Assembly (NCBI GenBank): GCA_019326865.1
Contig: GCA_019326865.1_4101.1
Reading direction: 5' to 3' (one strand)
Source of the DNA: a phage
DNA: 64,000 nt
Made by a program: the position numbers and the translations under genes
In this document: piece by piece, positions 1 through 64,000 of the stretch
How the letters are laid out: each line of letters starts with the position of its first letter
Position numbering within the stretch: the first letter of the stretch is position 1
The notes under the pieces: model-generated
Told to the model about the DNA's origin: nothing
What the model saw: only the letters and a program-made list of their open reading frames with translations
Database searches by the model: none

Positions 1-1
1 T

Positions 2-2353
2 ACTAATCGTGCGTATGTGATTCGTGCTGATATTGATCTAGCACAACTAGCACCAAGTGCACAAGCCCCAACAGGTCCAGTATCTAATGGCACGTTGTGG
101 TTGGATACAGCACAATCACAAGTTGAGGCATATGTAGCTAAGAAAGACAACCCTAGTAGTTTTTATGATTGGCAACTTAAACCAGTTACTATTGTAAGTG
201 CAGAAGAAATTGAGGATGTAAGTTTAGTAGGTTTGAATGTTGATGATTTGGTTCTACGTTATAAACCAAGTAATGGTCAGATGCTAATGTATAAACGTTC
301 TGCTTCTGGTTTGGTGCAAATGGAAACTTACCTATCACCAATCAACAAAGTTCCAGTAGGCTCCACTGTGGAGAAAGGTAACATTTGGATTCGTGATGGA
401 TATACCCAAAATGGCTCAAACTATTTTGGTACTCGTTTTGTTATTAAACGTTATGCATCTTTAACTCAAGTTTGGAATATTGTACCAGCATTTACTGGTA
501 ATTCATTCCAAGAAATTGAAGCGAAAAGTGGTGTTCTAAACAATAGTTATATCGCATCTCGCTTTGATGATGATAGCAAAAGTTTCACTTTTTATATTCA
601 AAGTGCAAAACTATCAACAATTAGTGCTCCTGCTTTGCCATTAGGTGAAACCATTATTGAACAAGCAGGTGATGATAGTTATATGATTTTTACTTATTTG
701 AACAAATCTGTTAAAGTTCTAGCAGTACCGAACGGTGGTGTTATCAATACACAAACTATCATCAATAATCTAAATTCCAATGCTGAAGTAATTAACGATG
801 GTTTTAAATTCAAACGTGAAACTAATGGTGGTTTGGTTATTACCAACACTAAAGGGTACAGTTTCAAAATTACCCAAAGTGGTGATGATATTTTTGCAGC
901 AGATGAGCTACAAAAACTAACTGTAAACAGTAACAACTACTCCCAAATCAATCTTAAAAACTTCCGTGTTAGTTATGAAGTACCACGTAATATCGCAAAA
1001 GATGGTACATTATGGTATAATTTTGGAAACTCTGATAATTTAAATGTTACTTTGTATGTAGCTGATGTAGCAAACGACAAATGGGAACTTGTTCAAGACG
1101 AAAACAAATATGTACAAGTCGATGAGCCAGCAGCAGATCGTACAATTTGGGTATGCCCTCTTTCACAAGGTATCGATGGATACGAATTCTATCGTAATGT
1201 CGATGGTGAATGGGTTAAACTTGACAATACAGATCAAAGCACATTAAATGGTATGGTTTTCCATGACTTTAATACTCCATCAAAAGTTCCCGCTGCTGCA
1301 TTGTATCAAAATGGTATGTTGGCAGTAGACTTAGGCAATACTGAAGGTGTTGTTAAGAAAATGGTTAATGGAAAATGGGAAGTTGTTAGTGGTGTAAGTA
1401 TTGATGGTGCTGGTTTGTTTGGTCGTGCTGCACAACGTCAACTTGTCGTCGAAGCACTGGCAGCAGTTATTGTTGGTAATGATGAAATTCGTTCCGAATT
1501 TATTGATTTCAATCTAATTTGTGTACCTGGTTATGTTGAAACTCTAGCTGAATGTGTAACTTTAAATACAGATCGTAAAGAAACTGCATTTATCGTAACT
1601 GACGTTCCTGCACGATTGGACCCAACTGGTAATGGTAGTGCTGTTCAGAAATGGGCTACTAATGCTAATAATGCACCAAGTAATGGCCCAGTTGGTAGAA
1701 CAACTGCATATGATTATGCAGCCCAGTACATGGGGTGGTGTCTAAGTACAAACGTAGATGGTATGGAAGTTGCTGTACCAGGAAGCACTATTGCAATGCG
1801 TACTTATGCATATAGTGATAGCGTTAGTTATGTGTGGTATCCACCTGCTGGTACAACTCGTGGCGTTGTGACTAATGCTGCAAGTACTGGTTTCATTAAT
1901 AGTGAAGGTGAATATCAACCAGTTGTATACAATCAAGGCCAACGTGATGTTATGTATACAAACAACATTAACCCAATTGCAATGCGTCCGAATCGTGGTT
2001 TACTTGTGTATGGAGATAAAACGCTATCTGCTAATCAAACATCAGCACTAAGCCGCGTTAACGTCGCACGTTTAGTTGTTTATATTCGTCGTCAACTTGA
2101 AATTATTTCTGAACCATTCCTATTCCGTTTGAATACCCCAAGTACTCGTCAGGAATTCAGTGGTGTAGTTAATAGTTTCTTGGCAGAAATTGTTCAACAA
2201 CAAGGTCTATATAATTTCGCAGTAGTTTGTGACGAAAGTAACAACACTTCTGAACGTATTGACCGTAATGAACTTTGGATGGATATTGCAATCCAACCAA
2301 CCAAGTCTATTAACTTCATATACGTACCAATTCGTATTGAAAAGACTCAATAA
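2..2353 (+). CDS. tail sheath protein (5'-partial; frame open to window edge, listed ORF begins at 17)
   Basis: Long ORF; C-terminal region (INPIAMRPNRGLLVYGDKTL...LYNFAVVCDESNNT...RNELWMDIAIQP...FIYVPIRI) matches conserved contractile-sheath C-terminal domain as recalled from T4 gp18; followed by terminator and tube genes. Confidence 0.8.
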   Translation, partial: TNRAYVIRADIDLAQLAPSAQAPTGPVSNGTLWLDTAQSQVEAYVAKKDNPSSFYDWQLKPVTIVSAEEIEDVSLVGLNVDDLVLRYKPSNGQMLMYKRSASGLVQMETYLSPINKVPVGSTVEKGNIWIRDGYTQNGSNYFGTRFVIKRYASLTQVWNIVPAFTGNSFQEIEAKSGVLNNSYIASRFDDDSKSFTFYIQSAKLSTISAPALPLGETIIEQAGDDSYMIFTYLNKSVKVLAVPNGGVINTQTIINNLNSNAEVINDGFKFKRETNGGLVITNTKGYSFKITQSGDDIFAADELQKLTVNSNNYSQINLKNFRVSYEVPRNIAKDGTLWYNFGNSDNLNVTLYVADVANDKWELVQDENKYVQVDEPAADRTIWVCPLSQGIDGYEFYRNVDGEWVKLDNTDQSTLNGMVFHDFNTPSKVPAAALYQNGMLAVDLGNTEGVVKKMVNGKWEVVSGVSIDGAGLFGRAAQRQLVVEALAAVIVGNDEIRSEFIDFNLICVPGYVETLAECVTLNTDRKETAFIVTDVPARLDPTGNGSAVQKWATNANNAPSNGPVGRTTAYDYAAQYMGWCLSTNVDGMEVAVPGSTIAMRTYAYSDSVSYVWYPPAGTTRGVVTNAASTGFINSEGEYQPVVYNQGQRDVMYTNNINPIAMRPNRGLLVYGDKTLSANQTSALSRVNVARLVVYIRRQLEIISEPFLFRLNTPSTRQEFSGVVNSFLAEIVQQQGLYNFAVVCDESNNTSERIDRNELWMDIAIQPTKSINFIYVPIRIEKTQ

Positions 2354-2361
2354 AACACAAA

Positions 2362-2386
2362 GGGAACCTCGTGGTTCCCTTTTTTA
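2362..2386 (+). terminator. intrinsic terminator (gggaacc-tcgt-ggttccc + T-run)
   Basis: Perfect 7-bp stem, 4-nt loop, followed by tttttt immediately after sheath stop. Confidence 0.75.
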
Positions 2387-2741
2387 TTATTTAAAATTAA
2401 ATATATTATCTATTAATCACACTTTTTGGATATATTATGGAAGAAATACTCAAAAAAACATTACAAGAAGTTAGTAACACCGTATCAACACAGGCTGAAT
2501 CATTATTAATATTAAAAGCATTTATGGAGAATTTAGAACATTGTCGGTATTATTTGTGGTTATACTGTATACACAAATGGTAAATGGTCTATTGGAATAA
2601 ATTATATAGATTATAAACAAACTAAAAAATACTTGTATTGTGTTAATATAGATTGGTTCCCATGTTAATGACATACTTGAATAAAAGTATAAGTAATCGA
2701 TAAATAAAATAAAGATGTCATTCCATGATAGGAGAATATAA

Positions 2742-3428
2742 ATGGCTACAATGCTTGATCGATATGGCGTGCCGCTGGCAGGTGGTGGTCGTATCTCTAT
2801 GAAACAACCGAAGGCAAAATATAAATTTCGTGTCATTTTCTTTGGTTTCGGTACTAATGATGATGGTAATATGATTACACTAGACACTAATACCGTAGGT
2901 GCAGTATCGGTATCACATGAAAACGTTACTGTTCATAGTTATAACAGTTCTGCACACTATAAAGGTAAGTACACATGGGATACTATTGAAATTGCTTTCC
3001 GTGATTCAGTTGGTAATGCTTCTGCTAAAGCACTATATAACCAAATGCGTAAAGAATTTAACTATTATAGTCAAGAATCACGTATGACCGATTCTCAATT
3101 CAAGTTCGAAATGTGGATTCAAGAACTTGATGGCTCTAATAGTGAAAATACGTCAAACCTGTTTGAAGGTACATTAAGTACTTGGGTATGTCAAGGTTGC
3201 TTTATTGAATCTAGTAACTTTGGTGATTGGGACTATTCTTCAAGTGATGCACAAGTCATTTCTATGACAGTACAACCTGATGGGTGTGCCAAGTTGGGTC
3301 CAAACGGTGAAGCATTTGGTGATGAAGTTAGTGGTTTCGGTAATCCATCAACAGCTACTTCTATTTCTGGTGCACAAACTAATATTAGTAGCACTACACT
3401 ACCAGATAGTAATTTCTATGAAAAATAA
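2742..3428 (+). CDS. tail tube family protein (gp19-like), paralog 1
   Basis: Position directly after sheath; N-terminus KAKYKFRVIFFGFGT shared with next ORF; segment DTIEIAFRDSVGNASAKAL resembles tube-protein core; RBS aggag upstream. Confidence 0.55.
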   Translation: MATMLDRYGVPLAGGGRISMKQPKAKYKFRVIFFGFGTNDDGNMITLDTNTVGAVSVSHENVTVHSYNSSAHYKGKYTWDTIEIAFRDSVGNASAKALYNQMRKEFNYYSQESRMTDSQFKFEMWIQELDGSNSENTSNLFEGTLSTWVCQGCFIESSNFGDWDYSSSDAQVISMTVQPDGCAKLGPNGEAFGDEVSGFGNPSTATSISGAQTNISSTTLPDSNFYEK

Positions 3429-3448
3429 TTTCATTTAAACTTAATATA

Positions 3449-3476
3449 GCCTCGAATCATTTCGAGGCTTTTTTTA
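3449..3476 (+). terminator. intrinsic terminator (gcctcgaa-tcat-ttcgaggc + T-run)
   Basis: 8-bp perfect stem followed by ttttttt. Confidence 0.75.
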
Positions 3477-3520
3477 TGCTAAATAAAGTATAATACCTTA
3501 TAAAATAAAAAGAGGTTGCT

Positions 3521-4297
3521 ATGGCAAATAACATGATTAATAAATATGGGGTTCCTTTACCATCAGGGCGTAATAGATCTATGCTACAACCAAAAGCAAA
3601 ATACAAGTTTCGTGTTATTGTATATAATTTCGGTACTGAAATAAATGAACGAGATCACATTGCACTTGATGTGGATAAAATAGATAGACCTACTGTCACA
3701 TTTAGTACACATAAACTGTATCAATTTACTACAAATACATCATATATTGGCAGTTATGATTGGGAACCAATCACATTATCGATCCGTGATTCGGTTGGTA
3801 ACGCTTCTGCAAAAGCATTATCTAGACAGTTACAAAAACAACTTGACTTTCAACGTAGAATAACATCAAGAAGAGTTCATGACTATGGTTCATATAAATT
3901 TGGATTAGTTATACAAATGCTTAGTGGACGTAACTCTGATGATACATTAGATAATTTGGGTAGAGATACATTAGTTGATGCATCCACCGCAGCAACAAAT
4001 AATACTGGATTGGTTAATGCTGTCGATCAATTTATAGGTGGTTCGTCTTATAATAGTGCTGGTGTCATGGAATACTTTGTTTTAACGGGATGTGTTATAC
4101 AAAACATAACATATGACTCTCTTGATTATAGTTCAAGTTCACCAGTTGAAATGGTAGTAACAATAAAACCAGATAACTGTATACAATTTGATAACATTGA
4201 AGAAATGTATAGTACCAGAATAAATTCTCTTTTACCTGAAAATGTCAATCAAGGATTAGATATCATTGATCGTGTTTTTGGTAATGTTGGATTTTAA
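3521..4297 (+). CDS. tail tube family protein, paralog 2
   Basis: N-terminal 40 aa near-identical in pattern to 2742..3428 (YGVPL..G..RSM.QPKAKYKFRVI), shared PITLSIRDSVGNASAKAL block. Confidence 0.5.
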   Translation: MANNMINKYGVPLPSGRNRSMLQPKAKYKFRVIVYNFGTEINERDHIALDVDKIDRPTVTFSTHKLYQFTTNTSYIGSYDWEPITLSIRDSVGNASAKALSRQLQKQLDFQRRITSRRVHDYGSYKFGLVIQMLSGRNSDDTLDNLGRDTLVDASTAATNNTGLVNAVDQFIGGSSYNSAGVMEYFVLTGCVIQNITYDSLDYSSSSPVEMVVTIKPDNCIQFDNIEEMYSTRINSLLPENVNQGLDIIDRVFGNVGF

Positions 4298-4308
4298 GGA
4301 GATGATGG

Positions 4309-5403
4309 ATGAGTGATTTTTTTGATTCATTTGTCAGTACTGGCACAAGTATTGTAAATGGGGTTGTTGATAATATAGAAATAGTAAAAGACCCTGCATT
4401 CAAAAACTATAATGCTGCTCAACGTGTTTTTGGAACAGCAGGTGAAATGGGTTTTTCATTTTATAATTTACCTAAATTTAAAAATAGTTTTATAATTGAA
4501 TTTGTGTTAACTCCTTTTGCAAAAAACTTTATTAAAACTCAATTACCAGACACACATACTGGTTTTGACGTTAATAATGTATCATGTTTTGTTAAAGATG
4601 TTACATTACCAAGCTTTTCATTTAATATTGAAACAGTCAATCAATATAATAAAAAACGATTAGTTACTGGAGACATAGTTTATAAACCAAGTAATGTGGT
4701 TTTTTATGATACTGTTGATGGTGCTGGGTACTTATTATTGGATGCATATAGAAAGTTTTATTATGGTGATTTCTTTGATAAAAATCCCCAATCGTACCGT
4801 AATGATGTTCTAAGTACACCTGATAACTTTAATGGTTTGGGGGGTAACTGGGGTCGTTCCGTTATGAACAACGGTAATTATGATAACCAATACTTTTTTA
4901 AATCAATTAATATATATGAAATTGATAATGAAACATACACAGTACATAATATGATAAACGTATTCATCGAAGATGTACAGTTAGAAACTAAATCTATGGA
5001 AAGTGAAGCAGAACCGTCTGTTATTTCTTTAACTATGAGATACGAAGCATGTAACAACTTTGGACCTGATGGATATTTGAGTATTAGTGTACCTTCAATG
5101 GAGATTGCACATTTGATTACAAACACAGAAGGACTTGGTGTTAGTGGTTTCTTCAAATATTTTGGTGAATTGGATGATAAAACAACAGGAATAGAGACAG
5201 TTGGCAAAATTATCCGAGCAGGTACGTCAGTTAGTGATATAATCAGTAGTGTTGATGATATATTGCGTGGGGACACTACACCTGACACTATTAGAAACAT
5301 CGGGGCGGCTGTAACCAGAGGTTCTAATGCTATTGGATTTGGTAGTGTTGTGTCTGAAGCAAGTTCTAAATTTGGACTTGGTAATATACTAGGAGATTTC
5401 TAA
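4309..5403 (+). CDS. tail tube/tube-initiator family protein (gp19/gp54-like), paralog 3
   Basis: Segment KDVTLPSFSFNIETVNQYNKKRLVTGDIVYKPSNVVFYDTVDGAGYLLLDAYRKF parallels the T4 gp19 core pattern as recalled; adjacent to tube genes. Confidence 0.45.
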   Translation: MSDFFDSFVSTGTSIVNGVVDNIEIVKDPAFKNYNAAQRVFGTAGEMGFSFYNLPKFKNSFIIEFVLTPFAKNFIKTQLPDTHTGFDVNNVSCFVKDVTLPSFSFNIETVNQYNKKRLVTGDIVYKPSNVVFYDTVDGAGYLLLDAYRKFYYGDFFDKNPQSYRNDVLSTPDNFNGLGGNWGRSVMNNGNYDNQYFFKSINIYEIDNETYTVHNMINVFIEDVQLETKSMESEAEPSVISLTMRYEACNNFGPDGYLSISVPSMEIAHLITNTEGLGVSGFFKYFGELDDKTTGIETVGKIIRAGTSVSDIISSVDDILRGDTTPDTIRNIGAAVTRGSNAIGFGSVVSEASSKFGLGNILGDF

Positions 5404-5475
5404 CACACATTTCGTGGAATATTGAAATGTTTAGAATTAAATATTGTTAAATTAATAAAATCAAAAGGTATATAA

Positions 5476-6486
<1,011 letters not shown>

Positions 6487-6515
6487 CTAAAACATCTATT
6501 TAATGGAGTTATTAA

Positions 6516-7052
6516 ATGAACAAGCTACAACAAATTCTAACACAAAATAAGCCTGTATATGAATATCGTGTCAAATTTGCATTTGAGCCTAGTGCTGAAC
6601 AATTGAGTAAAGTAACGCAACGTCTTGTTGATCGTTATGATGCTTTTGAAGTTGGGGCGTTAAAGAAAACAATTTTTATGGAAAAACCACTAGATTTTTA
6701 TGAACTTGATTGTGGTGAAATTTGGATGTTTGATTTTAAATGCAATCGTGGTGTACAGTCTAATGTACTAATGTATGAAATTGGAAATCTTCTATCTGTC
6801 ACCGAAGCACTTATTCGTGTTCGTAATAAAGATGAACCTCGTCAAATTGAAATGACTGATTTGGAAGATGATATTGATTTTGATGATATCGATGAACCAA
6901 TTATCGGGGTGGATTTTGGGAAACCAGAAGACAGTTATGATTTAGCAGGACAAGAACGTGCTGATACAGCAGTTTCTGATGCAATTGATGCATTTACAAA
7001 AGACAATAAATACTCTCAATATATGAGTGCTGGTTTTGGTAAAAAGGATTAA
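6516..7052 (+). CDS. hypothetical protein
   Basis: ORF in operon, stop/start coupling with next gene. Confidence 0.5.
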   Translation: MNKLQQILTQNKPVYEYRVKFAFEPSAEQLSKVTQRLVDRYDAFEVGALKKTIFMEKPLDFYELDCGEIWMFDFKCNRGVQSNVLMYEIGNLLSVTEALIRVRNKDEPRQIEMTDLEDDIDFDDIDEPIIGVDFGKPEDSYDLAGQERADTAVSDAIDAFTKDNKYSQYMSAGFGKKD

Positions 7053-7055
7053 CAC

Positions 7056-7607
7056 ATGAGTATACTTAATGAAATGTTAGACTATGATGACAAAGAGTTA
7101 AACGAGGCTCGCCCATATAGTCGTTCACAAAGTGCTATTGATAGTGCTAAAGGTAAAGTGAAAGGTTTTTTTGGTAGTGGGCAAATTGAACAAGGTGCAC
7201 AAGAAGTTGGTGCTGAAGCGAACAAGTTGTGGGCTGAGTTTAAACGATATGTAGGCCGCAAATATGGAAAAGCACAGCCAACAGTACCTTACGCTGATGT
7301 TGCACAGTTTTTTAAAGGGAACAATCTTGATATTAAATACTTGGGTAATAATACACGTCGTTCTTTTACACCAAAAGATGTAGGTACTGCTTTATTAAAC
7401 GCTGCTCGTGATCTAATGAATGACTATCGTGACCAACAAGGCGAGGAAGAACGTTCTGAACCACAACAGTCACAGCGTACTGCACCAGAACAGCAAGAAC
7501 AGCCAGCACAACAAGAACAACCAAAAGCACAAGGTTCCAGTATCCCTGATGCTCTACAAAAATTAAGTCCAGAGCAACGCGACCAACTGTTACGTATGCT
7601 TTCTTAA
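7056..7607 (+). CDS. hypothetical protein (Q/E-rich C-terminal tail)
   Basis: ORF in operon; low-complexity QQEQPAQQEQP segment. Confidence 0.5.
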   Translation: MSILNEMLDYDDKELNEARPYSRSQSAIDSAKGKVKGFFGSGQIEQGAQEVGAEANKLWAEFKRYVGRKYGKAQPTVPYADVAQFFKGNNLDIKYLGNNTRRSFTPKDVGTALLNAARDLMNDYRDQQGEEERSEPQQSQRTAPEQQEQPAQQEQPKAQGSSIPDALQKLSPEQRDQLLRMLS

Positions 7608-7620
7608 GGAGAATCAACGC

Positions 7621-9126
7621 ATGGATAATTTTTTCAGTACTGAAACTGTCACCGTTCCTAATGGTTATGTATATACGTCACATACTGGTGCAAAATATGT
7701 ATTTCTTGAAGGATTCTGGTTTAATGACAGCAACATGTTAATGGTAGACCCTAGAAAATACCCATCCATGTACGCAAGTGCTCGTCAACAAATTGTCGAG
7801 CATAATCTAGCCTCAAATGAATATAAGATTGGTAAAAAATATATTGTTGAAGGTAAAGAGTGTACATTTATTGGTGAAAACCGTTTCAAAACAAAAGATG
7901 GAATTCTGCTGTCTGAAAATGAAATCATCACAGAATTAATGGCAGATGATCATCGTGTATATAACGTTTCAAAAGAAACACTCCAAAAAGAATGGAATGC
8001 ATTAAAATTTTACATTCTTCCTCCCTATGCTGATGATATATCAATTCCAGCAGGTATGGAAATTAGTGGTTTTAAGTTTGTTCCAAAGAATCACCGTTTT
8101 GTCGATATGAAATCAGGCAGACCAGTTGATCCAGCAATGACCCGCAAGCTATCCGATGAAGGCATACGTATTGCTCGTCAGTTAGCTTCAAAAAACAAAC
8201 TAATTCCAATCAAATCAACTTTAGTTCAAGGTAATACACGTTGTGAGTGGAATGGTAAAGACTTTTGCGATAACGATGGTAATGTGGTAATTCCAGAACA
8301 AAATGCACATGCAATTATTAAGGCATATCAGCAATTTGTTAATGATAACCCAAGTGATTTTCCTACATTGACGGGCGAACAAGACCACAGTGAACAACGT
8401 TTTGGTTCAGGTGAAAAGCCACAACAATCAACACAACCTGTTAAACAGCCTGTATTTGCAACCAAAGAATCAATCAATGAAGCAGACGAAGAAATTGAAG
8501 AATTTGAAAGTATTACAGTACCTGATGGTTATAGAATGACTTCTTCTAAAGGAAAAACATACACTAAGAAAAACAACTTGTGGTATGATATTGACAGCAA
8601 AAAGCAACTTAACACTAGTGCTTCTAAAAGTGTTGAAAGAGCAGCCCAACGTGATATTTTCCGTCATAACAACTCTGGTGCTATGAAAATTGGAACAAAA
8701 GTTAAATCCAAACAAGGTAAAGAATATTCTTATGTTGGTGGTGACCGATTCATTAGTGCTGATGGTAAATTTATTCCGAAAGCAACCGCAGCTAAATTAC
8801 TTGCTAAGTACAATGACGAGAAAGAAGATGTAAAACCAGATAATTCTAGTACTGATCAAATTCAATCAAAAGAAGAACCTAGGAAAGAACCAGAATCTGA
8901 ACAAAAACCAGACGAAGTTTCTGGTTCAGAAACTAAATCTGAAACAATTGCTGGTGATGACGTACAATCATTAGCTTCTAAAATCAAAGAGTCACCTTAT
9001 GCTAAAAAAATCACAGTTCTTTTAACTCGTGGTGATGAGGTTTCTCTACTTGCTGCTGATATTCTACTTTCAGGCAAAAAGGATGAAACAGTGCAAATTT
9101 TAAAATCATTAAATAATAATGATTGA
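7621..9126 (+). CDS. hypothetical protein with internal duplicated domain
   Basis: Two copies of motif (T)VPxGYxxTSxxGxxY at N-terminus and mid-protein; ORF length. Confidence 0.5.
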   Translation: MDNFFSTETVTVPNGYVYTSHTGAKYVFLEGFWFNDSNMLMVDPRKYPSMYASARQQIVEHNLASNEYKIGKKYIVEGKECTFIGENRFKTKDGILLSENEIITELMADDHRVYNVSKETLQKEWNALKFYILPPYADDISIPAGMEISGFKFVPKNHRFVDMKSGRPVDPAMTRKLSDEGIRIARQLASKNKLIPIKSTLVQGNTRCEWNGKDFCDNDGNVVIPEQNAHAIIKAYQQFVNDNPSDFPTLTGEQDHSEQRFGSGEKPQQSTQPVKQPVFATKESINEADEEIEEFESITVPDGYRMTSSKGKTYTKKNNLWYDIDSKKQLNTSASKSVERAAQRDIFRHNNSGAMKIGTKVKSKQGKEYSYVGGDRFISADGKFIPKATAAKLLAKYNDEKEDVKPDNSSTDQIQSKEEPRKEPESEQKPDEVSGSETKSETIAGDDVQSLASKIKESPYAKKITVLLTRGDEVSLLAADILLSGKKDETVQILKSLNNND

Positions 9127-9148
9127 TAACTAAAAGGATTTATTTAAA

Positions 9149-10129
9149 ATGGCTAAAAAAATTAATGAAGCACAAGTTAAAATCGATATCGCAGGTTTAG
9201 AATCTGATGATTTGGAAACACTATCCCGTATGTTAGCTCTTGCTGGTCAAGCTGAACGTCAAGACCCTGTGGTTGCTGCTCCAGTATCATCTATTGGGTC
9301 TATGGCTCCATCTCTACCACCTATTGCACCACTAGATCTTGATTCTATTAGTGCCGAAAAAGAAATTGGTGGAATTGAAACTTCAGTTGAAGATCCATTG
9401 GCAGCAGCAGTTGATGGTCTTTCCGCTGATGATGGTGATTTTGGTGCTGACACCGATGAAGTTGGTATTGATGCTGAATTTTCAGAACCAGGCGTAGAAG
9501 GTGAAGAAGATTTTTCTCTTGACCTTAGTGGTCAACCTCAACTAGAATCAGTTGAAGAAGACGACGATGAGGAAGAAGAAATCATCGAAGAAGAATTCGA
9601 TTTTAGTCGTATGCTATCTCTTGCTGGTATTAACGAAGAAGAAGACGACGATTTTTCCGTAGAGGGTAATACTGCTACTGATAGAGAAATGAAAGATACT
9701 CAATTTCTACCAGATCTAAGTATCTCTGAAGATGAAGAACCATCTGACAGTACTGATTATGGTCCATATAATACTGAAGTTGATGCAGTTCGTGATGGTC
9801 AACTTAAGACTAATGGTGTTGAAGGTGATCATTTTGTTGTAATTGCGAAAGGGAACCAGTTTTATTGGAGACGTGTTGTAGATGAAGATGTTGACAATCG
9901 TCCAGAACCAGAGTATTATGACAATGAAGGAAACGAAAATCGCGTTCATAAATTTGAACCAAAATCTCCAGGTACTGCATTAGGAGATAACCCACTCAAT
10001 GTTAATGAAAGTGAAGAAGATGATTCACCAGAAGGTAACACTGACTTGGAAGATGACTCTGATGAAGAAGTAGAAGATATTTTCGAAAGTCTCCAAGAAA
10101 AATATAAAAAATTTTTAGGAGACAAATAA
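9149..10129 (+). CDS. highly acidic hypothetical protein (D/E-rich)
   Basis: Long runs of D/E (EEDDDEEEEIIEEEFDF, SEEDDSPEGNTDLEDDSDEEVEDIFE). Confidence 0.5.
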   Translation: MAKKINEAQVKIDIAGLESDDLETLSRMLALAGQAERQDPVVAAPVSSIGSMAPSLPPIAPLDLDSISAEKEIGGIETSVEDPLAAAVDGLSADDGDFGADTDEVGIDAEFSEPGVEGEEDFSLDLSGQPQLESVEEDDDEEEEIIEEEFDFSRMLSLAGINEEEDDDFSVEGNTATDREMKDTQFLPDLSISEDEEPSDSTDYGPYNTEVDAVRDGQLKTNGVEGDHFVVIAKGNQFYWRRVVDEDVDNRPEPEYYDNEGNENRVHKFEPKSPGTALGDNPLNVNESEEDDSPEGNTDLEDDSDEEVEDIFESLQEKYKKFLGDK

Positions 10130-10130
10130 T

Positions 10131-10526
10131 ATGCAATATAATTATCGTGAACTAGTTGAAGCGTTGGACGAAATCACCGGACGAGATGAAGAAGGAAGTT
10201 TTTCCGTTGAAGTTGATTCCGATGTTGTAGCAATTGATGTTCTTAAAGATATTACCAAATGTCTCGTTGATATTGTTGATAAGATTAAATCTGGTGAAGA
10301 TCAAAAAGAAATCGTTGATAAACTACAAAAAGCATGTGACATTTTGTCTGACATTCGATATAATGATGAAAGTACTGAAGTCGATGATGATGAAGTGATG
10401 GAAGCTATTGCTGGATGTTTTGGAACTGAAGGTATGGGTCCAACGATTGACAAAGATGGCGTACAGCACTATAATGAACCAGATGCACCATCTTATGCTG
10501 CACGCCAAGGTTATGTTGGAGACTAA
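10131..10526 (+). CDS. acidic hypothetical protein
   Basis: ORF overlapping previous stop (ATAATATG); D/E-rich. Confidence 0.45.
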   Translation: MQYNYRELVEALDEITGRDEEGSFSVEVDSDVVAIDVLKDITKCLVDIVDKIKSGEDQKEIVDKLQKACDILSDIRYNDESTEVDDDEVMEAIAGCFGTEGMGPTIDKDGVQHYNEPDAPSYAARQGYVGD

Positions 10527-10531
10527 AATAT

Positions 10532-10912
10532 ATGTTTCCTGTACCATCACATAACAGTACTGAATATCAAAATGATGTACTTTCCAAAGTTAGGGAAGTA
10601 CATGAATCAGATTCAGAAATAACAGACCGTATGCTTCTGATGTCAATTTTTGAAAATTTCAGAACTGGCGGTGGTTTACGTCTTAGCAAGTTTGGGTATG
10701 GAATTTGTAAAGAAAATAATCTTTATGAATTTACAAAAATCCCCTTGCAAAGAGAATTTAAAAGTTCTATAATGTTTACATCACTTGACAGAATATGTAC
10801 TTCACCTTATTATGTTGAAGGTCAGTACATATATCTGACAGATGCAATGATAATAACTGAATTAACATTGTGTTGTGATGATTTTAAACAATTATTTTCT
10901 ATTCATATGTAA
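10532..10912 (+). CDS. hypothetical protein
   Basis: ORF in operon. Confidence 0.4.
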   Translation: MFPVPSHNSTEYQNDVLSKVREVHESDSEITDRMLLMSIFENFRTGGGLRLSKFGYGICKENNLYEFTKIPLQREFKSSIMFTSLDRICTSPYYVEGQYIYLTDAMIITELTLCCDDFKQLFSIHM

Positions 10913-10924
10913 GAAAAATAAATG

Positions 10925-10952
10925 TTGACAAGATAGAATGATGTGATATAAT
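10925..10952 (+). promoter_or_regulatory. sigma70-type promoter P1 (TTGACA-N16-TGaTATAAT)
   Basis: Consensus -35 TTGACA at 10925-10930, extended -10 TGATATAAT at 10944-10952. Confidence 0.65.
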
Positions 10953-11017
10953 AAGCATCAGACATAAAGTTTTCAAGCGACACAAGATGTGAGTTTGAAA
11001 AAAATAAAAAAAAGTGA

Positions 11018-11045
11018 TTGACAAGTTGAAACGATGTGATATAAT
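11018..11045 (+). promoter_or_regulatory. sigma70-type promoter P2 (TTGACA-N16-TGaTATAAT), tandem copy of P1
   Basis: TTGACA at 11018-11023, TGATATAAT at 11037-11045; same gATGTGATATAAT core as P1. Confidence 0.65.
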
Positions 11046-11145
11046 GTTCACATCAAGGCAGCAAAGAGATTTACCTTTTTAAACACACGGATGATTCATG
11101 AAGTAATAAAGGAACTGATAAGTTAAATTATTTTAACACAGTTCC

Positions 11146-11174
11146 TTTACTTTTGCCCACGGATTGGCTATAAT
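11146..11174 (+). promoter_or_regulatory. promoter-like element P3 (TTTACT-N17-TATAAT)
   Basis: TATAAT at 11169-11174 with TTTACT 17 nt upstream; 42 nt before the AAA+ gene start. Confidence 0.4.
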
Positions 11175-11215
11175 AGAAACTTAAACGATTTTATCCAACA
11201 AAAGGAAATATATAC

Positions 11216-12541
11216 ATGACTACTCAAAACGATATCCTGAATGTTAAACTGACTCCAAAGAAAGCTAAAGAAGCAATGGCACTAGCTGACATGATTCAAG
11301 ATAGCCTGATGATTTGGGGTAGCCCAGGTATCGGTAAGTCTGCAATTGCTCGTCAATACGCTGATGAAAATTACCCTCTGCGTAAAGATAACGAAGCTAA
11401 AATCGAGTTCATGAAACAACAAATTGAAGCTGACCCTGAAAATGCTGATCAGCTACGCCGTGAACTGGCTGCATTTGAAGCTAAACTAATCGACCAAGAT
11501 ACTAACTTCATCGATTTCCGTTTGTCTCAAATTGAACCAAGTGACCTCCGTGGTATCCCTGTACCAGAGAAGCTTTTCCGTAAAACTGACGGTTCTCTTC
11601 TCAAAGAATCTGAGCTTGCTGAAGCAAAAGATTATGTTGCTGAAACTGCTGTAGTTTGGGCTGCACCTAAAGTGCTGAAATTGCCAGAAGATTGGAAAGG
11701 GGTTATTCTGTTTGACGAAATTAACTCTGCAATGCCAATTGTTCAGGCAGCGTCTTATCAGCTAATCCTCGACCGTTGTGTTGGTGAGATGAAGCTACCT
11801 AAAACTGCACTGATTCTTGCAGCAGGTAACCGTGAAACTGATGGCGGTGTAACGTTCTCACTGGCTACACCACTACGTGACCGTATGACACACATTGAGA
11901 TGATTCCTTATCATCAAGATTGGATTAACGATTATGCAATTGGTAAACGTTTGAACCCAGCAACTGTTGCGTTCATCAACAACACAGGTTCTAAGTACTT
12001 TAACACTCTTAGCCCACAAGATCCTTCTCACAGTGGTGGTACTTCTCCACGTTCATGGGAAGCTGTAGCACGCTACGAAGATCTCAAGAAAACTAAGACA
12101 ATTGATAAAGAAGTGTTCCGTGCAATGATTGCTGGGCGTGTAGGTGAAGGTGTAGCAACTGAATACATTGAGTACGTTGATAACGTTGCTAAACTACCAG
12201 ATACTATGTCTATTCTGTCTGGTGAAATCAAAGATATCGATGCAACTCTTGATATTTCTGCGAATTATTTTATTACTTTGAACTTGGTTTATAAAATTAT
12301 CGACCTGTTCAATGAGAAGCAAGAACAACGTCTACCAGTGGAAGAATGGGGTAAACTGTGCAACAACTTCATTACCTTCCTTGACCATAACTTCTCTGCA
12401 ACTCAAGCAGAACTGGCAGTTCTGGCAATTCGCACCATTACGCTTCATAAGGTTGCGATTTCCATTAAAGATGTACCAGCGTTTAAAGATTTTATCGCTA
12501 AGTACTCTGAACTAGTTCGTAAAGCACGCTCTCTTGGGTAA
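11216..12541 (+). CDS. MoxR-family AAA+ ATPase (single AAA module)
   Basis: Walker A GSPGIGKS, Walker B VILFDEIN, sensor-1-like ILAAGNRETD; RBS aaaggaaat; own terminator. Confidence 0.8.
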   Translation: MTTQNDILNVKLTPKKAKEAMALADMIQDSLMIWGSPGIGKSAIARQYADENYPLRKDNEAKIEFMKQQIEADPENADQLRRELAAFEAKLIDQDTNFIDFRLSQIEPSDLRGIPVPEKLFRKTDGSLLKESELAEAKDYVAETAVVWAAPKVLKLPEDWKGVILFDEINSAMPIVQAASYQLILDRCVGEMKLPKTALILAAGNRETDGGVTFSLATPLRDRMTHIEMIPYHQDWINDYAIGKRLNPATVAFINNTGSKYFNTLSPQDPSHSGGTSPRSWEAVARYEDLKKTKTIDKEVFRAMIAGRVGEGVATEYIEYVDNVAKLPDTMSILSGEIKDIDATLDISANYFITLNLVYKIIDLFNEKQEQRLPVEEWGKLCNNFITFLDHNFSATQAELAVLAIRTITLHKVAISIKDVPAFKDFIAKYSELVRKARSLG

Positions 12542-12560
12542 TTAACAAAGAGTGGTTGAC

Positions 12561-12596
12561 AAGAAGGATACGATATAGTATCCTTCTTTTATCTTA
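12561..12596 (+). terminator. intrinsic terminator (aagaaggata / tatccttctt stem + T-rich tail)
   Basis: 10-bp perfect inverted repeat with 8-nt loop right after AAA+ gene stop. Confidence 0.65.
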
Positions 12597-12615
12597 ACTA
12601 AACGAGGAAATATAC

Positions 12616-14040
12616 ATGTCGGATAACAAATCTTCATCTAAGTTTAATGAAGTATCACCAGAACTCCAAAAGGAATGTCAAGATCGATTGGTTCTGGCTC
12701 GTACATCTTTGATGTTAACTGCTCCGTTCTTTGGTGTTTTGGCTTCGCGTTTACGTCCTGTTCCTAATAATACATGGTGTCGTACACTAGCAGTTGATGG
12801 GAAACATTTATTCTACAATGTAGAATTTGTTATGGGCATCCAAGATCAATCTAAAAAGAAAGAGTACGAAGATGCTATTCGTGAAAAACATCCAGAGGTT
12901 ACTGATGAACAATTAAAAGAAATGACAGAAGGTCTGACAGATGAAAACCTCATTGCAGTGATTTGTCATGAAATTTTGCATTGTGCTTACGACCACTTCC
13001 TTCGTCGTGGAATGCGTGATCCACAACGATACAATCGTGCAGCAGATTATGCAATTAACCAAATTATTGTCCGTGAGAAAATTGGAAAAATCCAAAGCTC
13101 ATGGTTATATGATAAAAAATATGAAGGAATGACCGCTGAAGAGATTTATATTCTTCTGGAAGATGAAGAACAAAAAGAAGAAGGTGAAGGGAACGGTCAA
13201 CCACAAAGCGGTGGTGGTGAAGGTGAAGGTAAAAATCGCGGAACTTTTGGTGATATCAAAGATGGTAAGGGTAAACCAAAAGGTACAACAATTGACCAAC
13301 ATGACGTTCCACAAGAAGGCCAAGACGGTGGTTCAAGTGAACAGCAAAAACGCGATTATATGGATGATTTCAAAACAGCAATGATGAATGCTGCACGTGC
13401 TGGTGGCACACCAGCAGAAATCGCTCGTATGATTAATAACTTCAAAGAACCAAAGATTGATTGGCGTTCTAAACTTCAACGCACTCTTCGTAGCTGGTTG
13501 AAGTCTGATGCAACTTATCAAAATCCAGCACGTCGTTCATGGGGTGCAGGTTTTGGTTCTAATGGTTCATTTTATGGTAATCCAATTTATCCAGGGATGA
13601 AACCAGATGATGATATTGATATTGCAATTGCACTCGATGCTTCTGGTTCTATTTCCGAAGACATGCTTCGTGATTTTATTAGTGAAGTTCTTGGTATCAC
13701 TAAACAATTTAAACAGTTTAAAATTCGTATCATGACATTTGATACTGAAGTTTATACTGTAAAAGATTACAAAACTGGTGAAGAACGTAAGATTCTGGAA
13801 TATCCAGTAAAAGGTGGTGGTGGTACTGACTTTGAAGCAGTATGGGTTCATATGAAGAATGACAACTATAAGCCTAAACAGCTTGTAATGTTTACTGATG
13901 GTGAACCGTGGCAGTCATGGGGTGATCCTAACTACTGTAAAACACTGTTTGTGATTCACAGTAACCCAAATAAAGTTGCACCATTTGGTGAAACAGTACA
14001 CTACGAGTATGAAGCAGACAAAAAACGTCAACGTAGTTAA
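12616..14040 (+). CDS. VWA-domain protein with N-terminal HExxH metallopeptidase-like domain
   Basis: HEILHCAYDH (HExxH) in N-terminal half; MIDAS motif IALDASGSIS plus downstream GGGGTDF in C-terminal half; glycine/lysine-rich linker. Confidence 0.75.
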   Translation: MSDNKSSSKFNEVSPELQKECQDRLVLARTSLMLTAPFFGVLASRLRPVPNNTWCRTLAVDGKHLFYNVEFVMGIQDQSKKKEYEDAIREKHPEVTDEQLKEMTEGLTDENLIAVICHEILHCAYDHFLRRGMRDPQRYNRAADYAINQIIVREKIGKIQSSWLYDKKYEGMTAEEIYILLEDEEQKEEGEGNGQPQSGGGEGEGKNRGTFGDIKDGKGKPKGTTIDQHDVPQEGQDGGSSEQQKRDYMDDFKTAMMNAARAGGTPAEIARMINNFKEPKIDWRSKLQRTLRSWLKSDATYQNPARRSWGAGFGSNGSFYGNPIYPGMKPDDDIDIAIALDASGSISEDMLRDFISEVLGITKQFKQFKIRIMTFDTEVYTVKDYKTGEERKILEYPVKGGGGTDFEAVWVHMKNDNYKPKQLVMFTDGEPWQSWGDPNYCKTLFVIHSNPNKVAPFGETVHYEYEADKKRQRS

Positions 14041-14052
14041 GTACTAAATAAT

Positions 14053-14084
14053 GAGAACGGAAATTTTCCGTTCTCTTCTTTTAT
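14053..14084 (+). terminator. intrinsic terminator (gagaacgga-aattt-tccgttctc + T-run)
   Basis: 9-bp perfect stem followed by ttcttttat. Confidence 0.75.
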
Positions 14085-14086
14085 AA

Positions 14087-14116
14087 GTGAGACAACTCAC
14101 AAAAATATGATATAAT
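14087..14116 (+). promoter_or_regulatory. promoter (GTGAGACAAC-N11-TGaTATAAT class)
   Basis: Extended -10 TGATATAAT at 14108-14116; upstream GTGAGACAAC box recurs with identical spacing at 63017. Confidence 0.55.
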
Positions 14117-14151
14117 AGTTATTGTACCAATATACATGGAGAGTATTAAAA

Positions 14152-14397
14152 ATGGAACAAGAAAATAATCAAATTCAACTAACCCTTCTAGACCTAATCA
14201 ATGCAGCAAAAATCATGGAAGCTGCTGTTGCCCGAAATACATTTAAAGTTGAAGAACTCGTGGATGTTTCCCCAGTTGTCGCCAAATTTGTTTCTTTTGC
14301 AAATGAAGCACTTGAAGATATTAAAGCTCAAGAAGACGCTGCTAAAGAAGAATCTGAATCACAAGATATTAAAGCTCAAGAAGATAAAGGAGAATAA
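14152..14397 (+). CDS. small acidic hypothetical protein
   Basis: ATG with RBS ggagag 9 nt upstream (listed ORF begins at 14122); C-terminal DIKAQED repeats. Confidence 0.5.
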   Translation: MEQENNQIQLTLLDLINAAKIMEAAVARNTFKVEELVDVSPVVAKFVSFANEALEDIKAQEDAAKEESESQDIKAQEDKGE

Positions 14398-14399
14398 TT

Positions 14400-15056
14400 A
14401 TGGCAGCTATTCGTCATGTTGGTGTAATGCGTAATACAGGTTCACGTGTTTTTGTTGTTTGGCGTTCACTACCAGATGATCCTGACCACTGCCTTATTGT
14501 TTATCGTGATTCCTTACCAGAAGCATATGTTCATGCAGTAACTGATATTGTGATGGGTCATGGTCAATCAAACATTGATTTGTGGGAAGTAATGCATAAA
14601 ATTGGTTACCTGGATGGTCGTAAAATGCTAGATGTACTACACAATATGCAACATTTACGTCGAGTTCGCACTTGTGATATTGATATGCATACTGGTGGTA
14701 ATAATAAAATTTCTCTTGATGTTCTAAACAAAGCATTAGATGAAAATCAAGCGAAAGTACAAGAAGATGGTAAAGTAAAAGACTTTAACCCATTTAACCC
14801 ACAAGAAGTAGACACAAAAGTGGAAGAAGCAACTATTGTTGAACAACTTATCTCTGACGCTAAAAAATATGAAAAACTTGCCCAAGAGCACTATGAACGT
14901 GCATACAATTTAGAGCCAAGTTTGCGTCCACAGACACAAGTTGTTGAGCAACCGAAAGACAGTAAGACCATTTATCTAGAAATTCCAGAAGGTATTTCAC
15001 AGACTAAAGCTATTGAGAAAGTAAAACAACTATTTGCAGAACGTAAAGCAAAATAA
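14400..15056 (+). CDS. hypothetical protein
   Basis: ORF coupled to neighbours. Confidence 0.5.
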   Translation: MAAIRHVGVMRNTGSRVFVVWRSLPDDPDHCLIVYRDSLPEAYVHAVTDIVMGHGQSNIDLWEVMHKIGYLDGRKMLDVLHNMQHLRRVRTCDIDMHTGGNNKISLDVLNKALDENQAKVQEDGKVKDFNPFNPQEVDTKVEEATIVEQLISDAKKYEKLAQEHYERAYNLEPSLRPQTQVVEQPKDSKTIYLEIPEGISQTKAIEKVKQLFAERKAK

Positions 15057-15059
15057 AAT

Positions 15060-15653
15060 ATGACAAAGAATGAATTAGATGAAGCAATTAAAGGTTTATC
15101 TAATGTATGTTTTAGTGGCGGGGCAGCAGGTGCTGACCGCCTTTTTTCTATCTATGCAAAAAATAATGGATTTGAAGTTATTAATTTTTCATTCAAAGGT
15201 CATGTGCATAGTGTAGATGAAAGTACTATATTAGAAATACCACCCAATATTCTATCTGATATTTCTATATTAAATCAACTAAATATTGCATGTTACTCGT
15301 TACAGCGAAAAGTTCCAAAGCCTGGCTCCTATGTTTATAATTTACTTGCAAGGAATAGTTATCAGATACTTAATACAGAAAGAATATATTGTATTGCAAA
15401 TATCACATCACCAACTAAGGTAAGTGGTGGTACTGCATGGGCAGTACAGATGTATATGGATTCAGTTGAAAATCCTGAAATTTATTGTTATGATATGAAT
15501 TCACGTTCTGTGTTTTACTTCGACACAGTTCTGAAAGAGTTCAAACAATCATTAGTGGTTCCACCACCACATGGTAACTGGACTGGTATTGGTTCACGCA
15601 ATGCCACAGAAAAACATATGCAACATTTTATTACATTTTTCAAGGAAGTATAA
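15060..15653 (+). CDS. hypothetical protein with glycine-rich FSGGAAGADRLF motif
   Basis: ORF; motif reminiscent of Rossmann-type nucleotide-binding loops; stop overlaps thyA start (TAATG). Confidence 0.45.
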   Translation: MTKNELDEAIKGLSNVCFSGGAAGADRLFSIYAKNNGFEVINFSFKGHVHSVDESTILEIPPNILSDISILNQLNIACYSLQRKVPKPGSYVYNLLARNSYQILNTERIYCIANITSPTKVSGGTAWAVQMYMDSVENPEIYCYDMNSRSVFYFDTVLKEFKQSLVVPPPHGNWTGIGSRNATEKHMQHFITFFKEV

Positions 15654-16582
15654 TGAAACAACTACAAGAACTATATCAAAAAATTCTAGATGAAGGCGTA
15701 GAAAGCGTTGACCGTACTGGTGTTGGAACAATTAAACTTATTGGTCAACAAATGCGTTTTGACCTTAAAGATGGTTTCCCAGCCGTGACGACAAAACGTC
15801 TAGCTTGGAAAGCAATGACTTCAGAATTACTATGGTTTATTGAAGGTTCCCATGATGAACGTCGCCTTTGTGAAATTTTGCATGGAACTCGTGATACAAA
15901 AAAGAAAACTATTTGGACAGATAATTATCTAAATCAAGGTGTTGCTCTTGGTTATACTGATGGTGAGTTGGGTCCAGTGTATGGTAAGCAATGGCGTGAA
16001 TGGGAAGATTATAAATTTAGTTCCAGAACTGAAGAAATTCAAGAATTAAAAGATAAAGGATACAAAGTTATCGATTATACTGGTTCACATGGTGTTGTTA
16101 TGAAACGTACAACTGACCAATTACAGGAACTAATCAAAGGTATAAAGTCCGATCCATATGGTCGTCGCCACATTCTAAGTGCATGGAACGTTGGTGAGCT
16201 TGATGATATGACGTTACCACCTTGTCATAGCTTTGTGCAATTTTGTGTAGTACAAGGGAAACTAAGCTGCATTCTACATCAACGCTCCGCTGATCTTTTT
16301 TTGGGAGTTCCATTTAATATCAGTAGTTACTCACTACTAACTCATATGATTGCACAAATTACTGGTTTAGATGTTGGTGAATTTATTTGGAATGGTGGTG
16401 ATTGTCACATTTATAAAAACCACGTTGAACAAGTAAAAGAACAACTACTGCGAGAACCCCGTGAATTACCTGAATTGTGGCTTGATCCTACAATTACTAA
16501 TATTGAAGATTTCACAATGGATTCTTTCAAATTAGTGAATTACAACCCAATGCCAACAATTAAAGCACCGATGGCTGTATAA
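15653..16582 (+). CDS. thyA: thymidylate synthase (T4 td-like)
   Basis: Active-site LPPCH, DRTGVGT, ELLWF, RRHILSAWN, QRSADLFLGVPFNI, C-terminal PMAV; close to T4 td as recalled. Confidence 0.95.
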   Translation: MKQLQELYQKILDEGVESVDRTGVGTIKLIGQQMRFDLKDGFPAVTTKRLAWKAMTSELLWFIEGSHDERRLCEILHGTRDTKKKTIWTDNYLNQGVALGYTDGELGPVYGKQWREWEDYKFSSRTEEIQELKDKGYKVIDYTGSHGVVMKRTTDQLQELIKGIKSDPYGRRHILSAWNVGELDDMTLPPCHSFVQFCVVQGKLSCILHQRSADLFLGVPFNISSYSLLTHMIAQITGLDVGEFIWNGGDCHIYKNHVEQVKEQLLREPRELPELWLDPTITNIEDFTMDSFKLVNYNPMPTIKAPMAV

Positions 16583-16589
16583 ACGAAAA

Positions 16590-16615
16590 GGGAGAACATC
16601 AGTTCTCCCTTTTTA
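16590..16615. terminator. bidirectional intrinsic terminator (gggagaac-atca-gttctccc, A-run / T-run flanks)
   Basis: Perfect 8-bp stem between convergent genes (thyA + strand, fibre - strand). Confidence 0.75.
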
Positions 16616-18886
16616 TTATCTAATTGTTACCAATGTTCTTCCGTCGAAACGTACATCAGGAGTTGAAGGTATACTGAACACTACGTTAGTGCCGTTAAAC
16701 GTCACGCTATCGACCTCAACACGAGTATAGACCCCAGGACTAACCTGTTCCTGTATCTCTGCTGTGACGATGTTTGAGGCTGTTACAGTAAGGGTGTAGT
16801 AATTACCACTTAATACCCAAGATGAAATGGTAAATGCATCGGTTCTTACTGAACCTGAACCAATTGGAACCCATTGACCTTGAACTTTTTGCATTGAAGT
16901 ACGCTCGGTATTGGAGTATGCAATCATACCATCAACACCGACAGAGTTATCAATAGTAGCTAGTACTGGTAATTGAATACCATATCTATTGAAACGTGTT
17001 CTAATAGTTCCATTATCATAGATACTTACATCAGCATAATCACCCATTGAAAGTTTCAAATCTGAATCAACTAATTGCATTGTACTTTGATTAGTAGGGC
17101 TTTCTAACGTAATTATTCCATTTGCCAATAAGCTTAAGTTTTTAAATTTATTCGAAACACCATTAAATGTCGTATTAGCATTGAAAGTACTCGTGCCATT
17201 AACTACTATTGTGTTTTCTGCGGCTGCACCTAATATAGTATTACTTTGAACAATCAAATTACCACTTGTAGTAATATTAGTAGCTGTAGTATCACCATTT
17301 AATTTTGTATTAGCATTGAAAGTACTAGTACTATTAACTACTAATGTGTTTGTAGCGTTGTCACCTAATATAGTATCACTTTGAACATTCAAATTACCAC
17401 TTGCAGTAATATTAGTTGCTGTAGTATCACCATTTAATCTACTTGTACCATCAACTACAATATTACTATTAAATTTTGTATTAGCTTTAAAAGTACTAGT
17501 ACTATTAACTACTAACGTGTTTGCTGCGGTGTCACCTAATATTGTATTGCTTTGAACATTCAAATTACCACTTGCAGTAATGTTACTAGCTGAAGTATCA
17601 CCAATTAATCTACTTGTACCATCAACTACGATATTACCATGAAAATCGCTTTCACCGTTTTTAAATTCAACTTGTACTGAATACATAGAACTAAATGAAA
17701 TTATATTACTACTTGCACTTATACCAACATTAGTATTAGTTGGATTATCGAAGTGTAATATTGGAGTTAATGCTGGTGTTGTTGTTGTTTGATAGAGTGT
17801 TAGTGATGAGTTGTTAATTCTCACACGTTCATTTCCAGCAGTACTAAATCCAATAGCATCATCAGCAGGATGAAAAATACCAGTATTAGTATCAGACCAT
17901 TTATCAGGATCATTTCCAGGATTACTTGTTGGGTCGAATGGCTTATTATTAAATGCAATCGCTGGGGCAGAAGCACTCCCATATATAACACCAAAACGCC
18001 CAGACCCTATTGTACCGTCATCGTACATTGAATCGCCTGTTCTACGTAAACATTCAATTACAACATTATCTATGGAAGTTTGAACTGTACCAGCATTAGT
18101 TCTGAATTGGCGATTATTTGCAATCATAATAGTGTTATCATATAACACAGAAGCTGCTGAAATACTTGTTCTAGATTGGCGAAGGCGTATGTTTTTATCT
18201 TCAGTAATAATAATCCAGTCACCATCAGATAGTGCTGTTTGATTCATTGGTACACCGGAAGCAAACGGCTTAGTTAAATCATCATCAGTTACCAAATTAA
18301 CAAGTCCACTATGTCCCTCACTAGGGATAGAAGTTGAAATAATTCTCGCAAAAGCGTATGTTACTAGCTTTTCACCCGATATATTTGGGTTAGAATCAAC
18401 ATAATATAAAATTTCAACCCAATTCCCTTGCCCAGTTGGGTTGGTTGGAGTAAATGTAACAGGGCTTGTTTTTGGTTTATTCGCTTCAAAATGTGCTTGG
18501 GCGGCATCCATAATACCACGCACAACATAATAATCACCACTAAGTGATGATGATGGTGCAGGTAGTGGGCTTTGGGCTAACGGTGGGTCAATATCATCTG
18601 GAATTGGATTATATGTACCAACAAACTGTAAACCGCTAGTTACTGAGTCTGGTAATTGAGATGTGAGAAGTTTACCATTTGCATCTAAGTTAGCGAAACG
18701 CCTATATGCCATTGAACCATCTTCAAAATCCAGAACGCCCTCAAACGATTTCCATTCTTTATTGTATCTAATCATCCCTGATCTTATTACATCAGCGGTT
18801 TCTTTTGATGGTGCTTTTGGTAATTCTAAAAAAGATTTACTATCAATAATTACACCACCATCACCTCTAATTCGATTTATACTCAT
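16616..18886 (-). CDS. tail fibre protein with three tandem ~57-aa repeats
   Basis: 756-aa ORF; repeat NIVVDGTSRLxGDTxAxNITASGNLNVQSxTILGD...VVNSTSTFxANTK x3; S/T/N-rich. Confidence 0.65.
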   Translation of the reverse strand: MSINRIRGDGGVIIDSKSFLELPKAPSKETADVIRSGMIRYNKEWKSFEGVLDFEDGSMAYRRFANLDANGKLLTSQLPDSVTSGLQFVGTYNPIPDDIDPPLAQSPLPAPSSSLSGDYYVVRGIMDAAQAHFEANKPKTSPVTFTPTNPTGQGNWVEILYYVDSNPNISGEKLVTYAFARIISTSIPSEGHSGLVNLVTDDDLTKPFASGVPMNQTALSDGDWIIITEDKNIRLRQSRTSISAASVLYDNTIMIANNRQFRTNAGTVQTSIDNVVIECLRRTGDSMYDDGTIGSGRFGVIYGSASAPAIAFNNKPFDPTSNPGNDPDKWSDTNTGIFHPADDAIGFSTAGNERVRINNSSLTLYQTTTTPALTPILHFDNPTNTNVGISASSNIISFSSMYSVQVEFKNGESDFHGNIVVDGTSRLIGDTSASNITASGNLNVQSNTILGDTAANTLVVNSTSTFKANTKFNSNIVVDGTSRLNGDTTATNITASGNLNVQSDTILGDNATNTLVVNSTSTFNANTKLNGDTTATNITTSGNLIVQSNTILGAAAENTIVVNGTSTFNANTTFNGVSNKFKNLSLLANGIITLESPTNQSTMQLVDSDLKLSMGDYADVSIYDNGTIRTRFNRYGIQLPVLATIDNSVGVDGMIAYSNTERTSMQKVQGQWVPIGSGSVRTDAFTISSWVLSGNYYTLTVTASNIVTAEIQEQVSPGVYTRVEVDSVTFNGTNVVFSIPSTPDVRFDGRTLVTIR
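17150..17660 (-). repeat. in-frame tandem repeat (~171 bp x3) inside fibre gene
   Basis: Near-identical DNA units visible by eye; approximate boundaries. Confidence 0.6.
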
Positions 18887-18929
18887 TTAAATATTTCCTC
18901 AGAATAGATTATATATGATGTATTTATTT

Positions 18930-18965
18930 TAGATAAAAGAAAAGGCCAAGTATAAACTTGACCTT
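18930..18965 (-). terminator. intrinsic terminator for 18971..19750 (imperfect hairpin + T-run on minus strand)
   Basis: aaggccaag-tataaa-cttgacctt with one mismatch; minus-strand T-rich tail. Confidence 0.4.
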
Positions 18966-18970
18966 GAAAA

Positions 18971-19750
18971 TTATTTAGTACGTTCAGGTATATCAATATC
19001 TTCATATACCCAACTCGCAGCTTGTTGTGCTTTATAAATTGCGTTAGGGTCAGAATCATCAACTGCATCAATTGCTTCACATTGTTTATCACAATCAGAA
19101 AATAGTTTTTCAACCATTGCAAGTGATTCAGTATATAGTTGTGTCATTTCTTCCGCTGTTAGTTTTACTATAGCATCATCAAGAATAATAGTAACATTTT
19201 CAGCACCAGATACAACTTGTGTATAATAATTAAGAAGCATTTGGCGACCCGCAAGATCTGTATTATAACGATGTTCTTTGAATACATAACCAGCATTAAT
19301 TCGATTAGTACGTTCTGATAAAGTTCGTTCTTTCAAATCTTTTTTCACATCGGAAATTGGTACATCGACATAATTGTATGTTTTAAGTACAGTCAATGCT
19401 TTGTATTCACCAGTTGCATCTTCTAAAAATTCAACGACTGGTTGTTTTTCATCTTTTAATCTAATATATTCCAATGGTTGACCATTCTTGTTTATATTGC
19501 CTACATTTTTATACTCTAACCACCAAAAACCTTCTTCTTTTCTCACCTCATCATTTGGTTCCACTGGAGAACCATCATAACTGGAAATACCATACAAAGT
19601 TCTAATATCGCTATAAAGATAACGATAGGTCTGTGAATCATCTGGAATTGCACCAGGGCGTTCTTTAAGACCTTTAACACCGATTGGGTTTGAGATGATA
19701 CTACCCAATTCATAGTTTTCCTTTGAATTACCTTTCACATATGTGAACAT
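18971..19750 (-). CDS. hypothetical protein (between fibre genes)
   Basis: ORF. Confidence 0.5.
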   Translation of the reverse strand: MFTYVKGNSKENYELGSIISNPIGVKGLKERPGAIPDDSQTYRYLYSDIRTLYGISSYDGSPVEPNDEVRKEEGFWWLEYKNVGNINKNGQPLEYIRLKDEKQPVVEFLEDATGEYKALTVLKTYNYVDVPISDVKKDLKERTLSERTNRINAGYVFKEHRYNTDLAGRQMLLNYYTQVVSGAENVTIILDDAIVKLTAEEMTQLYTESLAMVEKLFSDCDKQCEAIDAVDDSDPNAIYKAQQAASWVYEDIDIPERTK

Positions 19751-19815
19751 ATAACTACCTCACTTGTTACGATGGTGTCACCCAAGTAAGGTGACACCTT
19801 TTATTTTAATTATTA

Positions 19816-22800
19816 TTAAGCAGTACGTTGAGCAATAAACATATCTGCTACTGAACTTACACCATCATAAATTACCTGATAGATAGTTACAGAGTTTGCA
19901 GTTTTGTTAAGTGTTCCATCAACTACAGCATATGTACCATCGGTAGTAAAGTTTCTATTACCAGTTGCATCTTGTTTAACATAAATGTATACTGACGATG
20001 CTTTACCACCACCAATTAGACCAGTAATAGGTGCTAGTGTTGTATCTTGATCAAGTGTGATAAAGTATACGTTGCTAGTCCCGTCAGGTGTCCAAGTACC
20101 AGATGGTGCAATAACAGAAGAAGTTACTTGATTTGGGATAACATCATATTTTTTGGTAGTTACTTTTGTCGTAGTGAAGTCTGCGTTGGTTGTAGATAAA
20201 TGTCCTGTTACAGTTACACCTTTGTCAAATACCGCATTTTCTTTGAAAGAAGATGTTGCATTAACAGTTAATGTATCAGAATCAGCATCACCTAACACAA
20301 CACTGCCATTTGCTGTCATTAAACCAGTAACAGTTAGCGTACCACCGATTGTTGCTTCACCAATTACAGATGCACTAGCAAGTGTAGCTGCACTAGATGT
20401 TGTAATAGTGGTAACAGTAGCGTCTTCAAGTGTGATGTTTGATGCTGTTAATTTACCATCAACCGTTAGGCTACCAGTAACATTTGCACCCGCTGACATG
20501 GTTACTGCTCCACCAAATGAACCTGTGGTAGTAACTTCAAGTGTATTACCTTTAAGTAATTTAGTTGCAGTTATATTTTCACCAGCAGTAATACTAGTAC
20601 CAGCAGCAACACCATTGGTTGCAGTTAGGGATTTAACGGATACATCAGAGTTTGATTGGTTAAGTGTAGCGTTTAGAGTGCCTGTTACAGTGAAGTCACC
20701 GTTGTTAACTACGTTACCGTTGATTGTTAAGTTATTATTTTTAGAACCAACATCACCGATGGTTGCAGATTTAGAAATCAATTCTGCACCAGATGTAATG
20801 TTACCTGCGGCACTAATGGTGTTAGCTGCATTAACTGCATAAGGTTCAATAGTTTGTCCACTAACATCGATATCAGCATTAATACCACCATCTACACGCA
20901 AAGAACCAGCAATGTAAGTGTTAGGGAAAATTTGAACAGTTTCTGTGTGTTCACCAACCTGTGTACCAATAATAACATTTGATCCAGTTTTTACTAAACC
21001 TTCAGATGTTATTGCACCCACAGTTGTTGTACCAGTAACGTCTAGTCTGCCACCAACTGTAGCGTTATTAGTTACTTTTAACGCAACATCTTCACCATTG
21101 ATAGTCATTGATGGTACAGATGCGTTTCCAGTAACATCTAGTGTTCCACCAATAGTTGCATTACCATCAGAATGTAAAGTTTTTGTAACAGAAAGACTGT
21201 TTGCAATTACATCCGCACCAGTCAAATCCAATGCACCTGGTGTTAATGTACCAGTAATGTTAACATTATTATCAAAGGTTGCTGCACCAGTAACATCTAG
21301 GGTAGAGCTAAATGTACCAGAAGTTGCAGAGATTGCACCAGATTCAAGTGAACCAACAGTGGTTTTTCCAGTTACACCTAGTGTACCGCCAACTGTTCCA
21401 TTTGTTGTAACTTCTAGTGTTCCAGTACTTAGATCTTTTGCTGTCACTTTGCCAGATGCGTTAATGGTTGTTGTTGTAACACCACCACTTAGAGTGCTTG
21501 CCCCAGTAACACTGAGTGTTTTTGCTGCACTAACGCTGTTTACAGTAAGATCAGCACCTGATAGGTCTAATCCACCTTCAGGAATAAAATTACCCTTAAC
21601 TGTTAGCTGTTGAACAGTACTGTCACCAGTGACATCTAGTGTAGAAGCAGTTAGACCACCATTCAGACTTGTTTCCCCAGTAACATCTAGTGTAGTTGTT
21701 ACAGTTGCACTGTTAAGAGTGGAGATACCGGAAATATTAGCACTTTGTGCAGTGATTGAGCCTTTATCAACTTGTACATCACCAGAAACAACTTTAATAC
21801 CACCAGCACTAACTGTTAGTTTTTCAGCAGTGTTCAAAGTACTTGAAATTGTTGTTGCACCAGTTAAGGTTGTAGTTCCAGCTACACTCATGTTTCCAGA
21901 GATAGATGGATTGCCTGTAATGTCACCAGTAGTGAGAACCAATTCAGTACCTACAGTAGTAGAACCAGTACTTTCTAATGTTACACCGACAATATTTGCA
22001 GATTTAAGGTCAATGGAGCCATCAACAGTCAAGTTGCCATGTACTGTTGCATCACCGAGTGAATTTAATGATTTCACAGAAACATCAGTTTTACTAAGGT
22101 CAATTACACCAGCAGTAAGTGTTCCAGATACTGCCAAATCACCAGTAATTGCTGTATTTTTCGTAATAGATACAGTTTCTGTTCCTGACGTAATTGAGCC
22201 AACAGTAAGTACACCACCAATGGTTGCATTGTTAGTTACAGTTAACGCTGTTTCTTCACCAGATAGTGTTAAAGAAATACCATTCATTTCACCAGTAATA
22301 TTTGCAGATGCCGCAGATATATCGCCAGCAACTACCGCATTTGTTGCGTTTAGAGTTGTTGTAGCAATTTCAGTACTTTTCACTTTAGGAAGTGCGTTGA
22401 TACCATCTTTACTATTAACTGTAATAATACCAGAACTTGTTAGAGATTTAACAGAAACATCTGCACCACTTAAGTTTACTGTTCCAGAAACAACTAGATC
22501 GCCACCAATATTAGCACCTTCTGTTGTAGTGATTGATTTTGCATTAACTTCAGTTTGGCTCAAATCAATTGTACCAGGTGATACAGTTCCAGAAACAGTA
22601 AGATTACCAGTAATGGTGGTATCATTAGAAATAGATACACCATCATCATTGCTAATTGTTGGGGTTTCAATAGTAACAGCTTTAACTTTACCTGAAGAAG
22701 TCATATCAGCAACAGTTGATGTACCAGTAACCTTTAGATTAGTAATATTTGCAGTAGTTGAACCAAGTGTAGTAATCGTACCATCAGTACTTTCTAGTTT

Positions 22801-25317
22801 AGGAAGAACACTGGCAATAGAAGATTCATTACTAACAATTGCACCAGTACTGGTTAGCGATTTTGCAGTTACATCAGCATTAGTAAGATCAACAGTTCCA
22901 TTAACGGTTAGATCTCCCCCGACTGTTGCACCAGCAGTAGTAGTAATTGAATTAGCATTAACATCTGCTTTAGTTAGATCGATTGAACCTGGAGTGATAG
23001 AGCCACTTACTGTTAGATCGCCAGTTACTTTTGTATTATTAGCAATTGTAATTCCATTTTCATTGGAAATATTAGGAGTCACCAATGAAGGTGTAGTAGT
23101 TTCGCCAGATACAGTTAATGTTGTACCAACTAATACACTTGAGCTTGTGTAAACACTTGATAGATTAGATGGTCCAGTTACGTGAAGTTCATCTGCATTA
23201 GCAGTTGTTACAGTTGCAGTTGTACTTTTAAGTACTGGTAGTACGTTTTCGGACACACTATCATTACTTTTAATAACACCAGAAGTAGTAAGTGATTTAA
23301 CATTAAGTTCGGCTTCTGATAAATCAAAAGAACCTTTAACTACTAGGTCACCACCAACTGTTGCACCAGCAGTAGTAGTAATTGAATTAGCATTAAGGTC
23401 GGCAGCACTTAAATCTAGTGAACCAACAGTTAAGCTACCAGTGATATCAACATTTTCTGTAAAGTTTGTATTACCACTAATAGTTGGGGCAGTTAAACTC
23501 GTTGCAGTGATATTAGTACCTTTGATTGTTTCACCACTTAATGTACCACTAGCAGTGATAGTTGGTGCGGTAACTTCGGTAGATGCACTAATTGTTGGTG
23601 CGGAAACCGAAGTTGTACCAGTAATAACACCAGAACTTACTGAACCAGCGGATAATGCACCAGAAAGAGTTGCAGTTGTTCCAGTAATATCACCAGTAAC
23701 AGTTAGTGCTCCACCAACAGTAGTATCACCTGTACTTTCCAAAGTTGCACCTTTGACATGTTCGGCTGCCACAACTGATTTTGGTGTTAAATCTTGTCCA
23801 CTAACGTCAACGGTTAAACCAGTTACTTTACCAGTGAAATCAACATCATTAAGAATTGCCTTACCACCAACTTGTAGGAATGGTGTACTTGGGTCTTGTG
23901 TTTCGTTACCTGTAATTGTTAGATAATCTAATTTGTTTAGACCATTACCAGTAATACCATATGTTGATAGTGATGCATTGCCAAATGTTGCAGTTTTAAG
24001 AACTTTCAATGTAGCTGGAGAAACCAACTCAGATTGAACTTCATTCGGTAAAATAACAGTTGGTCGTTGTTCTGGTGTAGTATATGCAAAACCGAGTTTA
24101 ACCGCTGGGTCTTGACTATTTTTACCTAAACTGATAGATTTGAAAGTTGCAGTACCGTTTAAACCAGTAATATTAGAACCTAGTGTAACACCACCCACCA
24201 ATGAAGTAGTTCCTGATACATTCAATGTGGTTGCATTAATATCATCCAACTGGAATTCGCCACCAAGAAGACCAGAAACATTAATGTTATTAAAATTAGC
24301 TGTGCCAGTACTTTCAATATTTGGGATAGTTGCAGTACCAGTAACTTCAAAATCAGCAACTTTAGTTTTACCTTTTTTTACTTCTAGAAGTGGTGTGTCT
24401 GGTGATTGAGTATCGTTACCAGAAACAGTTAGATAATCTAATTTGTTTAGACCATTACCAGTAATGCCATAGGTTGGCAATGATGCATTACCAAATGTTG
24501 CAGATGTCAAAACAGTCAATTTTGCTGGTGACATTAGTTCAGATTGAATTTCGTTTTGTAGAATTACAGTAGGACGCTTATCAGGAGCACTATAAGGGAA
24601 ACTTAGTCTAAAGGTTTGTGATTCAGAGTTAGATCCAATACGTATGTCTTTAAATGTAGCAGTGCTATTAATACCAGTTACATTAGCACCAAAAGTTACA
24701 GAACCTTTTTGGTTAGATGCACCAGTAACGTTCAATGTTTCAGCATTCAAATCAGAAAGATTAAACTCACCGCCCAGTGTACCATTAATGTTTACATCGT
24801 TGAATTCAGCAGTACCAGTACTAGTAATATCAGTTGCAGACACAGTTGTGATTTCTGCGGAATTAGCAGTAATTTTATCAAAAGCAGCAGTTGTGCCAAC
24901 ATCAGCAGTTAAGTTACCTTTAAGTGTTGTTACTCCATCAACTTCTAAGCTTTTTACTTTAGTTTCTTGTAGTGCTGTTGAACCCGCAGTTTGTGTCAAA
25001 TTACCACCAACTGACATAGTACCGTTGAATGTAGCATTTGCATTGATTGTTGCTGTATCAGAATCACCATCTGCACTACCGATAGTAGTGTTACCTTTAA
25101 CATCAAGACCACCACTTAATGTTGCTTTTCCAGCAACATCTAATGTGGATGTAATATTGGCAGTTTCGGTTTCAATGGCAGTAAAAGTTGCATTTGTGAA
25201 AGATATACTCCCATTTACAGTTAGGTTATTCTTGAATACAGCATTCCCTTTGACTAAAAGATCCTTACCAACCGTACCAGTACCAGTAATATCCAAGTCA
25301 GTTTTTATTGAGTACAT
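19816..25317 (-). CDS. giant fibrous tail fibre/adhesin protein (1833 aa, T/S/G/N-rich, internally duplicated)
   Basis: Low-complexity beta-rich composition; ~170-aa segment duplicated near N-terminus. Confidence 0.65.
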   Translation of the reverse strand: MYSIKTDLDITGTGTVGKDLLVKGNAVFKNNLTVNGSISFTNATFTAIETETANITSTLDVAGKATLSGGLDVKGNTTIGSADGDSDTATINANATFNGTMSVGGNLTQTAGSTALQETKVKSLEVDGVTTLKGNLTADVGTTAAFDKITANSAEITTVSATDITSTGTAEFNDVNINGTLGGEFNLSDLNAETLNVTGASNQKGSVTFGANVTGINSTATFKDIRIGSNSESQTFRLSFPYSAPDKRPTVILQNEIQSELMSPAKLTVLTSATFGNASLPTYGITGNGLNKLDYLTVSGNDTQSPDTPLLEVKKGKTKVADFEVTGTATIPNIESTGTANFNNINVSGLLGGEFQLDDINATTLNVSGTTSLVGGVTLGSNITGLNGTATFKSISLGKNSQDPAVKLGFAYTTPEQRPTVILPNEVQSELVSPATLKVLKTATFGNASLSTYGITGNGLNKLDYLTITGNETQDPSTPFLQVGGKAILNDVDFTGKVTGLTVDVSGQDLTPKSVVAAEHVKGATLESTGDTTVGGALTVTGDITGTTATLSGALSAGSVSSGVITGTTSVSAPTISASTEVTAPTITASGTLSGETIKGTNITATSLTAPTISGNTNFTENVDITGSLTVGSLDLSAADLNANSITTTAGATVGGDLVVKGSFDLSEAELNVKSLTTSGVIKSNDSVSENVLPVLKSTTATVTTANADELHVTGPSNLSSVYTSSSVLVGTTLTVSGETTTPSLVTPNISNENGITIANNTKVTGDLTVSGSITPGSIDLTKADVNANSITTTAGATVGGDLTVNGTVDLTNADVTAKSLTSTGAIVSNESSIASVLPKLESTDGTITTLGSTTANITNLKVTGTSTVADMTSSGKVKAVTIETPTISNDDGVSISNDTTITGNLTVSGTVSPGTIDLSQTEVNAKSITTTEGANIGGDLVVSGTVNLSGADVSVKSLTSSGIITVNSKDGINALPKVKSTEIATTTLNATNAVVAGDISAASANITGEMNGISLTLSGEETALTVTNNATIGGVLTVGSITSGTETVSITKNTAITGDLAVSGTLTAGVIDLSKTDVSVKSLNSLGDATVHGNLTVDGSIDLKSANIVGVTLESTGSTTVGTELVLTTGDITGNPSISGNMSVAGTTTLTGATTISSTLNTAEKLTVSAGGIKVVSGDVQVDKGSITAQSANISGISTLNSATVTTTLDVTGETSLNGGLTASTLDVTGDSTVQQLTVKGNFIPEGGLDLSGADLTVNSVSAAKTLSVTGASTLSGGVTTTTINASGKVTAKDLSTGTLEVTTNGTVGGTLGVTGKTTVGSLESGAISATSGTFSSTLDVTGAATFDNNVNITGTLTPGALDLTGADVIANSLSVTKTLHSDGNATIGGTLDVTGNASVPSMTINGEDVALKVTNNATVGGRLDVTGTTTVGAITSEGLVKTGSNVIIGTQVGEHTETVQIFPNTYIAGSLRVDGGINADIDVSGQTIEPYAVNAANTISAAGNITSGAELISKSATIGDVGSKNNNLTINGNVVNNGDFTVTGTLNATLNQSNSDVSVKSLTATNGVAAGTSITAGENITATKLLKGNTLEVTTTGSFGGAVTMSAGANVTGSLTVDGKLTASNITLEDATVTTITTSSAATLASASVIGEATIGGTLTVTGLMTANGSVVLGDADSDTLTVNATSSFKENAVFDKGVTVTGHLSTTNADFTTTKVTTKKYDVIPNQVTSSVIAPSGTWTPDGTSNVYFITLDQDTTLAPITGLIGGGKASSVYIYVKQDATGNRNFTTDGTYAVVDGTLNKTANSVTIYQVIYDGVSSVADMFIAQRTA
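23890..24910 (-). repeat. tandem duplication (~510 bp x2) within giant fibre gene
   Basis: e.g. agataatctaatttgtttagaccattaccagtaat at ~23921 and ~24431; approximate boundaries. Confidence 0.6.
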
Positions 25318-25389
25318 TTATACCCTCCATTATAACCTTGTTAATATGTATATATTTAGTTTTATTCGTTTGTTAACTAATAATTTGTC

Positions 25390-25431
25390 AAAATAAAAAA
25401 CTGGGCTTATTTAGAATAAGCCCAGTTTCAT
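25390..25431 (-). terminator. intrinsic terminator (ctgggcttat / ataagcccag hairpin, A/T runs)
   Basis: 10-bp stem; on minus strand followed by T-run; downstream of 25435..26334 stop. Confidence 0.6.
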
Positions 25432-25434
25432 TTT

Positions 25435-26334
25435 TCACTTACCAGAGATAACAATCTTCCCGCTGAATGTAACATCAGAAGTAAAGATCACATCACCAGC
25501 ATTGCTAATTTGTGTACCTGTTATCACCAATTCAAATGGTGATGACGAAACACTACCAGGTATCTTATTTGCATAAATCGAAACATACAAATTTTCTGGT
25601 GATTGTTTATGTTCAGATGCTGGAATTGTGATGGTGAACTCATCTTTATTAGAAATCCAATCAGCTTGGTTTACCAATTTACTATAAGGTGCTGTCATTG
25701 TTGTTGCTCCTATAATGTTTACTATAACATTTTCATAATCCGTAATTTTTCCAATTACATCGATTGTAATATCACCAGTACCGCTTACTACTACAGAGGT
25801 TTGAAATACGGAATCCAATGTTATACTACCAGGAGGATCACCCTGTAGTTGTACCATGATATCAGGCCCACGCCCATGTACAGATGCTGGAAGGGTGTAT
25901 GTGTAATGGTCGGTAGTATCTGAAACTAATGTAAATGAAGATACTGGTATAGTTTCAGTTGTTACATATGGACTATCAGTTTCATGTGAACTACCTTTGA
26001 ATGATTTCCAAATACCAAGATCTTTAATATAAATTTGAAGAACATTAGTTTCATCAACTAAAAAATACACATCACCATCTAACCCAATAGTTTCATCCGG
26101 TGCACTGGTTCCACGCAAAATACCAGAACTCCCACCACCACTATATGCGTTTAGATATCCTAACGTAACCAGGTGTGTGTTAGCGGTCGGTTCACCTGCT
26201 GAAATTGGAAGAAGTTTTGTTCCTGAGTAGTTTTGTATTTGCACAACACTACCATTTGTGGTAATCTGTGCACCATTCTTCCCAAGAATGAAGGACTTCT
26301 TCATGGTTCCTTCTAAATTAGAAAAAACTGCCAT
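25435..26334 (-). CDS. tail fibre/tailspike protein with shared N-terminal anchor domain
   Basis: N-terminus MAVFSNLEGTMK...ILGKNGA homologous to next gene; divergent C-terminus. Confidence 0.6.
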   Translation of the reverse strand: MAVFSNLEGTMKKSFILGKNGAQITTNGSVVQIQNYSGTKLLPISAGEPTANTHLVTLGYLNAYSGGGSSGILRGTSAPDETIGLDGDVYFLVDETNVLQIYIKDLGIWKSFKGSSHETDSPYVTTETIPVSSFTLVSDTTDHYTYTLPASVHGRGPDIMVQLQGDPPGSITLDSVFQTSVVVSGTGDITIDVIGKITDYENVIVNIIGATTMTAPYSKLVNQADWISNKDEFTITIPASEHKQSPENLYVSIYANKIPGSVSSSPFELVITGTQISNAGDVIFTSDVTFSGKIVISGK

Positions 26335-26350
26335 TTTAATTTAATCTCCT

Positions 26351-28492
26351 TTATGGTAGGGTTATGTACGTTACTGGTTGGGCGGCTTTTAATGATGCAC
26401 CAGCGGCAGTTGCTGTTATGATGGGATCTGCAATATCAATTCTATATACGTTATTAACAACATATACTGCACGAGTTATATACGTTTTCAAATCATCACC
26501 ATTTTCTCCAGCACCAGATATGATGATCTCAGTTCCCGCCGCTTTTGCATATTGGTTATCACCCCATGACACACCCAATGCTTCTATGTACGTTTGTCCT
26601 ACTACCGTTTGTCTAATTGTGTCATATTTTCCAAAAAATGAACCACCCACTGTTACAATATATTTTCCACCTGATTTTTTATGTATAATCGTTCCTTCTG
26701 GGAAGTATCTTCCACCAGGGAAAGTATCATATGGAATATAATATTGTTCAACTACAGGTATTAGTACTGGGCCACGATGACCAGTACCGTCAATAGCAGT
26801 TGTTACTTTAAAATTATTAGATGATTGGTCGATTCTATCTACATACATTTTAGAAAAACTATATTTTGAAACATTACAATCATCTTGAACAACACAGTTA
26901 GTCCAATTAGTATAAGTATATTTAGAGCGAGTATACATTCCCCCACCCTCACCTTCAGTGGAAAGGTGTTGTCCTATTACATCTAATTCTTTTGTTCTGA
27001 TATCACTAAACTTAGATGAAGATGGTAGACCACGCCAAAGAATTTTAGAACAAGTGATATTACTTAATTCTGTACTATTCAGCCAATTATCAGAACCAGA
27101 AGTATAAACGAATACGGAAGACTCTGGTATATAGAGATTGGAAATTTTAAAGTTTCTAGGTGGTCCAGCAAATCGACCAGCAGTTACCCCCCAGTTAATA
27201 GATACCATACGGTTTGTGATTGTAGGATCATTAAGTAAATGTCCGGTTAAACCATCAATTACAAACTCTTTTGAGCCATAAGTTATCACACCAGCAGTTG
27301 TTAATCCTGTACCAACAGAAATTAAAGATGATGGGTACACCTCATTGTCAAGTATTTTGAAATCCATCCCCAATTCGACATGGATGCATTGTCTAACATT
27401 ATAAAGTCTATTATTCTTAATAACAAAGTTTCTAACATATTGAGTATCAGGGGCATCCAAATCATAAGGACCAGAACCAGCTACACCGATACCAATACCC
27501 CAGTTTGAAAGCGGGATTGGTGCATCAGAGCCATCAACATTTTCAATTATATTACCTTCGATCACAAAACCATCAGGATAATGTGAGTTAATAACGTTCA
27601 ATTCAATTGCATCCCCGTAGATATCATGAATGTGGTTATATGAATAACGACCAACTTTCATTTTCTCACCAGTACCCTGTTGGAGAACGCCATATTTGCA
27701 TTTAGTCATTTCATTAAAGCAAAAATCAATTGTACCTGGTTGAGTCATACCTTGCATCAAAAACGCAGCAGTACTGGTAATGTTTATAAATTTATTAAAA
27801 TAAAATTTACCATCCCCACCAAAGAATTTCAAATAACATCCAGTAAGTGTGGTGAATTGAATTTGTGAATTAATAACGGATATCATAGTACCACCATTAC
27901 CAGTAATAGTGCCACCAAACCAAGTTACATCTTCCAAATATACTGCTTTTTTGATACGATAATTACCACCTGCTTGAATTTGTATTTTATTTTCTTTGGC
28001 ATAAGTTGCACACAAATTTACAGCTTCAGTGTCATCGGTTTCCCCATCTCCTTTCGCACCAAATTCTTCTGGTGTTATATAGAACTGTGCTTGTTGAACT
28101 GTGCCACCAGTAATAAGGCCAATGAAATCACCACCATTTTTACTTGATAGTACTTTTTTATTAATGTATAGTGATTTAATCCATGTGCCATTTGTTTTTA
28201 CGAAAATATCAACAATACCATCTTCATCAATTTGAAAATAAGTGTTATTGTTTTTTCCAATATCGCCAGACGGTGGTTGAACGCCAAATAAGGCATTTGG
28301 ATTATCTTCAAGGTATCTAACATTAACTGCTGAATCTTGGTCTGATGGTGTTCCTATCTTTAGTGGTAGGAACTTTTCACCGAGATAATCTTTTATCGAT
28401 ACGGAATCATTGACGAAATTTATCGAAGCACCATTTTTACCCAATATCATTTTTGGTTTCATGGTTCCTTCAAAATTAGAAAATACTGCCAT
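26351..28492 (-). CDS. tailspike protein with pectate-lyase-like beta-helix (putative depolymerase)
   Basis: Motif EEFGAKGDGETDDTEAVN typical of pectate_lyase_3-type tailspike domains; shared N-terminal anchor with 25435..26334. Confidence 0.7.
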   Translation of the reverse strand: MAVFSNFEGTMKPKMILGKNGASINFVNDSVSIKDYLGEKFLPLKIGTPSDQDSAVNVRYLEDNPNALFGVQPPSGDIGKNNNTYFQIDEDGIVDIFVKTNGTWIKSLYINKKVLSSKNGGDFIGLITGGTVQQAQFYITPEEFGAKGDGETDDTEAVNLCATYAKENKIQIQAGGNYRIKKAVYLEDVTWFGGTITGNGGTMISVINSQIQFTTLTGCYLKFFGGDGKFYFNKFINITSTAAFLMQGMTQPGTIDFCFNEMTKCKYGVLQQGTGEKMKVGRYSYNHIHDIYGDAIELNVINSHYPDGFVIEGNIIENVDGSDAPIPLSNWGIGIGVAGSGPYDLDAPDTQYVRNFVIKNNRLYNVRQCIHVELGMDFKILDNEVYPSSLISVGTGLTTAGVITYGSKEFVIDGLTGHLLNDPTITNRMVSINWGVTAGRFAGPPRNFKISNLYIPESSVFVYTSGSDNWLNSTELSNITCSKILWRGLPSSSKFSDIRTKELDVIGQHLSTEGEGGGMYTRSKYTYTNWTNCVVQDDCNVSKYSFSKMYVDRIDQSSNNFKVTTAIDGTGHRGPVLIPVVEQYYIPYDTFPGGRYFPEGTIIHKKSGGKYIVTVGGSFFGKYDTIRQTVVGQTYIEALGVSWGDNQYAKAAGTEIIISGAGENGDDLKTYITRAVYVVNNVYRIDIADPIITATAAGASLKAAQPVTYITLP

Positions 28493-28504
28493 TGTGACAC
28501 CCCC

Positions 28505-29632
28505 TTAAATATTATCTTGAATAGGTTGGACCGGAGCTTGCCACGAAAGAGTACAAATAATTTCCATTTTACCATAAGGACTGTTATTTACTGAATCATT
28601 GAATACACATGAAATAATTTCATCTACATCTGAAACTTCATGATTTGTTTCATTAACGATAAAACGCATCTGGTGATTAATATCAAAGTAGGATGTTGGT
28701 GCAATGACTGTACCACCAATATTTTCGTTGGCTTCACCACCAAAACGAACAAACATATCGGTCACAGGAAGGGAGTAAGGTTGAAGAATATTTACATCAA
28801 TATTTGAAACCACATAACCCGCCGGACAAGTTCCTATAACTAATAGTGCGTTTGTCCATGAACGGTCAATAATATTTCTTATAGAAATTGTATCTTTACC
28901 TGGTGCACCCGGTTCACCTTGCTTACCTTGAATACCTTGTGGACCTTCTTTACCACGGAATAAAATACCACTACTCCATTCTTTTGATGGTGGGGTGGTA
29001 GTTGTTACTTCATCCACATAATAAAGCTTACCATCAGTGTTGTTATAGAAACAATAATCAATTGGGAGGTTTTCAATACTTGGAAATTGATCACCACTAC
29101 CATCAATATGAAAACGACCACGTGGACCTTGCTCACCACGGAAAGGAATACCATCACTCCATGTAGCTGTTACTTTTTGATAAAAATATAGTTTACCATC
29201 TTGTGTATTGTAAAATGTATAGTTATCAAAAAGACCAGAACTTGGAAAAGTAGTCCCTGCACTATCGATATGAAAAGGCTTACCAGCTTCACCAGTATCA
29301 CCTTTACCAAATTCTACACTAATCCATGTACTGGTTTGTTCTTGTGCATCATTTGATTTAAAATACAAAGTACTTGTGTTATTTGCCAAACTAAGGTAGC
29401 ACCAACCAAGTTGTTCACCAACTTTAAATTTGTCAGATGGTACTTCAAAACCAATCTCATTTGGATAAAAGTTCTTACCATTCTCACCATTCTGTCCGAC
29501 CACAAGACCCAAATCTTGAATTGTATTATCTGTATAGGTTACAATTAAATGACCAGCAGCATTAATAACTAGACTTTTGATGCCGGAGTTATTACATGAA
29601 CCACTGGACCCATTGTTAAATGTAATTGTCAT
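28505..29632 (-). CDS. tail fibre protein with collagen-like Gly-X-Y repeats
   Basis: GKEGPQGIQGKQGEPGAPGKD and GEQGPRGRF; duplicated DGKLY(F/Y)...FRG motif. Confidence 0.65.
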   Translation of the reverse strand: MTITFNNGSSGSCNNSGIKSLVINAAGHLIVTYTDNTIQDLGLVVGQNGENGKNFYPNEIGFEVPSDKFKVGEQLGWCYLSLANNTSTLYFKSNDAQEQTSTWISVEFGKGDTGEAGKPFHIDSAGTTFPSSGLFDNYTFYNTQDGKLYFYQKVTATWSDGIPFRGEQGPRGRFHIDGSGDQFPSIENLPIDYCFYNNTDGKLYYVDEVTTTTPPSKEWSSGILFRGKEGPQGIQGKQGEPGAPGKDTISIRNIIDRSWTNALLVIGTCPAGYVVSNIDVNILQPYSLPVTDMFVRFGGEANENIGGTVIAPTSYFDINHQMRFIVNETNHEVSDVDEIISCVFNDSVNNSPYGKMEIICTLSWQAPVQPIQDNI

Positions 29633-29741
29633 ATTATTTCCCTTTTATGAGTTAATGTCATATACCAATATTTATCAGTACAAAATACATTTCGCCGCCA
29701 TTAATAAATAAATGAAAGTTCACTACTAAAAGGGCTTAACA

Positions 29742-30239
29742 ATGGCATTAAGATCAAAAAACTTTCTTTTTAAAAGAAAAACAAAAGATGGTTCATGGCA
29801 AGATTTTCCTGAATCCGATAGTTGGTATCCAGCTAATCTGGATTATCTTTGGAATGAACAAACATTACCACTGGCAAGTGGTGGCTACTATGGTAGCACT
29901 ACTGGGTTGCATACCATTTCATTTACACTACGTAATTTTATTGGTAGAATTTATGTATTAGCAACATTAGCTAGTAATCCAACAGACGATGATTGGTTCC
30001 CAATTAAATTCACTGAAAGTTGTAAATATTATCTTGAATTTACTGATATGGTTATTTTAAATCCAAACGGTGGTGATTTAATTAGACAACAAGGAACTAC
30101 TGGAACATTTGCTGAAACAGTAATAGGCAACTTTACATATATTAAAGTTGGTATTGATCGTGATTATATTAGTAAGTACCCGTCTGATGTACAAAAAAGT
30201 TTAGCGGGTAAGTTAGAACAAATTTTAATTAACTACTAA
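29742..30239 (+). CDS. hypothetical protein
   Basis: ORF. Confidence 0.45.
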   Translation: MALRSKNFLFKRKTKDGSWQDFPESDSWYPANLDYLWNEQTLPLASGGYYGSTTGLHTISFTLRNFIGRIYVLATLASNPTDDDWFPIKFTESCKYYLEFTDMVILNPNGGDLIRQQGTTGTFAETVIGNFTYIKVGIDRDYISKYPSDVQKSLAGKLEQILINY

Positions 30240-30248
30240 GGATTAGAA

Positions 30249-30857
30249 ATGAAATTAGAAGCAGAACAACCAAAACTATTTGTTAAAGGTCATGTCCTAA
30301 TTACCGACGTTACTGATCCATCAAATCAAAAGGTCGTTTTAGATAAATCTAACGCTATTCACCCAGAAAATATGAGTACTGCGATTGCTAATTCTTTAGC
30401 ATATAATCAAGATAGTACCAGTATTCCTATTGGTTCAATTAGCGAGATGCGTTTTGGTAATGGTGGTACTGTAGTGTTAAGTACTGGGCGTGTCACTTAC
30501 AAAAAACCACGTGTAACTTCATTTGGTGGTTTGTATTCACAAACATATTTAAAAAAAATTAACCCTAGAATCACTGCTGGTATTGATTCACAATATAATA
30601 ATATAACAACGGTACATATCCCAGGACAATCATATACTGACATTGTGTGCATTTGTACTCTTGGTTTAGGTGAACCATCAGATCAAGGCGTAAGTTCAGG
30701 TACAAGTATGGATGGTACTTATGTGTTTGATGAATTGGGTCTATATACTGATGGTGATAGCGGTATTCCGTTAACACATATCATTTTTCACCCAGTTGAG
30801 AAAAGTGCAAACCGTGTGTTGCAAATTAAATACACAGTTCGTGTACAACTACAATAA
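30249..30857 (+). CDS. hypothetical protein
   Basis: ORF. Confidence 0.45.
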   Translation: MKLEAEQPKLFVKGHVLITDVTDPSNQKVVLDKSNAIHPENMSTAIANSLAYNQDSTSIPIGSISEMRFGNGGTVVLSTGRVTYKKPRVTSFGGLYSQTYLKKINPRITAGIDSQYNNITTVHIPGQSYTDIVCICTLGLGEPSDQGVSSGTSMDGTYVFDELGLYTDGDSGIPLTHIIFHPVEKSANRVLQIKYTVRVQLQ

Positions 30858-30869
30858 TGGGGTCAAATA

Positions 30870-31970
30870 ATGAGTATAAGTTATACAATTTATAGAAGTA
30901 ATGGTAGTGTTTATGCTACTATTCCAAATAATGTTATTCTGGGGCCAAACCAACCAGGAAGTAATCCAGTTCCGTTAAATTTCGTTGGCAGGAATAAAGT
31001 AAGTTACGGGCAAGCATGGAATGAAAACTTTTTACATTTAGTTGAGAACTTCAGTTCAGCTTCTGCCCCACGCGGGAACGTTAAAGGACAACTTTGGTAC
31101 AAAAATGCTGGCAGTACTGGTGAATTGTTGATATCATTAGTAGATAATGCCAGACAACCAGTAGATGTTGCAAGTGAAGCTGAGTGGGCTTCTATTCCCA
31201 TGATTACAGTGTTCAATACCGTACCGGATGGTGAAAATAGCGTCATGGGTCGCATGGTATTAACTAGTAATGGTGACTCACTTCGTGTATTAATGAAAAA
31301 CAAAGAATGGCGTGAAATCCAAACATCACGACCAGAGAACAAAGAATATTCATCATTATTGGATATTAATTATGATAATGGAAAAAAATACATCGAGTTC
31401 ACACAAAATGATAGTACCAAGCCCATTGCATATTTTAACTTAGGCGGCACTTCTCAAGTAGATACTAACAACTGGACAACCTTAACTAATGGTACTGGTG
31501 TATTTGAATTCGGTAGTAACTATTTTTATGAATTAAAAATTATGATTAGAGAGGTAAATGATTCATCTGGTGAAATTGTCTCAATTCCATACAACTCCAA
31601 AACATTTTTTATTAAAGGACAATTTTATGTAGATAATCAAGGAACTTTTGTTCCTGGTTCAGTTGGGGCAAGTCAAATGCCAGATCCACGTAGAATTACA
31701 CAGTTAGAATCAATTAAGGACGTTATCACCAGTACTCGCCCGAACTGGGACGTGAATATTGTTATTAATGGGGTTGATCCATCTCTACCTAATCCTAATG
31801 GTACATCCAAAGCAGACTATGAAAGCTGGGTTATCAACTCACTAAACTCAAATAAAAACTTAGGTTTTAGAGTAGATGGAAGTATTGGTAATCTTGCTCC
31901 AGGTGAATCTGTGAAGCTTCAAGCATCAGTTCTATTAAATATTACAGGTATTCCAATTATTGGTGTGTAA
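30870..31970 (+). CDS. hypothetical protein (possible tail/fibre-associated)
   Basis: ORF followed by bidirectional terminator. Confidence 0.45.
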   Translation: MSISYTIYRSNGSVYATIPNNVILGPNQPGSNPVPLNFVGRNKVSYGQAWNENFLHLVENFSSASAPRGNVKGQLWYKNAGSTGELLISLVDNARQPVDVASEAEWASIPMITVFNTVPDGENSVMGRMVLTSNGDSLRVLMKNKEWREIQTSRPENKEYSSLLDINYDNGKKYIEFTQNDSTKPIAYFNLGGTSQVDTNNWTTLTNGTGVFEFGSNYFYELKIMIREVNDSSGEIVSIPYNSKTFFIKGQFYVDNQGTFVPGSVGASQMPDPRRITQLESIKDVITSTRPNWDVNIVINGVDPSLPNPNGTSKADYESWVINSLNSNKNLGFRVDGSIGNLAPGESVKLQASVLLNITGIPIIGV

Positions 31971-31976
31971 AAAAAA

Positions 31977-31998
31977 GGAGCCACTTGGCTCCTTTTTT
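31977..31998. terminator. bidirectional intrinsic terminator (ggagcc-actt-ggctcc)
   Basis: Perfect 6-bp stem flanked by A8 and T6 between convergent genes. Confidence 0.7.
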
Positions 31999-32461
31999 AA
32001 TATCTATATGGTAAACTATTGACAAACTGAGTACCTTCACGTATACTTTCCCATAATGAGTAAAAATCTTTCATTAAGTTGGTGTTAAGTAAAGTGTTTT
32101 TAGCACCTGGGTGTAATGGTTTAGGCCACGAACCAATTTTAACCCATGCGTAGCCAGAGCTTTCATGATTTAAAATTGGGATAAATTCATTTTCAACTAC
32201 AATAACAAATGAATAATATTTGAATTTTCCATTTTTTGTACAAAATACATCAAATGGAATAATATCAATTATATCTGGTATTGAGTCACCCAACTCTTCT
32301 TTAATTTCTCTCATCAAACCTTGCAATGGTGTTTCGTTATGTTCAAGCTTTCCACCAACAAATGCCCAGTTGTTAGAATAGGTACTTCTTTCAGAACGCA
32401 AGTTTAACATCATATGTCCAGTACTTTTTGATAAAAAAATAGCACCAACCGCTTCATTCAT
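31997..32461 (-). CDS. Nudix hydrolase
   Basis: Complete Nudix box GGKLEHNETPLQGLMREIKEELG (Gx5Ex7REUxEExGU). Confidence 0.85.
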   Translation of the reverse strand: MNEAVGAIFLSKSTGHMMLNLRSERSTYSNNWAFVGGKLEHNETPLQGLMREIKEELGDSIPDIIDIIPFDVFCTKNGKFKYYSFVIVVENEFIPILNHESSGYAWVKIGSWPKPLHPGAKNTLLNTNLMKDFYSLWESIREGTQFVNSLPYRY

Positions 32462-32473
32462 AACAACACCTCC

Positions 32474-33817
32474 TTATTTGTCAGTGAAAGTTATTTTCCA
32501 ATATCCTTGTCGATAAACAGACATAATACTTTTATGCCATTTAAATTTGTCATTATACCTATAATAACCATTATCTTCTTTATTATAAATGTAATTACGT
32601 ACAGATGATGGGTCAATTAATTCAACACCATCGTTTGTAATTTTAAACATATAATTTGAAGGAATTTCGGTTTCTTTATAAATGATGTTATGTATACTAT
32701 TATTTACATAATATTGTTCCGGTATGGCATCGAAAAGAACTGAACCTTTCTGTACAAAACCATGTATTGTATAATCAACAGTATAGTTACTATTATCAAG
32801 CTGCACAATAATTTTGTTAGCATCTTCATTTTCACCATATGAAGATATATAACCTTTAAGTGGATTGTCTTCTTCGATTGACTGTTGGAATTTAATACCT
32901 ACTTTTTTGTCATCAAAATTTGGTTCTAAATATTTAAGATACTTTTCCCATGAATATATACCACCATTAGGTGAAACATCAGATAATGACTGACTGACTA
33001 AAGTTAACTGATATGTATCTGGTAAATTATATAAAGAATTAGTAATTTCTTCAACTTTAATACATAAATTTTTGGGCGTAAAAACATCAGTAATAATATC
33101 AGAATAGTCACCCATTTCAATATCAAATTCGTCACGAGCACCTTTAATGTTAGTAGTAATTTGATGAATTAGTTTTGGCTTTTCAACAATAGCTGGTAAA
33201 GAAAACCAAATTGTTGTTTCAAATGTTAATACCATTATATCCAAATCTTGATCAGTGCCTTGTGGAAAACCACGCGTAGTGAACTGACAATCAACTAATT
33301 CAACATCACTAAGTGATGTCCAGTCTAATGGATTATCTGATAATTGAAGCTGTATGCTTGGTGCAAATAAAGTAGAAATTTGCTCGAATAATTCCATTTT
33401 TGTTTGAATTTGAGTTACCCAAATATTCAAATCAAATGTAAAAGTCCAAGGTACTGGGTTGTGTCTTACAATTTTATACTGTGTGTCAAGTTCCTTTTTA
33501 TATTCATTAATAGCAGGAGACTTGTTTGTCCCCATCACTAAAGTTTCATTTGCATTAGAACGTATACTCTTACGATCCAACTTGAGTTGGTTAACACTTA
33601 TTGTCATAATAGGTGCTGATGGCAAAACGTTTTCACTATTACCATTAATAATTGCTGCTGCCATTCTTGAAATATCAGCATAACGACATGGAACTTTTTT
33701 ATATTTTGGGTTTCCATCAGCATCAACACCATTTTGTACTTGAAATTCACCAAAAACTCTGATAAGATGTTTCAGTACTCTGCGAAATTGACCGTCATAA
33801 TAATAATCTATCTTCAT
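32474..33817 (-). CDS. hypothetical protein
   Basis: ORF. Confidence 0.5.
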   Translation of the reverse strand: MKIDYYYDGQFRRVLKHLIRVFGEFQVQNGVDADGNPKYKKVPCRYADISRMAAAIINGNSENVLPSAPIMTISVNQLKLDRKSIRSNANETLVMGTNKSPAINEYKKELDTQYKIVRHNPVPWTFTFDLNIWVTQIQTKMELFEQISTLFAPSIQLQLSDNPLDWTSLSDVELVDCQFTTRGFPQGTDQDLDIMVLTFETTIWFSLPAIVEKPKLIHQITTNIKGARDEFDIEMGDYSDIITDVFTPKNLCIKVEEITNSLYNLPDTYQLTLVSQSLSDVSPNGGIYSWEKYLKYLEPNFDDKKVGIKFQQSIEEDNPLKGYISSYGENEDANKIIVQLDNSNYTVDYTIHGFVQKGSVLFDAIPEQYYVNNSIHNIIYKETEIPSNYMFKITNDGVELIDPSSVRNYIYNKEDNGYYRYNDKFKWHKSIMSVYRQGYWKITFTDK

Positions 33818-35319
33818 TCTGTATCCTTATGTATACGATATGCAGTATTTGGTTTAACTGCGTCATGTAATGGGACTTTATTATCACTATTTACGAACTT
33901 AGTAAGTGCCAAGTCTGCACCTTCCCATGGTTTTCTACCACCATAATCAAAAATAACCCATGAATTCTTTGTTGCATTGAATTCCCATAACGTAACTGGT
34001 GTATAATCGGTGCGATAAAAATAATCCCCATCAACAGCATCAGTAGGGAACATATTTCCTTCTGGAACAGTTCCTCTAGCGGGTGGAATTTTCGGTCGAT
34101 AATCCTGTTGGGCATCAATATTTCCATATACACTATTTGATGAGAATGGTTCATTAACATAGGTTACTTTTGGCTCGCCCCATTTATCATCATTGTACTG
34201 AAAAATGTGTGGTTCTTTATAAAAAATACAAAAATCTTCAATATTTTGCGGTGGGATATCACTTGTAGTATATTCTACATCACAATTTAACCATTTTTTA
34301 GCACTTTTGTCGTACTGATACAACGTATACCCAGTCACATCTGCATCATTTTCTTTAAAGAAAAAATCCCCATCCATTGGTTTTTTTGGAAAAACTGTTC
34401 CACGCTTGACTTCCAGTGAAATCCATGTATCATTGTCATACTCTTTGAGAACTGGGTACGTTTTTTTCAAAAAATACATACCATTAGCAGGTTCTTCTGG
34501 AAAATCATAACCGTTGAGCATATATTTAGATAAATCCACAGTATCGCGGCGGTCATCATACAAATGCTCGTTTGTATAATGGATATAAGGTACTTCATCA
34601 TCAGCTTGCATAATAATACGGTTCATAATATCCATTTCATTACTATAATTACTGTTTTCGGACGTACCATCGGTTGTGTTTCCATTACCATTATTTGGAT
34701 CATTTGGGTTATCTGGGTAATTATTGTTCCCCAGTAAGTCAGAGTACTCAGGTGAGTCAGTTAGTGGTTTTACTCTAAGTTTGTAAATGTGGTGTTGCCA
34801 CGTTACAGAGTAACCTTCGGCTGTACGAAATGCATCTTGTACCACATAGAAGCGATTTAGACCAGAATCTTTACCAAGTACATCATAATCACGCAAATTT
34901 GGCAATTCTATTACATCACCAGGCATGATTTTCCTGCCTAATCGTTGCATCATGGTATTGTAATGAATTGTGATGTCCATTGTGTTAAAATTAAAGAACA
35001 ACCCTGGGATTTTCAAGTCAGGGGTTGCTTCTTGGACTTGATAAACACAACTAAGTGTGATTGCTTCAAGGTTATAGCTTCGATTTGGTGTGTCTCCAAA
35101 AATTAAATCACCAATACTTGACACAACCGTACCGGAAGATGTATAATCACCGCCATATGATAAGTCATTGCTATCCGCAACTTGTTTTGGACCAACATAA
35201 GCGTAAAGCCACATGTCCACTCCACCTATGTTGTATTGTTCAGCAATTGCAGAGTCAATGAACTTGTAATCATTTGTTCTACCTTTTTTCCACATTCTAT
35301 ATGTCATATTTGTCTCCAA
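33814..35319 (-). CDS. hypothetical protein
   Basis: ORF overlapping downstream gene by 4 nt. Confidence 0.5.
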   Translation of the reverse strand: METNMTYRMWKKGRTNDYKFIDSAIAEQYNIGGVDMWLYAYVGPKQVADSNDLSYGGDYTSSGTVVSSIGDLIFGDTPNRSYNLEAITLSCVYQVQEATPDLKIPGLFFNFNTMDITIHYNTMMQRLGRKIMPGDVIELPNLRDYDVLGKDSGLNRFYVVQDAFRTAEGYSVTWQHHIYKLRVKPLTDSPEYSDLLGNNNYPDNPNDPNNGNGNTTDGTSENSNYSNEMDIMNRIIMQADDEVPYIHYTNEHLYDDRRDTVDLSKYMLNGYDFPEEPANGMYFLKKTYPVLKEYDNDTWISLEVKRGTVFPKKPMDGDFFFKENDADVTGYTLYQYDKSAKKWLNCDVEYTTSDIPPQNIEDFCIFYKEPHIFQYNDDKWGEPKVTYVNEPFSSNSVYGNIDAQQDYRPKIPPARGTVPEGNMFPTDAVDGDYFYRTDYTPVTLWEFNATKNSWVIFDYGGRKPWEGADLALTKFVNSDNKVPLHDAVKPNTAYRIHKDTE

Positions 35320-35351
35320 AATAATTCGGGTATATCTTTATTTACCATGTA

Positions 35352-35377
35352 GACAAACCATAAGAATGTGATATAAT
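35352..35377 (+). promoter_or_regulatory. promoter with extended -10 (aaTGTGATATAAT) upstream of ClpA-like gene
   Basis: TGATATAAT at 35369-35377, same core as P1/P2; -35 region weak (TAGACA, short spacer). Confidence 0.45.
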
Positions 35378-35417
35378 GGTTATTAATTAGAGTGACGTGA
35401 ATCACATAGGAGAATAC

Positions 35418-37706
35418 ATGAATCTTACTCAATTGTTCAAAAAAAGCGACGAACTGGCAACATCTCTCGGTCATACATTCTTGACTATTGACCATGTAAG
35501 TGCTACAGTACTAACCATTGATAGCATCAAGAATGTGTTTGAAGATATGAATATTGATGCAGACAAATTACATAATCGCTTAATGGACTATCTTAAAAAT
35601 ACATCGATTCCACATGCTCCAAAAAGTACCCAAGATGAAGATGCCAATCGTACTTCACTACTAGTGAATCGTGTCGTACATGAGCTTTCAAAAAAATCTG
35701 TCATTGAACAACTAAAAACGGATGATTTTTCAATTGATGCATATTTTGTGTTATTTGAATGCTTGTCTTTCCCAAACACTGCACTCGAAGCTGCGTTGAA
35801 AGAAGAAGGTGTTAGTTGTACTGAGGCTGCTCGTGCACTACAGAAACATGTTGAGACACTTAATAAGGGTATCAACCTACAAAGCATTAATGATGAACCT
35901 ACTGGAGATAAAAAAGTGGCTCAACCACAACAATCATCTAAACAAAAAGGTTTGGAAGACTACACAACAAATCTAACCGCTCTTGCAAAAGAAGGAAAAT
36001 TAGATCCGATGATTGGTCGCCAAAAAGAACTGTGTGCACTGATTGAGACACTAGCTCGTAAAACTAAAAAGAATGCAATTCTTACTGGTGAAGCTGGTGT
36101 AGGTAAAACACAAATCATTGACGGACTAGCACAAGCCATCGCTGATGGTAATGTACCTGAACATCTGAAAAATGTTGAAATTCTTTCACTAAATGTTGGT
36201 GCATTGACTGCTGGTACAAAGTACCGTGGTGAGTTTGAAGAACGCATCGATAATTTACTAAAAGAACTAAAGAAACGTGAAAATACTATTGTTTTCATTG
36301 ATGAAATTCATATTATGGTTGGTGCAGGTTCTGCAAGTAATGGCTCGATGGATATGAGCAATATGTTAAAACCAGCACTGTCACGTGGTGAGATTCGTGT
36401 GATTGGTGCAACAACATACGAAGAATATCGCAAAAATATCGAGAAAGATAGTGCACTAACACGTCGTTTTATGAAAATTGACGTAGTTGAGCCGACAATT
36501 GATGAAACTCGTACAATTGTTAATGGGTTAAAGTCAACTTATGAAAAATTCCATAATGTTGAGTTTACCGCCGATGCCATGGATGCTGTAATTTCTCTCA
36601 GCGATAAGTTCCTGAAGAATAAACACTTCCCTGATAAAGCAATTGACCTAATGGATGCTGCTGCGGCTAAAGTTCGTTCACGTGACAATAATAGTAAGCT
36701 TATTACTGCAAGTTTGGTTCAAGAAGTGGTTGCTGGTATTGCAAACTTAGATATCAATGTGGTTGCATGTACCGAAAGTGAACGTATGCGTAATCTTCCA
36801 GATGCACTTCGTTCACGTGTATATGGTCAAGATGAGGCTATTCAAAAATTAGTTGATAACGTAATGGTTGCTCGTGCGGGTTTGCGTGATAAATCAAGTG
36901 TTCAGGGTGCATTTATGTTTGTTGGTCCATCTGGAACTGGTAAAACTGAAATCACCAAAGCATTAGCTGACGCAACTGGTTCTGAACTTATTCGTTTTGA
37001 TATGTCAGAGTTTTCACAAGAACATACAGTATCTAAACTTATCGGTTCACCTCCAGGGTATGTTGGTCATGATTCTGGTAACGGATTACTGCTAGATAAG
37101 ATTGAACAGTTCCCTAATGCAGTTCTGTTACTTGATGAAATCGAAAAAGCAGATCGCAAAGTACTACTAACCTTTCTACAGGTTCTGGATGAAGGTCGTT
37201 TGACTGGTTCACAAGGAAAAACTGTATATTTTAATAACGTAACTGTTATTATGACTACAAACCTTGGTGCAGCAGATTCAACTAAACGTAGTATTGGTAT
37301 GAGTGGCAGTGAAACTGCACAAGATAAAGCAATCAAAGCATTTTTACCACCTGAATTCATTAACCGTATTGATAGTATCGTTACGTTTAATGAACTAAGC
37401 CGTGAAGCAATTGATAGTATCATTGACAAATTTATTGGAAGCTTAAATGACCAAGTAAAAAGCCGTAATGTAAAAGTTACTCTCACAAAAGCAGCACGTG
37501 AATGGTTGGCACAAAATGGTGTTCAAGCTGGCATGGGGGCACGACCTATGAAGCGTACAATTGAACAAAACATTCGTGTTCCACTAGCGAAAGAAATGTT
37601 GTGTGGAACGCTAGTGAATGGTGGTAACATCACATTTGATGTTATTAATGGTAAAATTGGCATCAAGCCAAAACGCACCAGAACAGTTGAAAAATCACTA
37701 GCCTAA
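35418..37706 (+). CDS. ClpA-like Hsp100 AAA+ unfoldase (two nucleotide-binding domains)
   Basis: D1 Walker [10 protein letters not shown], Walker B VFIDEIH; D2 Walker [31 protein letters not shown]; Clp-N-like N-terminus; ATG at 35418 has RBS aggag (listed ORF begins at GTG 35397). Confidence 0.85.
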
Positions 37707-37725
37707 AAAGAAAAAGGAGAGCACA

Positions 37726-37750
37726 ATGCTCTCCTTTTTTATTATTTAAC
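37726..37750. terminator. bidirectional intrinsic terminator (ggagagca-caa-tgctctcc)
   Basis: 8-bp perfect stem flanked by A-run and T-run between convergent genes. Confidence 0.75.
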
Positions 37751-40700
37751 TAACAATATATTCTTAATATCACTCCCACTTATTCGTAGGCTATTGGTAT
37801 ACATTGAAAGGTCTATTGTGTAACCATTATGAGTATAATGTTTAAATTTATCATAACTACCCAAATTAATACCATTAAAAGAATATGTAGTATTAAGTTT
37901 AAAGTCATGCTCAGCACTATACATTACTCCACGGAGCAAATTATTTGCATTTCTGACTTCAACTTTTTCATACCCAATCGATATAATGTCATTCCTGTTA
38001 GCAGAAGAACCTAATAACACATTATTTCTAATATTATAAGGACTTACTGATATAGGTTGAGCAACATACGTTGTATTTTCTTCACTGATAGTTGTTATGT
38101 TAGTGATAGTACCACCGACAACACCAATATATATATTGTCAACCATTGGATATTCATAACCCCATATACCTTCATTATTTTTGAATGGTTTGATATCATT
38201 CGCATCATATTCAATTACGTTAATTTCTAAACAATCAGGCATTTTAGTTCTTACCAATTCACTAAGAACACCATCCCCAGTAATTGGTAGGTTATACCCG
38301 TTATCTATAGTAATTCCATCGTCATTAAATATTTCGTTCGATACAATCCAAACATCAATATCATCAGGTGTTACACCGTCATTATACTTACCACCATTTA
38401 AAGTAGTATCATAAAAAACGTCATAATTAATCACATCAATAGTGTAATTTCGGTTTTGTTCATATAATTTAATACCATCTTTGACAAATTCTGAGTCAGT
38501 AAATGTTCTAACACGAACAATGTTCAAGGCAAGAGGCTGTACTGGCTCATTTTGTTGTGCAAGTGTGATATTATCATAACGAAGAACAGCACCAGAAGTA
38601 TCAACTAATTCAATCGTTTCCTTACCAGTAGTTCTTACTGTGAAAAGGATAGGAGTTGTATTATGTTTGATATTAGATACACGCAATATGGTTTCCCATT
38701 TATGGTTTTGATATCTTATAAAGTCTTCACCATCAGGAGTGAAAATCATCACCTTATCACCATCAGATAAGTCATTGTCAACAATTTCCGCTTCAGTCAA
38801 GCTATTAATAGATCTCACACGATAAAAATATTTTTCATCAAACGGTGCTGATTTTTTATTAATATCATTTTCAACCTTAGCATATGAAGGAATACTAACA
38901 ATTGCTTCTGTGTGTTTATATGGATTTATAATTGCCATACCTTCAGTTTGATATCTACTATTATTACGTAATTGCACTAGTGACACGTTGTCAAACCCAT
39001 ACCCATCAACAGTAAATCTAATATGCCCAACATCACGACCAGATGGATTTATATCAGATATGTCAATAATATAAGGATCAACTTCGTCGTCTTTAACTTC
39101 CCATTTTATGGTAGAAGTTTGTGATTCTAATGCAAGGTTATCAAATGCATTCATATCATTAAAGTACTTAGCTTCAGAAATACTATCAAGTATAAATTGA
39201 TAGTCTGAATACATTGGGTTATTTGTATCTTGTGGTAAATCGTCAAGATTTATTTCCGCAAGTTCAACCATTTCACCATTTGTAATAAAATAATCTTCCA
39301 TGAAATCATCAATACTTCTGTTATCTGGTATACTTTGGTTTACACCGTTAACATTTAAATATACATATTTCCTTGGCATCATAGTAATAGCATAGATATC
39401 AATTGGTGTTTTTGAAAGAATTTCTTCCGCTTTTTCGTACTTGTCGGTAGCATCTTTGTCAAACAACCCTCTCATACCTGCTAATACATGAACTGCATCT
39501 GAATAGAAACGAGTATCTCCACCAACCTCATCATAACGATAAACGTATACACCATATTCAACTTCTAGTTTTACTTTAATATCATAGTCTGATGCATCAG
39601 GATGTTTATCTTTAATTAAAGAAATATATTTTTCATATAATTCTTTACTTATTTCAAAATACCCATAGTTATAATCATTACTAGAAGAAAAGCCTAATGG
39701 AAGTCTTGTGCTCGGATTATCATTATAAGTCAATCCACTGAACCCACAACCAACTTCATCATGAATTTTATCATCACTGATATCTTTATAAAGTTTCAAG
39801 CGGTTGGCTAATGTGTTATACTGTACATATTGTCTAAGGTCAGTAAACATTTCATTATGCGTTGATTCTTTATAAACTCGTTCCAAAGTAGCAGTAAATT
39901 TATCAGTGGCTTCTAAATCATCTGCATGATCTTTATACCATTGGTTCACACCATGTGCAGTTCCAAGTGTTACATCCAATTCTGGATAATAGATTTGCAT
40001 TAGATACGCATTAACAAGGTCAAACGATTTTTCATTATATTCTGGGAAAGAATATATATAACGTTGTAATTCATAGTTATTAACAGAATCTTTTTCATTT
40101 GTTTGATATTTTTTATTAACACTAACTAAATCATTAATGTTTGCCAAATCTTCGTTTGGTTTACATTGAATGTTATCATAATGCATAATAATATCAATTT
40201 CTTGGAATCTTCTATTTGGGGTAATAAAATCACTAGGTAATGCACCAACTTGTTCCCATTTTTTAGTAACTTCATTATATTGTGCGTACTCGTAATCCCA
40301 AATATCTTTTTCAGTTTTAATCCAAGAACCATCAACGAAAATATACCCATTAGGATCTAAATCGTTACAAAGACCTTTTATTAAATCATCATCAGATGTT
40401 TTTTGTTCTATTTGTGAACGAATTTTAGTTCTATAAGGTTTAACCTCTTCAAAGTACTCAACAATTTGATTAATCAAATTATCATTTGAGTAATTTTGAA
40501 CTAAAGATTGTTCCAACCCAACAATATAGATATAGGAAGTTTTAAATACCCAATCTACAACACTTTGTTCGACGTGAACATATTTTACCATATCAAACAC
40601 AATTTCGCTTTGATGTAAATCGAAAGAATGTTTAAGTAATGCTAGTGCTTTACGAACATTTATTTCACGATTACTAAGGGAACCATCATCATTGTAAACA

Positions 40701-43700
40701 CTATAGTCTGTATAAAGTATATCATTAAGTTCAATAGTACTATTTTGACGACCAATAGCTTTCCAATAAATTGAATCACGTGATTGAGATTTGATATACA
40801 ACGTCCAAATATTTTCACTATCTGTAACTCTGATGATATCACCGACTTGATAGTTTTTAGTATTTGCTTCTTCTAAACTTGTCTCTTGAATATAAGCTGT
40901 TTTACTATCATACCCAACGTCATACCAATCAGCATATGACCAGTAATGAGTCATATCTAATGATGTTCCAAGTGATTCAACATAATCACTTTGCTTAATC
41001 ATTTTATGTTGTCCCTCACCTTTATTTTCTAAAGTTATAGTAACAATATTTCCTGTATTGGCCGGGCTGTTCATTAACTGAATATATCCATTTTCATCAA
41101 AGTGAATGAAATAAACTGCACTGGTGGATAAAGGATTTGGTAGATAACCGCTGGAACTTAAAATAACAGCGTCATTTTCTTTAAATTTATCCTTTTCGAC
41201 TGCAATCACCAATTCATTATTATAAGACAATACACGGAAAGAAACCTCATTTGGGTTAACTTCTGTTGTTTTGACATTAAACACATCTTCCATAACAACA
41301 CTATTAGTGGTTATGTTTTGTGATCTATAATAATTATTAGCACTTTCTACAAAGTTTCTACGTGCTTCAATTACATTCTGGAACCAGGTTTTATTGGAGC
41401 CGATTCCATTATCAACATCTGGATATAATAAATTTATCACTGAACCTGACTTGGTAGTTTCTTGTCCTATTAGTGAGTTCCACATTGAATCCCAAATTAA
41501 TGGATTGAAGTTATAACTTTCTCCCTCTTTACACAGTTGGTACTGATCATGTTTAACAACTTCAGTGCTGTCCATATAGTAAGAAATAGTCAAAATACTG
41601 GTGTCATCATTGACTTTAAACTGCATATTACTAAGGATAAAAGAGTTTTCATTAATTGGTGCAAACCAAGGAATGTTTAACTGTGATGGATCTTTAATAA
41701 TACGTGCAATATCAGTACATGATTTAGTTCTGGTATGTAGTGGTGGTACATAAATTGTATCACGTACCCAGAAATAGTATTTTGTCACATAACTGTCAGT
41801 TGAGCTATCATATTCCAAAAATGTACTATAATTATCTTCAAGTGCAGTTCCGCTTGGAAGATACATATTATTATTTTTGTTTTTCTTAGCAACATCTTTA
41901 CAGTACTTATCCCAGTTATATGGTTCTACTGGTGAACATACCCACTCTAATACATCAATTGTGCTATGTGGCAACAAACGCCCCCAGTTGTATCGTTTGT
42001 ATTCATTAGTTGCGTCAATATCAACATTACCATCTGCGTCATAAATGGCACGAGTATAATCCAAATAAAATGCAGTGCTTGTGTTCCACCATACTTGACC
42101 TACTTTATCTGCACCCCAAGCTTGAACTAATTCGCCATTACTATTATATTGTGCAGGGTCAATTGGTGAAGTATATGTCACGTTTTGCATAGCTGCACCT
42201 GGAATAACACCATTAATTGGGTCAAAAACGTTTAGATATAATGCAGTAATATTTGTGCGTTCATCATACGTTGTTGGTCGTTCAAATAAAGTGCTCTGTG
42301 GTGCTTTAAAGCTATATTTTTTGTCAATATATTCTTGACGTTTATCAGCACTAGAAAAACGTGAAACATAACGATACAAACGTGGACGAGTAGCCGGATC
42401 AGTAAATTCAATATTAATTGAAGTATCAAATGGAACTACCATAACTTTAGAATCTTCACCAGCAGTATAATATTGACTTTCTACTGTTAATGTATCTGGC
42501 ATAAAGTTTGTTTCATCAACAAAATAATAATAATCACCATCTTCAAGTGGGATTTTATCAGTCAATGTTACTTTACAGAATTGTTCAGCGTAAATATCGG
42601 TATTTTCTATTGGTGTTATAGAAACCATTTGTACATTAGTGTCAACTAATTCAAAAATGTTCCACAAACCATTACCATCTTTAAACATCCAAACTGATTC
42701 TGGATTTTCACCTTTACCGTTAACATAAGAAATTCTGTCGTTATATGCAGTACTGAAATCTTTAGTAGTGTAAGATACTTCATCTAATGTCACTGGACCA
42801 ATGTCAGGAAGTTGGATATGTTCACTTCTCCCACTACGCATTGGAAATGAAAATTTTCCATTCGGGCGTGTAATCCAACGTGGGTCTTTACCTTGATCAC
42901 CAAAATATACAACATTATTACCATTGCCATTTGAAGTTGCGTTTTCATCAAATGACACCATTTGTGGTTGTTGTTTAAATTGGTCATTAATTAATTTAAA
43001 TTGGAGATTTTTCTTACCATCAATATTACCATATGTACCAATTTTAAATGCCCATTCTTGTAATGCTTTATACTCATCTGTGTCATATGATTTAGAAACA
43101 CGTAAAACACGTTCTAAAACTTGGTTAGTGCCTTTGTCATGAATAAATCCTTTATAAAAATCAACACGACTAACATCGCTACTAATCATACGTTGTAGAT
43201 AATCACGTGATTGGTAACCAATTAAATGACTAGATAATTCTTGTAATTGTACATCGCTTACAGGGTTTTCATTATCATAGTAATGTTGAAAATCAGTTAC
43301 TAATGTTTCAAATGAAGGAATTGTACCAGATTCTAATATAATAAAACCAGGTGCTTGTAATCTACCCGTCCATGAACCAGTAATATAACCGTACATTTTG
43401 ATTAGTTCCTGAATAGAACCATATGTTGGTTGATAGATGTAATCACCAAAAATAGTTTTATCATCAAATATAACCGCATGTTCATATGAACACAAACTTA
43501 AACGAAGTAATGCAATACGTTTATTAGAATCTAATGTTCTAACAGTGAAAATATTACCAATACGAGAAGTTTCGATTTCATATTGACGAATTCCTTGGTT
43601 ATTATCATCAAGTAATGACCATACTCCACCATTATTTTGTGCAATAGACTGAACTGAGCCAAAATCTGAACCAAATTTTGCATTTGTTGCACTTGGTGTA

Positions 43701-46700
43701 CAAGATATAAATTCCCCAGTTACAAGAGAATTCTGGCTCCACATCACAAAATCTTTAGCAATAGTGTTCCAATCTTGCTGAACGCCGCCATCATTTACAT
43801 CTTCGAAGATCCAGCCATGTTCTTTAAGATACTCACCATAACCACAAATAAAAGTATAGACTTCTTGGTAACTGTTAAAAACCGTTCCATATTCAATAGA
43901 AGCCTCAGACTTCCATTCATTGTAATGGACAACATTACGGTTTTCTAATTTAATAGTTACTTTTCGACCATTTTTCACTGGGAGTTTATATTTAAATTTA
44001 GCACCAACCAAATCATATCCATCGATTTGATATGCACTGCCATTCCATGTAATTTTGATTGCACTCATCTGTTCATCACGAATATTATTCGAACGTACAA
44101 GTCCAATTGTTTGGTTTTCTTGAGAAATCAACCCAAATGATTTAGCATTGAATGTTAGTTGGTCTGCTTTAGTAAAGCCTCCAATTTTATGTCCTACATT
44201 TACATAAGAAGAACGAACAATATCACCATATTTTGTAGTAATGTTTTTATTTTGATACATCAAATAATCACTAACGAACATTTGATACCCAATTGTTCTT
44301 GTGTTATTTTCACCATGAACAGTGGTTTTTTTATCAAAATTAACACGATTACGGGTATCCCCATAAAGAAATTGTTCACCACCAGTGAATATTTCTTTTA
44401 AATTATCATTTCGGGTGTCCCAAAAATAGTTTGCGAATTGTGCTGGTTTAGCTTTATACAATAGCATCATTTGGTCATATGCAAATAATGTGGTATTCAT
44501 GTAAGTGAATTCCATGTCACCCATATCACCATATGCCCAAGGTTCTGCTCTGTGATTTAAAGAACCAGATACTAAACCTAAAATCTCAGGGGCAATATAC
44601 TCAACAACACAAATATCCACACCAGATGATGTTTTATTTCCAGTTTTTGTAATTTTAAATGGTTGTACACCAAATCTTCTATATTTGTTATACTGACCAC
44701 GACGTTCACCAGATAAAATTGTACCAGTGCTACTATCCCCAATAGTATCATTAATATTCCAAAGACCGCTAGGAACTAAATCACCTTGTTCATCTGTGAC
44801 AAGTGCTTCATATACATATACAACATCACTATCACGTTCACCAACTTGAACAGCAGTTGGTTCATATTCTTGGTTCCACCAAGTAGGACGTTGTGTAAAT
44901 CCAAACATTTCCCATGGATGTGTTGCTGGACGATATGTACCATATTGGTCAGTATAGATTGCACGCCACGAACCACGAGCAGGAATTTCAGTACTTTTAC
45001 CATCAACCATATAATAGGTTCCAGTGTAGTTCCATGTTCTCCAGTTACTTGGGTCATAATCATGTGTACTATTACTAATACCATTGGATGCTGTAAAATT
45101 AATATAACCACGTAATAAAAGTGTTTGTTTTTCTTCTGCACTATATTCAGTTTTTGTAAAATATGGAGTAGGGAAAAGGTCATCACTATTCAATACTGGA
45201 ACATAATCAACATCTTTGAATTTATTATCAATACTATTAAAAATTCTATTTTCCAACTCATAAACAACATCATCCATTTTATCAACACCATTAATTACGC
45301 GATATGCTTTTGAAATGATACCAGTATGGCTAATGTTATAAAAGCTTGGTTTACTACCAGCAGTTAGAAATGTAGCTTTCTCAGGAACATATGCTTGTAG
45401 AATACCCAAAAACTGTGGTGTTGGTGGTATAAATGCACGAATAAGTCCAGATGTGCTTCCTACATTATCATAATAGAACGGGAATGAGCTATCACGTCCC
45501 ATATTGATAGTAGTTAAAATAGAATCAACAATACTTGCTGCACTATTTTGTAAAAAGTTTGATGGATTTTCATTATACATACGAAGCATTTGAGTATTAA
45601 ATTTATTAATGAATCTGAAATATTCAGATTGCATAAACATAGTTGCTTCAAATAAATCAATATCTTCATTTGCAGTATGAGCCATCAATGGGAGCATAGA
45701 AGCTTCATTTTGAATAATTTTAGTTCCTACTCCATTATTCACTAATCCCTTAGCTAAACGTTCTTCATAATCGTTGAAGTCATCAGCATAACCACTAGTG
45801 ATATTCTGTTGAATAATATCCTGAAAATGAAGAGTATAGTCTCCTTGATTAATATATATAATATTGGAGTTATATGGGTTATTTTGTAAGTTAATTGGAA
45901 CTTCATATGCACCTAATTCTTTATCAGGTGTTACAGTTCTACTATAAGTTCTAATTTGGATAACAGAATCATCATCTAAATCTATCGAACTATCAAGTGT
46001 GATGCTTTGTACTTGACCTTTTGATACATTCTTTGTATATTTTGATACATTAACACCATCGACATTAACTTCAATAATATCAGAATCATTATCTAAAACT
46101 TTTTGAGCTAATTCAAACGTATGATTATATTTTAAAATCTGAATACCATCACCACTAATCTGATGCCAGTCCAAATAAGTTTCACGTTCTGCTTTATAGT
46201 ACTGATATGTTCTATCAACTTCAATAACATATGCATACATACCATCAACAGGTTCTTTGAACACTTCCATGTCATAAACAGTACTGAACACTCGATACAT
46301 GTCAGTACGTTGGACCTGTGGAGTTTGTTTTACATATTGTTTAGAGTATTCTTTTGAACGAACCCAATCAGTTTTTAGATTCATTTTATTAGTTTCATCA
46401 ATAATGTTATAATAATACAATCCACCAATTTCAACTTCAACACCAAGATGGTCATATGTATAACGTTGTGATTGCAAAAAGTTTTCATATGTGTAATAGT
46501 TGTAATCACCAAGTTCAATGTTATACCCATATACGCTATCAGTAGCGTAATTGTAATTTATTTTAAAACCAAATAATTGTGAACCTTTAAAGTTACTGGA
46601 TGGGTATGTTGTACTATTATCTAGTTTAATCCCATTGCGATCATAAAGTTGGAACTGTGGGAAGACGTTAACACTAGGTTTAGACTGTGCACGAACCCAC

Positions 46701-47737
46701 AAAGTACCATTCCAAAACATAGAACTATTACCATATTCATTACCTTTGGTAATTAAAACAACATCTCCATCCTGTGGTTCACCACTTGGACGAGATTCTG
46801 ATTCTTCATCGGGGTCTAGTGCTAAGCCATAAACACGTGTACCATCTTGCATTTTTTTAACATATATTTTATAAATTCTATTGTTTTCGCCATCGTTACC
46901 AATACTAGTGAATAGAATACGCATACCATCTTGTGGAATAATACCATCAATGCGAATACCACTATTGACATCTTTTTGGATAATATCTTCAGGTTTAATA
47001 TTATCAGAAAAAAGTTCAACTGTGCCACGGAATTTTGTACCATAGTTAATTAGCTCAATATTTTTATTATATTCAATAATTGGTGCACGAGCACGAATAA
47101 AACGAGCATCTTGCATTAATTCTTCGGTCAAGATAGAACCATCTTCCAGTGTTTCACCTAAAGTATACCAAAAGTTTTGTAATGACCAAGTATTACCATT
47201 ACGTGCACCACGTTCCATGACAATGTAGTCAGGGGTAGTAATATTATAAGAGTTTTTTGTATCCCAAAGATATGAGCTAAAATTATTCATTTTATTTGGG
47301 TTGATAGCAGGTGTCCATGCATAAAACTTACCGTTAAATAAGCGGCTTTCATTATCGGTTAGTGCTCCGTAATGACTCATGTACCCAACCAGATCATCAT
47401 AAAATTGAATTGAACGAATAGTCGAATCATCATTTTTAGAGACGTAAGCAGTGGACAACTGATAAAGTTGTCGAGCAACAGTACTTTCGTGTAAAAAGAT
47501 ATTACCAGCAGCGGCTGGAGAACCCATATCACCAATATAACCGTCAACTAATTCGTTTTCAGCCGGATTAAACCATTGTTGAATAACATCATCACTGACT
47601 TTCTGAATATCTTCTAAGCCTTGCATCCACTCAGGCAATCTTTTAATAAAAAGCTTTTTCTGTACTGCTTCAGCCATCTGTGTAGGTTGAAACTTAAAAT
47701 TATTAGTCATTTTCTGGACTCCATATAATTCGTTCAT
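37742..47737 (-). CDS. giant virion structural protein (3331 aa; baseplate wedge/fibre-network candidate)
   Basis: Uninterrupted 10-kb ORF in AT-rich DNA; immediately downstream of gp6-like baseplate gene. Confidence 0.6.
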   Translation of the reverse strand: MNELYGVQKMTNNFKFQPTQMAEAVQKKLFIKRLPEWMQGLEDIQKVSDDVIQQWFNPAENELVDGYIGDMGSPAAAGNIFLHESTVARQLYQLSTAYVSKNDDSTIRSIQFYDDLVGYMSHYGALTDNESRLFNGKFYAWTPAINPNKMNNFSSYLWDTKNSYNITTPDYIVMERGARNGNTWSLQNFWYTLGETLEDGSILTEELMQDARFIRARAPIIEYNKNIELINYGTKFRGTVELFSDNIKPEDIIQKDVNSGIRIDGIIPQDGMRILFTSIGNDGENNRIYKIYVKKMQDGTRVYGLALDPDEESESRPSGEPQDGDVVLITKGNEYGNSSMFWNGTLWVRAQSKPSVNVFPQFQLYDRNGIKLDNSTTYPSSNFKGSQLFGFKINYNYATDSVYGYNIELGDYNYYTYENFLQSQRYTYDHLGVEVEIGGLYYYNIIDETNKMNLKTDWVRSKEYSKQYVKQTPQVQRTDMYRVFSTVYDMEVFKEPVDGMYAYVIEVDRTYQYYKAERETYLDWHQISGDGIQILKYNHTFELAQKVLDNDSDIIEVNVDGVNVSKYTKNVSKGQVQSITLDSSIDLDDDSVIQIRTYSRTVTPDKELGAYEVPINLQNNPYNSNIIYINQGDYTLHFQDIIQQNITSGYADDFNDYEERLAKGLVNNGVGTKIIQNEASMLPLMAHTANEDIDLFEATMFMQSEYFRFINKFNTQMLRMYNENPSNFLQNSAASIVDSILTTINMGRDSSFPFYYDNVGSTSGLIRAFIPPTPQFLGILQAYVPEKATFLTAGSKPSFYNISHTGIISKAYRVINGVDKMDDVVYELENRIFNSIDNKFKDVDYVPVLNSDDLFPTPYFTKTEYSAEEKQTLLLRGYINFTASNGISNSTHDYDPSNWRTWNYTGTYYMVDGKSTEIPARGSWRAIYTDQYGTYRPATHPWEMFGFTQRPTWWNQEYEPTAVQVGERDSDVVYVYEALVTDEQGDLVPSGLWNINDTIGDSSTGTILSGERRGQYNKYRRFGVQPFKITKTGNKTSSGVDICVVEYIAPEILGLVSGSLNHRAEPWAYGDMGDMEFTYMNTTLFAYDQMMLLYKAKPAQFANYFWDTRNDNLKEIFTGGEQFLYGDTRNRVNFDKKTTVHGENNTRTIGYQMFVSDYLMYQNKNITTKYGDIVRSSYVNVGHKIGGFTKADQLTFNAKSFGLISQENQTIGLVRSNNIRDEQMSAIKITWNGSAYQIDGYDLVGAKFKYKLPVKNGRKVTIKLENRNVVHYNEWKSEASIEYGTVFNSYQEVYTFICGYGEYLKEHGWIFEDVNDGGVQQDWNTIAKDFVMWSQNSLVTGEFISCTPSATNAKFGSDFGSVQSIAQNNGGVWSLLDDNNQGIRQYEIETSRIGNIFTVRTLDSNKRIALLRLSLCSYEHAVIFDDKTIFGDYIYQPTYGSIQELIKMYGYITGSWTGRLQAPGFIILESGTIPSFETLVTDFQHYYDNENPVSDVQLQELSSHLIGYQSRDYLQRMISSDVSRVDFYKGFIHDKGTNQVLERVLRVSKSYDTDEYKALQEWAFKIGTYGNIDGKKNLQFKLINDQFKQQPQMVSFDENATSNGNGNNVVYFGDQGKDPRWITRPNGKFSFPMRSGRSEHIQLPDIGPVTLDEVSYTTKDFSTAYNDRISYVNGKGENPESVWMFKDGNGLWNIFELVDTNVQMVSITPIENTDIYAEQFCKVTLTDKIPLEDGDYYYFVDETNFMPDTLTVESQYYTAGEDSKVMVVPFDTSINIEFTDPATRPRLYRYVSRFSSADKRQEYIDKKYSFKAPQSTLFERPTTYDERTNITALYLNVFDPINGVIPGAAMQNVTYTSPIDPAQYNSNGELVQAWGADKVGQVWWNTSTAFYLDYTRAIYDADGNVDIDATNEYKRYNWGRLLPHSTIDVLEWVCSPVEPYNWDKYCKDVAKKNKNNNMYLPSGTALEDNYSTFLEYDSSTDSYVTKYYFWVRDTIYVPPLHTRTKSCTDIARIIKDPSQLNIPWFAPINENSFILSNMQFKVNDDTSILTISYYMDSTEVVKHDQYQLCKEGESYNFNPLIWDSMWNSLIGQETTKSGSVINLLYPDVDNGIGSNKTWFQNVIEARRNFVESANNYYRSQNITTNSVVMEDVFNVKTTEVNPNEVSFRVLSYNNELVIAVEKDKFKENDAVILSSSGYLPNPLSTSAVYFIHFDENGYIQLMNSPANTGNIVTITLENKGEGQHKMIKQSDYVESLGTSLDMTHYWSYADWYDVGYDSKTAYIQETSLEEANTKNYQVGDIIRVTDSENIWTLYIKSQSRDSIYWKAIGRQNSTIELNDILYTDYSVYNDDGSLSNREINVRKALALLKHSFDLHQSEIVFDMVKYVHVEQSVVDWVFKTSYIYIVGLEQSLVQNYSNDNLINQIVEYFEEVKPYRTKIRSQIEQKTSDDDLIKGLCNDLDPNGYIFVDGSWIKTEKDIWDYEYAQYNEVTKKWEQVGALPSDFITPNRRFQEIDIIMHYDNIQCKPNEDLANINDLVSVNKKYQTNEKDSVNNYELQRYIYSFPEYNEKSFDLVNAYLMQIYYPELDVTLGTAHGVNQWYKDHADDLEATDKFTATLERVYKESTHNEMFTDLRQYVQYNTLANRLKLYKDISDDKIHDEVGCGFSGLTYNDNPSTRLPLGFSSSNDYNYGYFEISKELYEKYISLIKDKHPDASDYDIKVKLEVEYGVYVYRYDEVGGDTRFYSDAVHVLAGMRGLFDKDATDKYEKAEEILSKTPIDIYAITMMPRKYVYLNVNGVNQSIPDNRSIDDFMEDYFITNGEMVELAEINLDDLPQDTNNPMYSDYQFILDSISEAKYFNDMNAFDNLALESQTSTIKWEVKDDEVDPYIIDISDINPSGRDVGHIRFTVDGYGFDNVSLVQLRNNSRYQTEGMAIINPYKHTEAIVSIPSYAKVENDINKKSAPFDEKYFYRVRSINSLTEAEIVDNDLSDGDKVMIFTPDGEDFIRYQNHKWETILRVSNIKHNTTPILFTVRTTGKETIELVDTSGAVLRYDNITLAQQNEPVQPLALNIVRVRTFTDSEFVKDGIKLYEQNRNYTIDVINYDVFYDTTLNGGKYNDGVTPDDIDVWIVSNEIFNDDGITIDNGYNLPITGDGVLSELVRTKMPDCLEINVIEYDANDIKPFKNNEGIWGYEYPMVDNIYIGVVGGTITNITTISEENTTYVAQPISVSPYNIRNNVLLGSSANRNDIISIGYEKVEVRNANNLLRGVMYSAEHDFKLNTTYSFNGINLGSYDKFKHYTHNGYTIDLSMYTNSLRISGSDIKNILLVK

Positions 47738-47757
47738 TCATTTATTTTATTTATTAG

Positions 47758-47783
47758 ATAAAAAAGGCGTTCCGAAGAACGCC
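47758..47783 (-). terminator. intrinsic terminator (ggcgttc-cgaa-gaacgcc; T-run on minus strand)
   Basis: Perfect 7-bp stem 10 nt after stop of 47793..51254. Confidence 0.6.
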
Positions 47784-47792
47784 AGTGTAACA

Positions 47793-50700
47793 TTAAGAAC
47801 CAATATTTATATTGCTTTTAGCTAATGAGTTAACTATTTGAACATTTTCTACAGATGCAGTACTCAAAAATATTTGGTCAGAACGTGATGGAATTTCAAA
47901 TAGAGAACCAAATTTTGAATTTGGATTTTGTGCAACTATCACAATTGTACTAATATGTCTACCCAATTGGGAATGTATATAAGTACACAAATCAGTGTAA
48001 TAGAAACTTTCACCAAAATCCCAGTTATCGACATTAAAATATTCATTTGTTAATGCAATAACATTTTGACGAATTTCATCATCACTCATAGTGCTATTTG
48101 GTAATTTAACAACTTTAAAATCAGCTTTATAGTCTTCAGCAGCACTATTACCAAACAATGGTAGATACTCTGCACTATGCCAAATAATACTGTCACTGAT
48201 GACAGTTTTTTGTTCAACATCTTTGAACATATTTTTCAATTCAACTGATGTAGGTGGTTTTGGGATACTTCCAACTGCATTATTTTTCAACCACACATCA
48301 ACTTCGGTTTTATATGAGTTAGTTAGAACATACATATCAATTAAGTTTGTTCTACTTGGATCAATGCGATTATCATCAGGTGCATAATGCTTCCAATGGA
48401 AATCAATACTTGTACGAGCATTTGTTTTAACTGTGTATTGTGCAGTGACATCTTTATAACCATAGTAATCCAATTTCTGATTCTCATCTGAAATAGTACC
48501 CATATTGTTAATTGTACGATAAAATGCGAGTTCTGGAGTAACAGTGATGGTGTCATCTGAATATGTCAAATTACTAATTAATTGGCCCAAACGATCATTG
48601 TTGTTACCAACGGTCTGTTCGATGAAATAATATTTACCATCATATTTAAAACACACCAAGAATCCAGAACCTTTACTGTACAATCCACTCAATGAGTTAG
48701 AACGAATTGCATTATTTCGTACAAATTCAGTTCTTTTATATGTATTAGGTTCAGCTAATGCTTGTTCCATAGTATAAGACCAAGATGAATCTAGAAGCGT
48801 GAATGTATCATTTGGTAAAGATAGAACTGAAATAGTAAAATCATTATTTTCTTTGAATATCAAAATACCACCATATTTTAATGCATCAGAACCTGACCAT
48901 TCTGGGACAATTTCTTTAAATTGATTTGGCTCTAATGGTATACCATTACTATCTACTTTTCTAGATGTGACTATAATACGAGAGCCATCAAGATATCCAT
49001 TTTCTTGCTGTATTGTATCATAAATTTGAAAATCAATATTACTCGTTAGTCCAGAATTGTTAGTACTTGTGGTGTTCGAAGATAAAATTTCAATCTTATC
49101 ACTTTGAACCGTACCAGTACTAATATCAGTTATTTTTTTGGATGAAACAAAGTAAAATTTCACTTTATCTCCACCGACGAATATATATTCAATACCATTA
49201 GCGTCAAATTCCCAGGTTTCTGCTGTATATCTGACATTTATAACAACCAAAACTTCATGACCATTATACACAATAGTATCATCATTCGTACTTACTTCTA
49301 CAGGAACCCATGCAGTTGTTTCTTTGTCATGAACGATGACAAAATCAGTTTTCTTATCCAACATTGCAGAAATAGATTGAACTTCAACGGAATCAAATCT
49401 AGTTCTATATGGTAATATATAATCAATTGCTTGCATTCTACTTGGCACAGATGTACTTAATACATAAAACCCATTATCTAAGACACTAACAACGCTTGCC
49501 CATACTGTAGATGTAGAGTTAGAAAATTTAATCAAAGTACCTACCTGATACGAGCCATATACGGTTCCAGATGAACCCAAAATTCTACCATATGTATTTG
49601 TAGTATAATTTGAATTATATACAGGCGTCCATGATTGTTGGATTTCAATGCCAATCGTATTGGAAGGGTAAGCTTGATAGCGTTGTATTACTGCATTTTC
49701 ACCAATCAATGGTTGAATATTATCAATAACAATACTGGCATTAGTTTTTGTTGTTGGTAGTAGTAATGATTTATTAAATTTAGTATTTTCTTGATATAAT
49801 GCTCCGTCATCACTAAAAACATCAGTGTTTTGGTATTTCCCAGTAGGATCATTGATGTCAATAAATCGAGACTGACCACTATAAATTCTATTAATAGCTT
49901 TCGACTTAAGTACTGTATTTCCTAAGCTAAGAGGTGCTATATTATAATCTTCGCCATTAACAAAACGGTTTTGTGTATAGTACATTTGTGGTGCACGTGC
50001 TTTAATCTGCTCAATCGTCTCAGCACTTTGTGCACGGTCGGATTCATATTGTAATGAAAAACGCACATCCAACGTACTAGATTCATAGCTTGATTGGGTT
50101 TTAGTTCGATATGTATACTTTACACTTTTATTTTGAATTTCTGATGTTTTAATGTTATACGTTTTACCATTGCTGACGCGATACCACACGCGAAATGTTC
50201 CACGCGGAACAACACCACTTCTAGAATCTGGATATTTAATTGTTATTTGGTCTTTGTCACGAGTTGAAACAGCAAAAATTGTTTTTAATTGACGGTTAAC
50301 CGTATTATATGCAATACTTTCCATAGATGGAACTTTTGTCCATTTCGCACGCACAATGCCGTCTTCATTAATTTCTTGAACCCAAACATCAGTTTCGTTT
50401 ATATTATCAACGTTTACATCTTGTATTCTATTTTCTTCACGAATGTTATATTGATAATCTTGATATGTCAACGTCCCTTGTATAAAATATACAAAAAAAC
50501 CAGTATTTGGTGAACTGAATCCATTACCATCATTTTGATATACAATATATTTTTGTTCTTGTGGTTCTGGGTGACGTTCCTCAACACCAACGGATGTAAT
50601 GTCAGGGTTTACCACTTCAAATGTCATAGATTCACCATTTACTGTTGCAACAAATGGTATACTTGGTGCAGTCATTGGAATCGTATTCATTCTATACAAT

Positions 50701-51254
50701 TGTCGTGATACACCATTAACATCAATACGTTTAACTGGGTTCCCAAATTGATTAGTACTAACAAATGAACTATTCATAACAAGAATGAAGTTTTCATACC
50801 AATTTGCATCCATCGGGTCATTCCAACGAATAATTTTATCTTTGAGTGATTCATTGAAACTATTACGAACATCTTGGTTAGTTTTAATTTCAGTTAATTT
50901 TGCAACTGCACGTCCAGGATAAGAGCGACGTGGTGTATAAGAAATCATTTTAGCTAGTTTTAGAACTGATGCACGACGTGTTGCAGTATCTAAAAAGTTT
51001 TCACGCGTGTTCAAATCCATACGAAATGCCAAGTTCTGCCCTAGCATAGAAATTGTATCCAGAATAAAAATGAATTGGTCATTTTCAATCCAGTCATTGA
51101 ATGAATCAGGATATGTTTGACGCAAATAATCAATCATACTCTGGCGAATAGTATCAAAATCATATGCAGTAAGGTTGATTTTATAAAAACTTTCATAAAC
51201 TTGAGTCCAATCTTCACCACTATATAAATTCGATTGCCTTTTTTGTTGTGACAT
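47793..51254 (-). CDS. baseplate wedge protein (gp6 / Baseplate-J-like)
   Basis: N-terminal block FLDTATRRASVLKLAKMISYTPRRSYPGRA parallels T4 gp6 pattern as recalled; gene-order context. Confidence 0.55.
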   Translation of the reverse strand: MSQQKRQSNLYSGEDWTQVYESFYKINLTAYDFDTIRQSMIDYLRQTYPDSFNDWIENDQFIFILDTISMLGQNLAFRMDLNTRENFLDTATRRASVLKLAKMISYTPRRSYPGRAVAKLTEIKTNQDVRNSFNESLKDKIIRWNDPMDANWYENFILVMNSSFVSTNQFGNPVKRIDVNGVSRQLYRMNTIPMTAPSIPFVATVNGESMTFEVVNPDITSVGVEERHPEPQEQKYIVYQNDGNGFSSPNTGFFVYFIQGTLTYQDYQYNIREENRIQDVNVDNINETDVWVQEINEDGIVRAKWTKVPSMESIAYNTVNRQLKTIFAVSTRDKDQITIKYPDSRSGVVPRGTFRVWYRVSNGKTYNIKTSEIQNKSVKYTYRTKTQSSYESSTLDVRFSLQYESDRAQSAETIEQIKARAPQMYYTQNRFVNGEDYNIAPLSLGNTVLKSKAINRIYSGQSRFIDINDPTGKYQNTDVFSDDGALYQENTKFNKSLLLPTTKTNASIVIDNIQPLIGENAVIQRYQAYPSNTIGIEIQQSWTPVYNSNYTTNTYGRILGSSGTVYGSYQVGTLIKFSNSTSTVWASVVSVLDNGFYVLSTSVPSRMQAIDYILPYRTRFDSVEVQSISAMLDKKTDFVIVHDKETTAWVPVEVSTNDDTIVYNGHEVLVVINVRYTAETWEFDANGIEYIFVGGDKVKFYFVSSKKITDISTGTVQSDKIEILSSNTTSTNNSGLTSNIDFQIYDTIQQENGYLDGSRIIVTSRKVDSNGIPLEPNQFKEIVPEWSGSDALKYGGILIFKENNDFTISVLSLPNDTFTLLDSSWSYTMEQALAEPNTYKRTEFVRNNAIRSNSLSGLYSKGSGFLVCFKYDGKYYFIEQTVGNNNDRLGQLISNLTYSDDTITVTPELAFYRTINNMGTISDENQKLDYYGYKDVTAQYTVKTNARTSIDFHWKHYAPDDNRIDPSRTNLIDMYVLTNSYKTEVDVWLKNNAVGSIPKPPTSVELKNMFKDVEQKTVISDSIIWHSAEYLPLFGNSAAEDYKADFKVVKLPNSTMSDDEIRQNVIALTNEYFNVDNWDFGESFYYTDLCTYIHSQLGRHISTIVIVAQNPNSKFGSLFEIPSRSDQIFLSTASVENVQIVNSLAKSNINIGS

Positions 51255-51317
51255 AATTTATTCCTTTAAATCAGTAAAGTACTAGTTCAGTACTGGGAAT
51301 TATATAGAAATATTTAT

Positions 51318-51346
51318 TCAAAAAGAAAAGCACTCAGAAGAGTGCT
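51318..51346 (-). terminator. intrinsic terminator (agcactc-agaa-gagtgct)
   Basis: Perfect 7-bp stem with flanking A/T runs after stop of 51356..51751. Confidence 0.55.
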
Positions 51347-51355
51347 TTTTCTTAA

Positions 51356-51751
51356 TTATAAAGACGATACTGAATAAGTTGCCATTCTATTATTACTTCT
51401 TGCATCAAAGACTATAGAAAGTTCTTCTACTGTATTCAATACAACGTATTGTAATACGATATTCATTTGGTATCCATATTCAATTCTTGAAATTTGTATG
51501 TTTTTAAGATTTAATCGTGGATCTAAGCTAATAATCCTACGTGCATCGGCTTCTAAAAGGTTAATAGTATTATATCCTTCCAATTCAAACAACAAATCCC
51601 ATGCAATAAACCCATAGTCTGCATCAAATGCTCTTTCGCCTTTTTTTGTATTAAAATGATTCATCAAATCCTGTCGAACCAATTCATTATCATACAATGT
51701 TTCAGTTCTACCCACAACTGGTGTAGAGAAACCTTTGAAAACAACTGCCAT
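51356..51751 (-). CDS. baseplate wedge protein (gp25 / GPW-like)
   Basis: ~130 aa; pattern KKGERAFDADYGFIAWDLLFE...PRL parallels gp25 family as recalled. Confidence 0.55.
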   Translation of the reverse strand: MAVVFKGFSTPVVGRTETLYDNELVRQDLMNHFNTKKGERAFDADYGFIAWDLLFELEGYNTINLLEADARRIISLDPRLNLKNIQISRIEYGYQMNIVLQYVVLNTVEELSIVFDARSNNRMATYSVSSL

Positions 51752-51764
51752 TGTCTATTTCCTT

Positions 51765-52253
51765 TTATACGGATTCGACGATACGTGCCATCTTTTCCGC
51801 TCTAGAAGTGGTTTGTTTATACCATGCACTATCACGCAATTCTTTACCAGCAGTTTTATAATCAGCTTTGCCTAATGCGGTCATTGCTTTTTTGAATTTC
51901 AAAACTTTGGTTTTACCCATTTGGAATACCATCATCCACAATACACGCTGTACCTGTACTGGTGCGGTCATACCAAATTGTTCATAAATGGATTTTGCGT
52001 CATTGTACGCGGTTTGAGCATCTTTAATAAGAAGTTGGTCTGCTTGTTCTTCAGTTAAACCATTTTTGAAGTTCTCATTGGGTAGAACTAAATGACCATA
52101 ACCAATAGTATCAAGACCAAGGCTATCTTTATATACCCAAAACTTATCATTTTTAAAATATCCAAGTTTTTTTTGATAAGAAATTGTACCTTCAAACTCT
52201 TTAATTTCTTTAAAAAACTGCTCATCTGTATTTTTAATTTCCCATTTACTCAT
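51765..52253 (-). CDS. T4-type lysozyme (GH24; endolysin candidate)
   Basis: EGTISYQ...DTIGYGHL catalytic region, MVFQMGKT, SAWYKQTTSRAEKMARIVE; matches T4 gene e pattern as recalled. Confidence 0.85.
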   Translation of the reverse strand: MSKWEIKNTDEQFFKEIKEFEGTISYQKKLGYFKNDKFWVYKDSLGLDTIGYGHLVLPNENFKNGLTEEQADQLLIKDAQTAYNDAKSIYEQFGMTAPVQVQRVLWMMVFQMGKTKVLKFKKAMTALGKADYKTAGKELRDSAWYKQTTSRAEKMARIVESV

Positions 52254-52268
52254 AAAGACATCCTCATT

Positions 52269-52276
52269 TTATTTAT
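52269..52276 (-). promoter_or_regulatory. T4-late-type promoter motif TATAAATA (minus strand)
   Basis: Exact TATAAATA 16 nt upstream of lysozyme start. Confidence 0.45.
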
Positions 52277-52289
52277 AGTACTGAAATAT

Positions 52290-54953
52290 TTATTGACATG
52301 CCTCCAAACGTCGAGCCATTAACTCAGCACGGCGGGTCGTTTGACGATACCAAGCCGAATTACGGATTTGTGCTGCTGCTTGTTTATAATTTCCTTTCGC
52401 TAATTCAGATAACATTGTTTTAAATTTAAGAACTCCACCTTTGCCCATTTGAAATACCATTTGACATAGAACTTGTTGTGCCATATAAGGAGTTTTCATG
52501 TTATATGATGCATAAATTGATTTAGCATCATAAATTGCTTTACTACTATCACGAACAAGCATATCATTTGCTTGTTGTTCAGTTATCCCAGAAGAAAAGT
52601 TTTCACCATTCACAATTAAGTGACCGTAACCAATAGTTGGGAAGCCACGACTATCTAAATAACGCCAGAATTTACCATTTCGATAATACCCTTTTGCTTG
52701 CTGATATTGCATAGTACCCTCATATTCCTTTAATTCGGAAATAAATTGAGAATCGCCAGGTACAATTTTCCAATCTATTGCAGTTTTATCTACATTACCG
52801 ACATTATATGTTGGTTGCACAACTGGAGTAGATGATACACCACTTCTCTGTGTTCTTTTTTTACGAGGAACATGTCGGGAGCCACGTTGTGAATAACCAG
52901 TCCCAATTGTTTTAATTTTGGTAGTAACAACCAATTCATCACTATCAACGGATGGTTGCACTACTGCTTGTGGTGAAGATTGATTTGTTGCTTGACCTGC
53001 AATCAATGTTTTATTAGCTGCGTCTGCACCAATACCAGTTTGTGATGCATAAAACAATCCTGGGTCAACTGAACCACTAAAGCCGAGTACGTTAGCTGAC
53101 GTTACACGTATTTCAAATTGCATAACACCATTTGCTTTACCAATGACCTGTCCCTTTTGAACAACATCCTTGTTTAGTAAATTAGTTTGAATATTATAAA
53201 ATATAGATTTATAACCCGATTTATGTTGTATCAAAATTCCACCATTAGTAATTACAACAACACCCCCATCTGGTGCAACAACATCTCCTTTACATTGTAT
53301 TTCCCATCCAGAACGGTCAGTCTTTCCTCCATTTTGTGTTGGTACACCTTTTCCCCAATAACCATATTGACGAATGGTCCCACTACACGGCATATACATA
53401 TGCAAACCCTCATATGTAATGCTATACCCAGTCATTCCAGTATCAGATACCATTAAATCTTGTGTTTGTACTTGTTCAGTTTCGGATGTATAATTCACAA
53501 ATTGAATAGCTTCAGTTTCTTGAGCTTCAGGTATTTCAGGCGTAACATCATTTGCAGGCTGTGGTTGAACAGGTGATTCACTTGAAATCTTCCCCCCACC
53601 TTGTCTCGGTGGTTCAACATAACTACCATGGTTTTTCGCATCAACCCATGCAACAATATCATGAATGTGTTCATTAAGGCCAGTAGATGGTGTTTTAAAG
53701 TTCGGAGCAGTAAATTCCGCTGTTCCGCTGTTTCCTCCACTATTAACTGTCAATGTTTCTCCCCCACCACTAATGATTGCAGATGATGAACCAATTAAAT
53801 TTGCGGAAGTAGAAGCAGATATAGATGCATTCGAACCTGCTGTAATATCAGTACTGCTACCACTTTGCATACGCAAGGACGCAGCAGTGACTAATCGAAG
53901 ATCAGCACCTGAATTGACCACAACTTGTCCACCAACTTTTGCATCAAGAGTTCCAATTAAATCTAATTTAGTATTGGCTCCTACGCGTGCATTAAAATCT
54001 TGACCAGTTTCAATATTATATGAACGTCCAGCAGTGATATTAATATCTTGTCCTGCACGAATATTGATATTCTTATCACAGTGCATATCAATATCCCCTT
54101 CACCAGTAAATTTTATACGGGCGGTTCCATCACGATTAATCAAAAGTACATCCCCTGTTGCTTCTGATAATAATAGTTGTGCACCACTACGTGTTTTTAT
54201 TACAACTCCTTCATTTTTTCGAGAACCAACACGTGTGTCGTTTACTGGGTTATTGAATTGTGTATCTTGATATCCATCTGGGTCTTGATCCCATGTAGGT
54301 GCAGTTAATTCCTCTTCTGTATAACCATCATCAATAATGAAACTATTTCCACGTGGGGATGACATCCCATATACAGTACTCGTTGTTTGACGAGTACTAC
54401 TTCGGTTAGCAAGACCAGCTTCTTCATCATACAAAAGGTTTTGCTTTTTAAGACCAGCAATAATTGGAACGTTTGCATATTTGTCTTGCATATCAGTAGT
54501 GATTGTGTTACGATCATAGTCAGTAACAGGAAGAGGCATATCTGTGCCGCTATAACTACTAATCTCGGTTGCCATACCAGGGACCATAGTATTCATGCGG
54601 TGGTCATATACACAACCAATCCAATACGCTTGAAATGTACGTGCCTGTGCGAAAATCACAACAACAGTGCACCCAACATCAGGCGGCACAGCCCAGAATC
54701 CATATCCTTTAGGATATTGCCCATAAGCATCTGCACTTGGAATACCTGGAGTTTTACCAGCAAAAGGAGACATATAAGATGCCTCAATCCATGATTCTTT
54801 TGAATTTTTATCGCTTTGTGAACCTTGTATCCAAACTTTTAACTTTCCAGATTTAGTTGGATCTCTATTATCCATAACTGTTGCTAATTGTGGATAAGCT
54901 GGGTCAAAACGACCCAACTGTTGTTGTGCATACTTTTTACTTGTATCTGCCAT
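52290..54953 (-). CDS. baseplate central spike / hub protein with C-terminal lysozyme domain (gp5-like)
   Basis: C-terminal lysozyme domain paralogous to 51765..52253; central S/G/T-rich beta-helix-like repeats; M23-peptidase-like segment lacking His. Confidence 0.6.
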   Translation of the reverse strand: MADTSKKYAQQQLGRFDPAYPQLATVMDNRDPTKSGKLKVWIQGSQSDKNSKESWIEASYMSPFAGKTPGIPSADAYGQYPKGYGFWAVPPDVGCTVVVIFAQARTFQAYWIGCVYDHRMNTMVPGMATEISSYSGTDMPLPVTDYDRNTITTDMQDKYANVPIIAGLKKQNLLYDEEAGLANRSSTRQTTSTVYGMSSPRGNSFIIDDGYTEEELTAPTWDQDPDGYQDTQFNNPVNDTRVGSRKNEGVVIKTRSGAQLLLSEATGDVLLINRDGTARIKFTGEGDIDMHCDKNINIRAGQDINITAGRSYNIETGQDFNARVGANTKLDLIGTLDAKVGGQVVVNSGADLRLVTAASLRMQSGSSTDITAGSNASISASTSANLIGSSSAIISGGGETLTVNSGGNSGTAEFTAPNFKTPSTGLNEHIHDIVAWVDAKNHGSYVEPPRQGGGKISSESPVQPQPANDVTPEIPEAQETEAIQFVNYTSETEQVQTQDLMVSDTGMTGYSITYEGLHMYMPCSGTIRQYGYWGKGVPTQNGGKTDRSGWEIQCKGDVVAPDGGVVVITNGGILIQHKSGYKSIFYNIQTNLLNKDVVQKGQVIGKANGVMQFEIRVTSANVLGFSGSVDPGLFYASQTGIGADAANKTLIAGQATNQSSPQAVVQPSVDSDELVVTTKIKTIGTGYSQRGSRHVPRKKRTQRSGVSSTPVVQPTYNVGNVDKTAIDWKIVPGDSQFISELKEYEGTMQYQQAKGYYRNGKFWRYLDSRGFPTIGYGHLIVNGENFSSGITEQQANDMLVRDSSKAIYDAKSIYASYNMKTPYMAQQVLCQMVFQMGKGGVLKFKTMLSELAKGNYKQAAAQIRNSAWYRQTTRRAELMARRLEACQ

Positions 54954-54964
54954 ATTTTTATTCC

Positions 54965-57214
54965 TTAGTCAACTATACTATCGTGACGTTTAAGTGCACG
55001 GATTACTATTGCAGCTTGAATTTGTTGTGTAAAAGAACCACCTGCACCAAAATCATGAACGATTTTATTAACACGATAAATTGTTTGATTAAACGTAGTT
55101 GGTGTATTGATATCCAATACTCCAGTGTTATCATTAATTGATACTACTGGTTGTAATTTTAATAATAGATATGCTTCAGATGTTATGTAGTTTGCTACAT
55201 GATAATCATCTGGATTAATTTCCATATCTTCACCATTAATTACTTGCTCTAGATATTGTAAGTACGAGTAATCACTCCATCCTAACCAATATGGATCACC
55301 AACTACACGCATATCAAGTTTACACAAAAAAGGTCTATTGTAATAGTTGTCACGTATTTTACGTCTGTCCATTTCATATGTACTGCTGTTATCGTTTAAC
55401 GAAGCTGATAACGTCGTTTCATTATTAGTTGCTTCAGTAGGCATAGTAAATACTTCACCATAACGATGACCTACGCCATCTGTTCCTTCATCGTTTTCTT
55501 CATATGTAGTGACATAATCTTCAATATATTGTGGTAACACATTTACTTGATAATTATTATAACGGTCTTGTTCTTCGGCGTTACCGACCTGCATTTGGTT
55601 TTTAGCCAACGTATCAATTTCCGTCAATAAATCTTGTTGATCTTTTGTTAACATCCCACCCATATCACGTGTTACACGCAAATCACTTGTTTTTGCCCAT
55701 GCATCTGGTATACTATTATATTGCACACCTTGTATATTCAATTCTTGGGAGTTATGTGTACCAGAATGGTTTGCCACGTCTTGAATTGGTCCTGGATTAC
55801 GGGTTGTTGCTACGAAAAATTGTTGGTCAAATTTCAAATCCAAATCAATTATCTCACTATTAAGACCACTAAACTGATAATTGTAAGTTTTTATATTTAA
55901 TTTTGGTTTTTGATCGATAGGATCTACATATTTTTCCGCATTCTCAAAGAAATACTCAAATGTGAAATTTTCTGGTTGCAAATCAGATTCATGTACAATA
56001 TCACCTATCTTAAATTTAACTATATAAAAAATAACTTTATAAACTGAAGTGTTACGATAATTATCAAAACCTATATATTGTTTTATTGGTATAATATTAA
56101 CAAATTGTCGTACACTGGTGCTCTCATCTGCTTGTACTGTGCAAGTATCAATAACATCATCAATAATTCTGGATATAGGAGTACTGGGGTTCCATGAAAA
56201 GTTTTTAGAACCTTGAGTTCCACTTTTAGTAGTTCCGGCTTCTGCCATTTGTTTAGAATCATAATTTATAAACAAATCTTGTAAATCAGGAGCAACTTTA
56301 AATTCAAAAAATTTACCATCAGATAATTCGCCAAATTTATATCTAAGATATCCATATTGTTGGTCAGCCATCTGATTTAATTTATCTTCCAAATCAAAAC
56401 AGAAATCACCAAAGTTTTCAGCCGTACAATTAAATGGTTCTTTTAGTGTCCATTCAATATTATCAACCAATGCTGCTCTATTATGAACTAAACTCATAGA
56501 ATACATCATAGTGCTTCCACTTTGAGATGCACTTGCCGTTATACTATTAATTTTAACTGACCATCTTCGTGTTGTTTCTGGGATAATTTCAGGGATTCCA
56601 TTCTTATTAAAACCAATGAATTTTAATTCCAATATTAACGGTAAGTCCATGAATTTGTGAAATCTAAGTTTATTACTTAACGATATTAGTTCATCATATA
56701 GACTCATACTATTATTTTCAGACATATTAAGAACTGCCGTATTGAAACAATAGTTAGTTGTCATTCCAGGTGTGGATGGCCCAGCTTGCGTCATTTGTAC
56801 ACTTGTGATATTATATTTTCCACTAACACCACTTTCAGATATAACATGACGCTGTACGTCGGCATCTGGATAAAGCCAAAAATTTTTAAAATCATCCTTA
56901 TCTAACGCAAACAAACAAAAATGCCAAGTTGGATTATCATATTTTAATAGTTTGTTGTTGTATGGTATTACAAATTGACTTAAATCTAAATCTTCATAAA
57001 CTTGTTCCACACCAGCACTCTGTGATGGCAATGACTCAACATTACTAACATTTGCTTTATAGTTATTTTTTGTAATAGCTTTCACATCATTTTGTAATGT
57101 ATTAGCGGTAGCTTTCAAACTATCCAGTGAATTAGATGCAGTTGCTTTTGTCTTCTTATTAATACTTGAAATATCATTTTGAAAATTATCAACTGTACTT
57201 CGTAAATCTGCCAT
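54965..57214 (-). CDS. baseplate/tail structural protein (hub candidate)
   Basis: 749-aa ORF within baseplate operon. Confidence 0.45.
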   Translation of the reverse strand: MADLRSTVDNFQNDISSINKKTKATASNSLDSLKATANTLQNDVKAITKNNYKANVSNVESLPSQSAGVEQVYEDLDLSQFVIPYNNKLLKYDNPTWHFCLFALDKDDFKNFWLYPDADVQRHVISESGVSGKYNITSVQMTQAGPSTPGMTTNYCFNTAVLNMSENNSMSLYDELISLSNKLRFHKFMDLPLILELKFIGFNKNGIPEIIPETTRRWSVKINSITASASQSGSTMMYSMSLVHNRAALVDNIEWTLKEPFNCTAENFGDFCFDLEDKLNQMADQQYGYLRYKFGELSDGKFFEFKVAPDLQDLFINYDSKQMAEAGTTKSGTQGSKNFSWNPSTPISRIIDDVIDTCTVQADESTSVRQFVNIIPIKQYIGFDNYRNTSVYKVIFYIVKFKIGDIVHESDLQPENFTFEYFFENAEKYVDPIDQKPKLNIKTYNYQFSGLNSEIIDLDLKFDQQFFVATTRNPGPIQDVANHSGTHNSQELNIQGVQYNSIPDAWAKTSDLRVTRDMGGMLTKDQQDLLTEIDTLAKNQMQVGNAEEQDRYNNYQVNVLPQYIEDYVTTYEENDEGTDGVGHRYGEVFTMPTEATNNETTLSASLNDNSSTYEMDRRKIRDNYYNRPFLCKLDMRVVGDPYWLGWSDYSYLQYLEQVINGEDMEINPDDYHVANYITSEAYLLLKLQPVVSINDNTGVLDINTPTTFNQTIYRVNKIVHDFGAGGSFTQQIQAAIVIRALKRHDSIVD

Positions 57215-57225
57215 GTGTTACTCCA

Positions 57226-57540
57226 TTAGCCTATGTTTCGAGTACCATTAAGATAGTTTTGTACTCTTTGATTTGCTGGTATTCTAATTGTTACTCCACT
57301 TTTAAAATTATATATAGGATCTTCTCCTAATATATCTGGATTTAACAATGCAAAAATATAATATAAACGTTCATTGCCATACATCTCGTATGCTAAACGC
57401 CAAGGTTGATATTCATACTTCAATGGGATCTCATAAAAATCATCAGTATCAGCAGGAACTATATCTCGTGGTAAATTATAACCAAGATACCAAGATTGCT
57501 TCACCTTAGCATAAGGCGAATATTGACTATAGTTGGACAT
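57226..57540 (-). CDS. LysM-like small baseplate protein (tail protein X / gp53-like)
   Basis: Motif YQPWRLAYEMYGNERLYYIFALLNPDI resembles LysM; 1-nt overlap (TTAATG) with upstream gene. Confidence 0.4.
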   Translation of the reverse strand: MSNYSQYSPYAKVKQSWYLGYNLPRDIVPADTDDFYEIPLKYEYQPWRLAYEMYGNERLYYIFALLNPDILGEDPIYNFKSGVTIRIPANQRVQNYLNGTRNIG

Positions 57541-58271
57541 TAAATAAATCCTCCTTTGCGTAATAGTTCACCTCGTTTAAATGCATTGAGGTTGAACGTT
57601 TTAGTCATATAATCAGATGTCGGTTGTTCTTCAAGTTGTAACATAACTAATATTTTTTGAGGAACCCAAACTTCATCTTGTGGATTCATATATCCAGTAC
57701 TTCTAAGTTGTTCGAAGAATTTTCTACTATCCATGTCTGATAAATTAAAAGTACTGTCACTACTATCCAAAGGAACTTGAATATAAGAAACATCATTAGG
57801 ATATGTAAAATTATAAGATTTTAAAATTACAGGAATATCATTATATGTGTAACGACCATATCCACTCAAAAGTAAAATTGGTGGTGGTGCACCAGCAATT
57901 GCCAATTCGGGGTTATTAGCAGATGCTGCTTGTCTACCAAAATCCATCAATGAAACCGAACGTATAAAATGAACACATGCCAACGCATACATGGCTTCTG
58001 CTGCTGTATTGGCATAAAACTCACCCTGAATAGTGAAAACAGTATTGGTGGTGTTTTTGTAGTTGTTATAGTTACTGTTGGTATGTATAGGTGACTGTGT
58101 TTCATACTGAACTGACCTTTGTTCAGTAATTGTTGGTGTTACAGTCCAAACCAACCCATTAGTTGGACGCAGAAACGAAAGTAGAGTTGGTTCGGAGCTA
58201 TCCCCGAAATCACCATATACATAGTTAGCACCTGCGGCTTTAGGTCGTAATCGAATTCTACGATCAATCAT
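57540..58271 (-). CDS. hypothetical baseplate-module protein (start placed at internal ATG with RBS; listed ORF extends to 58328)
   Basis: RBS ggag 9 nt before ATG at 58271; TATAAATA motif lies inside the listed N-terminal extension. Confidence 0.45.
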   Translation of the reverse strand: MIDRRIRLRPKAAGANYVYGDFGDSSEPTLLSFLRPTNGLVWTVTPTITEQRSVQYETQSPIHTNSNYNNYKNTTNTVFTIQGEFYANTAAEAMYALACVHFIRSVSLMDFGRQAASANNPELAIAGAPPPILLLSGYGRYTYNDIPVILKSYNFTYPNDVSYIQVPLDSSDSTFNLSDMDSRKFFEQLRSTGYMNPQDEVWVPQKILVMLQLEEQPTSDYMTKTFNLNAFKRGELLRKGGFI

Positions 58272-58305
58272 CTTTTGATTCTCCATCATAAGGGAACATT
58301 TGATG

Positions 58306-58313
58306 TATTTATA
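58306..58313 (-). promoter_or_regulatory. T4-late-type promoter motif TATAAATA (minus strand)
   Basis: Exact TATAAATA ~35 nt upstream of proposed start 58271. Confidence 0.4.
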
Positions 58314-58401
58314 CGTGGGACAAATCACTTTTTAGTGCTATAATAACATTGATGGTACAAGGATTGTATCTATTGGATTTAAACATGGAGAGTTGAATAT
58401 A

Positions 58402-59241
58402 ATGACAAATAGACCAAAGCGTAAAAAGTATCTCAATAATGCTGATTTACTTCGTGAAATACAAAAAAGTAAGATTTCATATTGCTGGTTATTAGACAAA
58501 TCATATAGTATGTATGATTATATCGTTTTTCATGAGTCAGAAATTACTGCTGAGTTACTTGAAAAAGCAAAAGCAGCACGAATTAAACGACTTAATAATG
58601 AAATGCTTGATAGTATTCGTGCAAAGGAAAATATGAGTGCTAAAAAAGCGAAAGAATATGCAGAAGAAAATAATCTCGTTATTACTGATGTTCCAATTGA
58701 TGAAGTAGTTATTCGTGTTATAACAGATGAACACATCCCACCAGATACTAGAGTTAATTTTGAACCTTTCAAACATTACATTGTAGATAGTGAAGGTATT
58801 CTTTATGAAGTATGTCGTTCTCATTGGAAAGGTGATCTTGAATCTGGGGAATTTAGTGCTGTTCATGGTAAAATTACAAATGAACTAGGGAAAATGTTCA
58901 TTAAACTTGCAGAGGAAATCTCACATAAATCTAATTATCGAAACTATACATACTTAGATGAAATGATGGGTGATGCAAGAATACAATTAGTTAAAAATGC
59001 ACTTCTCTTTAAAGAGAGCATTCTTTATAAAAAAGACAAACCCGCTGTACAACTAAATCCTTTCTCTTACTATACATCATTCGTAAACAATAGTTTTCGT
59101 TCAATTTTGAATAGTGAGAAAAATGTTCGAAATATACGTGATGATTTACTTGAAATGCATGGTTTTACTCCATCACATACACGTCAAATTGAAATTGAAT
59201 TGAACATGATTGAAAGGAAAAATGAAGATGGCACTGTTTGA
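58402..59241 (+). CDS. late-transcription sigma factor (gp55-like) with internal insertion
   Basis: N-terminus KKYLNNADLLREIQ and region HGKITNELGKMFIKLAEEIS resemble T4 gp55 as recalled; sits next to gp47/gp46-like genes as in T4; RBS ggag before ATG 58402. Confidence 0.5.
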   Translation: MTNRPKRKKYLNNADLLREIQKSKISYCWLLDKSYSMYDYIVFHESEITAELLEKAKAARIKRLNNEMLDSIRAKENMSAKKAKEYAEENNLVITDVPIDEVVIRVITDEHIPPDTRVNFEPFKHYIVDSEGILYEVCRSHWKGDLESGEFSAVHGKITNELGKMFIKLAEEISHKSNYRNYTYLDEMMGDARIQLVKNALLFKESILYKKDKPAVQLNPFSYYTSFVNNSFRSILNSEKNVRNIRDDLLEMHGFTPSHTRQIEIELNMIERKNEDGTV

Positions 59242-60259
59242 TAAAGCAATTACATTCACTGATATTCATTTAGGATTAAAGAATAACAGCAAGCAGCATA
59301 ATGAAGATTGTTTAAACTTCATTAAATTTATGATTGATGTAGCTAAAAAAAATAATATTAAAGTTTGTGTTTTTATGGGTGATTATTTTCACAATAGAAG
59401 TAATATAAATATCCAAACACTAAACTATGGTTTACAAATACTCCAATTACTAAATGATAATTTTGAAAAAGTTTATTTTCTCGTCGGGAACCATGATATG
59501 TATCACAAAAACAAACGTGATATAACAAGTATCAATATGGCCCAAGTTTATGAAAATATAGAATTCATTAACGAAATTACAACAATTGATGATTGTACTT
59601 TTATTCCTTTTATGATTGAAGATGAATATAAGTTATTACCACAACTAAAAAGTAAGTATGTTTTTGGACACCTAGAATTACCAGGTTACTTACTTAACAA
59701 AATGGTCGAAATGCCCGACCATGGTAAAGAAACAGAAGGTTCTTTTGGTGGTTGTGAGTATGTTTTTAGTGGGCATTTTCATAAGAGACAATCAAAAACA
59801 ACATCAAAGGGAACTCGTGTAGTTTATACTGGTAATTGTTTCCCACATAATTTTTCCGATACATGGGATGATGCAAGAGGTGTGATGATTTTAGAACATG
59901 GAAAAGAACCAATTTTCAATTCTTGGACAGAAGCACCAAAATATAGAACATTTACACTTTCAGAACTTTTGACTGACCCAAGTTATTATCTTCAAGAGAA
60001 TACAATTTCAAAGGTTCAAGTTGATATTGCGATAACTACAGATGAAATTAGTTTTATTCGTGATACTTTTACTAAACTTTATAACATACGTGAATTTAAC
60101 GTAGTTACTAGTAAACAAAGTATATCAGAATTGATTGAAGATGGTAAAAGCTTTGAAAGTACTGAGTCAGTTGATGAGATTGTTTTACAACAAATTATGG
60201 AAATTGATTCACCAATGTTCGATAAAAATCTTCTAATCCAAATTTACAGATCGCTATAA
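59222..60259 (+). CDS. Mre11/SbcD-like nuclease (gp47-like)
   Basis: Phosphoesterase motifs DIHLG, GDYFH, GNHDM, GHLE, SGHFH; RBS aagga; overlaps upstream gene. Confidence 0.85.
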   Translation: MKMALFDKAITFTDIHLGLKNNSKQHNEDCLNFIKFMIDVAKKNNIKVCVFMGDYFHNRSNINIQTLNYGLQILQLLNDNFEKVYFLVGNHDMYHKNKRDITSINMAQVYENIEFINEITTIDDCTFIPFMIEDEYKLLPQLKSKYVFGHLELPGYLLNKMVEMPDHGKETEGSFGGCEYVFSGHFHKRQSKTTSKGTRVVYTGNCFPHNFSDTWDDARGVMILEHGKEPIFNSWTEAPKYRTFTLSELLTDPSYYLQENTISKVQVDIAITTDEISFIRDTFTKLYNIREFNVVTSKQSISELIEDGKSFESTESVDEIVLQQIMEIDSPMFDKNLLIQIYRSL

Positions 60260-60267
60260 GGGAATAT

Positions 60268-62415
60268 ATGCTAAACATTACACGTATATCAATGAGGAAC
60301 TTCTTTTCATTTGGGAACGCACCACAATCAATAGAATTGAATAGTTCTGATATTTCATTAGTTCTTGGGCAAAATAATGATGCAGTTATTGAAGGTGGTG
60401 ATAGCACTGGACGACGAAATGGAGTAGGGAAAAGTGCTATTATTCAAGGATTAGTTTTTGGCTTATTTGGGAAAAGTATTGGTAATGATATTAAAATTCC
60501 CAACCTAGTCAACAAAACTAATGGCAAAAATTGTGAAGTAGTTATAGAGTTTGAAAAAGATGGTGTGCAATATATAGTTGAGCGTGGGAGAAGTCCTACG
60601 TATTTCAATTTTATAACATTAGGAAAAGATAATAAGATTGAAGATGAATCGAGAGGTGAAAAAAAAGACACACAAGAAGATTTGAATGAAATTCTTGGAA
60701 TATCTCAATTATTATTTGAACATATTGTAGTTCTTAATGCGAACGTAGAACCGTTTTTGGCTTTATCATCTCAAAAACAACGTGATATGATAGAAGAACT
60801 TCTTGGAATAACACAGTTGACTGAAAAAGCTGAAATTCTAAAGGAGATGTACAAGGATACTAAACGTTTAGCCGAACAAGAAAAGTTCAAAAATGAAACT
60901 GTGGCTGCAAGCAATGAACGCATTCAAAAAAGTATTGAAGTACTTCAAGAACAGGCTAACCAATTTGAGATTGATAAAAGTAATAGAGTATCTAAGCTAA
61001 ATGAAGAGTTGAATATATATAAAACTTTAGATTTCAATGATCTCTACCAAGCTGCTGAAGAGAAAGAGAAAGCTCTTATTCATAACGCAAAGCGTGGTGA
61101 AATTGAACGCCGTGTACAAGAGTTGGCTTTAAAATATGATGCTTATGAACGTGAACTTGAAACGTCCAAACGAGTGTTAAATCTAAGCATTGATAATTTA
61201 AAAACGATTGATATTAGTTCGGAATTGGAAAATCACAAGGAGTTGGAAATATGGAAACAGTTAGAGGCTATTCTTAAAGAGAATAATAATCAAAAACGTT
61301 TCAAAGAACAAAAGCTCAACTCACTAAAAGTTGCGTTGAATGGATATAAATGTTCAATTAATACTGAAATCGATAAATTATCAACAGTTGAAAGCAGTAA
61401 ATGTCCACTTTGTATGTCTGATTTGGAACATAACGAACATACATCTTCAATTAAAGACAAAATTCAAAGTTCTATTAGTGATCTTCAAACCAAAATTGAT
61501 AGTTCTTCTTCAGAAATTGAAACATTACTTAAAGAAATTGAGAGTATTGAGATTTTTGATATGCCACCTAAACCAGTGACATACTATAATACACTTTCAG
61601 AAGCACAAATGCATGAACATAAGCTTCAAGAACTGATTAAAAAGAGCGAAGAAGAACCAATAAACATCTATGCTAACGAACTTATGTCATCATATGATGA
61701 ACTTAACTCATATGAACTAATGGAAGTACCAGATACATTAAACAAGTACGAAGTTAAAGAGATAGAAATGACCGTAAGCTCGTTATCACAGCAATTAGAA
61801 CGTGAATTGAAGACTACTAACACTTTTATTAGCCAAATTAACACCCTTAAGACAGATTCTTTAGTTACAATAGACTATAGTGACTATAATAATCTTGATA
61901 AAATGTCAAATCACCAAGATTTTTTGGTTAAATTACTATTGAACAAGGATTCTTATGTCCGTAAGCGTATTATTGAGCAAAATATCTCATATTTGAATAC
62001 ACGACTTCAGTATTATATCGATATGTGCGGTTCTGAGCACAATGTTGTGTTTTTGAATGATTTGAGTGTTGAAATTGAGAAAAGTGGGCAGTACTTTGAC
62101 TATAAACAGCTTAGTAGGGGTGAGCGTACAAGGGTAAACATCGCATTATCTTGTGCTTTCCGTGATACATATGAGTCATTATACCAAAGTATTAATATTC
62201 TTATCATTGATGAGATGATTGACCAAGGTCTTGACTCAAGTGGTGTTCTACGTGTGTGGTCTATCTTCCAAGATATGGCTGCTGTACGTGGTAAGAATGT
62301 TTATGCTATTTCCCACAGAGAAGAGTTACTTTCTAAGACTGAAAAAATCCTCAAAGTTGTTAAAGAGGACGGATTCAGTACTGTTGAATATGCAACTCTT
62401 GATGATGTTTTCTAA
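60268..62415 (+). CDS. Rad50/SbcC-like ATPase (gp46-like)
   Basis: Walker A GRRNGVGKSAI, zinc hook CPLC, long coiled-coil middle, signature LSRGERTRV, Walker B LIIDEMIDQGLD. Confidence 0.85.
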   Translation: MLNITRISMRNFFSFGNAPQSIELNSSDISLVLGQNNDAVIEGGDSTGRRNGVGKSAIIQGLVFGLFGKSIGNDIKIPNLVNKTNGKNCEVVIEFEKDGVQYIVERGRSPTYFNFITLGKDNKIEDESRGEKKDTQEDLNEILGISQLLFEHIVVLNANVEPFLALSSQKQRDMIEELLGITQLTEKAEILKEMYKDTKRLAEQEKFKNETVAASNERIQKSIEVLQEQANQFEIDKSNRVSKLNEELNIYKTLDFNDLYQAAEEKEKALIHNAKRGEIERRVQELALKYDAYERELETSKRVLNLSIDNLKTIDISSELENHKELEIWKQLEAILKENNNQKRFKEQKLNSLKVALNGYKCSINTEIDKLSTVESSKCPLCMSDLEHNEHTSSIKDKIQSSISDLQTKIDSSSSEIETLLKEIESIEIFDMPPKPVTYYNTLSEAQMHEHKLQELIKKSEEEPINIYANELMSSYDELNSYELMEVPDTLNKYEVKEIEMTVSSLSQQLERELKTTNTFISQINTLKTDSLVTIDYSDYNNLDKMSNHQDFLVKLLLNKDSYVRKRIIEQNISYLNTRLQYYIDMCGSEHNVVFLNDLSVEIEKSGQYFDYKQLSRGERTRVNIALSCAFRDTYESLYQSINILIIDEMIDQGLDSSGVLRVWSIFQDMAAVRGKNVYAISHREELLSKTEKILKVVKEDGFSTVEYATLDDVF

Positions 62416-62427
62416 TTAAAAGATAAA

Positions 62428-62450
62428 GGGAGCCTTAGCTCCCTTTTTTT
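62428..62450. terminator. bidirectional intrinsic terminator (gggagc-ctta-gctccc + T7)
   Basis: Perfect 6-bp stem between convergent genes; stop codon of minus gene lies in loop. Confidence 0.75.
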
Positions 62451-62926
62451 ACATCAACCATATTTAATTTACCGTCCTTAATCAGCTTTCTAGCTTGTTT
62501 TGCACGAGTAGAAGTGTTACTGCCAGGGACAACTCCGAACCCTTCCAGAATCTCGTTTTGCTGCGTTGCTGGGAGCCTTTTAAATTTATTAGTATCCACT
62601 GTTAGTGCCGTGTGATGTATAACTTGCTCTTCTGGTGGAATATTATTGTTCTTTTCAAGGTAGTCAGCAAGGTTGCGTAGTACTTCATGTAATGGCTTAT
62701 CTGTTAAATGACTAAGACAGCGTTTAAATGAATTTGCAACCCTTCCTTCCCATCCATTCACCTCATTTTGAAGAACCTGTCTACAATGTTGATTTCCACC
62801 ATGATAGTGATCCAGTACTGGTTTAGTTATTTTTATGCCTATGATGGGGTCAATGCCATTTTGTTTCTTTAGCAATTCATTTCGATAGTTTGCAGCATCC
62901 TTACTATCTTTTAATCTTTTTTTCAT
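62435..62926 (-). CDS. endonuclease VII-like / His-Me finger nuclease (gp49-like)
   Basis: Motif LDHYHGGNQHC...NEVNG resembles T4 endo VII LDHDHELNG region as recalled; length ~160 aa. Confidence 0.4.
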   Translation of the reverse strand: MKKRLKDSKDAANYRNELLKKQNGIDPIIGIKITKPVLDHYHGGNQHCRQVLQNEVNGWEGRVANSFKRCLSHLTDKPLHEVLRNLADYLEKNNNIPPEEQVIHHTALTVDTNKFKRLPATQQNEILEGFGVVPGSNTSTRAKQARKLIKDGKLNMVDVKKGS

Positions 62927-62956
62927 AATTCCTCACCAAACTATTTGTCATCACAA

Positions 62957-62964
62957 TATTTATA
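62957..62964 (-). promoter_or_regulatory. T4-late-type promoter motif TATAAATA (minus strand)
   Basis: Exact TATAAATA ~30 nt upstream of start of 62435..62926, followed by RBS gaggaa. Confidence 0.45.
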
Positions 62965-63016
62965 GATTAGTTATTTGCAATATTTTAAGTACTTAATTAA
63001 TATTTTATAAAAAAAT

Positions 63017-63046
63017 GTGAGACAACTTTAAAGTTTGTGCTATAAT
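63017..63046 (+). promoter_or_regulatory. promoter (GTGAGACAAC-N11-TGcTATAAT class)
   Basis: Same upstream box and spacing as promoter at 14087; extended -10 TGCTATAAT at 63038-63046. Confidence 0.55.
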
Positions 63047-63052
63047 ATTTGT

Positions 63053-63525
63053 TGTAGTAATGACAATCCTGTTGAATGCAGAAATGCATATAAATTAGAA
63101 CCTGATCCTATCGAAAATGTAGATGGCAGATGAGCAGTTCAACAGTGCGATGAGCAAAAGAAACCCGTTAGATGTGGGCATAGTTTGAACCCCTCACGGC
63201 AATGCGGCTCAATAAAGAACTCCGATAAGCATACAGAGAGTTCCTAGATAGACATATAAGGATCGCACCTTACCAGATTTGCTAAGGGAGTTTATTAAGT
63301 GATTTTTAATAAACAGCCTGAAGTTTGATTGTATAGACTTTCAGGTGAGTGTCAGGATGATTAAGACTGACGACCGTTGCATATGACCGTGATAGGGAGA
63401 AACCGAGCAACCCGCTTCCGTTTGCGATTGATCTTTTTACAATATAGATCCGTCCAAAATTCACGATACAATAAATGCTGAAACCATCAGCGTCAAGAAA
63501 TAGAGACTTCATTGTCTCTTTTTTA
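63053..63525 (+). ncRNA. candidate structured non-coding RNA (~470 nt), class unassigned
   Basis: Promoter at 63017-63046, intrinsic terminator agagac-ttcatt-gtctct + T6 at 63502-63525; GC-richer than surroundings by eye; no plausible plus-strand ORF. Confidence 0.45.
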
Positions 63526-63740
63526 TTGTCTTCATTCCCCTGCGGGGGGATGAAAATGTCCTCAACAAATCCCGTCAAGTATTAAATCTTTTAAAGTTCT
63601 TTATAATTAATTTAATGAAATGAATATGAGTTACGTAGTAACGAATATTCTTCAGCTAACGAATGAAATGAGTTAGATGAATCCAATAATATTAAAATTA
63701 ATTCTTCCATAATTCAAATAATTCTGTAATTTAATGAAAA

Positions 63741-63766
63741 AAAACCAGCAACAATGTGCTGGTTAT
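63741..63766 (-). terminator. intrinsic terminator (ccagca-acaatg-tgctgg; T8 on minus strand)
   Basis: Perfect 6-bp stem; minus-strand T-run; just downstream of 63773..63982 stop. Confidence 0.65.
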
Positions 63767-63772
63767 ATGGGA

Positions 63773-63982
63773 TTAGTGCTTCTCGTTTTGTTTTTTAATT
63801 TTTTTATTAAAAGACTTAACTAACAAGTCTCTATCTATTAATGGCATATTAAGAAGTGTTCCGTAATCAATATTATCCATATATACAGAACACTCCATCA
63901 GTGCATTTTTGATTTCGGACTTATTCAGTTCTATCTCCTTTAAAACTTCTTGTATTTCTTCAGGAGATGACTGGAGAAGCAT
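63773..63982 (-). CDS. small hypothetical protein
   Basis: 69-aa ORF with in-frame upstream stop; own terminator. Confidence 0.4.
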   Translation of the reverse strand: MLLQSSPEEIQEVLKEIELNKSEIKNALMECSVYMDNIDYGTLLNMPLIDRDLLVKSFNKKIKKQNEKH

Positions 63983-64000
63983 TACTCGAAAAAATGACTA

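Follow-up and report, generated by a model that had tools for sequence, protein, structure and literature searches.

A MoxR-type ATPase and a VWA-zincin protein encoded side by side in an Asteriusvirus jumbo phage are orthologues of N4 gp24 and gp25 with a possible role in phage assembly

Quite what large phages use a MoxR-type ATPase and an adjacent metallopeptidase-like partner for is the question raised by two genes in the window analysed here, a 64,000 nucleotide stretch (GenBank assembly GCA_019326865.1) that originates from an Asteriusvirus, a 121Q/RaK2-like jumbo coliphage. The window encodes a 441-residue AAA+ ATPase of the MoxR clade and a 474-residue protein with an HExxH domain (DUF2201_N) and a VWA domain with a MIDAS site (DUF2201). 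The first-pass annotation described two adjacent plus-strand genes with ATPase, HExxH and MIDAS motifs, and the reading frames and motif positions bear this out (Table 1); its interpretation is in part supported, and it did not recognise that the module had already been annotated and published. The pair is real and conserved and it is not new, since in phAPEC6 it is annotated as "MoxR ATPase / N4 gp25-like" and Iyer, Anantharaman, Krishnan, Burroughs and Aravind (Viruses 2021, 13:63; PMC7824862) described the jumbo-phage pair as a chaperone-cochaperone-peptidase. Their 'group 2.2' MoxR AAA+/vWA-metallopeptidase pair has the same architecture, and the authors proposed that it acts in virion assembly, with processing by peptidolysis, on the analogy of Acidianus two-tailed virus, where tail development is driven by a MoxR-VWA pair. 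That study differs from the present one in being without regulatory, linkage or proteomic analysis and without a connection to N4 gp24/gp25. The Acidianus two-tailed virus proteins it cites, p618 (MoxR) and p892 (VWA), are a virus-encoded pair tied to particle morphogenesis, but they come from an archaeal virus, have no zincin domain and are likened to the phage pair by description.

Table 1. Positions of the gene pair, its conserved neighbours and the putative regulatory elements in the window
Feature	Position	Strand	Details
Upstream conserved gene c9	10532..10912	+	126 aa; PHROG 15638
Promoter P1	10925..10952	+	TTGACA-16-TGaTATAAT; 12/12, extended -10; predicted start near 10959
Promoter P2	11018..11045	+	TTGACA-16-TGaTATAAT; 12/12; predicted start near 11052
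Leader hairpin and T-run (terminator or attenuator)	11108..11158 (hairpin 11108-11148)	+	AAAGGAACTG / 21-nt loop / CAGTTCCTTT, then ACTTTTG
Third promoter-like element	11146..11174	+	TTTACT-17-TATAAT; 10/12; overlaps leader-hairpin T-run
MoxR-clade AAA+ ATPase	11216..12541	+	441 aa; N4 gp24 orthologue; phAPEC6 gp265c; 121Q gp563
Intergenic terminator-like hairpin	12561..12595 (hairpin 12561-12588)	+	AAGAAGGATAC / GATATA / GTATCCTTCTT, then TTATCTT
Zincin (HExxH, DUF2201_N) and VWA/MIDAS (DUF2201) protein	12616..14040	+	474 aa; N4 gp25 orthologue; phAPEC6 gp264c; 121Q gp564
Terminator after VWA gene	14053..14085 (hairpin 14053-14075)	+	GAGAACGGAA / ATT / TTCCGTTCTC, then T-run
Downstream conserved gene c2	14152..14397	+	81 aa, acidic; PHROG 13789
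Downstream conserved gene c3	14400..15056	+	218 aa; PHROG 15894

The ATPase carries GSPGIGKS at residues 35-42 and ILFDEIN at residues 164-170, and its Walker A, Walker B, sensor 1, arginine finger and sensor 2 residues are all present. Across 34 homologues K41/S42, D167/E168, N205, R223 (in LRDRM) and P278-R279 (in SPRSW) are invariant or nearly so, and we take LRDRM and SPRSW to be the 'DRF' and 'SPR' motifs of MoxR proteins. Its fold is nearest to solved MoxR-clade members; a sequence-profile search of the PDB matched the Walker A region alone. Scores against the Pfam families stay under the curated cut-offs, both for AAA_3 (PF07726, 16.3 bits against 27) and for AAA_5 (PF07728, 15.6 against 22), but precomputed PF07726/PF07728 matches are borne by homologues at 31-37% identity.

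For the second protein the family tested, that of N4 gp25, is made of PF13203 (metallopeptidase-like) and PF09967 (VWA-like), and both domains exceed their curated cut-offs (120.3 bits against 23.2 and 75.1 against 26.4), confirming the DUF2201-type HExxH and VWA domains. HEILHCAYDH occupies residues 118-127 and DASGS residues 341-345, the latter belonging to a full MIDAS motif (DxSxS...T...D) on a VWA fold. None of 31 sequences, reaching down to about 35-40% BLASTP identity, departs from H118, E119 or H122, and D144, D227 and H229 are likewise invariant there. The PDB sequence-profile search gave marginal HExxH/VWA matches at best, and neither the two proteins nor the region drew a useful match from NCBIfam, PADLOC or Rfam. 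In the literature searched there is no characterised DUF2201-family member and no functional study of DUF2201, of a phage MoxR and VWA pair or of N4 gp24/gp25, and the CRISPRi-ART paper does not mention these genes in its main text.

Among relatives the closest comparison is with phage N4, where gp24 (AAA ATPase) and gp25 (vWFA protein) form an orthologous pair (BLASTP 2e-29 each) with the same gene order and the same HExxH and MIDAS motifs. The jumbo-phage ATPase differs from gp24 in having some 40 inserted residues, predicted to be helical, behind the Walker A helix and in its longer beta insert, and the VWA protein differs from gp25 by an extra segment of about 35 residues and an acidic Gly-rich linker. 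Genes of the gp24/gp25 type are two of the 14 core genes of N4-like phages (Schitoviridae), and in N4 they are reported as middle transcripts. The flanking genes also differ, being structural in the phage of the window and concerned with nucleotide metabolism in N4. The bacterial MoxR-VWA remodellers CbbQ-CbbO and NorQ-NorD share only about 15% identity with the phage proteins; CbbO and NorD have no protease domain, unlike the phage VWA-zincin protein, and their clients, Rubisco and nitric-oxide reductase, are absent from phages.

Linkage of the two genes holds well beyond the window. Of 80 IMG/VR loci, 78 have both genes on one strand with the ATPase gene upstream, and the genes are close together also in N4, in the N4-like phage phiA41 and in PA5oct-like phages (2.9 kb apart in the last). 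Three function-unknown genes accompany the pair. A profile of the c9 family, built from 59 IMG/VR loci in which it lies just 5' of the ATPase gene, matches the window reading frame at E 1e-9 (no Pfam match), at 77 of 81 loci the c2 family is found some 290 nt 3' of the VWA gene (profile match E 3e-18), and c3 was found in 75 of 81 (E 6e-67). At least 2822 metagenomic relatives of c3 exist, none of them named and none with a Pfam domain, and PDB and Pfam searches with c3 found no relative; a single peptide of its phAPEC6 counterpart (gp262c) appears in virion mass spectrometry. Recognisable effector or sensor domains were not found in c9, c2 or c3. Two loci, one N4-like (phiA41) and one rV5-like, were tested for c2 and c3, and neither gene was found beside the pair there. 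Virion structural genes surround the pair in every RaK2-like genus examined.

How the genes are expressed appears less simple than the upstream sequence suggests. The two tandem promoters and a third element described earlier are there, with P1 and P2 both perfect, and the window holds four such 12/12 sites against 0.22 expected from shuffles. 121Q and the RaK2-like Muenster locus both retain P1, P2 has TGAAACG in its spacer and its position keeps a promoter with TGTGaTATAAT or TGTGGTATAAT in eight RaK2-like lineages, and the -10 of the third element is retained in close relatives only. These promoters are of the sigma-70 type and not like the T4 late motif. Between P1/P2 and the ATPase ATG stands a hairpin that is present in all eight RaK2-like lineages examined, with compensatory changes in its stem (GGAACTG/CAGTTCC, GGCACTG/CAGTGCC, AGCACTGA/TCAGTGCT), and that is a canonical terminator in CBB and GAP32; it is not general, occurring at one of 72 loci in a distant IMG/VR clade. 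Because this conserved terminator precedes the start codon, lying under tandem promoters does not equal simple strong transcription of the genes, and the 'early, strongly expressed' label given to them from the promoters is not established. A search of the literature found no transcriptome of a RaK2-like phage. Conserved GGAT motifs flank the leader terminator in RaK2-like phages, and the GGA motifs may resemble CsrA sites. A leader peptide was considered as an explanation of the conserved 'ATGGAT' and rejected, for the position of the ATG varies with respect to the conserved GGAT, and in SE_PL the ATG is missing.

Behind each gene stands a hairpin terminator of its own, as had been noted from the sequence, and both hairpins have T-runs. 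The intergenic hairpin is conserved in position, its counterparts in five RaK2-like genera and also in PA5oct having unrelated stems. Of 67 adjacent pairs, 50 have a terminator-like hairpin after the ATPase stop, compared with 20 of 600 random segments (3%); a terminator after the VWA gene is annotated in UE-S1 and Muenster. Codon use sets the ATPase gene apart as the most host-codon-adapted in the window. It ranks first among 42 reading frames in GC3 (0.32 against about 0.20), in the proportion of Leu codons that are CTG (0.34 against a median of ~0.03) and in optimal-codon fraction (0.59), which bears out the earlier by-eye codon observation; for Arg its proportion of CGT (0.80) is high but not unique. 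In Klebsiella phage Muenster CTG makes up 0.76 of the ATPase Leu codons, and in Pseudomonas phage PA5oct the ATPase gene has a GC3 of 0.67 against about 0.2 for its neighbours, the VWA gene being intermediate in all three phages. From the terminator right after the ATPase stop and the stronger codon adaptation of the ATPase, expression looks tuned for a large excess of ATPase over the adaptor-protease. The pair is probably highly expressed, a plausible claim given host-shifted codons in several lineages and detection of the ATPase by virion mass spectrometry.

That detection comes from CsCl-purified phAPEC6 virions, in which gp265c was found by six peptides covering 19% (PMC7247149), and from PA5oct, whose GenBank record flags the ATPase as ESI-MS/MS; in both preparations the ATPase was found unaccompanied by the VWA protein, which is absent from the phAPEC6 virion list. 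The same list includes thymidylate synthase (three peptides), and so the ATPase peptides may be mere carry-over of an abundant soluble protein. The CBB proteome annotation flags neither protein as a virion protein. Taken with the structural-gene setting and the Iyer et al. proposal, virion detection of the ATPase points to assembly, and the published proposal and the proteomics together lean towards assembly or maturation. Counted against an assembly role were the middle transcripts and nucleotide-metabolism setting of N4, the ThyA/ThyX neighbours described below and the sigma-70 promoters, and further the missing VWA-protease in phAPEC6 virions, the CBB annotation and the sub-cut-off Pfam scores of the ATPase.

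The most likely explanation, to which we tentatively give a probability of about 0.45, is that these gp24/gp25 orthologues make an abundant two-part ATP-dependent remodelling and processing machine, with proteins of the phage's own particle or its assembly as the likeliest clients in morphogenesis or maturation. The ATPase would form a MoxR-type AAA+ ring onto which the VWA-zincin protein would dock via its VWA domain, a mode of docking known from NorQ-NorD (PDB 9qh8), the MIDAS metal perhaps holding an acidic residue of the client as in CbbQ-CbbO, NorQ-NorD and midasin. The N-terminal zincin domain, with its HExxH and a conserved DxH motif, could then cut the client after its exposure by the ATPase, and an excess of ATPase over adaptor-protease would match a ring-to-adaptor ratio of around 6:1.

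An early host-takeover or anti-defence protease, as the first-pass annotation had it, would be made from the onset of infection, when host sigma-70 RNA polymerase transcribes from the tandem promoters, and the machine would unfold and cleave a host defence, transcription or envelope factor. The two perfect promoters, a promoter kept there in all RaK2-like lineages, N4 genes that are not late and conservation of the pair across unrelated virulent phage families fit such a role, yet a conserved terminator intervenes before the ATPase ATG, no PADLOC model matches, the pair is core and vertically inherited (as in the 14-gene N4-like core) rather than a variable accessory locus, it sits among structural genes, and extreme codon adaptation with virion detection suggests a bulk need for protein. 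Direct support was not found, the leader terminator, the N4 middle transcripts and the PADLOC result being the relevant observations, and we consider this role unlikely. A little less probable still is a maturation factor for a phage DNA or nucleotide-metabolism enzyme, inserting metal or remodelling as NorQD, CoxDE and CbbQO do, with the zincin removing a propeptide or inhibitor. ThyA or the non-homologous ThyX is encoded 1-4 kb downstream of the pair in 15 of 81 loci (14 from IMG/VR and one JGI metagenome), the window included, a DprA-like/SLOG gene is a recurrent neighbour, a T4-type RNase H/FEN-like gene was identified, by eye only, upstream at about 61 loci, and the N4 genes are surrounded by dCTP deaminase, gp30, rIIA/B and a thymidylate-synthase-like gene. 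The CBB promoter at the P2 position belongs moreover to the 'TGAAACG' class, which its authors linked to DNA-synthesis genes (PMC5259590). Such linkage could be simple module synteny, however, no client enzyme is common to all the lineages carrying the pair, and co-purification with virions and signs of bulk expression are unexpected for a catalytic maturation factor.

Were the pair instead an NTP-dependent system of conflict or superinfection exclusion borne by the phage, it would share its MoxR and vWA core with the vWA-MoxR systems reported by Kaur et al. 2020 (PMC7159879), but with no PADLOC model matched, conserved neighbours free of recognisable effector or sensor domains and a pair that is core in strictly lytic phage families it seems very improbable. 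Database labels are what speak for ordinary CobS/CobT cobaltochelatase subunits or for an HNH endonuclease in the second gene. Pfam at E up to 0.1 gave no CobS/CobT family and NCBIfam was empty, and no HNH domain is among the Pfam matches at that threshold despite PHROG 1314 and many GenBank records. DUF2201_N and DUF2201 account for the whole second protein, which argues against both identities; the HNH label is a propagated misannotation, and this last pair of readings, CobS/CobT and HNH, refuted at the level of profile searches, can practically be set aside.

A wider and rather doubtful proposal is that c9, the ATPase, the VWA-zincin protein, c2 and c3 belong to one larger cassette that has gone unrecognised, with the pair at its core, in thousands of uncultured large phages. 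It would specify an abundant split AAA+ protease, associated in part with virions, and the conserved intercistronic terminator would set the ratio of the subunits. In RaK2-like phages the strongest promoters would then fire into the GGAT-flanked leader terminator, which may act as an attenuator gating expression or may yield a separate abundant small RNA of ~55-110 nt.

Overall genes of the gp24/gp25 type recur in rV5-like, RaK2-like and PA5oct-like phages and in many uncultured ones. If the pair is an ATP-driven protease or chaperone needed in bulk, it would serve a step that is general to infection by large phages and possibly essential, and so would be a candidate target for work to explain how phage families of therapeutic use assemble or manipulate their hosts.

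Every motif quoted in the first-pass annotation was found in the two ORFs in the window, and profile searches give no sign of a CobS/CobT cobaltochelatase identity, the outcome that annotation had set against its own reading. The molecular reading of a predicted MoxR ring working with a VWA/MIDAS adaptor that carries a tethered zincin (HExxH) domain is well supported. GenBank records call the VWA-zincin gene 'HNH endonuclease', 'Zn-dependent hydrolase (T4 gp25-like)', 'DNA repair ATPase' or 'homing endonuclease', and profile searches support none of these; the HNH label, which derives from PHROG 1314, is wrong, no HNH domain being found in those searches, and 'T4 gp25-like' is probably a mix-up with N4 gp25. 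'Anti-sigma factor', likewise without support from those searches, is listed as a feature under some rV5-like matches to the gene; in JLBYU08 the label belongs to the adjoining gene.

The ATPase and the VWA protein match gp24 and gp25 of phage N4 (BLASTP 2e-29 each), and are annotated as 'MoxR ATPase' and 'N4 gp25-like protein' in phAPEC6 and as 'gp24-like/gp25-like' in K64-1, with notes to the same effect in the Muenster record. In N4-like phages gp24 and gp25 are among 14 core genes, and in N4 the two are reported to be transcribed as middle genes, with no function assigned. The MoxR/vWA-metallopeptidase pair was described in group 2.2 jumbo phages by Iyer et al. 2021 (PMC7824862), who proposed that it acts in virion assembly with proteolytic processing; no experimental study of the pair was found in the literature searched.

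Conservation of the pair in relatives, suggested at first as a check, is borne out. By tblastn the VWA protein matches 578 phage records and the ATPase 809, in the same lineages (RaK2-like, PA5oct-like, rV5-like and relatives, N4-like and others). The VWA profile recovered 80 IMG/VR loci, 78 of which have the ATPase upstream on the same strand, mostly with a gap below 130 nt; of the other two, one has no ATPase within 10 kb and the flank of the second is too short to tell. The two genes are separated in PA5oct-like phages by an insertion of three small genes plus a homing endonuclease, and in the N4-like phiA41 by two small genes; in one rV5-like genome a 'putative MoxR ATPase', by annotation, lies about 3.6 kb from the VWA gene on the other strand.

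Over positions 10900-14100 the sequence shares 99.9% identity with Escherichia phage UE-S1 and about 94% with 121Q, PBECO4 and phAPEC6, all RaK2-like jumbo myophages of the genus Asteriusvirus. In UE-S1, the closest GenBank record, ThyA (12754-14307) has 517 aa, of which about 208 form an in-frame insertion resembling a domain of the homing-endonuclease type. ThyA in the window is plain, like that of 121Q, and because it lacks the insertion the phage is a mosaic relative of UE-S1 and not UE-S1 itself.

Features of the ATPase-VWA region and its surroundings
Feature	Position	Size	Remarks
Acidic protein gene	9149-10129	326 aa	low complexity, extremely Asp/Glu-rich
Virion protein gene	10131-10526	131 aa
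Perfect promoter site	10447-10475		TTGACA-N17/18-TATAAT; inside the 131-aa gene
c9	10532-10912	126 aa	upstream of pair; 59/81 loci
Tandem promoters	10925-10952; 11018-11045
Leader region compared	11046-11215
A(C/T)GGAT motifs	~11088-11095; ~11160-11166		either side of leader hairpin; 8 RaK2-like lineages
Leader terminator hairpin	11108-11148		followed by T-run; 8 RaK2-like lineages
ATPase gene	11216-12541 (+)	441 aa
VWA gene	12616-14040 (+)	474 aa
c2	14152-14397	81 aa	acidic; directly downstream of pair; 77/81 loci
c3	14400-15056	218 aa	directly downstream of pair; 75/81 loci
GGAAGAD protein gene	15060-15653	197 aa
ThyA gene	15653-16582	309 aa
Perfect promoter site	35118-35147		TTGACA-N17/18-TATAAT

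Clustering of ORFs neighbouring the pair at 81 loci places it in a wider cassette with three families, c9, c2 and c3, for which no Pfam, PDB or named relative was found; in PA5oct-like phages c2 and c3 also adjoin the VWA gene, on the opposite strand. The c3 family has at least 2822 metagenomic members, all unnamed. At 15 of the 81 loci, and in the window too, the VWA gene is followed 1-4 kb downstream by a thymidylate synthase gene, by locus either ThyA or the non-homologous ThyX (L009, L022, L036, L062, L072, L086 and L088), an arrangement that may reflect synteny of modules or a functional link. N4 has a thymidylate-synthase-like gp30 near gp24/gp25. The GGAAGAD protein, conserved between cassette and ThyA in RaK2-like phages, has a weak YspA/SLOG Pfam match and a match to PHROG 768 ('DprA-like DNA recombination-mediator'). 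Records of relatives label the acidic protein a virion structural protein (PHROG 15988), and as gp267c of phAPEC6 it gave 1 peptide from virions.

Both tandem promoters noted at first are perfect (12/12) with an extended −10, and the window holds four perfect sites against 0.22 expected. Comparison of the leader, the DNA from the second promoter to the ATPase ATG, with loci L002, L006-L008 and L010-L015 shows the order extended −10 promoter, leader, terminator hairpin, ATG to be fixed in 8/8 RaK2-like lineages, with 35-65 nt of leader before the hairpin and about 55 nt from there to the ATG. The stem has compensatory changes among these lineages, and the region has no Rfam match. Tandem duplication is Asteriusvirus-specific and partial in RaK2-like phages; where the window has a TTGACA −35, CBB-like phages have instead a 'TGAAACG' element overlapping the upstream gene's stop codon. 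The distant IMG/VR clade does not share this layout. Because the hairpin sits between promoters and ATG, the strong promoters fire into a terminator, and expression of the pair needs read-through, regulated antitermination or a weak downstream element (TATAAT in the window, TATAAC in others). The structure could be an attenuator or yield a small RNA of 55-110 nt, and early, strong transcription is not readable from a sequence in which the promoters run into a terminator.

The hairpin and T-run first noted after each of the two genes are both present, that of the ATPase gene starting a few nt past its stop codon. A post-ATPase hairpin occurs in the window, 121Q, Muenster, SE_PL and CBB, each time built on an unrelated stem, also in PA5oct, and overall at 50/67 loci with adjacent genes versus 20/600 random 200-nt segments. 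The unusual codon use remarked on by eye also stands, the ATPase ranking top of 42 ORFs in the window for GC3, CTG-Leu share and optimal-codon fraction. Its GC3 is 0.32 (other genes about 0.20) in this E. coli phage and 0.67 in PA5oct of Pseudomonas (neighbours about 0.2, VWA gene 0.51), and CTG makes up 0.76 of Leu codons in Muenster of Klebsiella (neighbours about 0.1); in CBB of Pectobacterium the ATPase is similar to its neighbours. Because the shift tracks each host, selection for high expression accounts for it better than recent transfer. Terminator and stronger codon adaptation together suggest that the ATPase is made in excess over the adaptor, which would fit a ring with a single adaptor.

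As to what the pair acts on, in CsCl-purified phAPEC6 virions (PMC7247149) the ATPase was represented by 6 peptides, thymidylate synthase by 3 and c3 by 1, and no peptide of the VWA protein is listed; the PA5oct ATPase carries a flag for detection by ESI-MS/MS, and CBB has a virion flag on neither protein. Abundant soluble proteins may merely co-purify with virions, of which ThyA in the same preparation is a warning. An early or host-directed role, or one in enzyme maturation, is kept alive by the fact that gp24/gp25 are middle genes in N4, that the promoters are of sigma-70 type and that genes of nucleotide metabolism recur nearby. The favoured clients are proteins of phage assembly or maturation, in view of the surrounding structural genes, the signs of bulk expression, the proteomics of virions and an Acidianus virus precedent. 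The ATPase-VWA module itself is already annotated and published, and what this analysis adds is the wider cassette, two terminators that are conserved, a comparison of codon use in phages of different hosts and a connection with proteomes in the literature.

Follow-up and report, generated by a model that had tools for sequence, protein, structure and literature searches.

Predicted promoters of a single phage-specific geometry, and a candidate structured RNA behind one of them, in an E. coli Asteriusvirus jumbo phage

Features of the Analysed Region

The window, by which the whole stretch of 64,000 nucleotides analysed here is meant, derives from an E. coli Asteriusvirus jumbo phage with a genome of 350 kb and 35% GC, and is 99% identical to UE-S1. 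Asteriusvirus jumbo phages are under study as candidates for phage therapy, and a search of the literature on Asteriusvirus and RaK2 found no mapped transcription starts and no promoter analyses. Genome-wide counts were made in a complete relative, ECO103 4-12-1 (hereafter ECO103), 90% of which is coding.

The features under study are collected in Table 1. At the left end lies a tandem pair of putative promoters 93 nt apart, with P1 as the upstream member; both score 12/12 with TG against the sigma-70 consensus, P2 is conserved in ECO103, and the −10 of the ECO103 ortholog of P1 is TACAAT. P2 is located 171 nt upstream of a gene for a MoxR-like AAA ATPase (11216-12541), next to which comes a DUF2201/VWA gene (12616-14040), both assigned by Pfam. 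The leader of the ATPase gene (11052-11215) has a fold z-score of −3.17, and its modelled hairpin may act as an attenuator or mark where a short transcript ends; a promoter scan places a third promoter-like site after the hairpin, at 11146-11174. The 14088 promoter, 36 nt upstream of the gene starting at 14152, heads a + strand gene run ending with thymidylate synthase, and its ECO103 ortholog combines a TGGGACA box and an altered spacer with an identical −10. The 35349 promoter, conserved in ECO103, is found 41 nt upstream of a ClpA/B-like AAA+ gene (35418-37706), and downstream of the 58316 promoter lie a gp55-like late sigma gene (58402-59241) and gp47/46-like nuclease genes. The upstream region of the gp55-like gene also contains a block, GTATTTAT, that is conserved across genera, and the late-type motif on its opposite strand appears to serve the structural gene 57540-58271.

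Table 1. Predicted features of the window discussed in the text (N13, 13 nucleotides between box and TG)
Feature	Coordinates	Strand	Details
Promoter P1	10924..10952	+	Box GTTGACA (TTGACA 10925-10930), N13, TGATATAAT 10944-10952
Promoter P2	11017..11045	+	Box ATTGACA, N13, TGATATAAT 11037-11045
Leader hairpin	11108..11155	+	AAAGGAACUG...CAGUUCCUUU, then ACUUUUG
TTGACAAG copy, not a promoter	12556..12588	+	Overlaps the stem of an intrinsic terminator (12561-12588) past the ATPase gene
Intrinsic terminator	14053..14075	+	Directly upstream of the 14088 promoter; UE-S1 annotates a terminator there
Class-M promoter	14088..14116	+	Box TGAGACA 14088-14094, N13, TGATATAAT 14108-14116
Promoter, intermediate box	35349..35377	+	GTAGACA 35349-35355, N13, TGATATAAT 35369-35377
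Late-type motif TATAAATA	58306..58313	-	Back to back with the 58316 class-M box
Class-M promoter	58316..58344	+	Box TGGGACA 58316-58322, N13, TGCTATAAT 58336-58344
Class-M promoter	63018..63046	+	Box TGAGACA 63018-63024, N13, TGCTATAAT 63038-63046; no ORF after
Structured noncoding RNA, about 530 nt	63053..63585	+	Conserved; unannotated; no Rfam match

One Geometry at Six Sites

The first-pass annotation had described two recurring promoter architectures in the window, and the motifs on which it relied are all located where it had placed them. ATGTGATATAAT occurs at 10941, 11034 and 35366 on the + strand (3 against 0.06 expected in the window, a number reached in none of 100 shuffles), preceded by G at the first two sites and by A (35365) at the third. 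GTGAGACAAC occurs at 14087 and 63017 (2 against 0.15 expected), which is marginal alone, as 3 of 100 shuffles of the window reach 2, and it does lie, as had been proposed, exactly 11 nt before TGnTATAAT at 14087 (TGATATAAT) and 63017 (TGCTATAAT). For TTGACAAG, the positions 10925, 11018 and 12556 hold good and the claimed recurrence does not, 3 copies against 3.5 expected being the frequency of chance; it was rejected as a recurring element, its third copy lying inside a terminator stem and lacking a usable −10.

Taken together in a fixed arrangement, the same motifs are strongly enriched: GACA-N13-TGNTATAAT is present six times in the window against 0.04 expected, always on the + strand and always intergenic, with sites ending at 10952, 11045, 14116, 35377, 58344 and 63046, of which the one ending at 58344, GTGGGACAAA-N11-TGCTATAAT, had been overlooked. 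TGNTATAAT by itself is not enriched in the window (12 against 8.3 expected); half of its 12 matches fall in intergenic gaps of at least 25 nt, which by a hand sum make up about 4.3% of the window. Neither the TGARACR box alone (41 against 45.8 expected) nor GTGAGACAAC with up to two mismatches (53 against 57) shows enrichment, and the box is informative only at a fixed distance from TGnTATAAT.

The division into two architectures is therefore abandoned, since aTGTGATATAAT is only the extended −10 module, present at the GTGAGACAAC sites too, and all six sites have one geometry, a 7-nt box-N13-TGnTATAAT, in which only the box differs: TTGACA at 10925 and 11018, TAGACA at 35350, and TG(A/G)GACA at 14088, 58316 and 63018. 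The last three are the window members of what is here called class M, defined as TG[G/A]GACA-N13-TGnTATAAT, while P1 and P2 carry a host-type TTGACA in the class-M frame and the 35349 site is intermediate. The −10 is an exact TGnTATAAT at all six sites (hexamer TATAAT, TG at −15/−14), and in the fit to the sigma-70 −35 they range from P1 and P2 (12/12) and the TAGACA of the 35349 site (5/6) to the GAGACA/GGGACA of 14088, 58316 and 63018 (4/6, with a 16 nt spacer). All six point into a gene or an RNA on the + strand, 36-264 nt ahead of a + strand start codon or directly ahead of the RNA. Judged by their sequences, the six sites are very probably promoters that share a single geometry and make up one phage-specific class; the box, 7 bp long and lying between about −35 and −29, is followed after exactly 13 bp by a perfect extended −10, TGnTATAAT.

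Distribution in the Complete Genome

The genome-wide motif check proposed with the first-pass annotation, now run in ECO103, gives 18 GACA-N13-TGNTATAAT sites against 0.23 expected, all of them on the main coding strand and 16 of them intergenic. The strict class-M motif occurs 10 times against 0.03 expected, always in intergenic sequence, and looser versions of the box raise the number to about 20 sites per genome, with G(G/A) in place of TT in about 15 of 22 sites. A less biased check, the 5-mers found most often at the box position of 179 T[GA]NTATAAT sites, gives GGGAC (9), TGGAC (5) and GAGAC (4). TTGACA-dependent sites (class E) mostly have no correctly placed TG, whereas class-M sites always have one.

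According to Pfam, the genes downstream of class M encode GyrB/topoisomerase II, a PIF1/RecD-like helicase, a PD-(D/E)XK nuclease, a gp32-like SSB, NUDIX and ClpP, and box-N13-TGnTATAAT sites also precede the genes for the ClpA/B-like ATPase and the gp55-like sigma. The earlier suggestion of phage-specific early or middle promoter classes is thus retained in part: the two-architecture division is lost, and the class with the GTGAGACAAC box, which is intergenic, co-oriented, enriched and conserved, fits a 'middle' class by its placement before replication and metabolism genes. With TTGACA-type, class-M and late ATAAATA promoters as its tiers, the window would provide a first regulatory map for Asteriusvirus, and the motif may be used to find unannotated transcription units, since class-M sites mark such units.

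Relation to the CBB and GAP32 Promoter

In Pectobacterium phage CBB, MEME has predicted three promoter classes only, and Promoter 1, called 'divergent RpoD-like', reads TGAAACG-N13-TGnTATAAT, with a counterpart described in Cronobacter phage GAP32 (PMC5259590, Table S6); no description of the 'divergent RpoD-like' class for Asteriusvirus was found in the papers searched. Class M is the Asteriusvirus version of this predicted promoter. Both consist of a 7-nt box, 13 nt and (A/G)TGnTATAAT, with about 18-20 copies per genome, both precede DNA-synthesis genes and the gp55-like late sigma gene, and orthologous positions match, the promoter of CBB Porf_244 corresponding to the 58316 promoter of the gp55-like gene; the spacing in Table S6 equals that at 14088, 58316, 63018 and the ECO103 class-M sites. 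The box itself differs, TG(A/G)AAC(G/A) in CBB against TG(G/A)GACA in Asteriusvirus, the latter nearer to TTGACA, and because the two share TG-R-x-AC they are better regarded as lineage variants than as an identical sequence. The two versions are alike in being known from sequence prediction. The promoter class had thus already been predicted in these related phages.

An alignment of the promoter upstream of the gp55-like gene with those of five other phages shows the box and the −10 to be kept next to a divergent spacer. Asteriusvirus has TGGGACA as its box there, Mimasvirus and Eneladusvirus have TGGAACG, and Alcyoneusvirus has TGAATAA. In the record of Alcyoneusvirus W12-3 (109 kb) only 5-6 candidate sites are present, with a box of roughly (C)TGAAC(A/G). 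Variation of the box by lineage together with a constant −10 favours a phage-encoded reader.

Candidate Readers of the Box

Reading of the box by a phage-encoded factor, in line with the earlier suggestion of a binding site for a phage transcription factor, is probable on these comparisons, and the phage sigma-70-family protein (the UES1_148 ortholog) is put forward, tentatively, as that factor. Host core RNA polymerase would then transcribe all six sites, with the box as the recognition element of the phage-encoded specificity factor, and a three-step cascade can be proposed, with host sigma-70 acting on the early promoters of the TTGACA type, the phage sigma-70-like protein on class M (the promoter of the gp55-like gene included) and the gp55-like sigma on the late ATAAATA promoters. 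The phage protein matches sigma-70 regions 2 and 3 above the Pfam cut-offs and region 4 below them, and its gene is located in an early region of small ORFs, where the nearest upstream predicted promoter in ECO103, about 1.6 kb away, is of the TTGACA type. Two observations were counted in favour of the phage sigma: three sigma factors face three promoter classes, and PA5oct-like phages possess a gp55-like gene while the sigma searches reported no Pseudomonas phage, in company with promoters of the TTGAC type (TTGACT-N17-TAAAAT upstream of gp55 in the PA5oct-like phage Paride; motifs TTGAC/TATAATA in the PA5oct paper). The region 4.2 helix of the phage sigma differs from that of E. coli sigma-70 and between genera and is conserved within Asteriusvirus-like phages having the same box, in an alignment made uncertain by a 9-residue insertion and the sub-threshold Pfam region 4; RaK2 has H at the R588 position as in Asteriusvirus, yet its box resembles the CBB type. 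Across the three to four lineages compared, helix and box co-vary suggestively inside a lineage, without a clean match from one lineage to the next.

Other features do not favour the phage sigma. At the positions by which sigma-70 reads the −10 and TG, W433/W434 are replaced by S/S or T/A, Q437 by M in Asteriusvirus, and H455/E458 by Y/V, H/V, H/M or Y/N, and these positions vary between genera while TGnTATAAT is invariant; with a host-optimal, invariant −10 and a phage sigma without the −10-reading residues, host sigma-70 fits better as the reader of the class-M −10. The retention of the host −10 optimum is the main argument against the phage-sigma cascade, and the literature search, which found no mapped transcription start in Asteriusvirus, also counts against it. 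The sigma cascade of Bacillus phage SPO1 proceeds through gp28 and then gp33/34, and the logic proposed here is similar, in that successive phage sigmas would redirect the host core polymerase to middle and then to late promoters; in SPO1, however, every phage sigma goes with a −10 and −35 consensus of its own, whereas the putative middle class described here keeps the host −10 optimum.

The same −10 evidence would also suit a different assignment, in which host sigma-70 reads the class-M −10 and TG, while transcription is activated or timed by another phage protein bound to the box (−35 to −29); this arrangement is considered rather unlikely, and would be functionally similar to the appropriation of sigma by MotA/AsiA in T4, the same switch shutting off early TTGACA promoters, mostly without TGn. 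A further parallel would be Thermus phage P23-45 (gp39), with its switch to extended −10 promoters. The likeness to T4 middle promoters is considerable: there too a phage box replaces the −35 next to a host sigma-70-type −10, often with TGn, the box occupies the same position, replication and nucleotide genes are driven, and the cascade ends in gp55-type late promoters; in T4, as in this phage, the late sigma gene lies beside the 47/46 nuclease genes. An activator would also account for a TGnTATAAT that is perfect in all lineages despite the lost and variable contacts of the phage sigma, for the reliance of class E on TTGACA and the invariable TG of class M, and for a box that shifts in concert between lineages, as expected for a phage-encoded binder. 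Nevertheless, the sequence bound by MotA, (a/t)(a/t)(a/t)TGCTTtA with its centre at −30, differs from TG(G/A)GACA and no TGCTT is found at the sites, and T4 lacks the sigma-70-family protein that this phage encodes. MotA boxes tolerate a spacing of 11-13 nt; every listed class-M site has exactly 13 nt between box and TG. No candidate activator was found, and tblastn of the window and of the whole ECO103 genome with JS98 MotA and with T4 and JS98 AsiA yields no homolog (best E-value 0.43 to about 1), though a remote one may have escaped detection; the AsiA query recovers T4-like phages at 100% identity. An activator would, in addition, leave the phage sigma without a promoter class, because only three classes were obtained by MEME in CBB.

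A phage factor might be dispensed with altogether if the host sigma-70 holoenzyme alone sufficed at all six sites, these being ordinary promoters of the extended −10 kind, and the box were a degenerate −35 whose similarity reflects shared ancestry and selection for intermediate strength; this is unlikely. Extended −10 promoters need no −35 element, and those of E. coli share the TGnTATAAT consensus with all six sites, of which P1 and P2 carry a perfect TTGACA as well. The Asteriusvirus box may be a weakened host −35, as it retains GACA (4/6 bases) at a 16-nt spacer within a graded, one-frame series (TTGACA, TAGACA, TGGACA, GGGACA, GAGACA), and PA5oct, a distant relative, relies on the RNA polymerase of its host. 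Unlike E. coli extended −10 promoters, the phage sites have a conserved non-host box at the −35 position, rigid spacing and a phage-wide distribution, and neither the strict 13 nt nor the frequent G(G/A) for TT is predicted by drift. Enterobacterial hosts are not known to differ in sigma-70 region 4.2, and a host −35 would therefore not be expected to vary by phage lineage. The box TGAAAC(G/A) of CBB, GAP32 and Yersinia phage fHe-Yen9-04 matches TTGACA, by hand alignment, at only 2/6 bases in either register and is still conserved in the 18 CBB promoters of Table S6 and at orthologous sites. That the motifs are chance AT-rich matches, or signals for something other than transcription (replication, packaging, duplication remnants), is highly improbable and already contradicted by enrichment and conservation in the sequences compared. 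At 35% GC sigma-70-like matches are common within genes, TGNTATAAT and TTGACAAG are each unenriched alone, and P1/P2 resemble a local duplication; the combined pattern is nevertheless enriched roughly 80- to 300-fold, its sites are nearly all intergenic, co-oriented with what follows and often just past a terminator, at the distances from start codon or RNA given above, and orthologous positions are conserved across genera while spacers diverge.

A Structured RNA Downstream of the 63018 Promoter

The promoter at 63018-63046 appears to drive the noncoding RNA at 63053..63585, which has an MFE z-score of −4.24. Within it lie an internal intrinsic terminator (63502-63525), whose hairpin is found only in the window copy, ECO103 copy 4 and L047, and, at 63536-63549, a conserved 3' hairpin, CCCCUGCGGGGGG. 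Homologs of about 450-530 nt occur in 72 phage records, at 4-6 places per genome, and are conserved across the jumbo-phage genera sampled, with 66-72% nucleotide identity in the more distant RaK2-like phages, among them CBB, GAP32, Munch, fHe-Yen9-04, BF and XbC2. RNAalifold predicts 14 helices with 72 pairs, and compensatory changes occur in 36 of the pairs and 10 of the helices; this covariation is strong, and controls were run. A box-N13-TGnTATAAT promoter precedes each of the 13 copies listed, and the type of box tracks the lineage.

Searches with Rfam 15 gave no RNA match over the window at gathering thresholds, and no relevant match either over 62900-63800 at E-values up to 1 or on six homologous loci at E-values up to 0.1; tRNA and tmRNA searches returned nothing. 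The one exception, a weak hit to Arrc14 in the AT-rich flank and on the other strand, was judged spurious. The ncRNA002 of PA5oct (451 nt) is highly transcribed in RNA-seq, and a match to it would have supplied evidence of expression; nhmmer with filters off detected no homology. As in GOLLD and ROOL, the RNA is phage-associated, several hundred nucleotides long and built of many helices supported by covariation, but unlike these it has 4-6 paralogs per genome, the listed copies each with a class-M promoter, is known so far from RaK2-like jumbo phages alone, and matches no Rfam family at a permissive threshold. No prior description was found in the literature, and the chances are about even that the 63018-63046 promoter starts a previously undescribed class of large structured RNAs, multi-paralog and each with its own promoter. 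This multi-copy RNA, reached through one class-M site, is probably the most valuable result of the analysis. If the box is read by the phage sigma, a three-sigma cascade would emerge, with a family of dedicated RNAs expressed from its middle tier; one Asteriusvirus copy of the RNA lies directly downstream of the phage sigma-70-like gene.

Promoter Geometry in the Window

The first-pass annotation had described two recurring promoter architectures built on three motifs, all of which were present as described, although only two of the three recur above chance: ATGTGATATAAT (10941, 11034 and 35366; three found, 0.06 expected) and GTGAGACAAC (14087 and 63017; two found, 0.15 expected, at least two in 3 of 100 shuffles), the latter 11 nt upstream of TGnTATAAT at both positions. 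The third, TTGACAAG, is at chance level in the window (10925, 11018 and 12556; three found against 3.5 expected), and its copy at 12556 was rejected as a promoter element because it falls within a terminator stem (12561-12588). Alignment on the -10 element reduces the two architectures to a single geometry whose box comes in three kinds: a 7-nt box, 13 nt and TGnTATAAT, common to six sites (see the table). The pattern GACA-N13-TGNTATAAT has six occurrences in the window where chance predicts 0.04, always on the + strand, and includes an overlooked site, GTGGGACAAA-N11-TGCTATAAT, whose -10 ends at 58344. By itself, TGNTATAAT is not enriched in the window (12 copies, 8.3 expected); half of these copies are intergenic, and they are exactly the six with an in-register GACA; a hand sum of the gap list puts the intergenic gaps at about 4.3% of the window. 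Every one of the six sites is directed into a + strand gene or RNA.

Predicted promoters, RNA loci and phage sigma loci; window sites come from the pattern scan and boxes from the alignment on the -10
Feature	Position	Strand	Box	Downstream feature or remark
P1	10924-10952 (-10 end 10952)	+	gTTGACA	MoxR-like AAA ATPase gene, then DUF2201/VWA gene
P2	11017-11045 (-10 end 11045)	+	aTTGACA	As for P1
14088 site	-10 end 14116	+	TGAGACA	+ strand gene run, thymidylate synthase last
35349 site	-10 end 35377	+	GTAGACA	ClpA/B-like AAA+ protein
58316 site	-10 end 58344	+	TGGGACA	gp55-like late sigma, gp47/46-like nucleases
63018 site	-10 end 63046	+	TGAGACA	ORF-free stretch
Conserved structured noncoding RNA	63053-63585	+		~450-530 nt; 4-6 copies per RaK2-like jumbo phage genome
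RNA paralogs, ECO103 4-12-1	128837-128373, 261991-261623, 208601-208119, 18724-18535	-
RNA homologs, other loci	L022, L024, L025, L033, L036, L037, L038, L044, L047
gp55-like promoter, Asteriusvirus			TGGGACA
gp55-like promoter, Mimasvirus and Eneladusvirus			TGGAACG
gp55-like promoter, Alcyoneusvirus			TGAATAA
Phage sigma, UE-S1 (UES1_148)	L004:29733-30686			Orthologs L018-L021, L056, L057

The tandem promoters P1 and P2 each score 12 of 12, combining a perfect TTGACA with TGn, so the host polymerase should use them under any switch. They lie 93 nt apart and are probably a local duplication; in the same region (10924-11215), the 164-nt leader after P2 contains a strong hairpin (11108-11148) and a third promoter-like site (11146-11174), which could serve as an attenuator ahead of the MoxR-like ATPase gene or be the source of a short transcript. 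The window has a GC content of 34.7%. Structural genes occupy both of its strands, with non-structural + strand units in between, and the T4-late-like motif ATAAATA lies 17-57 nt upstream of structural-gene start codons, eight of its nine - strand copies being intergenic. Just 2 nt separate the + strand box of the 58316 site from a late-type TATAAATA that stands back to back with it on the - strand (58306-58322); this divergent pair between structural and gp55-like sigma genes is kept in Asteriusvirus, Mimasvirus, Eneladusvirus and Alcyoneusvirus.

Genome-Wide Distribution in a Complete Relative

The genome-wide check proposed with the first-pass annotation bears the enrichment out in ECO103 4-12-1, a complete unannotated relative (351,992 bp) assembled for the analysis, in which our own gene calls cover 90% of the genome and expected counts were taken from dinucleotide shuffles. 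GACA-N13-TGNTATAAT occurs there 18 times against 0.23 expected; the main coding strand carries all 18, and 16 are intergenic. TG[AG]GACA-N13-TGNTATAAT occurs 10 times against 0.03, always between genes, and TTGACA-N16-18-TATAAT 30 times against 1.03. Two predicted classes can be told apart in this genome. Class E (TTGACA-N16-18-TATAAT), mostly devoid of a correctly placed TG, is concentrated at 2-57 kb and 266-321 kb, where small ORFs predominate downstream of it; these stretches are interpreted as early regions. Class M consists of (T)G(G/A)GACA, exactly 13 nt and TG(A/C)TATAAT, preceded by an A-rich tract, at about 20 sites scattered over 8-262 kb. Conditioning on the extended -10 alone leads to the same result as the pattern scan: in 179 T[GA]NTATAAT sites, GGGAC (9), TGGAC (5) and GAGAC (4) are the most frequent 5-mers at the place of the box. 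Class-M sites precede genes for GyrB/topoisomerase II, a PIF1/RecD-like helicase, a PD-(D/E)XK nuclease, NUDIX and ClpP, as well as the ClpA/B-like protein, the gp55-like sigma and a gp32-like SSB, the last with tandem promoters at 101827 and 101903.

Many class-E sites at 302-318 kb and 2-17 kb (L011 and L005) are near-identical, (a)GTA-TTGACA-AAGTAT-N-CAGTACTG-TATAAT-AGTTTACATC, with a conserved AGTACTG palindrome adjoining the -10, and resemble members of a dispersed repeat family more than promoters of independent origin.

Comparison with Related Phages

Megablast of window 10000-16000 matched 51 phage records, with Escherichia phage UE-S1 closest at 99.1% identity and 121Q, PBECO4 and phAPEC6 next at about 94%; all are members of Asteriusvirus, a genus of RaK2-like jumbo phages of about 350 kb. 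In the related phage CBB, three promoter classes have been predicted by MEME: RpoD-like with an UP element, "divergent RpoD-like", also found in GAP32, and late ATAAATA (PMC5259590). The divergent class in Table S6 of that study reads TGAAACG-N13-(A/G)TGnTATAAT, equal in length and spacing to TGAGACA-N13-TGnTATAAT, and includes Porf_244, upstream of the gp55-like sigma gene (PMC5259590). When the gp55-like upstream regions of five other phages were aligned, the promoter was found in the same place in all five, with the -10 kept, the spacer diverged and the box specific to the lineage; the distant Pseudomonas phage Paride, in contrast, has an ordinary TTGACT-N17-TAAAAT at this position. For Asteriusvirus and RaK2, a literature search turned up neither mapped start sites nor promoter analyses. 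Since a class of like geometry had already been predicted in CBB and GAP32, class M is a new lineage member of that predicted class, and the promoters taken by themselves are only modestly new.

Candidate Readers of the Box

Value is added by a sharply posed and testable question, namely which factor recognises the box. Sequence-level evidence gives good support to reading the sites as promoters, and it is highly improbable that the motifs are not promoters. The -10 and TG are the exact host sigma-70 optimum and identical in all lineages; the box changes in concert by lineage over about 20 promoters per genome, and its CBB type agrees with TTGACA at only two of six positions in a hand alignment. 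To our knowledge, the enterobacterial hosts share one sigma-70 region 4.2. On these grounds a degenerate host -35 is unlikely, host sigma-70 alone is a doubtful explanation, and a phage-encoded reader is favoured. Such a reader might be a further phage protein that binds the box and acts with host sigma-70, by analogy with T4 MotA/AsiA; this possibility, which we regard as somewhat unlikely, would account for the invariant -10, but tblastn found no MotA or AsiA homologs in ECO103 or the window, and it leaves the phage sigma-70-family protein without a promoter class.

The phage sigma itself, which would then read the class-M box, is tentatively put forward as the reader. With three sigma factors for three promoter classes, the numbers are consistent with this assignment. 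The region 4.2 helix of the phage sigma (SRSSVHRKYSEA, against TRERIRQIEAKA in sigma-70) is conserved in Asteriusvirus-like phages with a common box; RaK2, Munch, BF and XaC1 have other versions. The protein evolves fast (UE-S1 and 121Q share 84% identity, against 94% in the flanking DNA), with 43% identity to RaK2 and 33% to BF; in Pfam, regions 2 and 3 pass the threshold and region 4 is a weak match. In ECO103, about 1.6 kb separates its gene from the nearest predicted TTGACA-type promoter upstream. PA5oct-like phages have a gp55-like gene, no Pseudomonas phage was reported among the matches of either sigma search, and the PA5oct paper gives the promoter motifs TTGAC/TATAATA. Against the phage sigma as reader, the sigma-70 residues that contact the -10 and TG are lost: region 2.3 lacks the conserved tryptophan pair (W433/W434 to S/S or T/A), Q437 is M in some lineages, and H455/E458 are Y/V, H/V, H/M or Y/N, these positions varying between genera while TGnTATAAT never varies. 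The region 4.2 helix-turn-helix also carries a 9-residue insertion in its turn.

A Multi-Copy Structured RNA

Following one predicted promoter, at 63018, uncovered a multi-copy structured RNA, which adds to the value of the analysis. No ORF follows this promoter, and the GC content of the RNA stretch is 36-44%, whereas the intergenic DNA on either side has 22-30%. Sensitive blastn found the stretch in 72 phage records, the distant RaK2-like phages CBB, GAP32, Munch, fHe-Yen9-04, BF and XbC2 retaining 66-72% identity over about 470 nt. Each genome has four places in Asteriusvirus and five to six in other genera, mostly unannotated; the four ECO103 copies are all in ORF-free gaps, and part of two copies in UE-S1 is annotated as 158-bp "repeat_region" features, one directly 3' of the phage sigma gene. 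No Rfam family was matched by the window stretch or six homologous loci, a literature search found no earlier description, and PA5oct ncRNA002, considered as a relative, had no detectable relation.

In an alignment of twelve sequences (paralogs and orthologs, some from IMG/VR jumbo-phage contigs), RNAalifold predicted 72 pairs in 14 helices, with compensatory changes in 36 of the 72. A standard pair is formed in 97.3% of cells, against 83.1% with shuffled partners and 37-45% with partners slid by 1-3 columns, and the covariation score (0.454) compares with 0.181 and at most 0.098, respectively; none of 500 shuffles attained the observed value on any measure. For minimum free energy, the z-score is -4.24. 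All 13 copies examined are preceded by box-N13-TGnTATAAT, the box tracking lineage (TGAGACA, TGGGACA or TGGGATG in Asteriusvirus, mostly TGAAAC(G/A) elsewhere).

Most copies outside the window open with a GC-rich hairpin and U run right after the -10 (L022, L024, L025, L033, L037, L038, L044 and L049), a structure resembling a terminator or an attenuator. The window copy is devoid of this 5' hairpin and has an extra internal terminator hairpin near the 3' end (63502-63525), upstream of the conserved 3' hairpin.

Other Features of the Window

In the thymidylate synthase gene, window 15936-16331 (396 nt, collinear with ECO103) stands against an unrelated 1,020-nt segment in UE-S1 (L001:17937-18956), annotated there within one 1,554-nt CDS; the difference may stem from an inserted element or from mosaic exchange. 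Tandem repeats of 135 and 171 nt (88-89% identity, about two copies each; 17158-17644) within the - strand ORF 16616-18886, a 756-aa gene annotated as hypothetical, suggest a repeated protein module. A single 3,331-aa ORF, hypothetical in UE-S1, spans 37742-47737 on the - strand, flanked by the ClpA/B-like gene and baseplate genes.

What the first reader, a model, noticed from the sequence alone, without database searches (positions are those of the whole stretch)
16616..29632. Five consecutive receptor-binding-type genes with swapped C-termini, depolymerase and collagen-like modules
Seen in sequence: adjacent minus-strand genes encode (i) a fibre with three tandem 57-aa repeats, (ii) an 1833-aa T/S/G-rich fibre with a ~170-aa duplication, (iii and iv) two proteins sharing a conserved N-terminus (MAVFSN-EGTMK…ILGKNGA, roughly 110 aa) but different C-termini, one carrying the GAKGDGETDDTEA pectate-lyase-like motif, and (v) a fibre with Gly-X-Y collagen-like repeats. 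Inference: a multivalent adsorption apparatus built by module shuffling, implying a broad or polysaccharide-dependent host range.
Basis: partly seen in the sequence, partly recalled or inferred. Interest (0 to 1): 0.55.

Follow-up and report, generated by a model that had tools for sequence, protein, structure and literature searches.

The report
Jumbo coliphage tail-fibre and colanidase gene block
This is the already-annotated tail-fibre/tailspike gene block of a 121Q-like (Asteriusvirus) jumbo phage of E. coli: only one of its six genes is a clear product of module swapping, so it is an ordinary member of a known kind of host-attachment apparatus.

Summary
The window is an Asteriusvirus (121Q/PBECO4/phAPEC6-like) jumbo coliphage. 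16616-29632 is 95.4% identical to phage UE-S1 and orthologous to 121Q gp569-574.

The sequence observations mostly hold, with two corrections:
- The block holds six genes, not five. A 259-aa DUF4376 tail-fibre-chaperone gene was missed.
- The "three 57-aa repeats" are two 57-aa copies plus one 45-aa copy.

What the genes are:
- **713-aa protein:** the only demonstrable chimera. A ~95-aa adaptor specific to the Rak2-like clade is fused to a colanidase body that is 57% identical to phi92 gp150 (PDB 6E0V).
- **299-aa, 375-aa and 756-aa proteins:** conserved along their length in Rak2-like phages of Klebsiella, Pectobacterium and other hosts. They look like core virion parts, not swappable receptor binders.
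- **375-aa protein:** has short Gly-X-Y linkers and a jelly-roll head.
- **299-aa protein:** has Ig-like domains and no enzyme fold.
- **1833-aa protein:** a long repetitive fibre whose tip is shared with rV5-like fibres. It is paired with the chaperone gene.

Terminator-like hairpins suggest three transcription units.

Relatives are reported to have narrow host ranges, so the "broad host range" inference is not supported. Verdict: known locus, low interest.

The parts
28505..29632 (-). g375: conserved 375-aa virion protein. Small beta domains are separated by four short Gly-X-Y linkers (aa 46-54, 111-119, 166-174, 227-247), followed by a C-terminal jelly-roll domain (aa ~249-365). Orthologue of 121Q gp574, RaK2 ORF062w, CBB_228 and phAPEC6 gp253.
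28208..28492 (-). N-terminal adaptor (aa 1-95) of g713. It is a paralogue of the g299 N-terminus and begins with the conserved peptide MAVFSNFEGTMK.
26351..28207 (-). Colanidase (colanic-acid depolymerase) body of g713, aa 96-713. It contains the GAKGDGETDDTEA motif.
   Evidence: PDB 6e0v (phi92 gp150), E 5e-236 over aa 101-712. 57% identity to the Paula/phi92-type colanidase from aa 96 to the end. phrog_6117, E 2.7e-259. WcaM similarity, E 1e-25.
25435..26334 (-). g299: 299-aa conserved virion protein, made of an adaptor (aa 1-109, nt 26008-26334) plus two Ig-like beta-sandwich domains. Orthologue of 121Q gp572 and CBB_227. RaK2 ORF061w is the adaptor alone (115 aa).
25397..25429 (-). Terminator-like hairpin (15-bp stem followed by a T run) after g299. 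It would end the g375-g713-g299 unit.
   Evidence: A terminator is annotated at the same place in UE-S1. Gene gaps inside the unit are 12 and 16 nt.
19816..25317 (-). g1833: long T/S/G-rich repetitive fibre. It has a 168-aa duplication (nt 24328-24831 and 23821-24321) and a C-terminal tip domain (aa ~1716-1833, nt 19819-20172). Orthologue of 121Q gp571, phAPEC6 gp256 and CBB_226.
   Evidence: phrog_4549 tail fibre, E 4e-222. C-terminus homologous to the 793-aa fibre of phage phiTE, PDB 9cuy_g, E 1.3e-28. The tip is shared with 341 phage records, mostly Vequintavirinae. MS in phAPEC6 and CBB.
18971..19750 (-). g259: DUF4376 protein, the predicted tail-fibre chaperone or cap for g1833.
   Evidence: PF14301, 34.7 bits against a cut-off of 25. 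DUF4376 proteins are the tail-fibre chaperones of Alteromonas phages V22/A5 and the putative chaperones of Campylobacter phages. The orthologue CBB_225 is in virions at 68.5% coverage.
18942..18965 (-). Terminator-like hairpin after g259. It would end the g1833-g259 unit.
   Evidence: A terminator is annotated at the same place in UE-S1.
16616..18886 (-). g756: virion protein with a conserved N-terminal part (aa 1-~400), a repeat shaft of variable copy number (nt 17158-17644: 57 + 57 + 45 aa) and a highly conserved C-terminal domain (aa ~620-756). Orthologue of 121Q gp569 (654 aa), RaK2 ORF060w (510 aa) and CBB_224.
   Evidence: phrog_14293. The shaft resembles the g1833 repeats. MS in CBB: 22 peptides.

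Best explanation
This is the distal tail / host-attachment gene block of an Asteriusvirus jumbo myophage. It lies next to the baseplate and tail-completion genes and appears organised as three transcription units.

**Unit 1 (g375-g713-g299)**
- g375 is a conserved, probably trimeric, beaded protein with short collagen-like linkers and a jelly-roll head.
- g713 and g299 carry paralogous ~100-aa N-terminal adaptors. I infer that these adaptors dock both proteins to the same kind of site on the virion.
- g713 is a colanidase tailspike that cuts through the colanic-acid slime of E. coli.
- g299 carries two Ig-like domains, with at most a binding or scaffolding role.

**Unit 2 (g1833-g259)**
- g1833 is a very long repetitive fibre with a Vequintavirinae-type tip domain.
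- g259 is its DUF4376 chaperone, which probably stays on the virion.

**Unit 3 (g756)**
- g756 has conserved ends and a shaft whose length changes between isolates by gain or loss of ~57-aa repeats.

**Evolution**
The ancestral five-gene set (g375, g299, g1833, g259, g756) is shared with Mimasvirus and Eneladusvirus relatives. Asteriusviruses added one tailspike by fusing a diverged copy of the g299 adaptor to a colanidase body that circulates among unrelated coliphages.

**Shown:** homologies, synteny, virion presence in relatives, chimeric junction.
**Inferred:** docking role of the adaptor, order of events at the cell surface, the receptor of the long fibre.
For: **Identity of the locus**
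- 95.4% to UE-S1 and ~85% to 121Q and others over the whole 13 kb.
- Gene-for-gene match to 121Q gp569-574.
- Neighbours are a gp15-like tail completion protein, a baseplate wedge and a hub-lysozyme.

**Chimera**
- g713 aa 101-712 match phi92 gp150 (6e0v), E 5e-236.
- Homology to an 804-aa phi92-type colanidase starts at g713 aa 96 / target aa 189. The N-termini are unrelated.
- The adaptor is found only in Rak2-like phages: two copies in Asteriusvirus, one elsewhere.
- The colanidase body is found in 256 phage records of several families.
- CBB has the same gene order without the colanidase.
- phi92 gp150 is reported to hydrolyse the beta-1,4 Glc-Fuc bond of colanic acid (PMC13450770).

**Core nature of g299, g375 and g756:**

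**Virion presence:**

**Chaperone:**

**Units:** minus-strand hairpins at 25429-25397 and 18965-18942, with 12- and 16-nt gaps within unit 1.

**Host-interaction signature**
- Against 121Q the flanking genes are 94-99% identical.
- g259 is 79%, g1833 83%, g299 84% and g756 88%.

**Locus plasticity in relatives:**
Against: - No experiment on this phage.
- In the phAPEC6 proteome only the g1833 and g375 orthologues were detected. The colanidase, g299, g259 and g756 orthologues were not.
- JP4 carries a colanidase cut down to 201 aa, so the enzyme is dispensable at least on some hosts.
- The top fold matches of the g375 head are capsid cement proteins. A decoration role is therefore not excluded.
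- Terminator and promoter scans are consensus matches only.
Confidence: 0.8

Rival explanations
1. All five proteins are alternative receptor-binding proteins of a multivalent apparatus assembled by C-terminal module swapping, and this gives a broad or polysaccharide-dependent host range.
For: - One true chimera with a depolymerase.
- g1833, g259, g299 and g756 diverge faster than the flanks.
- The locus gains and loses genes between isolates.
- The related genus Alcyoneusvirus does build branched multi-depolymerase fibres (PMC10253068).
Against: - g299, g375 and both ends of g756 are conserved across phages of different host genera.
- There is only one enzymatic domain. The g299 and g375 models show Ig-like and jelly-roll folds only.
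- One of the six genes is a chaperone.
- Relatives are reported as narrow in host range.
Confidence: 0.15
2. g1833 is not a baseplate long tail fibre. Instead it is the ~120-nm 'hair/whisker' seen along the tail (and capsid) of phAPEC6 and CBB, used to entangle flagella or other surface structures. The short baseplate fibres would then be g375 or g756.
For: - EM of CBB and phAPEC6 shows only six short baseplate fibres (28.6 nm in CBB) plus long hairs (119 nm in CBB).
- Both phages encode and package the g1833 orthologue.
- RaK2 lacks it.
- Scaling from the phiTE LTF (793 aa, predicted 512 A) gives ~118 nm for 1833 aa (my inference).
- The Asteriusvirus SHEFM2K is cited as flagellotrophic.
- fENko-Kae01 needs the flagellum. 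Its long fibre is ~99% identical to that of Salmonella phages 7t3/Munch, which carry the same adaptor family.
Against: - No localisation data.
- GAP32 has the orthologue, but hairs were not reported for it.
- The tip domain is shared with hundreds of rV5-like phages, so the phiTE match says nothing specific about flagella.
- I could not read the SHEFM2K paper.
Confidence: 0.2
3. g375 and g299 are decoration proteins of the capsid or tail surface rather than parts of the adsorption apparatus.
For: - The g299 C-terminal half is Ig-like, as in many decoration proteins.
- phAPEC6 has trimeric appendages on the capsid.
Against: - g299 shares its adaptor with a tailspike that must reach the cell surface.
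- The genes sit in one tight unit with the colanidase, beside baseplate and tail-completion genes.
Confidence: 0.1

Closest known systems
Orthologous locus of published Rak2-like jumbo phages: 121Q gp569-574, phAPEC6 gp253-258, UE-S1_518-523, CBB_224-228
   Same: - Same genes in the same order and orientation, between thymidylate synthase and the gp15-like tail completion gene. Identity is 79-99% to Asteriusvirus members.
- Already annotated there as tail fibre, colanic acid degradation and structural proteins.
- Virion presence shown by MS.
   Different: - Three copies of the g756 repeat here, against one in 121Q and SHEFM2K.
- CBB lacks the colanidase gene.
- RaK2 keeps only g375, a 115-aa adaptor-only gene and a repeat-less g756 orthologue.
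Phage phi92 gp150 colanidase tailspike (PDB 6E0V/6E0W) and the colanidase tailspikes of Justusliebigvirus, Vequintavirinae and small coliphages
   Same: The catalytic body is homologous from aa 96 to the C-terminus, at 57% identity.
   Different: The N-terminus differs completely: ~95-aa Rak2-clade adaptor here, ~190 unrelated residues in the phi92 type.
Branched multi-tailspike apparatus of Klebsiella phages RaK2/phiK64-1, phiKp24 and of CBA120 (TSP1-4)
   Same: - Same principle: conserved N-terminal assembly domains carry different distal modules.
- Related phage lineage (PMC10253068).
   Different: - Here there is only one depolymerase, and only two proteins share an adaptor.
Tail fibre plus DUF4376 chaperone pairs (Alteromonas phage V22 gp26/gp27, A5 gp8/gp9; Campylobacter phage F341)
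   Same: A fibre gene is followed directly by a gene with a C-terminal DUF4376 domain.
   Different: - The fibre here is five times longer.
- Chaperone function is untested.
- The CBB orthologue is abundant in virions.
Long tail fibre of flagellotropic myophage phiTE (PDB 9CUY chain g) and rV5-type fibres
   Same: Repetitive T/G/V-rich beta-helical body and a homologous ~115-aa C-terminal tip.
   Different: - 1833 aa against 793 aa.
- No recognisable N-terminal helical bundle, since the repeats start at residue ~3.
- In rV5 the next gene is not a DUF4376 gene.

Membership tests
Asteriusvirus / Rak2-like tail-fibre locus (121Q gp569-574) | Nucleotide identity and gene-for-gene synteny with the annotated locus | tested here: met
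   95.4% to UE-S1, ~85% to 121Q and 13 other genomes over at least 93% of the 13 kb. Same gene order.
Colanidase tailspike (phi92 gp150 type) | Sequence homology over the whole catalytic body to the solved enzyme | tested here: met
   6e0v_A, E 5.4e-236, query aa 101-712. phrog_6117, E 2.7e-259.
Colanidase tailspike (phi92 gp150 type) | Hydrolysis of colanic acid | not testable with these tools
   Activity is reported for phi92 gp150 only (PMC13450770).
Colanidase tailspike (phi92 gp150 type) | Same N-terminal virion-attachment region | tested here: not met
   Homology starts at aa 96 of g713 and aa 189 of the Paula/phi92-type protein. The adaptor has no match in Justusliebigvirus records.
Pectate-lyase-like beta helix (Pfam PF12708) | Score above the Pfam gathering threshold | tested here: not met
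   19.8 bits against a cut-off of 27, aa 143-251. The motif is real, but the family call is sub-threshold.
Collagen triple-helix repeat (Pfam PF01391) | Score above the gathering threshold; long uninterrupted Gly-X-Y run | tested here: not met
   17.3 bits against a cut-off of 27.2. The longest run is 7 triplets, plus three runs of 3. The runs are non-random: 0 of 5000 shuffles reached 7.
DUF4376 tail-fibre chaperone | PF14301 domain above threshold, in a gene directly downstream of a fibre gene | tested here: met
   34.7 bits against a cut-off of 25, aa 135-233. The gene starts 65 nt after the g1833 stop, with a hairpin terminator after it.
DUF4376 tail-fibre chaperone | Required for folding or function of the cognate fibre | not testable with these tools
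   Known for Alteromonas V22/A5.
T4 gp34-type 'long tail fiber proximal subunit' (the annotation carried by relatives) | Detectable homology to T4 gp34 | tested here: not met
   No Pfam or NCBIfam family. The only PDB sequence match at E<=1 is phiTE 9cuy_g.
Branched RBP systems (CBA120 TSP / RaK2 gp526-534) | T4 gp10-like branching (XD) domains or TSP head domains in the N-terminal region | tested here: inconclusive
Flagellotropic phage fibre | Dependence of adsorption on the flagellum; fibre binding to the filament | not testable with these tools
   Only literature on relatives. The tip homology to phiTE is shared with many non-flagellotropic rV5-like phages.

The most novel reading that the evidence does not exclude
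Two linked readings are not excluded by my evidence.

First, the 1833-aa fibre with its DUF4376 cap may be the unexplained ~120-nm 'hairy whisker' of phAPEC6/CBB-type jumbo phages. It would then serve flagellum- or surface-entangling primary adsorption rather than acting as a baseplate long fibre.

Second, the duplicated adaptor, with its invariant N-terminal 12-mer MAVFSNxEGTMK, may be a plug-in docking peptide that lets these phages add tailspikes to a conserved g375 short fibre.
Probability: 0.2. Interest if true: 0.5.

Novelty: already known. Interest (0 to 1): 0.2.

Why it matters
The practical value is limited. It corrects annotations that circulate for this locus:
- "long tail fiber proximal subunit" has no T4 gp34 homology behind it.
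- "colanic acid biosynthesis protein" is really a colanidase tailspike.
- The DUF4376 gene is a likely fibre chaperone.

It also gives a clean, dated-by-synteny example of how a jumbo phage acquired a depolymerase: an existing virion adaptor was duplicated and fused to a widely shared enzyme body. That junction (about aa 95) is a rational site for engineering new tailspikes onto Asteriusvirus particles.

It does not open a new biological question. The still-unknown identity of the "hairs" of these phages is the only open point it touches.

Tried and rejected
- **Recent recombination between the two adaptors: rejected.** DNA is 33/35 identical in the first 35 nt, then 46%.
- **Mis-assembled repeat: rejected.** Both genes are intact and present in more than 30 genomes.
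- **g756.** No PDB relative by single sequence or by a 15-sequence profile. Only a sub-threshold bactofilin-like match in the repeats.
- **Same Ig-like domain in the g756 C-terminus and g299?** hhalign probability 19%, E 0.0012, so inconclusive.
- **phiTE homology as evidence of flagellotropism: rejected as specific evidence.** The tip domain occurs in 341 records, mostly rV5-like phages.
- **Co-transfer of the tip with a DUF4376 gene.** Not seen in rV5, where the next gene is a 1878-aa protein.
- **The SHEFM2K 'flagellotrophic' paper could not be read**. It is known only through citation.
- **NCBIfam** gave nothing except the WcaM similarity for g713.
Full report
**What the window is**

The 13-kb region 16616-29632 matches Escherichia phage UE-S1 at 95.4% over its full length. 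It matches ph0011, slurp01, 121Q, phAPEC6, SHEFM2K, G17, Sharanji and others at 84-89%. All are Asteriusvirus, the 121Q/PBECO4 group of ~350-kb 'Rak2-like' jumbo myophages.

The six minus-strand genes correspond one-to-one to 121Q gp569-574. In 121Q these are annotated as structural protein, virion structural protein, tail fiber protein, virion structural protein, colanic acid degradation and tail protein. The same order is found in UE-S1, ph0011, ELP-22 and SHEFM2K.

Flanks:
- On one side: thymidylate synthase and a DprA-like gene.
- On the other: three divergent structural genes, a NUDIX gene, a T4 gp15-like tail completion protein, a 3331-aa virion protein, the baseplate wedge and the hub-lysozyme.

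**Check of the observation**

The gene coordinates are exact.

*756-aa protein.* It has two 57-aa copies and a third copy of 45 aa. TRF reports period 171 nt x 2.1 and period 135 nt x 2.1 within 17158-17644, and protein alignments agree.

*1833-aa protein.*
- It is 40% Thr+Ser+Gly.
- It carries a ~168-aa duplication, aa 163-330 vs 333-499, at 53-65% identity.
- It is built from weaker ~100-140-aa repeats from residue ~3 to ~1700.

*299- and 713-aa proteins.*
- They share 109 N-terminal residues at 40% identity, E 6e-21.
- These are the only two copies in the window.
- At DNA level the first 35 nt are 33/35 identical and the rest 46%. So there is neither recent recombination nor an assembly artefact.

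*375-aa protein.*
- It has Gly-X-Y runs of 3, 3, 3 and 7 triplets.
- A 7-run never appeared in 5000 shuffles.
- The Pfam Collagen score is below threshold.

It has a DUF4376 domain above the Pfam threshold. The block therefore holds six genes, and the five are not consecutive.

**The 713-aa protein is a real chimera**
- Residues 101-712 align to the solved colanidase tailspike gp150 of phage phi92 (PDB 6e0v), E 5.4e-236.
- Against a full-length 804-aa phi92-type colanidase (phage Paula), identity is 57% from g713 aa 96 / target aa 189 to the C-terminus. The N-termini do not align.
- The central part also resembles host WcaM, E 1e-25. This explains the 'colanic acid biosynthesis' annotations.
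- The colanidase body occurs in 256 phage records from several families: Justusliebigvirus, Vequintavirinae and ~40-kb coliphages.
- The ~100-aa adaptor occurs only in Rak2-like jumbo phages, twice per genome in Asteriusvirus and once elsewhere.
- Pectobacterium phage CBB has the gene order g375-g299-g1833-DUF4376-g756 with no colanidase.
- RaK2 has g375, a 115-aa adaptor-only gene and a shorter g756 orthologue.

The simplest history is that the 299-aa gene is ancestral, and that Asteriusviruses gained a tailspike by joining a copy of its adaptor to a circulating colanidase body. The duplication is old or fast-evolving. The g299 adaptor is 60% identical to the RaK2 adaptor but only 40% to the g713 adaptor.

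phi92 gp150 is reported to hydrolyse the beta-1,4 Glc-Fuc bond of colanic acid (PMC13450770).

**The other proteins are not swappable receptor binders**

*g299 family.*
- It is conserved over its full length (286-300 aa, 40-100% identity) in phages of Escherichia, Salmonella, Yersinia, Erwinia and Cronobacter.
- Its AF2 model (pLDDT 81.6) shows the adaptor followed by two beta-sandwich domains.

*g375 family.*
- It is likewise conserved: 68% identity to RaK2 and 56% to CBB.
- Its model (pLDDT 79.5) is a string of small beta domains joined by low-confidence segments. These segments coincide with the Gly-X-Y runs.

*g756.*
- It keeps its N-terminal ~400 aa and its C-terminal ~140 aa across the group, including RaK2.
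- What varies is the number of shaft repeats: none in RaK2 (510 aa), one in 121Q, SHEFM2K and ELP-22 (654 aa), three here and in UE-S1.
- More distant relatives range from 491 to 1101 aa.
- The shaft repeats resemble those of g1833.

**The long fibre and its chaperone**
- g1833 belongs to phrog_4549, tail fibre.
- Its C-terminal region is homologous to the 793-aa fibre of the flagellotropic myophage phiTE (PDB 9cuy chain g), E 1.3e-28, with a well-aligned ~115-aa tip.
- From the paper's description (extended beta helix, 512 A), I infer that this chain is the phiTE long tail fibre.
- The same tip occurs in 341 phage records, mostly rV5-like phages. It therefore says nothing specific about the receptor.
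- The 'long tail fiber proximal subunit' label of relatives has no support. No T4 gp34 match was found in Pfam, NCBIfam or the PDB.
- The downstream DUF4376 gene matches the class of tail-fibre chaperones shown in Alteromonas phages V22/A5 and proposed in Campylobacter phages.

**Operon structure**

Gaps of 12 and 16 nt join g375, g713 and g299. A 15-bp-stem hairpin with a T run follows g299 (25429-25397). Another hairpin follows g259 (18965-18942). Terminators are annotated at the same places in UE-S1. This gives three units: g375-g713-g299, g1833-g259, and g756. These are pattern matches, not transcript data.

**Virion evidence from relatives**

In CBB all five orthologues were detected by mass spectrometry:

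| CBB protein | Window orthologue | Peptides |
|---|---|---|
| CBB_224 | g756 | 22 |
| CBB_225 | g259 | 16 |
| CBB_226 | g1833 | 10 |
| CBB_227 | g299 | 5 |
| CBB_228 | g375 | 13 |

In phAPEC6, gp256 (180 kDa, the g1833 orthologue) and gp253 (41 kDa, the g375 orthologue) were detected. The other four were not.

**Signs of host interaction**
- Against 121Q the flanking genes are 94-99% identical at protein level. g259, g1833, g299 and g756 are 79-88%.
- The locus is plastic in relatives:
  - ELP-22 has an extra 578-aa gene.
  - vB_Ec-M-J has three long-fibre paralogues and a split colanidase.
  - JP4 has the colanidase reduced to 201 aa.
- Relatives are described as narrow in host range: Sharanji, and JP4 at 3 of 68 isolates.

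**How it most likely works (inference)**
1. The long fibre, folded with the help of g259, makes first contact.
2. The colanidase tailspike clears colanic acid.
3. The two adaptor-bearing proteins are mounted through their N-terminal domains on a common conserved partner, possibly g375 or the baseplate periphery.

The extreme N-terminal 12-mer MAVFSN(L/F)EGTMK has three notable properties:
- It is the best-conserved part of both paralogues.
- It is disordered in the monomer model.
- It resembles in concept the docking peptide of secondary RBPs in Klebsiella podophages.

The receptor of the fibre is unknown. It is also reported for fENko-Kae01. The long fibre of fENko-Kae01 is ~99% identical to that of Salmonella phages 7t3/Munch, which carry the same adaptor family.

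**An open point**

EM of CBB and phAPEC6 shows only short baseplate fibres (~29 nm) plus unexplained ~120-nm hairs on the tail. By length scaling g1833 would be ~118 nm, and a g375 trimer roughly 25-30 nm. These are my estimates. The long fibre could therefore be the 'hair'. This is untested, and I give it about 0.2.

**Verdict**

This is a known, already-annotated locus of a published phage genus. The principle, conserved N-terminal adaptors carrying different distal modules, is well established in phi92, CBA120 and RaK2/phiK64-1. Interest is low.

Noticed in passing
window 20153-25396, + strand: Five long antisense ORFs (229, 222, 507, 161 and 250 aa) lie inside the 1833-aa fibre gene. They are stop-free by-products of its T/S/G/V-rich repetitive coding sequence and are very unlikely to be genes.
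   Followed up: partly
window 51765-52253 (-) and 52290-54953 (-): A 162-aa ORF is a stand-alone copy of the C-terminal lysozyme domain (profile positions 727-885) of the adjacent 887-aa baseplate hub / tail lysozyme.
   Followed up: no
window 37742-47737 (-): A 3331-aa virion structural protein (phrog_10938, full-length match). The phAPEC6 proteome also lists a protein of ~382 kDa (gp245). I did not check whether the two are orthologous.
   Followed up: no
L002 (UE-S1) 1413-2966 vs window 15653-16582: The thymidylate synthase gene of the closest relative UE-S1 is 1554 nt, against 930 nt here and in 121Q. UE-S1 therefore carries an insertion (fusion, intein or intron-like element) that this window lacks.
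   Followed up: no
protein P0134 (metagenome contig, 270 aa): A natural chimera: the N-terminal 112 aa of the g375 family (73% identity) fused to a DUF4376 domain. In some relatives the chaperone-type domain is therefore carried directly on the g375 attachment domain.
   Followed up: partly
L008 (JP4) 5001-5606; L005 (vB_Ec-M-J) 1-13747; L006 (ELP-22) 3553-5289: Locus plasticity among Asteriusviruses. JP4 has the colanidase cut to 201 aa. vB_Ec-M-J has the colanidase split in two ORFs and three long-fibre paralogues. ELP-22 has an extra 578-aa 'tail needle knob' gene.
   Followed up: partly
window 26300-26334 and 28458-28492 (-): The first 35 nt of the two adaptor genes are 33/35 identical while the rest is 46% identical. 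The encoded 12-mer MAVFSNxEGTMK is invariant or near-invariant in 47 family members and has pLDDT <50 in the monomer model. It is a possible docking peptide.
   Followed up: partly
window 16616-18886 (-), aa ~320-365: The motif around GIFHPADDAIGFSTAGNERVRINN recurs, often many times per protein, in dozens of very large (up to 3397 aa) unrelated-length proteins of the representative library. It seems to be a widespread fibre repeat element.
   Followed up: no

Follow-up and report, generated by a model that had tools for sequence, protein, structure and literature searches.

Which peptidase, if any, would work together with the ClpA-like unfoldase that is encoded in the 64-kb stretch of phage DNA analyzed here (64,000 nucleotides, referred to as the window in what follows)? 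A first interpretation, made from the letters alone (the sequence-only reading), had proposed that the protein may redirect host ClpP or remodel virion or host proteins, and had found no ClpP gene in the window; indeed, there is none within the 64 kb. The window is Asteriusvirus jumbo phage DNA, to which phage UE-S1 is 96.6% identical at the nucleotide level and of which positions 263,162-327,572 of phage 121Q are the counterpart, and the phage from which it derives is a 121Q/RaK2-like jumbo coliphage. Orthologues of the unfoldase include 121Q gp581, UE-S1 UES1_530, phAPEC6 gp246c, RaK2 ORF069 and GAP32_229, with identities from 99.1% to about 61%; UES1_530 differs from the window protein by 7 substitutions (99.1% amino acid identity) and gp581, which is named 'ClpA-like protein' in 121Q, is 95% identical. 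The phrog_4871 profile matches the window protein with 1028 bits, residues 2-755 aligning with profile positions 11-760 of 764. The gene family is already known: annotation covers it (121Q gp581, phrog_4871) and published work mentions it, although we found no functional study. The label of phrog_4871 is that of a phage 'ATP-dependent protease' family.

The gene and the signals that surround it are as follows.

35397-37706, plus strand: open reading frame, confirmed, with a translation of 769 aa from a GTG start
35418-37706, plus strand: clpA-like gene for a class-I Hsp100/Clp AAA+ unfoldase, 762 aa plus stop (Pfam, alignments, AlphaFold2, phrog_4871)
35350-35377, plus strand: sigma-70-like promoter with an extended -10 element (scan score 11/12; unchanged in UE-S1 and 121Q)
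35408-35412, plus strand: ribosome-binding site AGGAG, 5 nt 5' of ATG 35418 (read from the sequence; invariant in UE-S1 and 121Q)
37710-37740, both strands: bidirectional intrinsic-terminator hairpin with a 14-bp stem and T-runs on both sides (terminator scoring on both strands)

The true start of clpA is almost certainly the ATG at 35418; the upstream GTG is out of frame in UE-S1 owing to a 1-nt insertion. The protein thus has 762 aa, as against the approximately 760 aa of the sequence-only reading. Both the promoter and the bidirectional terminator that had been proposed are borne out by the scores above. The promoter comprises TAGACA (35350-35355), a 16-nt spacer, TG (35369-35370) and TATAAT (35372-35377), a layout that can be written as TAGACA-16-TGATATAAT. 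The hairpin, with a folding energy of -19.4 kcal/mol and a z score of -7.1 (0 of 200 shuffled sequences fold equally well), is common to clpA and to the convergent gene of a 3331-aa virion protein that ends at 37742, and the annotation of UE-S1 places a terminator at the equivalent position. Data on transcript timing for the clpA gene were not found in the literature.

In order to describe the protein we list its domains and motifs, with residues numbered from the ATG.

35418-35867, plus strand: Clp_N-type N-domain, aa 1-150, the most diverged part (Pfam, model)
35868-35957, plus strand: flexible linker between N-domain and D1, about aa 151-180 (pLDDT, low column conservation)
35958-36740, plus strand: D1 AAA+ module with lid, about aa 181-441 (Pfam, motif alignment)
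36087-36110, plus strand: D1 Walker A, GEAGVGKT (motif)
36219-36230, plus strand: D1 pore loop KYRG, aa 268-271 (motif)
36288-36311, plus strand: D1 Walker B, IVFIDEIH (motif)
36459-36470, plus strand: D1 Arg fingers, TRRF (motif)
36741-37682, plus strand: D2 AAA+ module with D2-small domain, about aa 442-755 (Pfam, motif alignment)
36924-36947, plus strand: D2 Walker A, GPSGTGKT (motif)
37056-37067, plus strand: D2 pore loop GYVG, aa 547-550 (motif)
37125-37151, plus strand: D2 Walker B (motif)
37251-37262, plus strand: D2 sensor-1, MTTN (motif)
37293-37301, plus strand: IGM tripeptide, aa 626-628, where ClpA has its IGL motif for ClpP docking (alignment, model)
37353-37367, plus strand: D2 Arg finger, EFINR (motif)
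37536-37550, plus strand: D2 sensor-2, GARPM (motif)

Pfam, motif alignment and AlphaFold2 agree with the earlier description of two AAA+ modules preceded by a Clp-N-like N-terminus, the last of which is weak by sequence: Clp_N reaches 22.0 bits where the cut-off is 20.7, with one repeat at aa 18-66 of the 769-aa translation. The other Pfam domains are AAA (D1), AAA_lid_9, AAA_2 (D2) and ClpB_D2-small. On alignment with E. coli ClpA both rings are seen to retain Walker A and B, the pore loops (KYR and GYVG), sensor-1 and sensor-2 and the arginine fingers, and the Walker, sensor and arginine-finger motifs are invariant in 49 homologues. The AlphaFold2 model (pLDDT 79.3) consists of an eight-helix N-domain (3-148), the linker, of which residues 157-176 are disordered with pLDDT below 50, and two AAA+ modules; Foldseek matches it to ClpA, ClpC and ClpB, with full-length ClpA crystal structures covered over 754-765 columns. 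Among solved structures the closest match is E. coli ClpA (1ksf, E 2e-178), which aligns in one unbroken stretch running through the N-domain, residues 24-748 of the 769-aa translation onto ClpA 20-734, whereas the alignments with ClpB, ClpC and Hsp104 are split into two stretches. Because ClpA aligns in one stretch and ClpB and ClpC in two, the protein has no ClpB-type middle domain (M-domain), as had been claimed. ClpA is also the top-scoring NCBIfam model, with ClpB behind at 635 bits; the scores of the ClpA equivalog TIGR02639 (758.3 bits) and of NF008263 (650 bits) lie under the respective cut-offs of 993 and 1350.

Judged by its sequence, then, the window protein is an intact ClpA-type unfoldase. 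It shares with E. coli ClpA (PDB 1ksf, 1r6b, 6uqe, 7uiv) the order Clp_N, D1, D2, D2-small, a very similar length (762 vs 758 aa) and the lack of an M-domain, at an overall identity of about 40% (46-47% over D1-D2) that is distributed unevenly among the domains, with about 20% in the N-domain, 50% in D1 and 45% in D2. ClpB/Hsp104 and ClpC are likewise class-I double-ring Hsp100 proteins with Clp_N, but they carry the M-domain as an insertion in D1, while the window protein has no such insertion and does have a docking-type loop. ClpB is not known to have a ClpP-docking loop.

The tripeptide at the tip of that loop bears on a partnership with ClpP. IGM aligns exactly with I617-G618-L619 of E. 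coli ClpA and forms the tip of a flexible, low-pLDDT loop (624-630) that follows the sensor-1 strand and leads to the helix before the Arg finger, so that its assignment to the ClpP-docking position holds; only two tripeptides of the form [ILVM]G[FLMVIY] occur in the whole protein. A partnership with ClpP is plausible, since the protein is of the ClpA type and IGM lies at the homologous docking position. There are, however, departures from E. coli ClpA, in that the loop is two residues shorter, with IGM rather than IGL, and in that the third residue is Met as opposed to the Phe or Leu of the [LIV]-G-[FL] consensus. Most of 123 homologues have a hydrophobic-Gly-hydrophobic sequence at this position, with widely variable residues: 121Q ClpA has IGM, and the tripeptides of distant phage ClpAs include LGL, IGV, LGM, MGM, VGF, IGA, IGG, MSM and MNM, there being sub-lineages with IGA, IGG, MSM or MNM, in some of which the Gly has been lost. 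Even related phages of enterobacterial hosts differ (IGM, LGL, IGV, LGM, MNM). Since the tripeptide is unusually variable and Gly is lost in places, docking to ClpP may have been relaxed or lost in some lineages, and a variable tripeptide together with invariant ATPase motifs fits a core function that does not require ClpP. In E. coli, ClpX-ClpP docking does not tolerate even I268L, F270L or ClpP R192K (PMC7112951).

A search beyond the window-equivalent region of the closest relatives shows that a peptidase is in fact encoded by these phages. A canonical ClpP is present as 121Q gp464 and UE-S1 UES1_416; against Pfam CLP_protease gp464 reaches 141 bits, and it shares 35% of its residues with E. 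coli ClpP. The catalytic residues Ser97/His122/Asp171 are conserved in the phage ClpP, as are the axial gating residues P4, V6, E8, E14 and R15, while the cleft departs from that of E. coli at Y60, F82, F112 and L114 (cleft residues taken from bioRxiv 10.1101/820209), and there is a conserved C-terminal extension of about 20 aa. The replacement of ClpP R192 in the phage proteins, which we had considered as a further difference, was dropped as a claim, given that an Arg or Lys occurs one residue later and the alignment is ambiguous. When five lineages were compared, changes in the tripeptide showed no clear pattern of covariation with those in the ClpP cleft. Of the 31 sites in the 348-kb 121Q genome that match the promoter at 11/12 or better with TG, one is 35 nt 5' of the start codon of the phage clpP, and the clpP and clpA promoters of 121Q both have GTGATATAAT and a 16-nt spacer. 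Past 200 kb there are just 4 of these sites, one before clpP, one before clpA and two before an AAA-like ATPase.

RefSeq and PHROG label gp464 a 'head maturation protease'. We have rejected a prohead protease as the main reading because gp464 aligns with ClpP over its full length, including the axial gating loop, and because the phage ClpP is not named among the phAPEC6 virion proteins. Moreover, for capsid maturation there is another protease, encoded by a T4 gp21-like gene (121Q gp601) that adjoins the scaffold and major capsid genes, so that the phage ClpP is not simply the prohead protease. Three further candidates for a partner were discarded: 121Q gp473 ('ClpP-like'), with a CLP_protease score of 16.7 bits, below cut-off, and a hydrophobic N-terminus; 121Q gp475 ('HslV-like'), without a Pfam match; and, as a ClpX/HslU partner, the window ATPase at 11216-12541, which has only weak generic AAA matches, matches phrog_1297 and has no PDB relative. 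As regards published omics data, one peptide of the phage ClpP has been observed in CBB virions, the UE-S1 and PA5oct omics papers make no mention of Clp, and the only such genes named in the PhageExpressionAtlas are clpP and clpX of the host.

A protein with a ClpS domain is likewise encoded outside the window-equivalent region, as 121Q gp48 and UE-S1 UES1_034. A search of the phages with E. coli ClpS gave no Asteriusvirus match at E <= 0.01 and had suggested that Asteriusvirus lacks ClpS; this conclusion was abandoned, as a GAP32 ClpS-domain query recovered the orthologue supergroup-wide. The canonical N-degron pocket residues are not conserved in the ClpS-like protein of the RaK2 group. In 121Q and UE-S1 clpA is separated from clpP and from the clpS-like gene by about 84-85 kb, unlike in E. 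coli, where clpS and clpA form an operon. All three genes are seen in 121Q, UE-S1, GAP32 and RaK2, and ClpA and ClpP in 7t3; the counts by genus are closely alike in the ClpA, ClpP and ClpS-like searches, and, as far as our evidence goes, it is general in the RaK2/GAP32 supergroup to encode ClpP together with a ClpS-fold protein. The jumbo phages Pseudomonas phage PA5oct and Agrobacterium phage Atu_ph07 also have ClpA, ClpP and ClpS (PMC6102473), and the same is true of phages similar to these two, whose ClpAs are the more distant ones. Their ClpAs are 38-41% identical to the window protein and carry the canonical IGF, dnaJ is directly upstream of clpA, which is not so in the window, and PA5oct ClpS keeps the pocket residues N34, D35, T38, M40, M62 and H66 that the RaK2-group protein does not.

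Thus, the phage probably has a peptidase of its own: ClpP is found elsewhere in the genomes of UE-S1 and 121Q, an outcome that the sequence-only reading had itself named as refuting. Its assignment of a ClpA-type unfoldase stands, while a need to redirect host ClpP is not supported, as the relatives encode both ClpP and a ClpS-like protein. Because these genes lie about 85 kb away, it is largely the restriction to 64 kb that makes the unfoldase look like an orphan in want of host ClpP.

The surroundings of clpA bear on where the protein might act. The gene had been described as divergent from the baseplate module, which turns out to be incorrect; the divergent neighbors on its left encode a virion protein without a Pfam match and a T4 gp15-like tail-sheath stabilizer, and the baseplate genes are found beyond the convergent 3331-aa gene. 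Flanking gene order is common to the Asteriusvirus/RaK2-like orthologues, and the promoter to the two closest. As clpA has the gp15-like operon on one side and the giant structural gene on the other in GAP32, RaK2 and phAPEC6 also, it is not a lone recent insertion, and this conserved place inside a structural module would fit a morphogenetic role as well. Of the proteins in question in phAPEC6, both flanking gene products were detected among the 62 virion proteins, but the ClpA homologue gp246c was not.

How, then, is the gene best explained? We assign a probability of roughly 0.6 to a functional ClpA-type double-ring unfoldase that is one component of a phage-encoded ClpA/ClpP/ClpS-fold system. 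Docking via IGM on host E. coli ClpP so as to redirect proteolysis, with the phage ClpP serving some other purpose, is in our estimation improbable. IGM is a single conservative change away from the IGL of E. coli ClpA and has the same place in the loop, host ClpP is abundant in E. coli, and binding to it is compatible with binding to the phage ClpP too, but the genus has a canonical ClpP of its own with intact triad and gating loops and a clpA-type promoter. Furthermore, variation of the tripeptide among phages of closely related enterobacterial hosts is unexpected if one conserved cleft is to be recognized, and docking to E. coli ClpP is highly sequence-sensitive. These two observations, along with the different cleft of the phage protein, favor phage over host ClpP, and the gene can now be accounted for without any binding to the host protein.

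A chaperone or unfoldase independent of ClpP, remodeling huge virion proteins such as that of 3331 aa or translocating unfolded proteins in assembly, with a vestigial loop, would account for the location between a tail-completion operon and a giant structural gene that is conserved across the supergroup, and for the contrast between invariant ATPase motifs and a tripeptide that has decayed to IGG, IGA, MSM or MNM in several lineages; Iyer et al. 2021 (PMC7824862) suggest a role in assembly or as a translocase. We nevertheless think this unlikely. In every case checked clpA is accompanied by ClpP and by a ClpS-fold gene, which speaks against it, as does a sigma-70-type promoter that is shared with clpP and not obviously late. 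In addition, the protein is missing the M-domain, the element by which ClpB-type disaggregases cooperate with DnaK. That phAPEC6 virions are without detected ClpA counts against a structural role and is neutral for a chaperone. Phages do inhibit host proteases, as T4 PinA does Lon, and a docking-type loop and a Clp_N domain are available for a decoy that would titrate host ClpP or ClpS away from host ClpX and ClpA, shielding phage proteins or blocking Clp-dependent defence. A passive decoy, however, would need none of the catalytic ATPase and pore-loop residues that are strictly conserved in about 120 homologues, and these phages have their own ClpP and adaptor; we regard such a function as highly improbable.

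According to the preferred reading, that of a phage-encoded Clp system, host RNA polymerase would transcribe clpA from the extended -10 promoter, probably early, as the promoter consensus suggests, although the gene sits in a late structural module. Given the intact motifs and the ClpA fold, the product would assemble into hexamers that use ATP to pull substrates past the KYR and GYVG pore loops, and the phAPEC6 virion proteomics supports the view that it would act within the infected cell rather than as part of the virion. The IGM-tipped D2 loop would dock in the inter-subunit clefts of a ClpP heptamer, giving an ATP-dependent protease; loop homology, gene co-occurrence and the shared promoter type make the phage's own ClpP the most probable partner. 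The choice of substrates would presumably fall to the N-domain, which has diverged strongly, and to the ClpS-fold protein. Since neither the docking tripeptide nor the ClpP cleft nor the adaptor pocket is the same as in E. coli, the phage system may, we infer, be insulated in part from the Clp network of its host. A stronger version, which we put forward tentatively and consider doubtful, is that RaK2-like phages possess a self-contained, host-orthogonal Clp protease with a ClpS-fold adaptor lacking the canonical N-degron pocket and with a remodeled interface, made early from host-type promoters and degrading host or phage proteins of the phage's choosing. In that version the variable tripeptide, the altered ClpP cleft and the ClpP C-terminal extension would constitute the remodeled interface and would insulate the system from host ClpX, ClpA and ClpS.

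As it stands, clpA is an annotated and conserved member of a known phage family, for which the orphan-unfoldase claim fails. If the preferred reading is true, this would be a virus with a complete regulated-proteolysis machine of its own, not one borrowed from the host. An interface orthogonal to E. coli ClpP could provide an insulated degradation module for synthetic biology, and the substrates would reveal what a jumbo phage must destroy or remodel early.

Neither ClpP nor ClpS could be located in the window by tblastn, confirming that part of the sequence-only reading. The window region is 96.6% identical in nucleotide sequence to Escherichia phage UE-S1 and ∼89% identical to 121Q, PBECO4 and other Asteriusvirus jumbo phages, and when the whole 121Q genome was examined, in which 263,162-327,572 is the counterpart of the window, both partners were present. 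121Q gp464 is a canonical ClpP (Pfam CLP_protease, 141 bits; 35.6% identity to E. coli ClpP over 191 aa) and gp48 is a 181 aa protein with a ClpS domain at 74-144; UE-S1, the nearest relative, likewise carries both (UES1_416 and UES1_034). The notion of an orphan unfoldase obliged to redirect host ClpP is thereby undermined, a phage ClpP elsewhere being what that reading had itself named beforehand as refuting it. In the phage ClpPs Ser97, His122 and Asp171 are retained, as are P4, V6, E8, E14 and R15 of the axial gate, and because these residues are kept, a ClpP gated by an ATPase is in our reading a better fit than a prohead protease; for capsid maturation 121Q encodes another protease, the T4 gp21-like gp601. 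Genus-level counts from phage-database searches agree closely, with Escherichia 33, Klebsiella 11, Salmonella 10 and Erwinia 8 for ClpA, and Escherichia 34, Klebsiella 10, Salmonella 8, Erwinia 8 and Yersinia 4 for both ClpP and ClpS-like proteins. ClpA, ClpP and ClpS are all found in PA5oct-like phages, Atu_ph07 and Phosso.

In 121Q gp464 lies in a small 'protease island' (214364-219952) together with gp473, a weak second ClpP-fold protein below the Pfam cut-off with a hydrophobic, signal-like N-terminus, and gp475, an HslV-family protein (phrog_1040, no Pfam match) that starts MTC; no HslU is annotated in the 121Q genome. The ClpS-like gene (121Q 33944-35623, locus L005; UE-S1 22178-23856, locus L024) has as its neighbours a gene for an IF3-like translation initiation factor and one for a KTSC-domain ('DnaJ-like') protein. 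Its product, labeled merely hypothetical in the UE-S1 record, adds conserved extensions of ∼70 aa (N-terminal) and ∼35 aa (C-terminal) to the ClpS core.

The clpA ORF itself spans 35397-37706 on the plus strand, and is listed here with its signals and other features of the window.

35350-35377, plus strand: sigma-70-like promoter TAGACA-16-TG-TATAAT, 11/12, upstream of clpA
35408-35412, plus strand: ribosome binding site AGGAG, 5 nt 5' of ATG 35418
37293-37301, plus strand: IGM tripeptide, residues 626-628
37710-37740, both strands: 14-bp terminator hairpin, dG -19.4 kcal/mol, z -7.1
37742-47737, minus strand: 3331-aa ORF, orthologue of 121Q gp582 and phAPEC6 gp245
11216-12541, plus strand: AAA-like ATPase, 441 aa, phrog_1297, weak generic AAA Pfam matches

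Translation almost certainly starts at ATG 35418, giving 762 aa; promoter, ribosome binding site and ATG are invariant in the alignment with UE-S1, where a 1-nt insertion throws the upstream GTG out of frame. The UE-S1 record (UES1_530, L001:12158) uses a later start that cuts the N-domain, giving 736 aa as against the 762 aa from the conserved site. Pfam domains are Clp_N (a weak match, 22.0 bits with a cut-off of 20.7), AAA, AAA_lid_9, AAA_2 and ClpB_D2-small, and the top NCBIfam model is ClpA TIGR02639 at 758 bits, short of the curated equivalog cut-off of 993. The closest solved structure, E. coli ClpA (E 2e-178), aligns without a break while ClpB, ClpC and Hsp104 each align in two separate stretches, and a middle domain is thus lacking. 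Identity to E. coli ClpA is ∼20% in the N-domain, 50% in D1 and 45% in D2. When the protein is aligned by MAFFT to phage homologues and E. coli ClpA, both Walker motifs (A and B), the pore loops KYR and GYVG, sensor-1/-2 and the arginine fingers are all intact. In an AlphaFold2 model from 49 homologues (pLDDT 79.3), eight helices make up the N-domain (3-148), which is followed by a disordered linker (157-176) and by two AAA+ modules; Foldseek against the PDB returned ClpC, ClpA and ClpB, with 46-47% identity to E. coli ClpA over D1-D2 and ∼760 columns aligned for full-length ClpA crystal structures. What the sequence-only reading observed is confirmed, and its interpretation is upheld in part, the protein being an unfoldase of the ClpA type that carries a docking-type loop.

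Genes of this family are known and have been annotated before (phrog_4871), and ClpA is described as highly conserved among RaK2-like phages (PMC6102473). Orthologues occur throughout that supergroup, with identities of 99.1% (7 substitutions) for UE-S1, ∼75% for RaK2 and 54-62% for GAP32, CBB, BF, fHe-Yen9-04 and Erwinia and Xanthomonas phages; more distant are PA5oct-like phages (41.6%) and Atu_ph07 and Phosso (38-40%). In PA5oct (L013) and Atu_ph07 (L014) dnaJ lies directly upstream of clpA, a linkage that the RaK2-like group lacks.

Could the window ClpA nevertheless dock on host ClpP? Its IGM aligns exactly on E. coli ClpA I617-G618-L619, which cryo-EM structures of ClpAP show inserted into the ClpP cleft (bioRxiv 10.1101/820209), and lies in a low-confidence modelled loop (624-630) with the sensor-1 strand on one side and, on the other, the helix preceding the D2 arginine finger, so that the docking position assigned earlier stands. 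Among 123 homologues the position is usually hydrophobic-Gly-hydrophobic, with variation far beyond the canonical [LIV]-G-[FL] (counts include IGM 17, MGM 16, IGV 11, IGF 9, LGM 9, IGA 9, LGL 8, MSM 8, VGF 6, IGG 5 and MNM 5). The Gly is gone in the Salmonella-phage 7t3/SE_PL/Munch-like lineage (P0045-P0064: MNM, MSM, MSI, LNI), whose phages retain ClpP with an intact triad, and IGA or IGG marks another, metagenomic lineage. The tripeptide differs even between phages of closely related enterobacterial hosts, and the equivalent interface is sequence-sensitive since, in E. coli, I268L and F270L in ClpX, and R192K in ClpP, severely impair docking (PMC7112951). Such variation argues for a co-varying phage partner rather than one fixed host cleft; explicit covariation with the phage partner was looked for and could not be demonstrated. 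Relative to E. coli, the phage ClpP cleft (residue list confirmed in bioRxiv 10.1101/820209) has Y60 replaced by T/V, F82 by S/Y/C/N, F112 mostly by L and L114 by G; R192 is ambiguous, with R or K one residue later. A C-terminal extension of ∼20 aa is conserved in every ClpP of the RaK2 group. The ClpS positions N34, D35, D36, M40, M62 and H66, which form the N-degron pocket, are not conserved in RaK2-group ClpS-like proteins, whereas PA5oct ClpS retains most of them. With ClpP and ClpS-like genes encoded by the relatives outside the window region, host docking is improbable.

Translocase or assembly roles have also been speculated for phage ClpA (PMC7824862), and the gene does sit among structural genes. 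Divergent on its left are a virion protein and a T4 gp15-like tail-sheath stabiliser; convergent on its right, sharing the terminator, is the 3331-aa virion protein, with baseplate genes farther on. This arrangement is kept in GAP32, RaK2 and phAPEC6, and the giant gene too is conserved in GAP32 and RaK2; clpA has therefore long been established in the structural module and did not enter it recently. Between the baseplate genes 121Q has an insertion of ∼765 bp (314111-314877; absent at window ∼51269-51297) encoding gp584, an HNH endonuclease 'associated with group I intron', which appears to be a mobile-element difference. In phAPEC6, also an Asteriusvirus, the ClpA orthologue gp246c is not among the 62 virion proteins detected by MS, while the flanking gp245 (382 kDa) and gp248 are; CBB virions yielded a single ClpP peptide. 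Most likely the unfoldase acts in the infected cell. A ClpP-independent assembly chaperone is an unlikely explanation, and a decoy a highly improbable one. No experimental study of phage ClpA was found in the literature.

The promoter and bidirectional terminator proposed for clpA hold up, as an 11/12 site and a hairpin scoring on both strands. Only 31 sites of at least 11/12 with an extended -10 TG occur in 121Q, 27 of them at 20-178 kb, where the genes are small and presumably early; of the four that lie past 200 kb, one precedes clpP, one clpA and two the AAA-like ATPase. The clpP promoter, TGGACA-16-TG-TATAAT, lies 35 nt upstream of its gene and that of clpA is TAGACA-16-TG-TATAAT, GTGATATAAT and the 16-nt spacer being common to both. 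Transcript data for clpA were not found in the literature; these sites suggest that clpA and clpP are probably transcribed early by host RNA polymerase. In the window, two tandem perfect 12/12 TTGACA-16-TG-TATAAT sites (10925 and 11018) precede the ATPase at 11216-12541, which, like clpA and clpP, has one of the very few strong sigma-70-type promoters of the late genome half. No PDB relative of this ATPase was found; its phAPEC6 homologue, gp265c (49.5 kDa), was seen in virions by MS.

Taken together, we favor, with a probability of about 0.6, a ClpA/ClpP/ClpS-like protease that the phage itself encodes and for which the window ClpA serves as unfoldase; it would probably be expressed early and may be insulated from the host Clp network.
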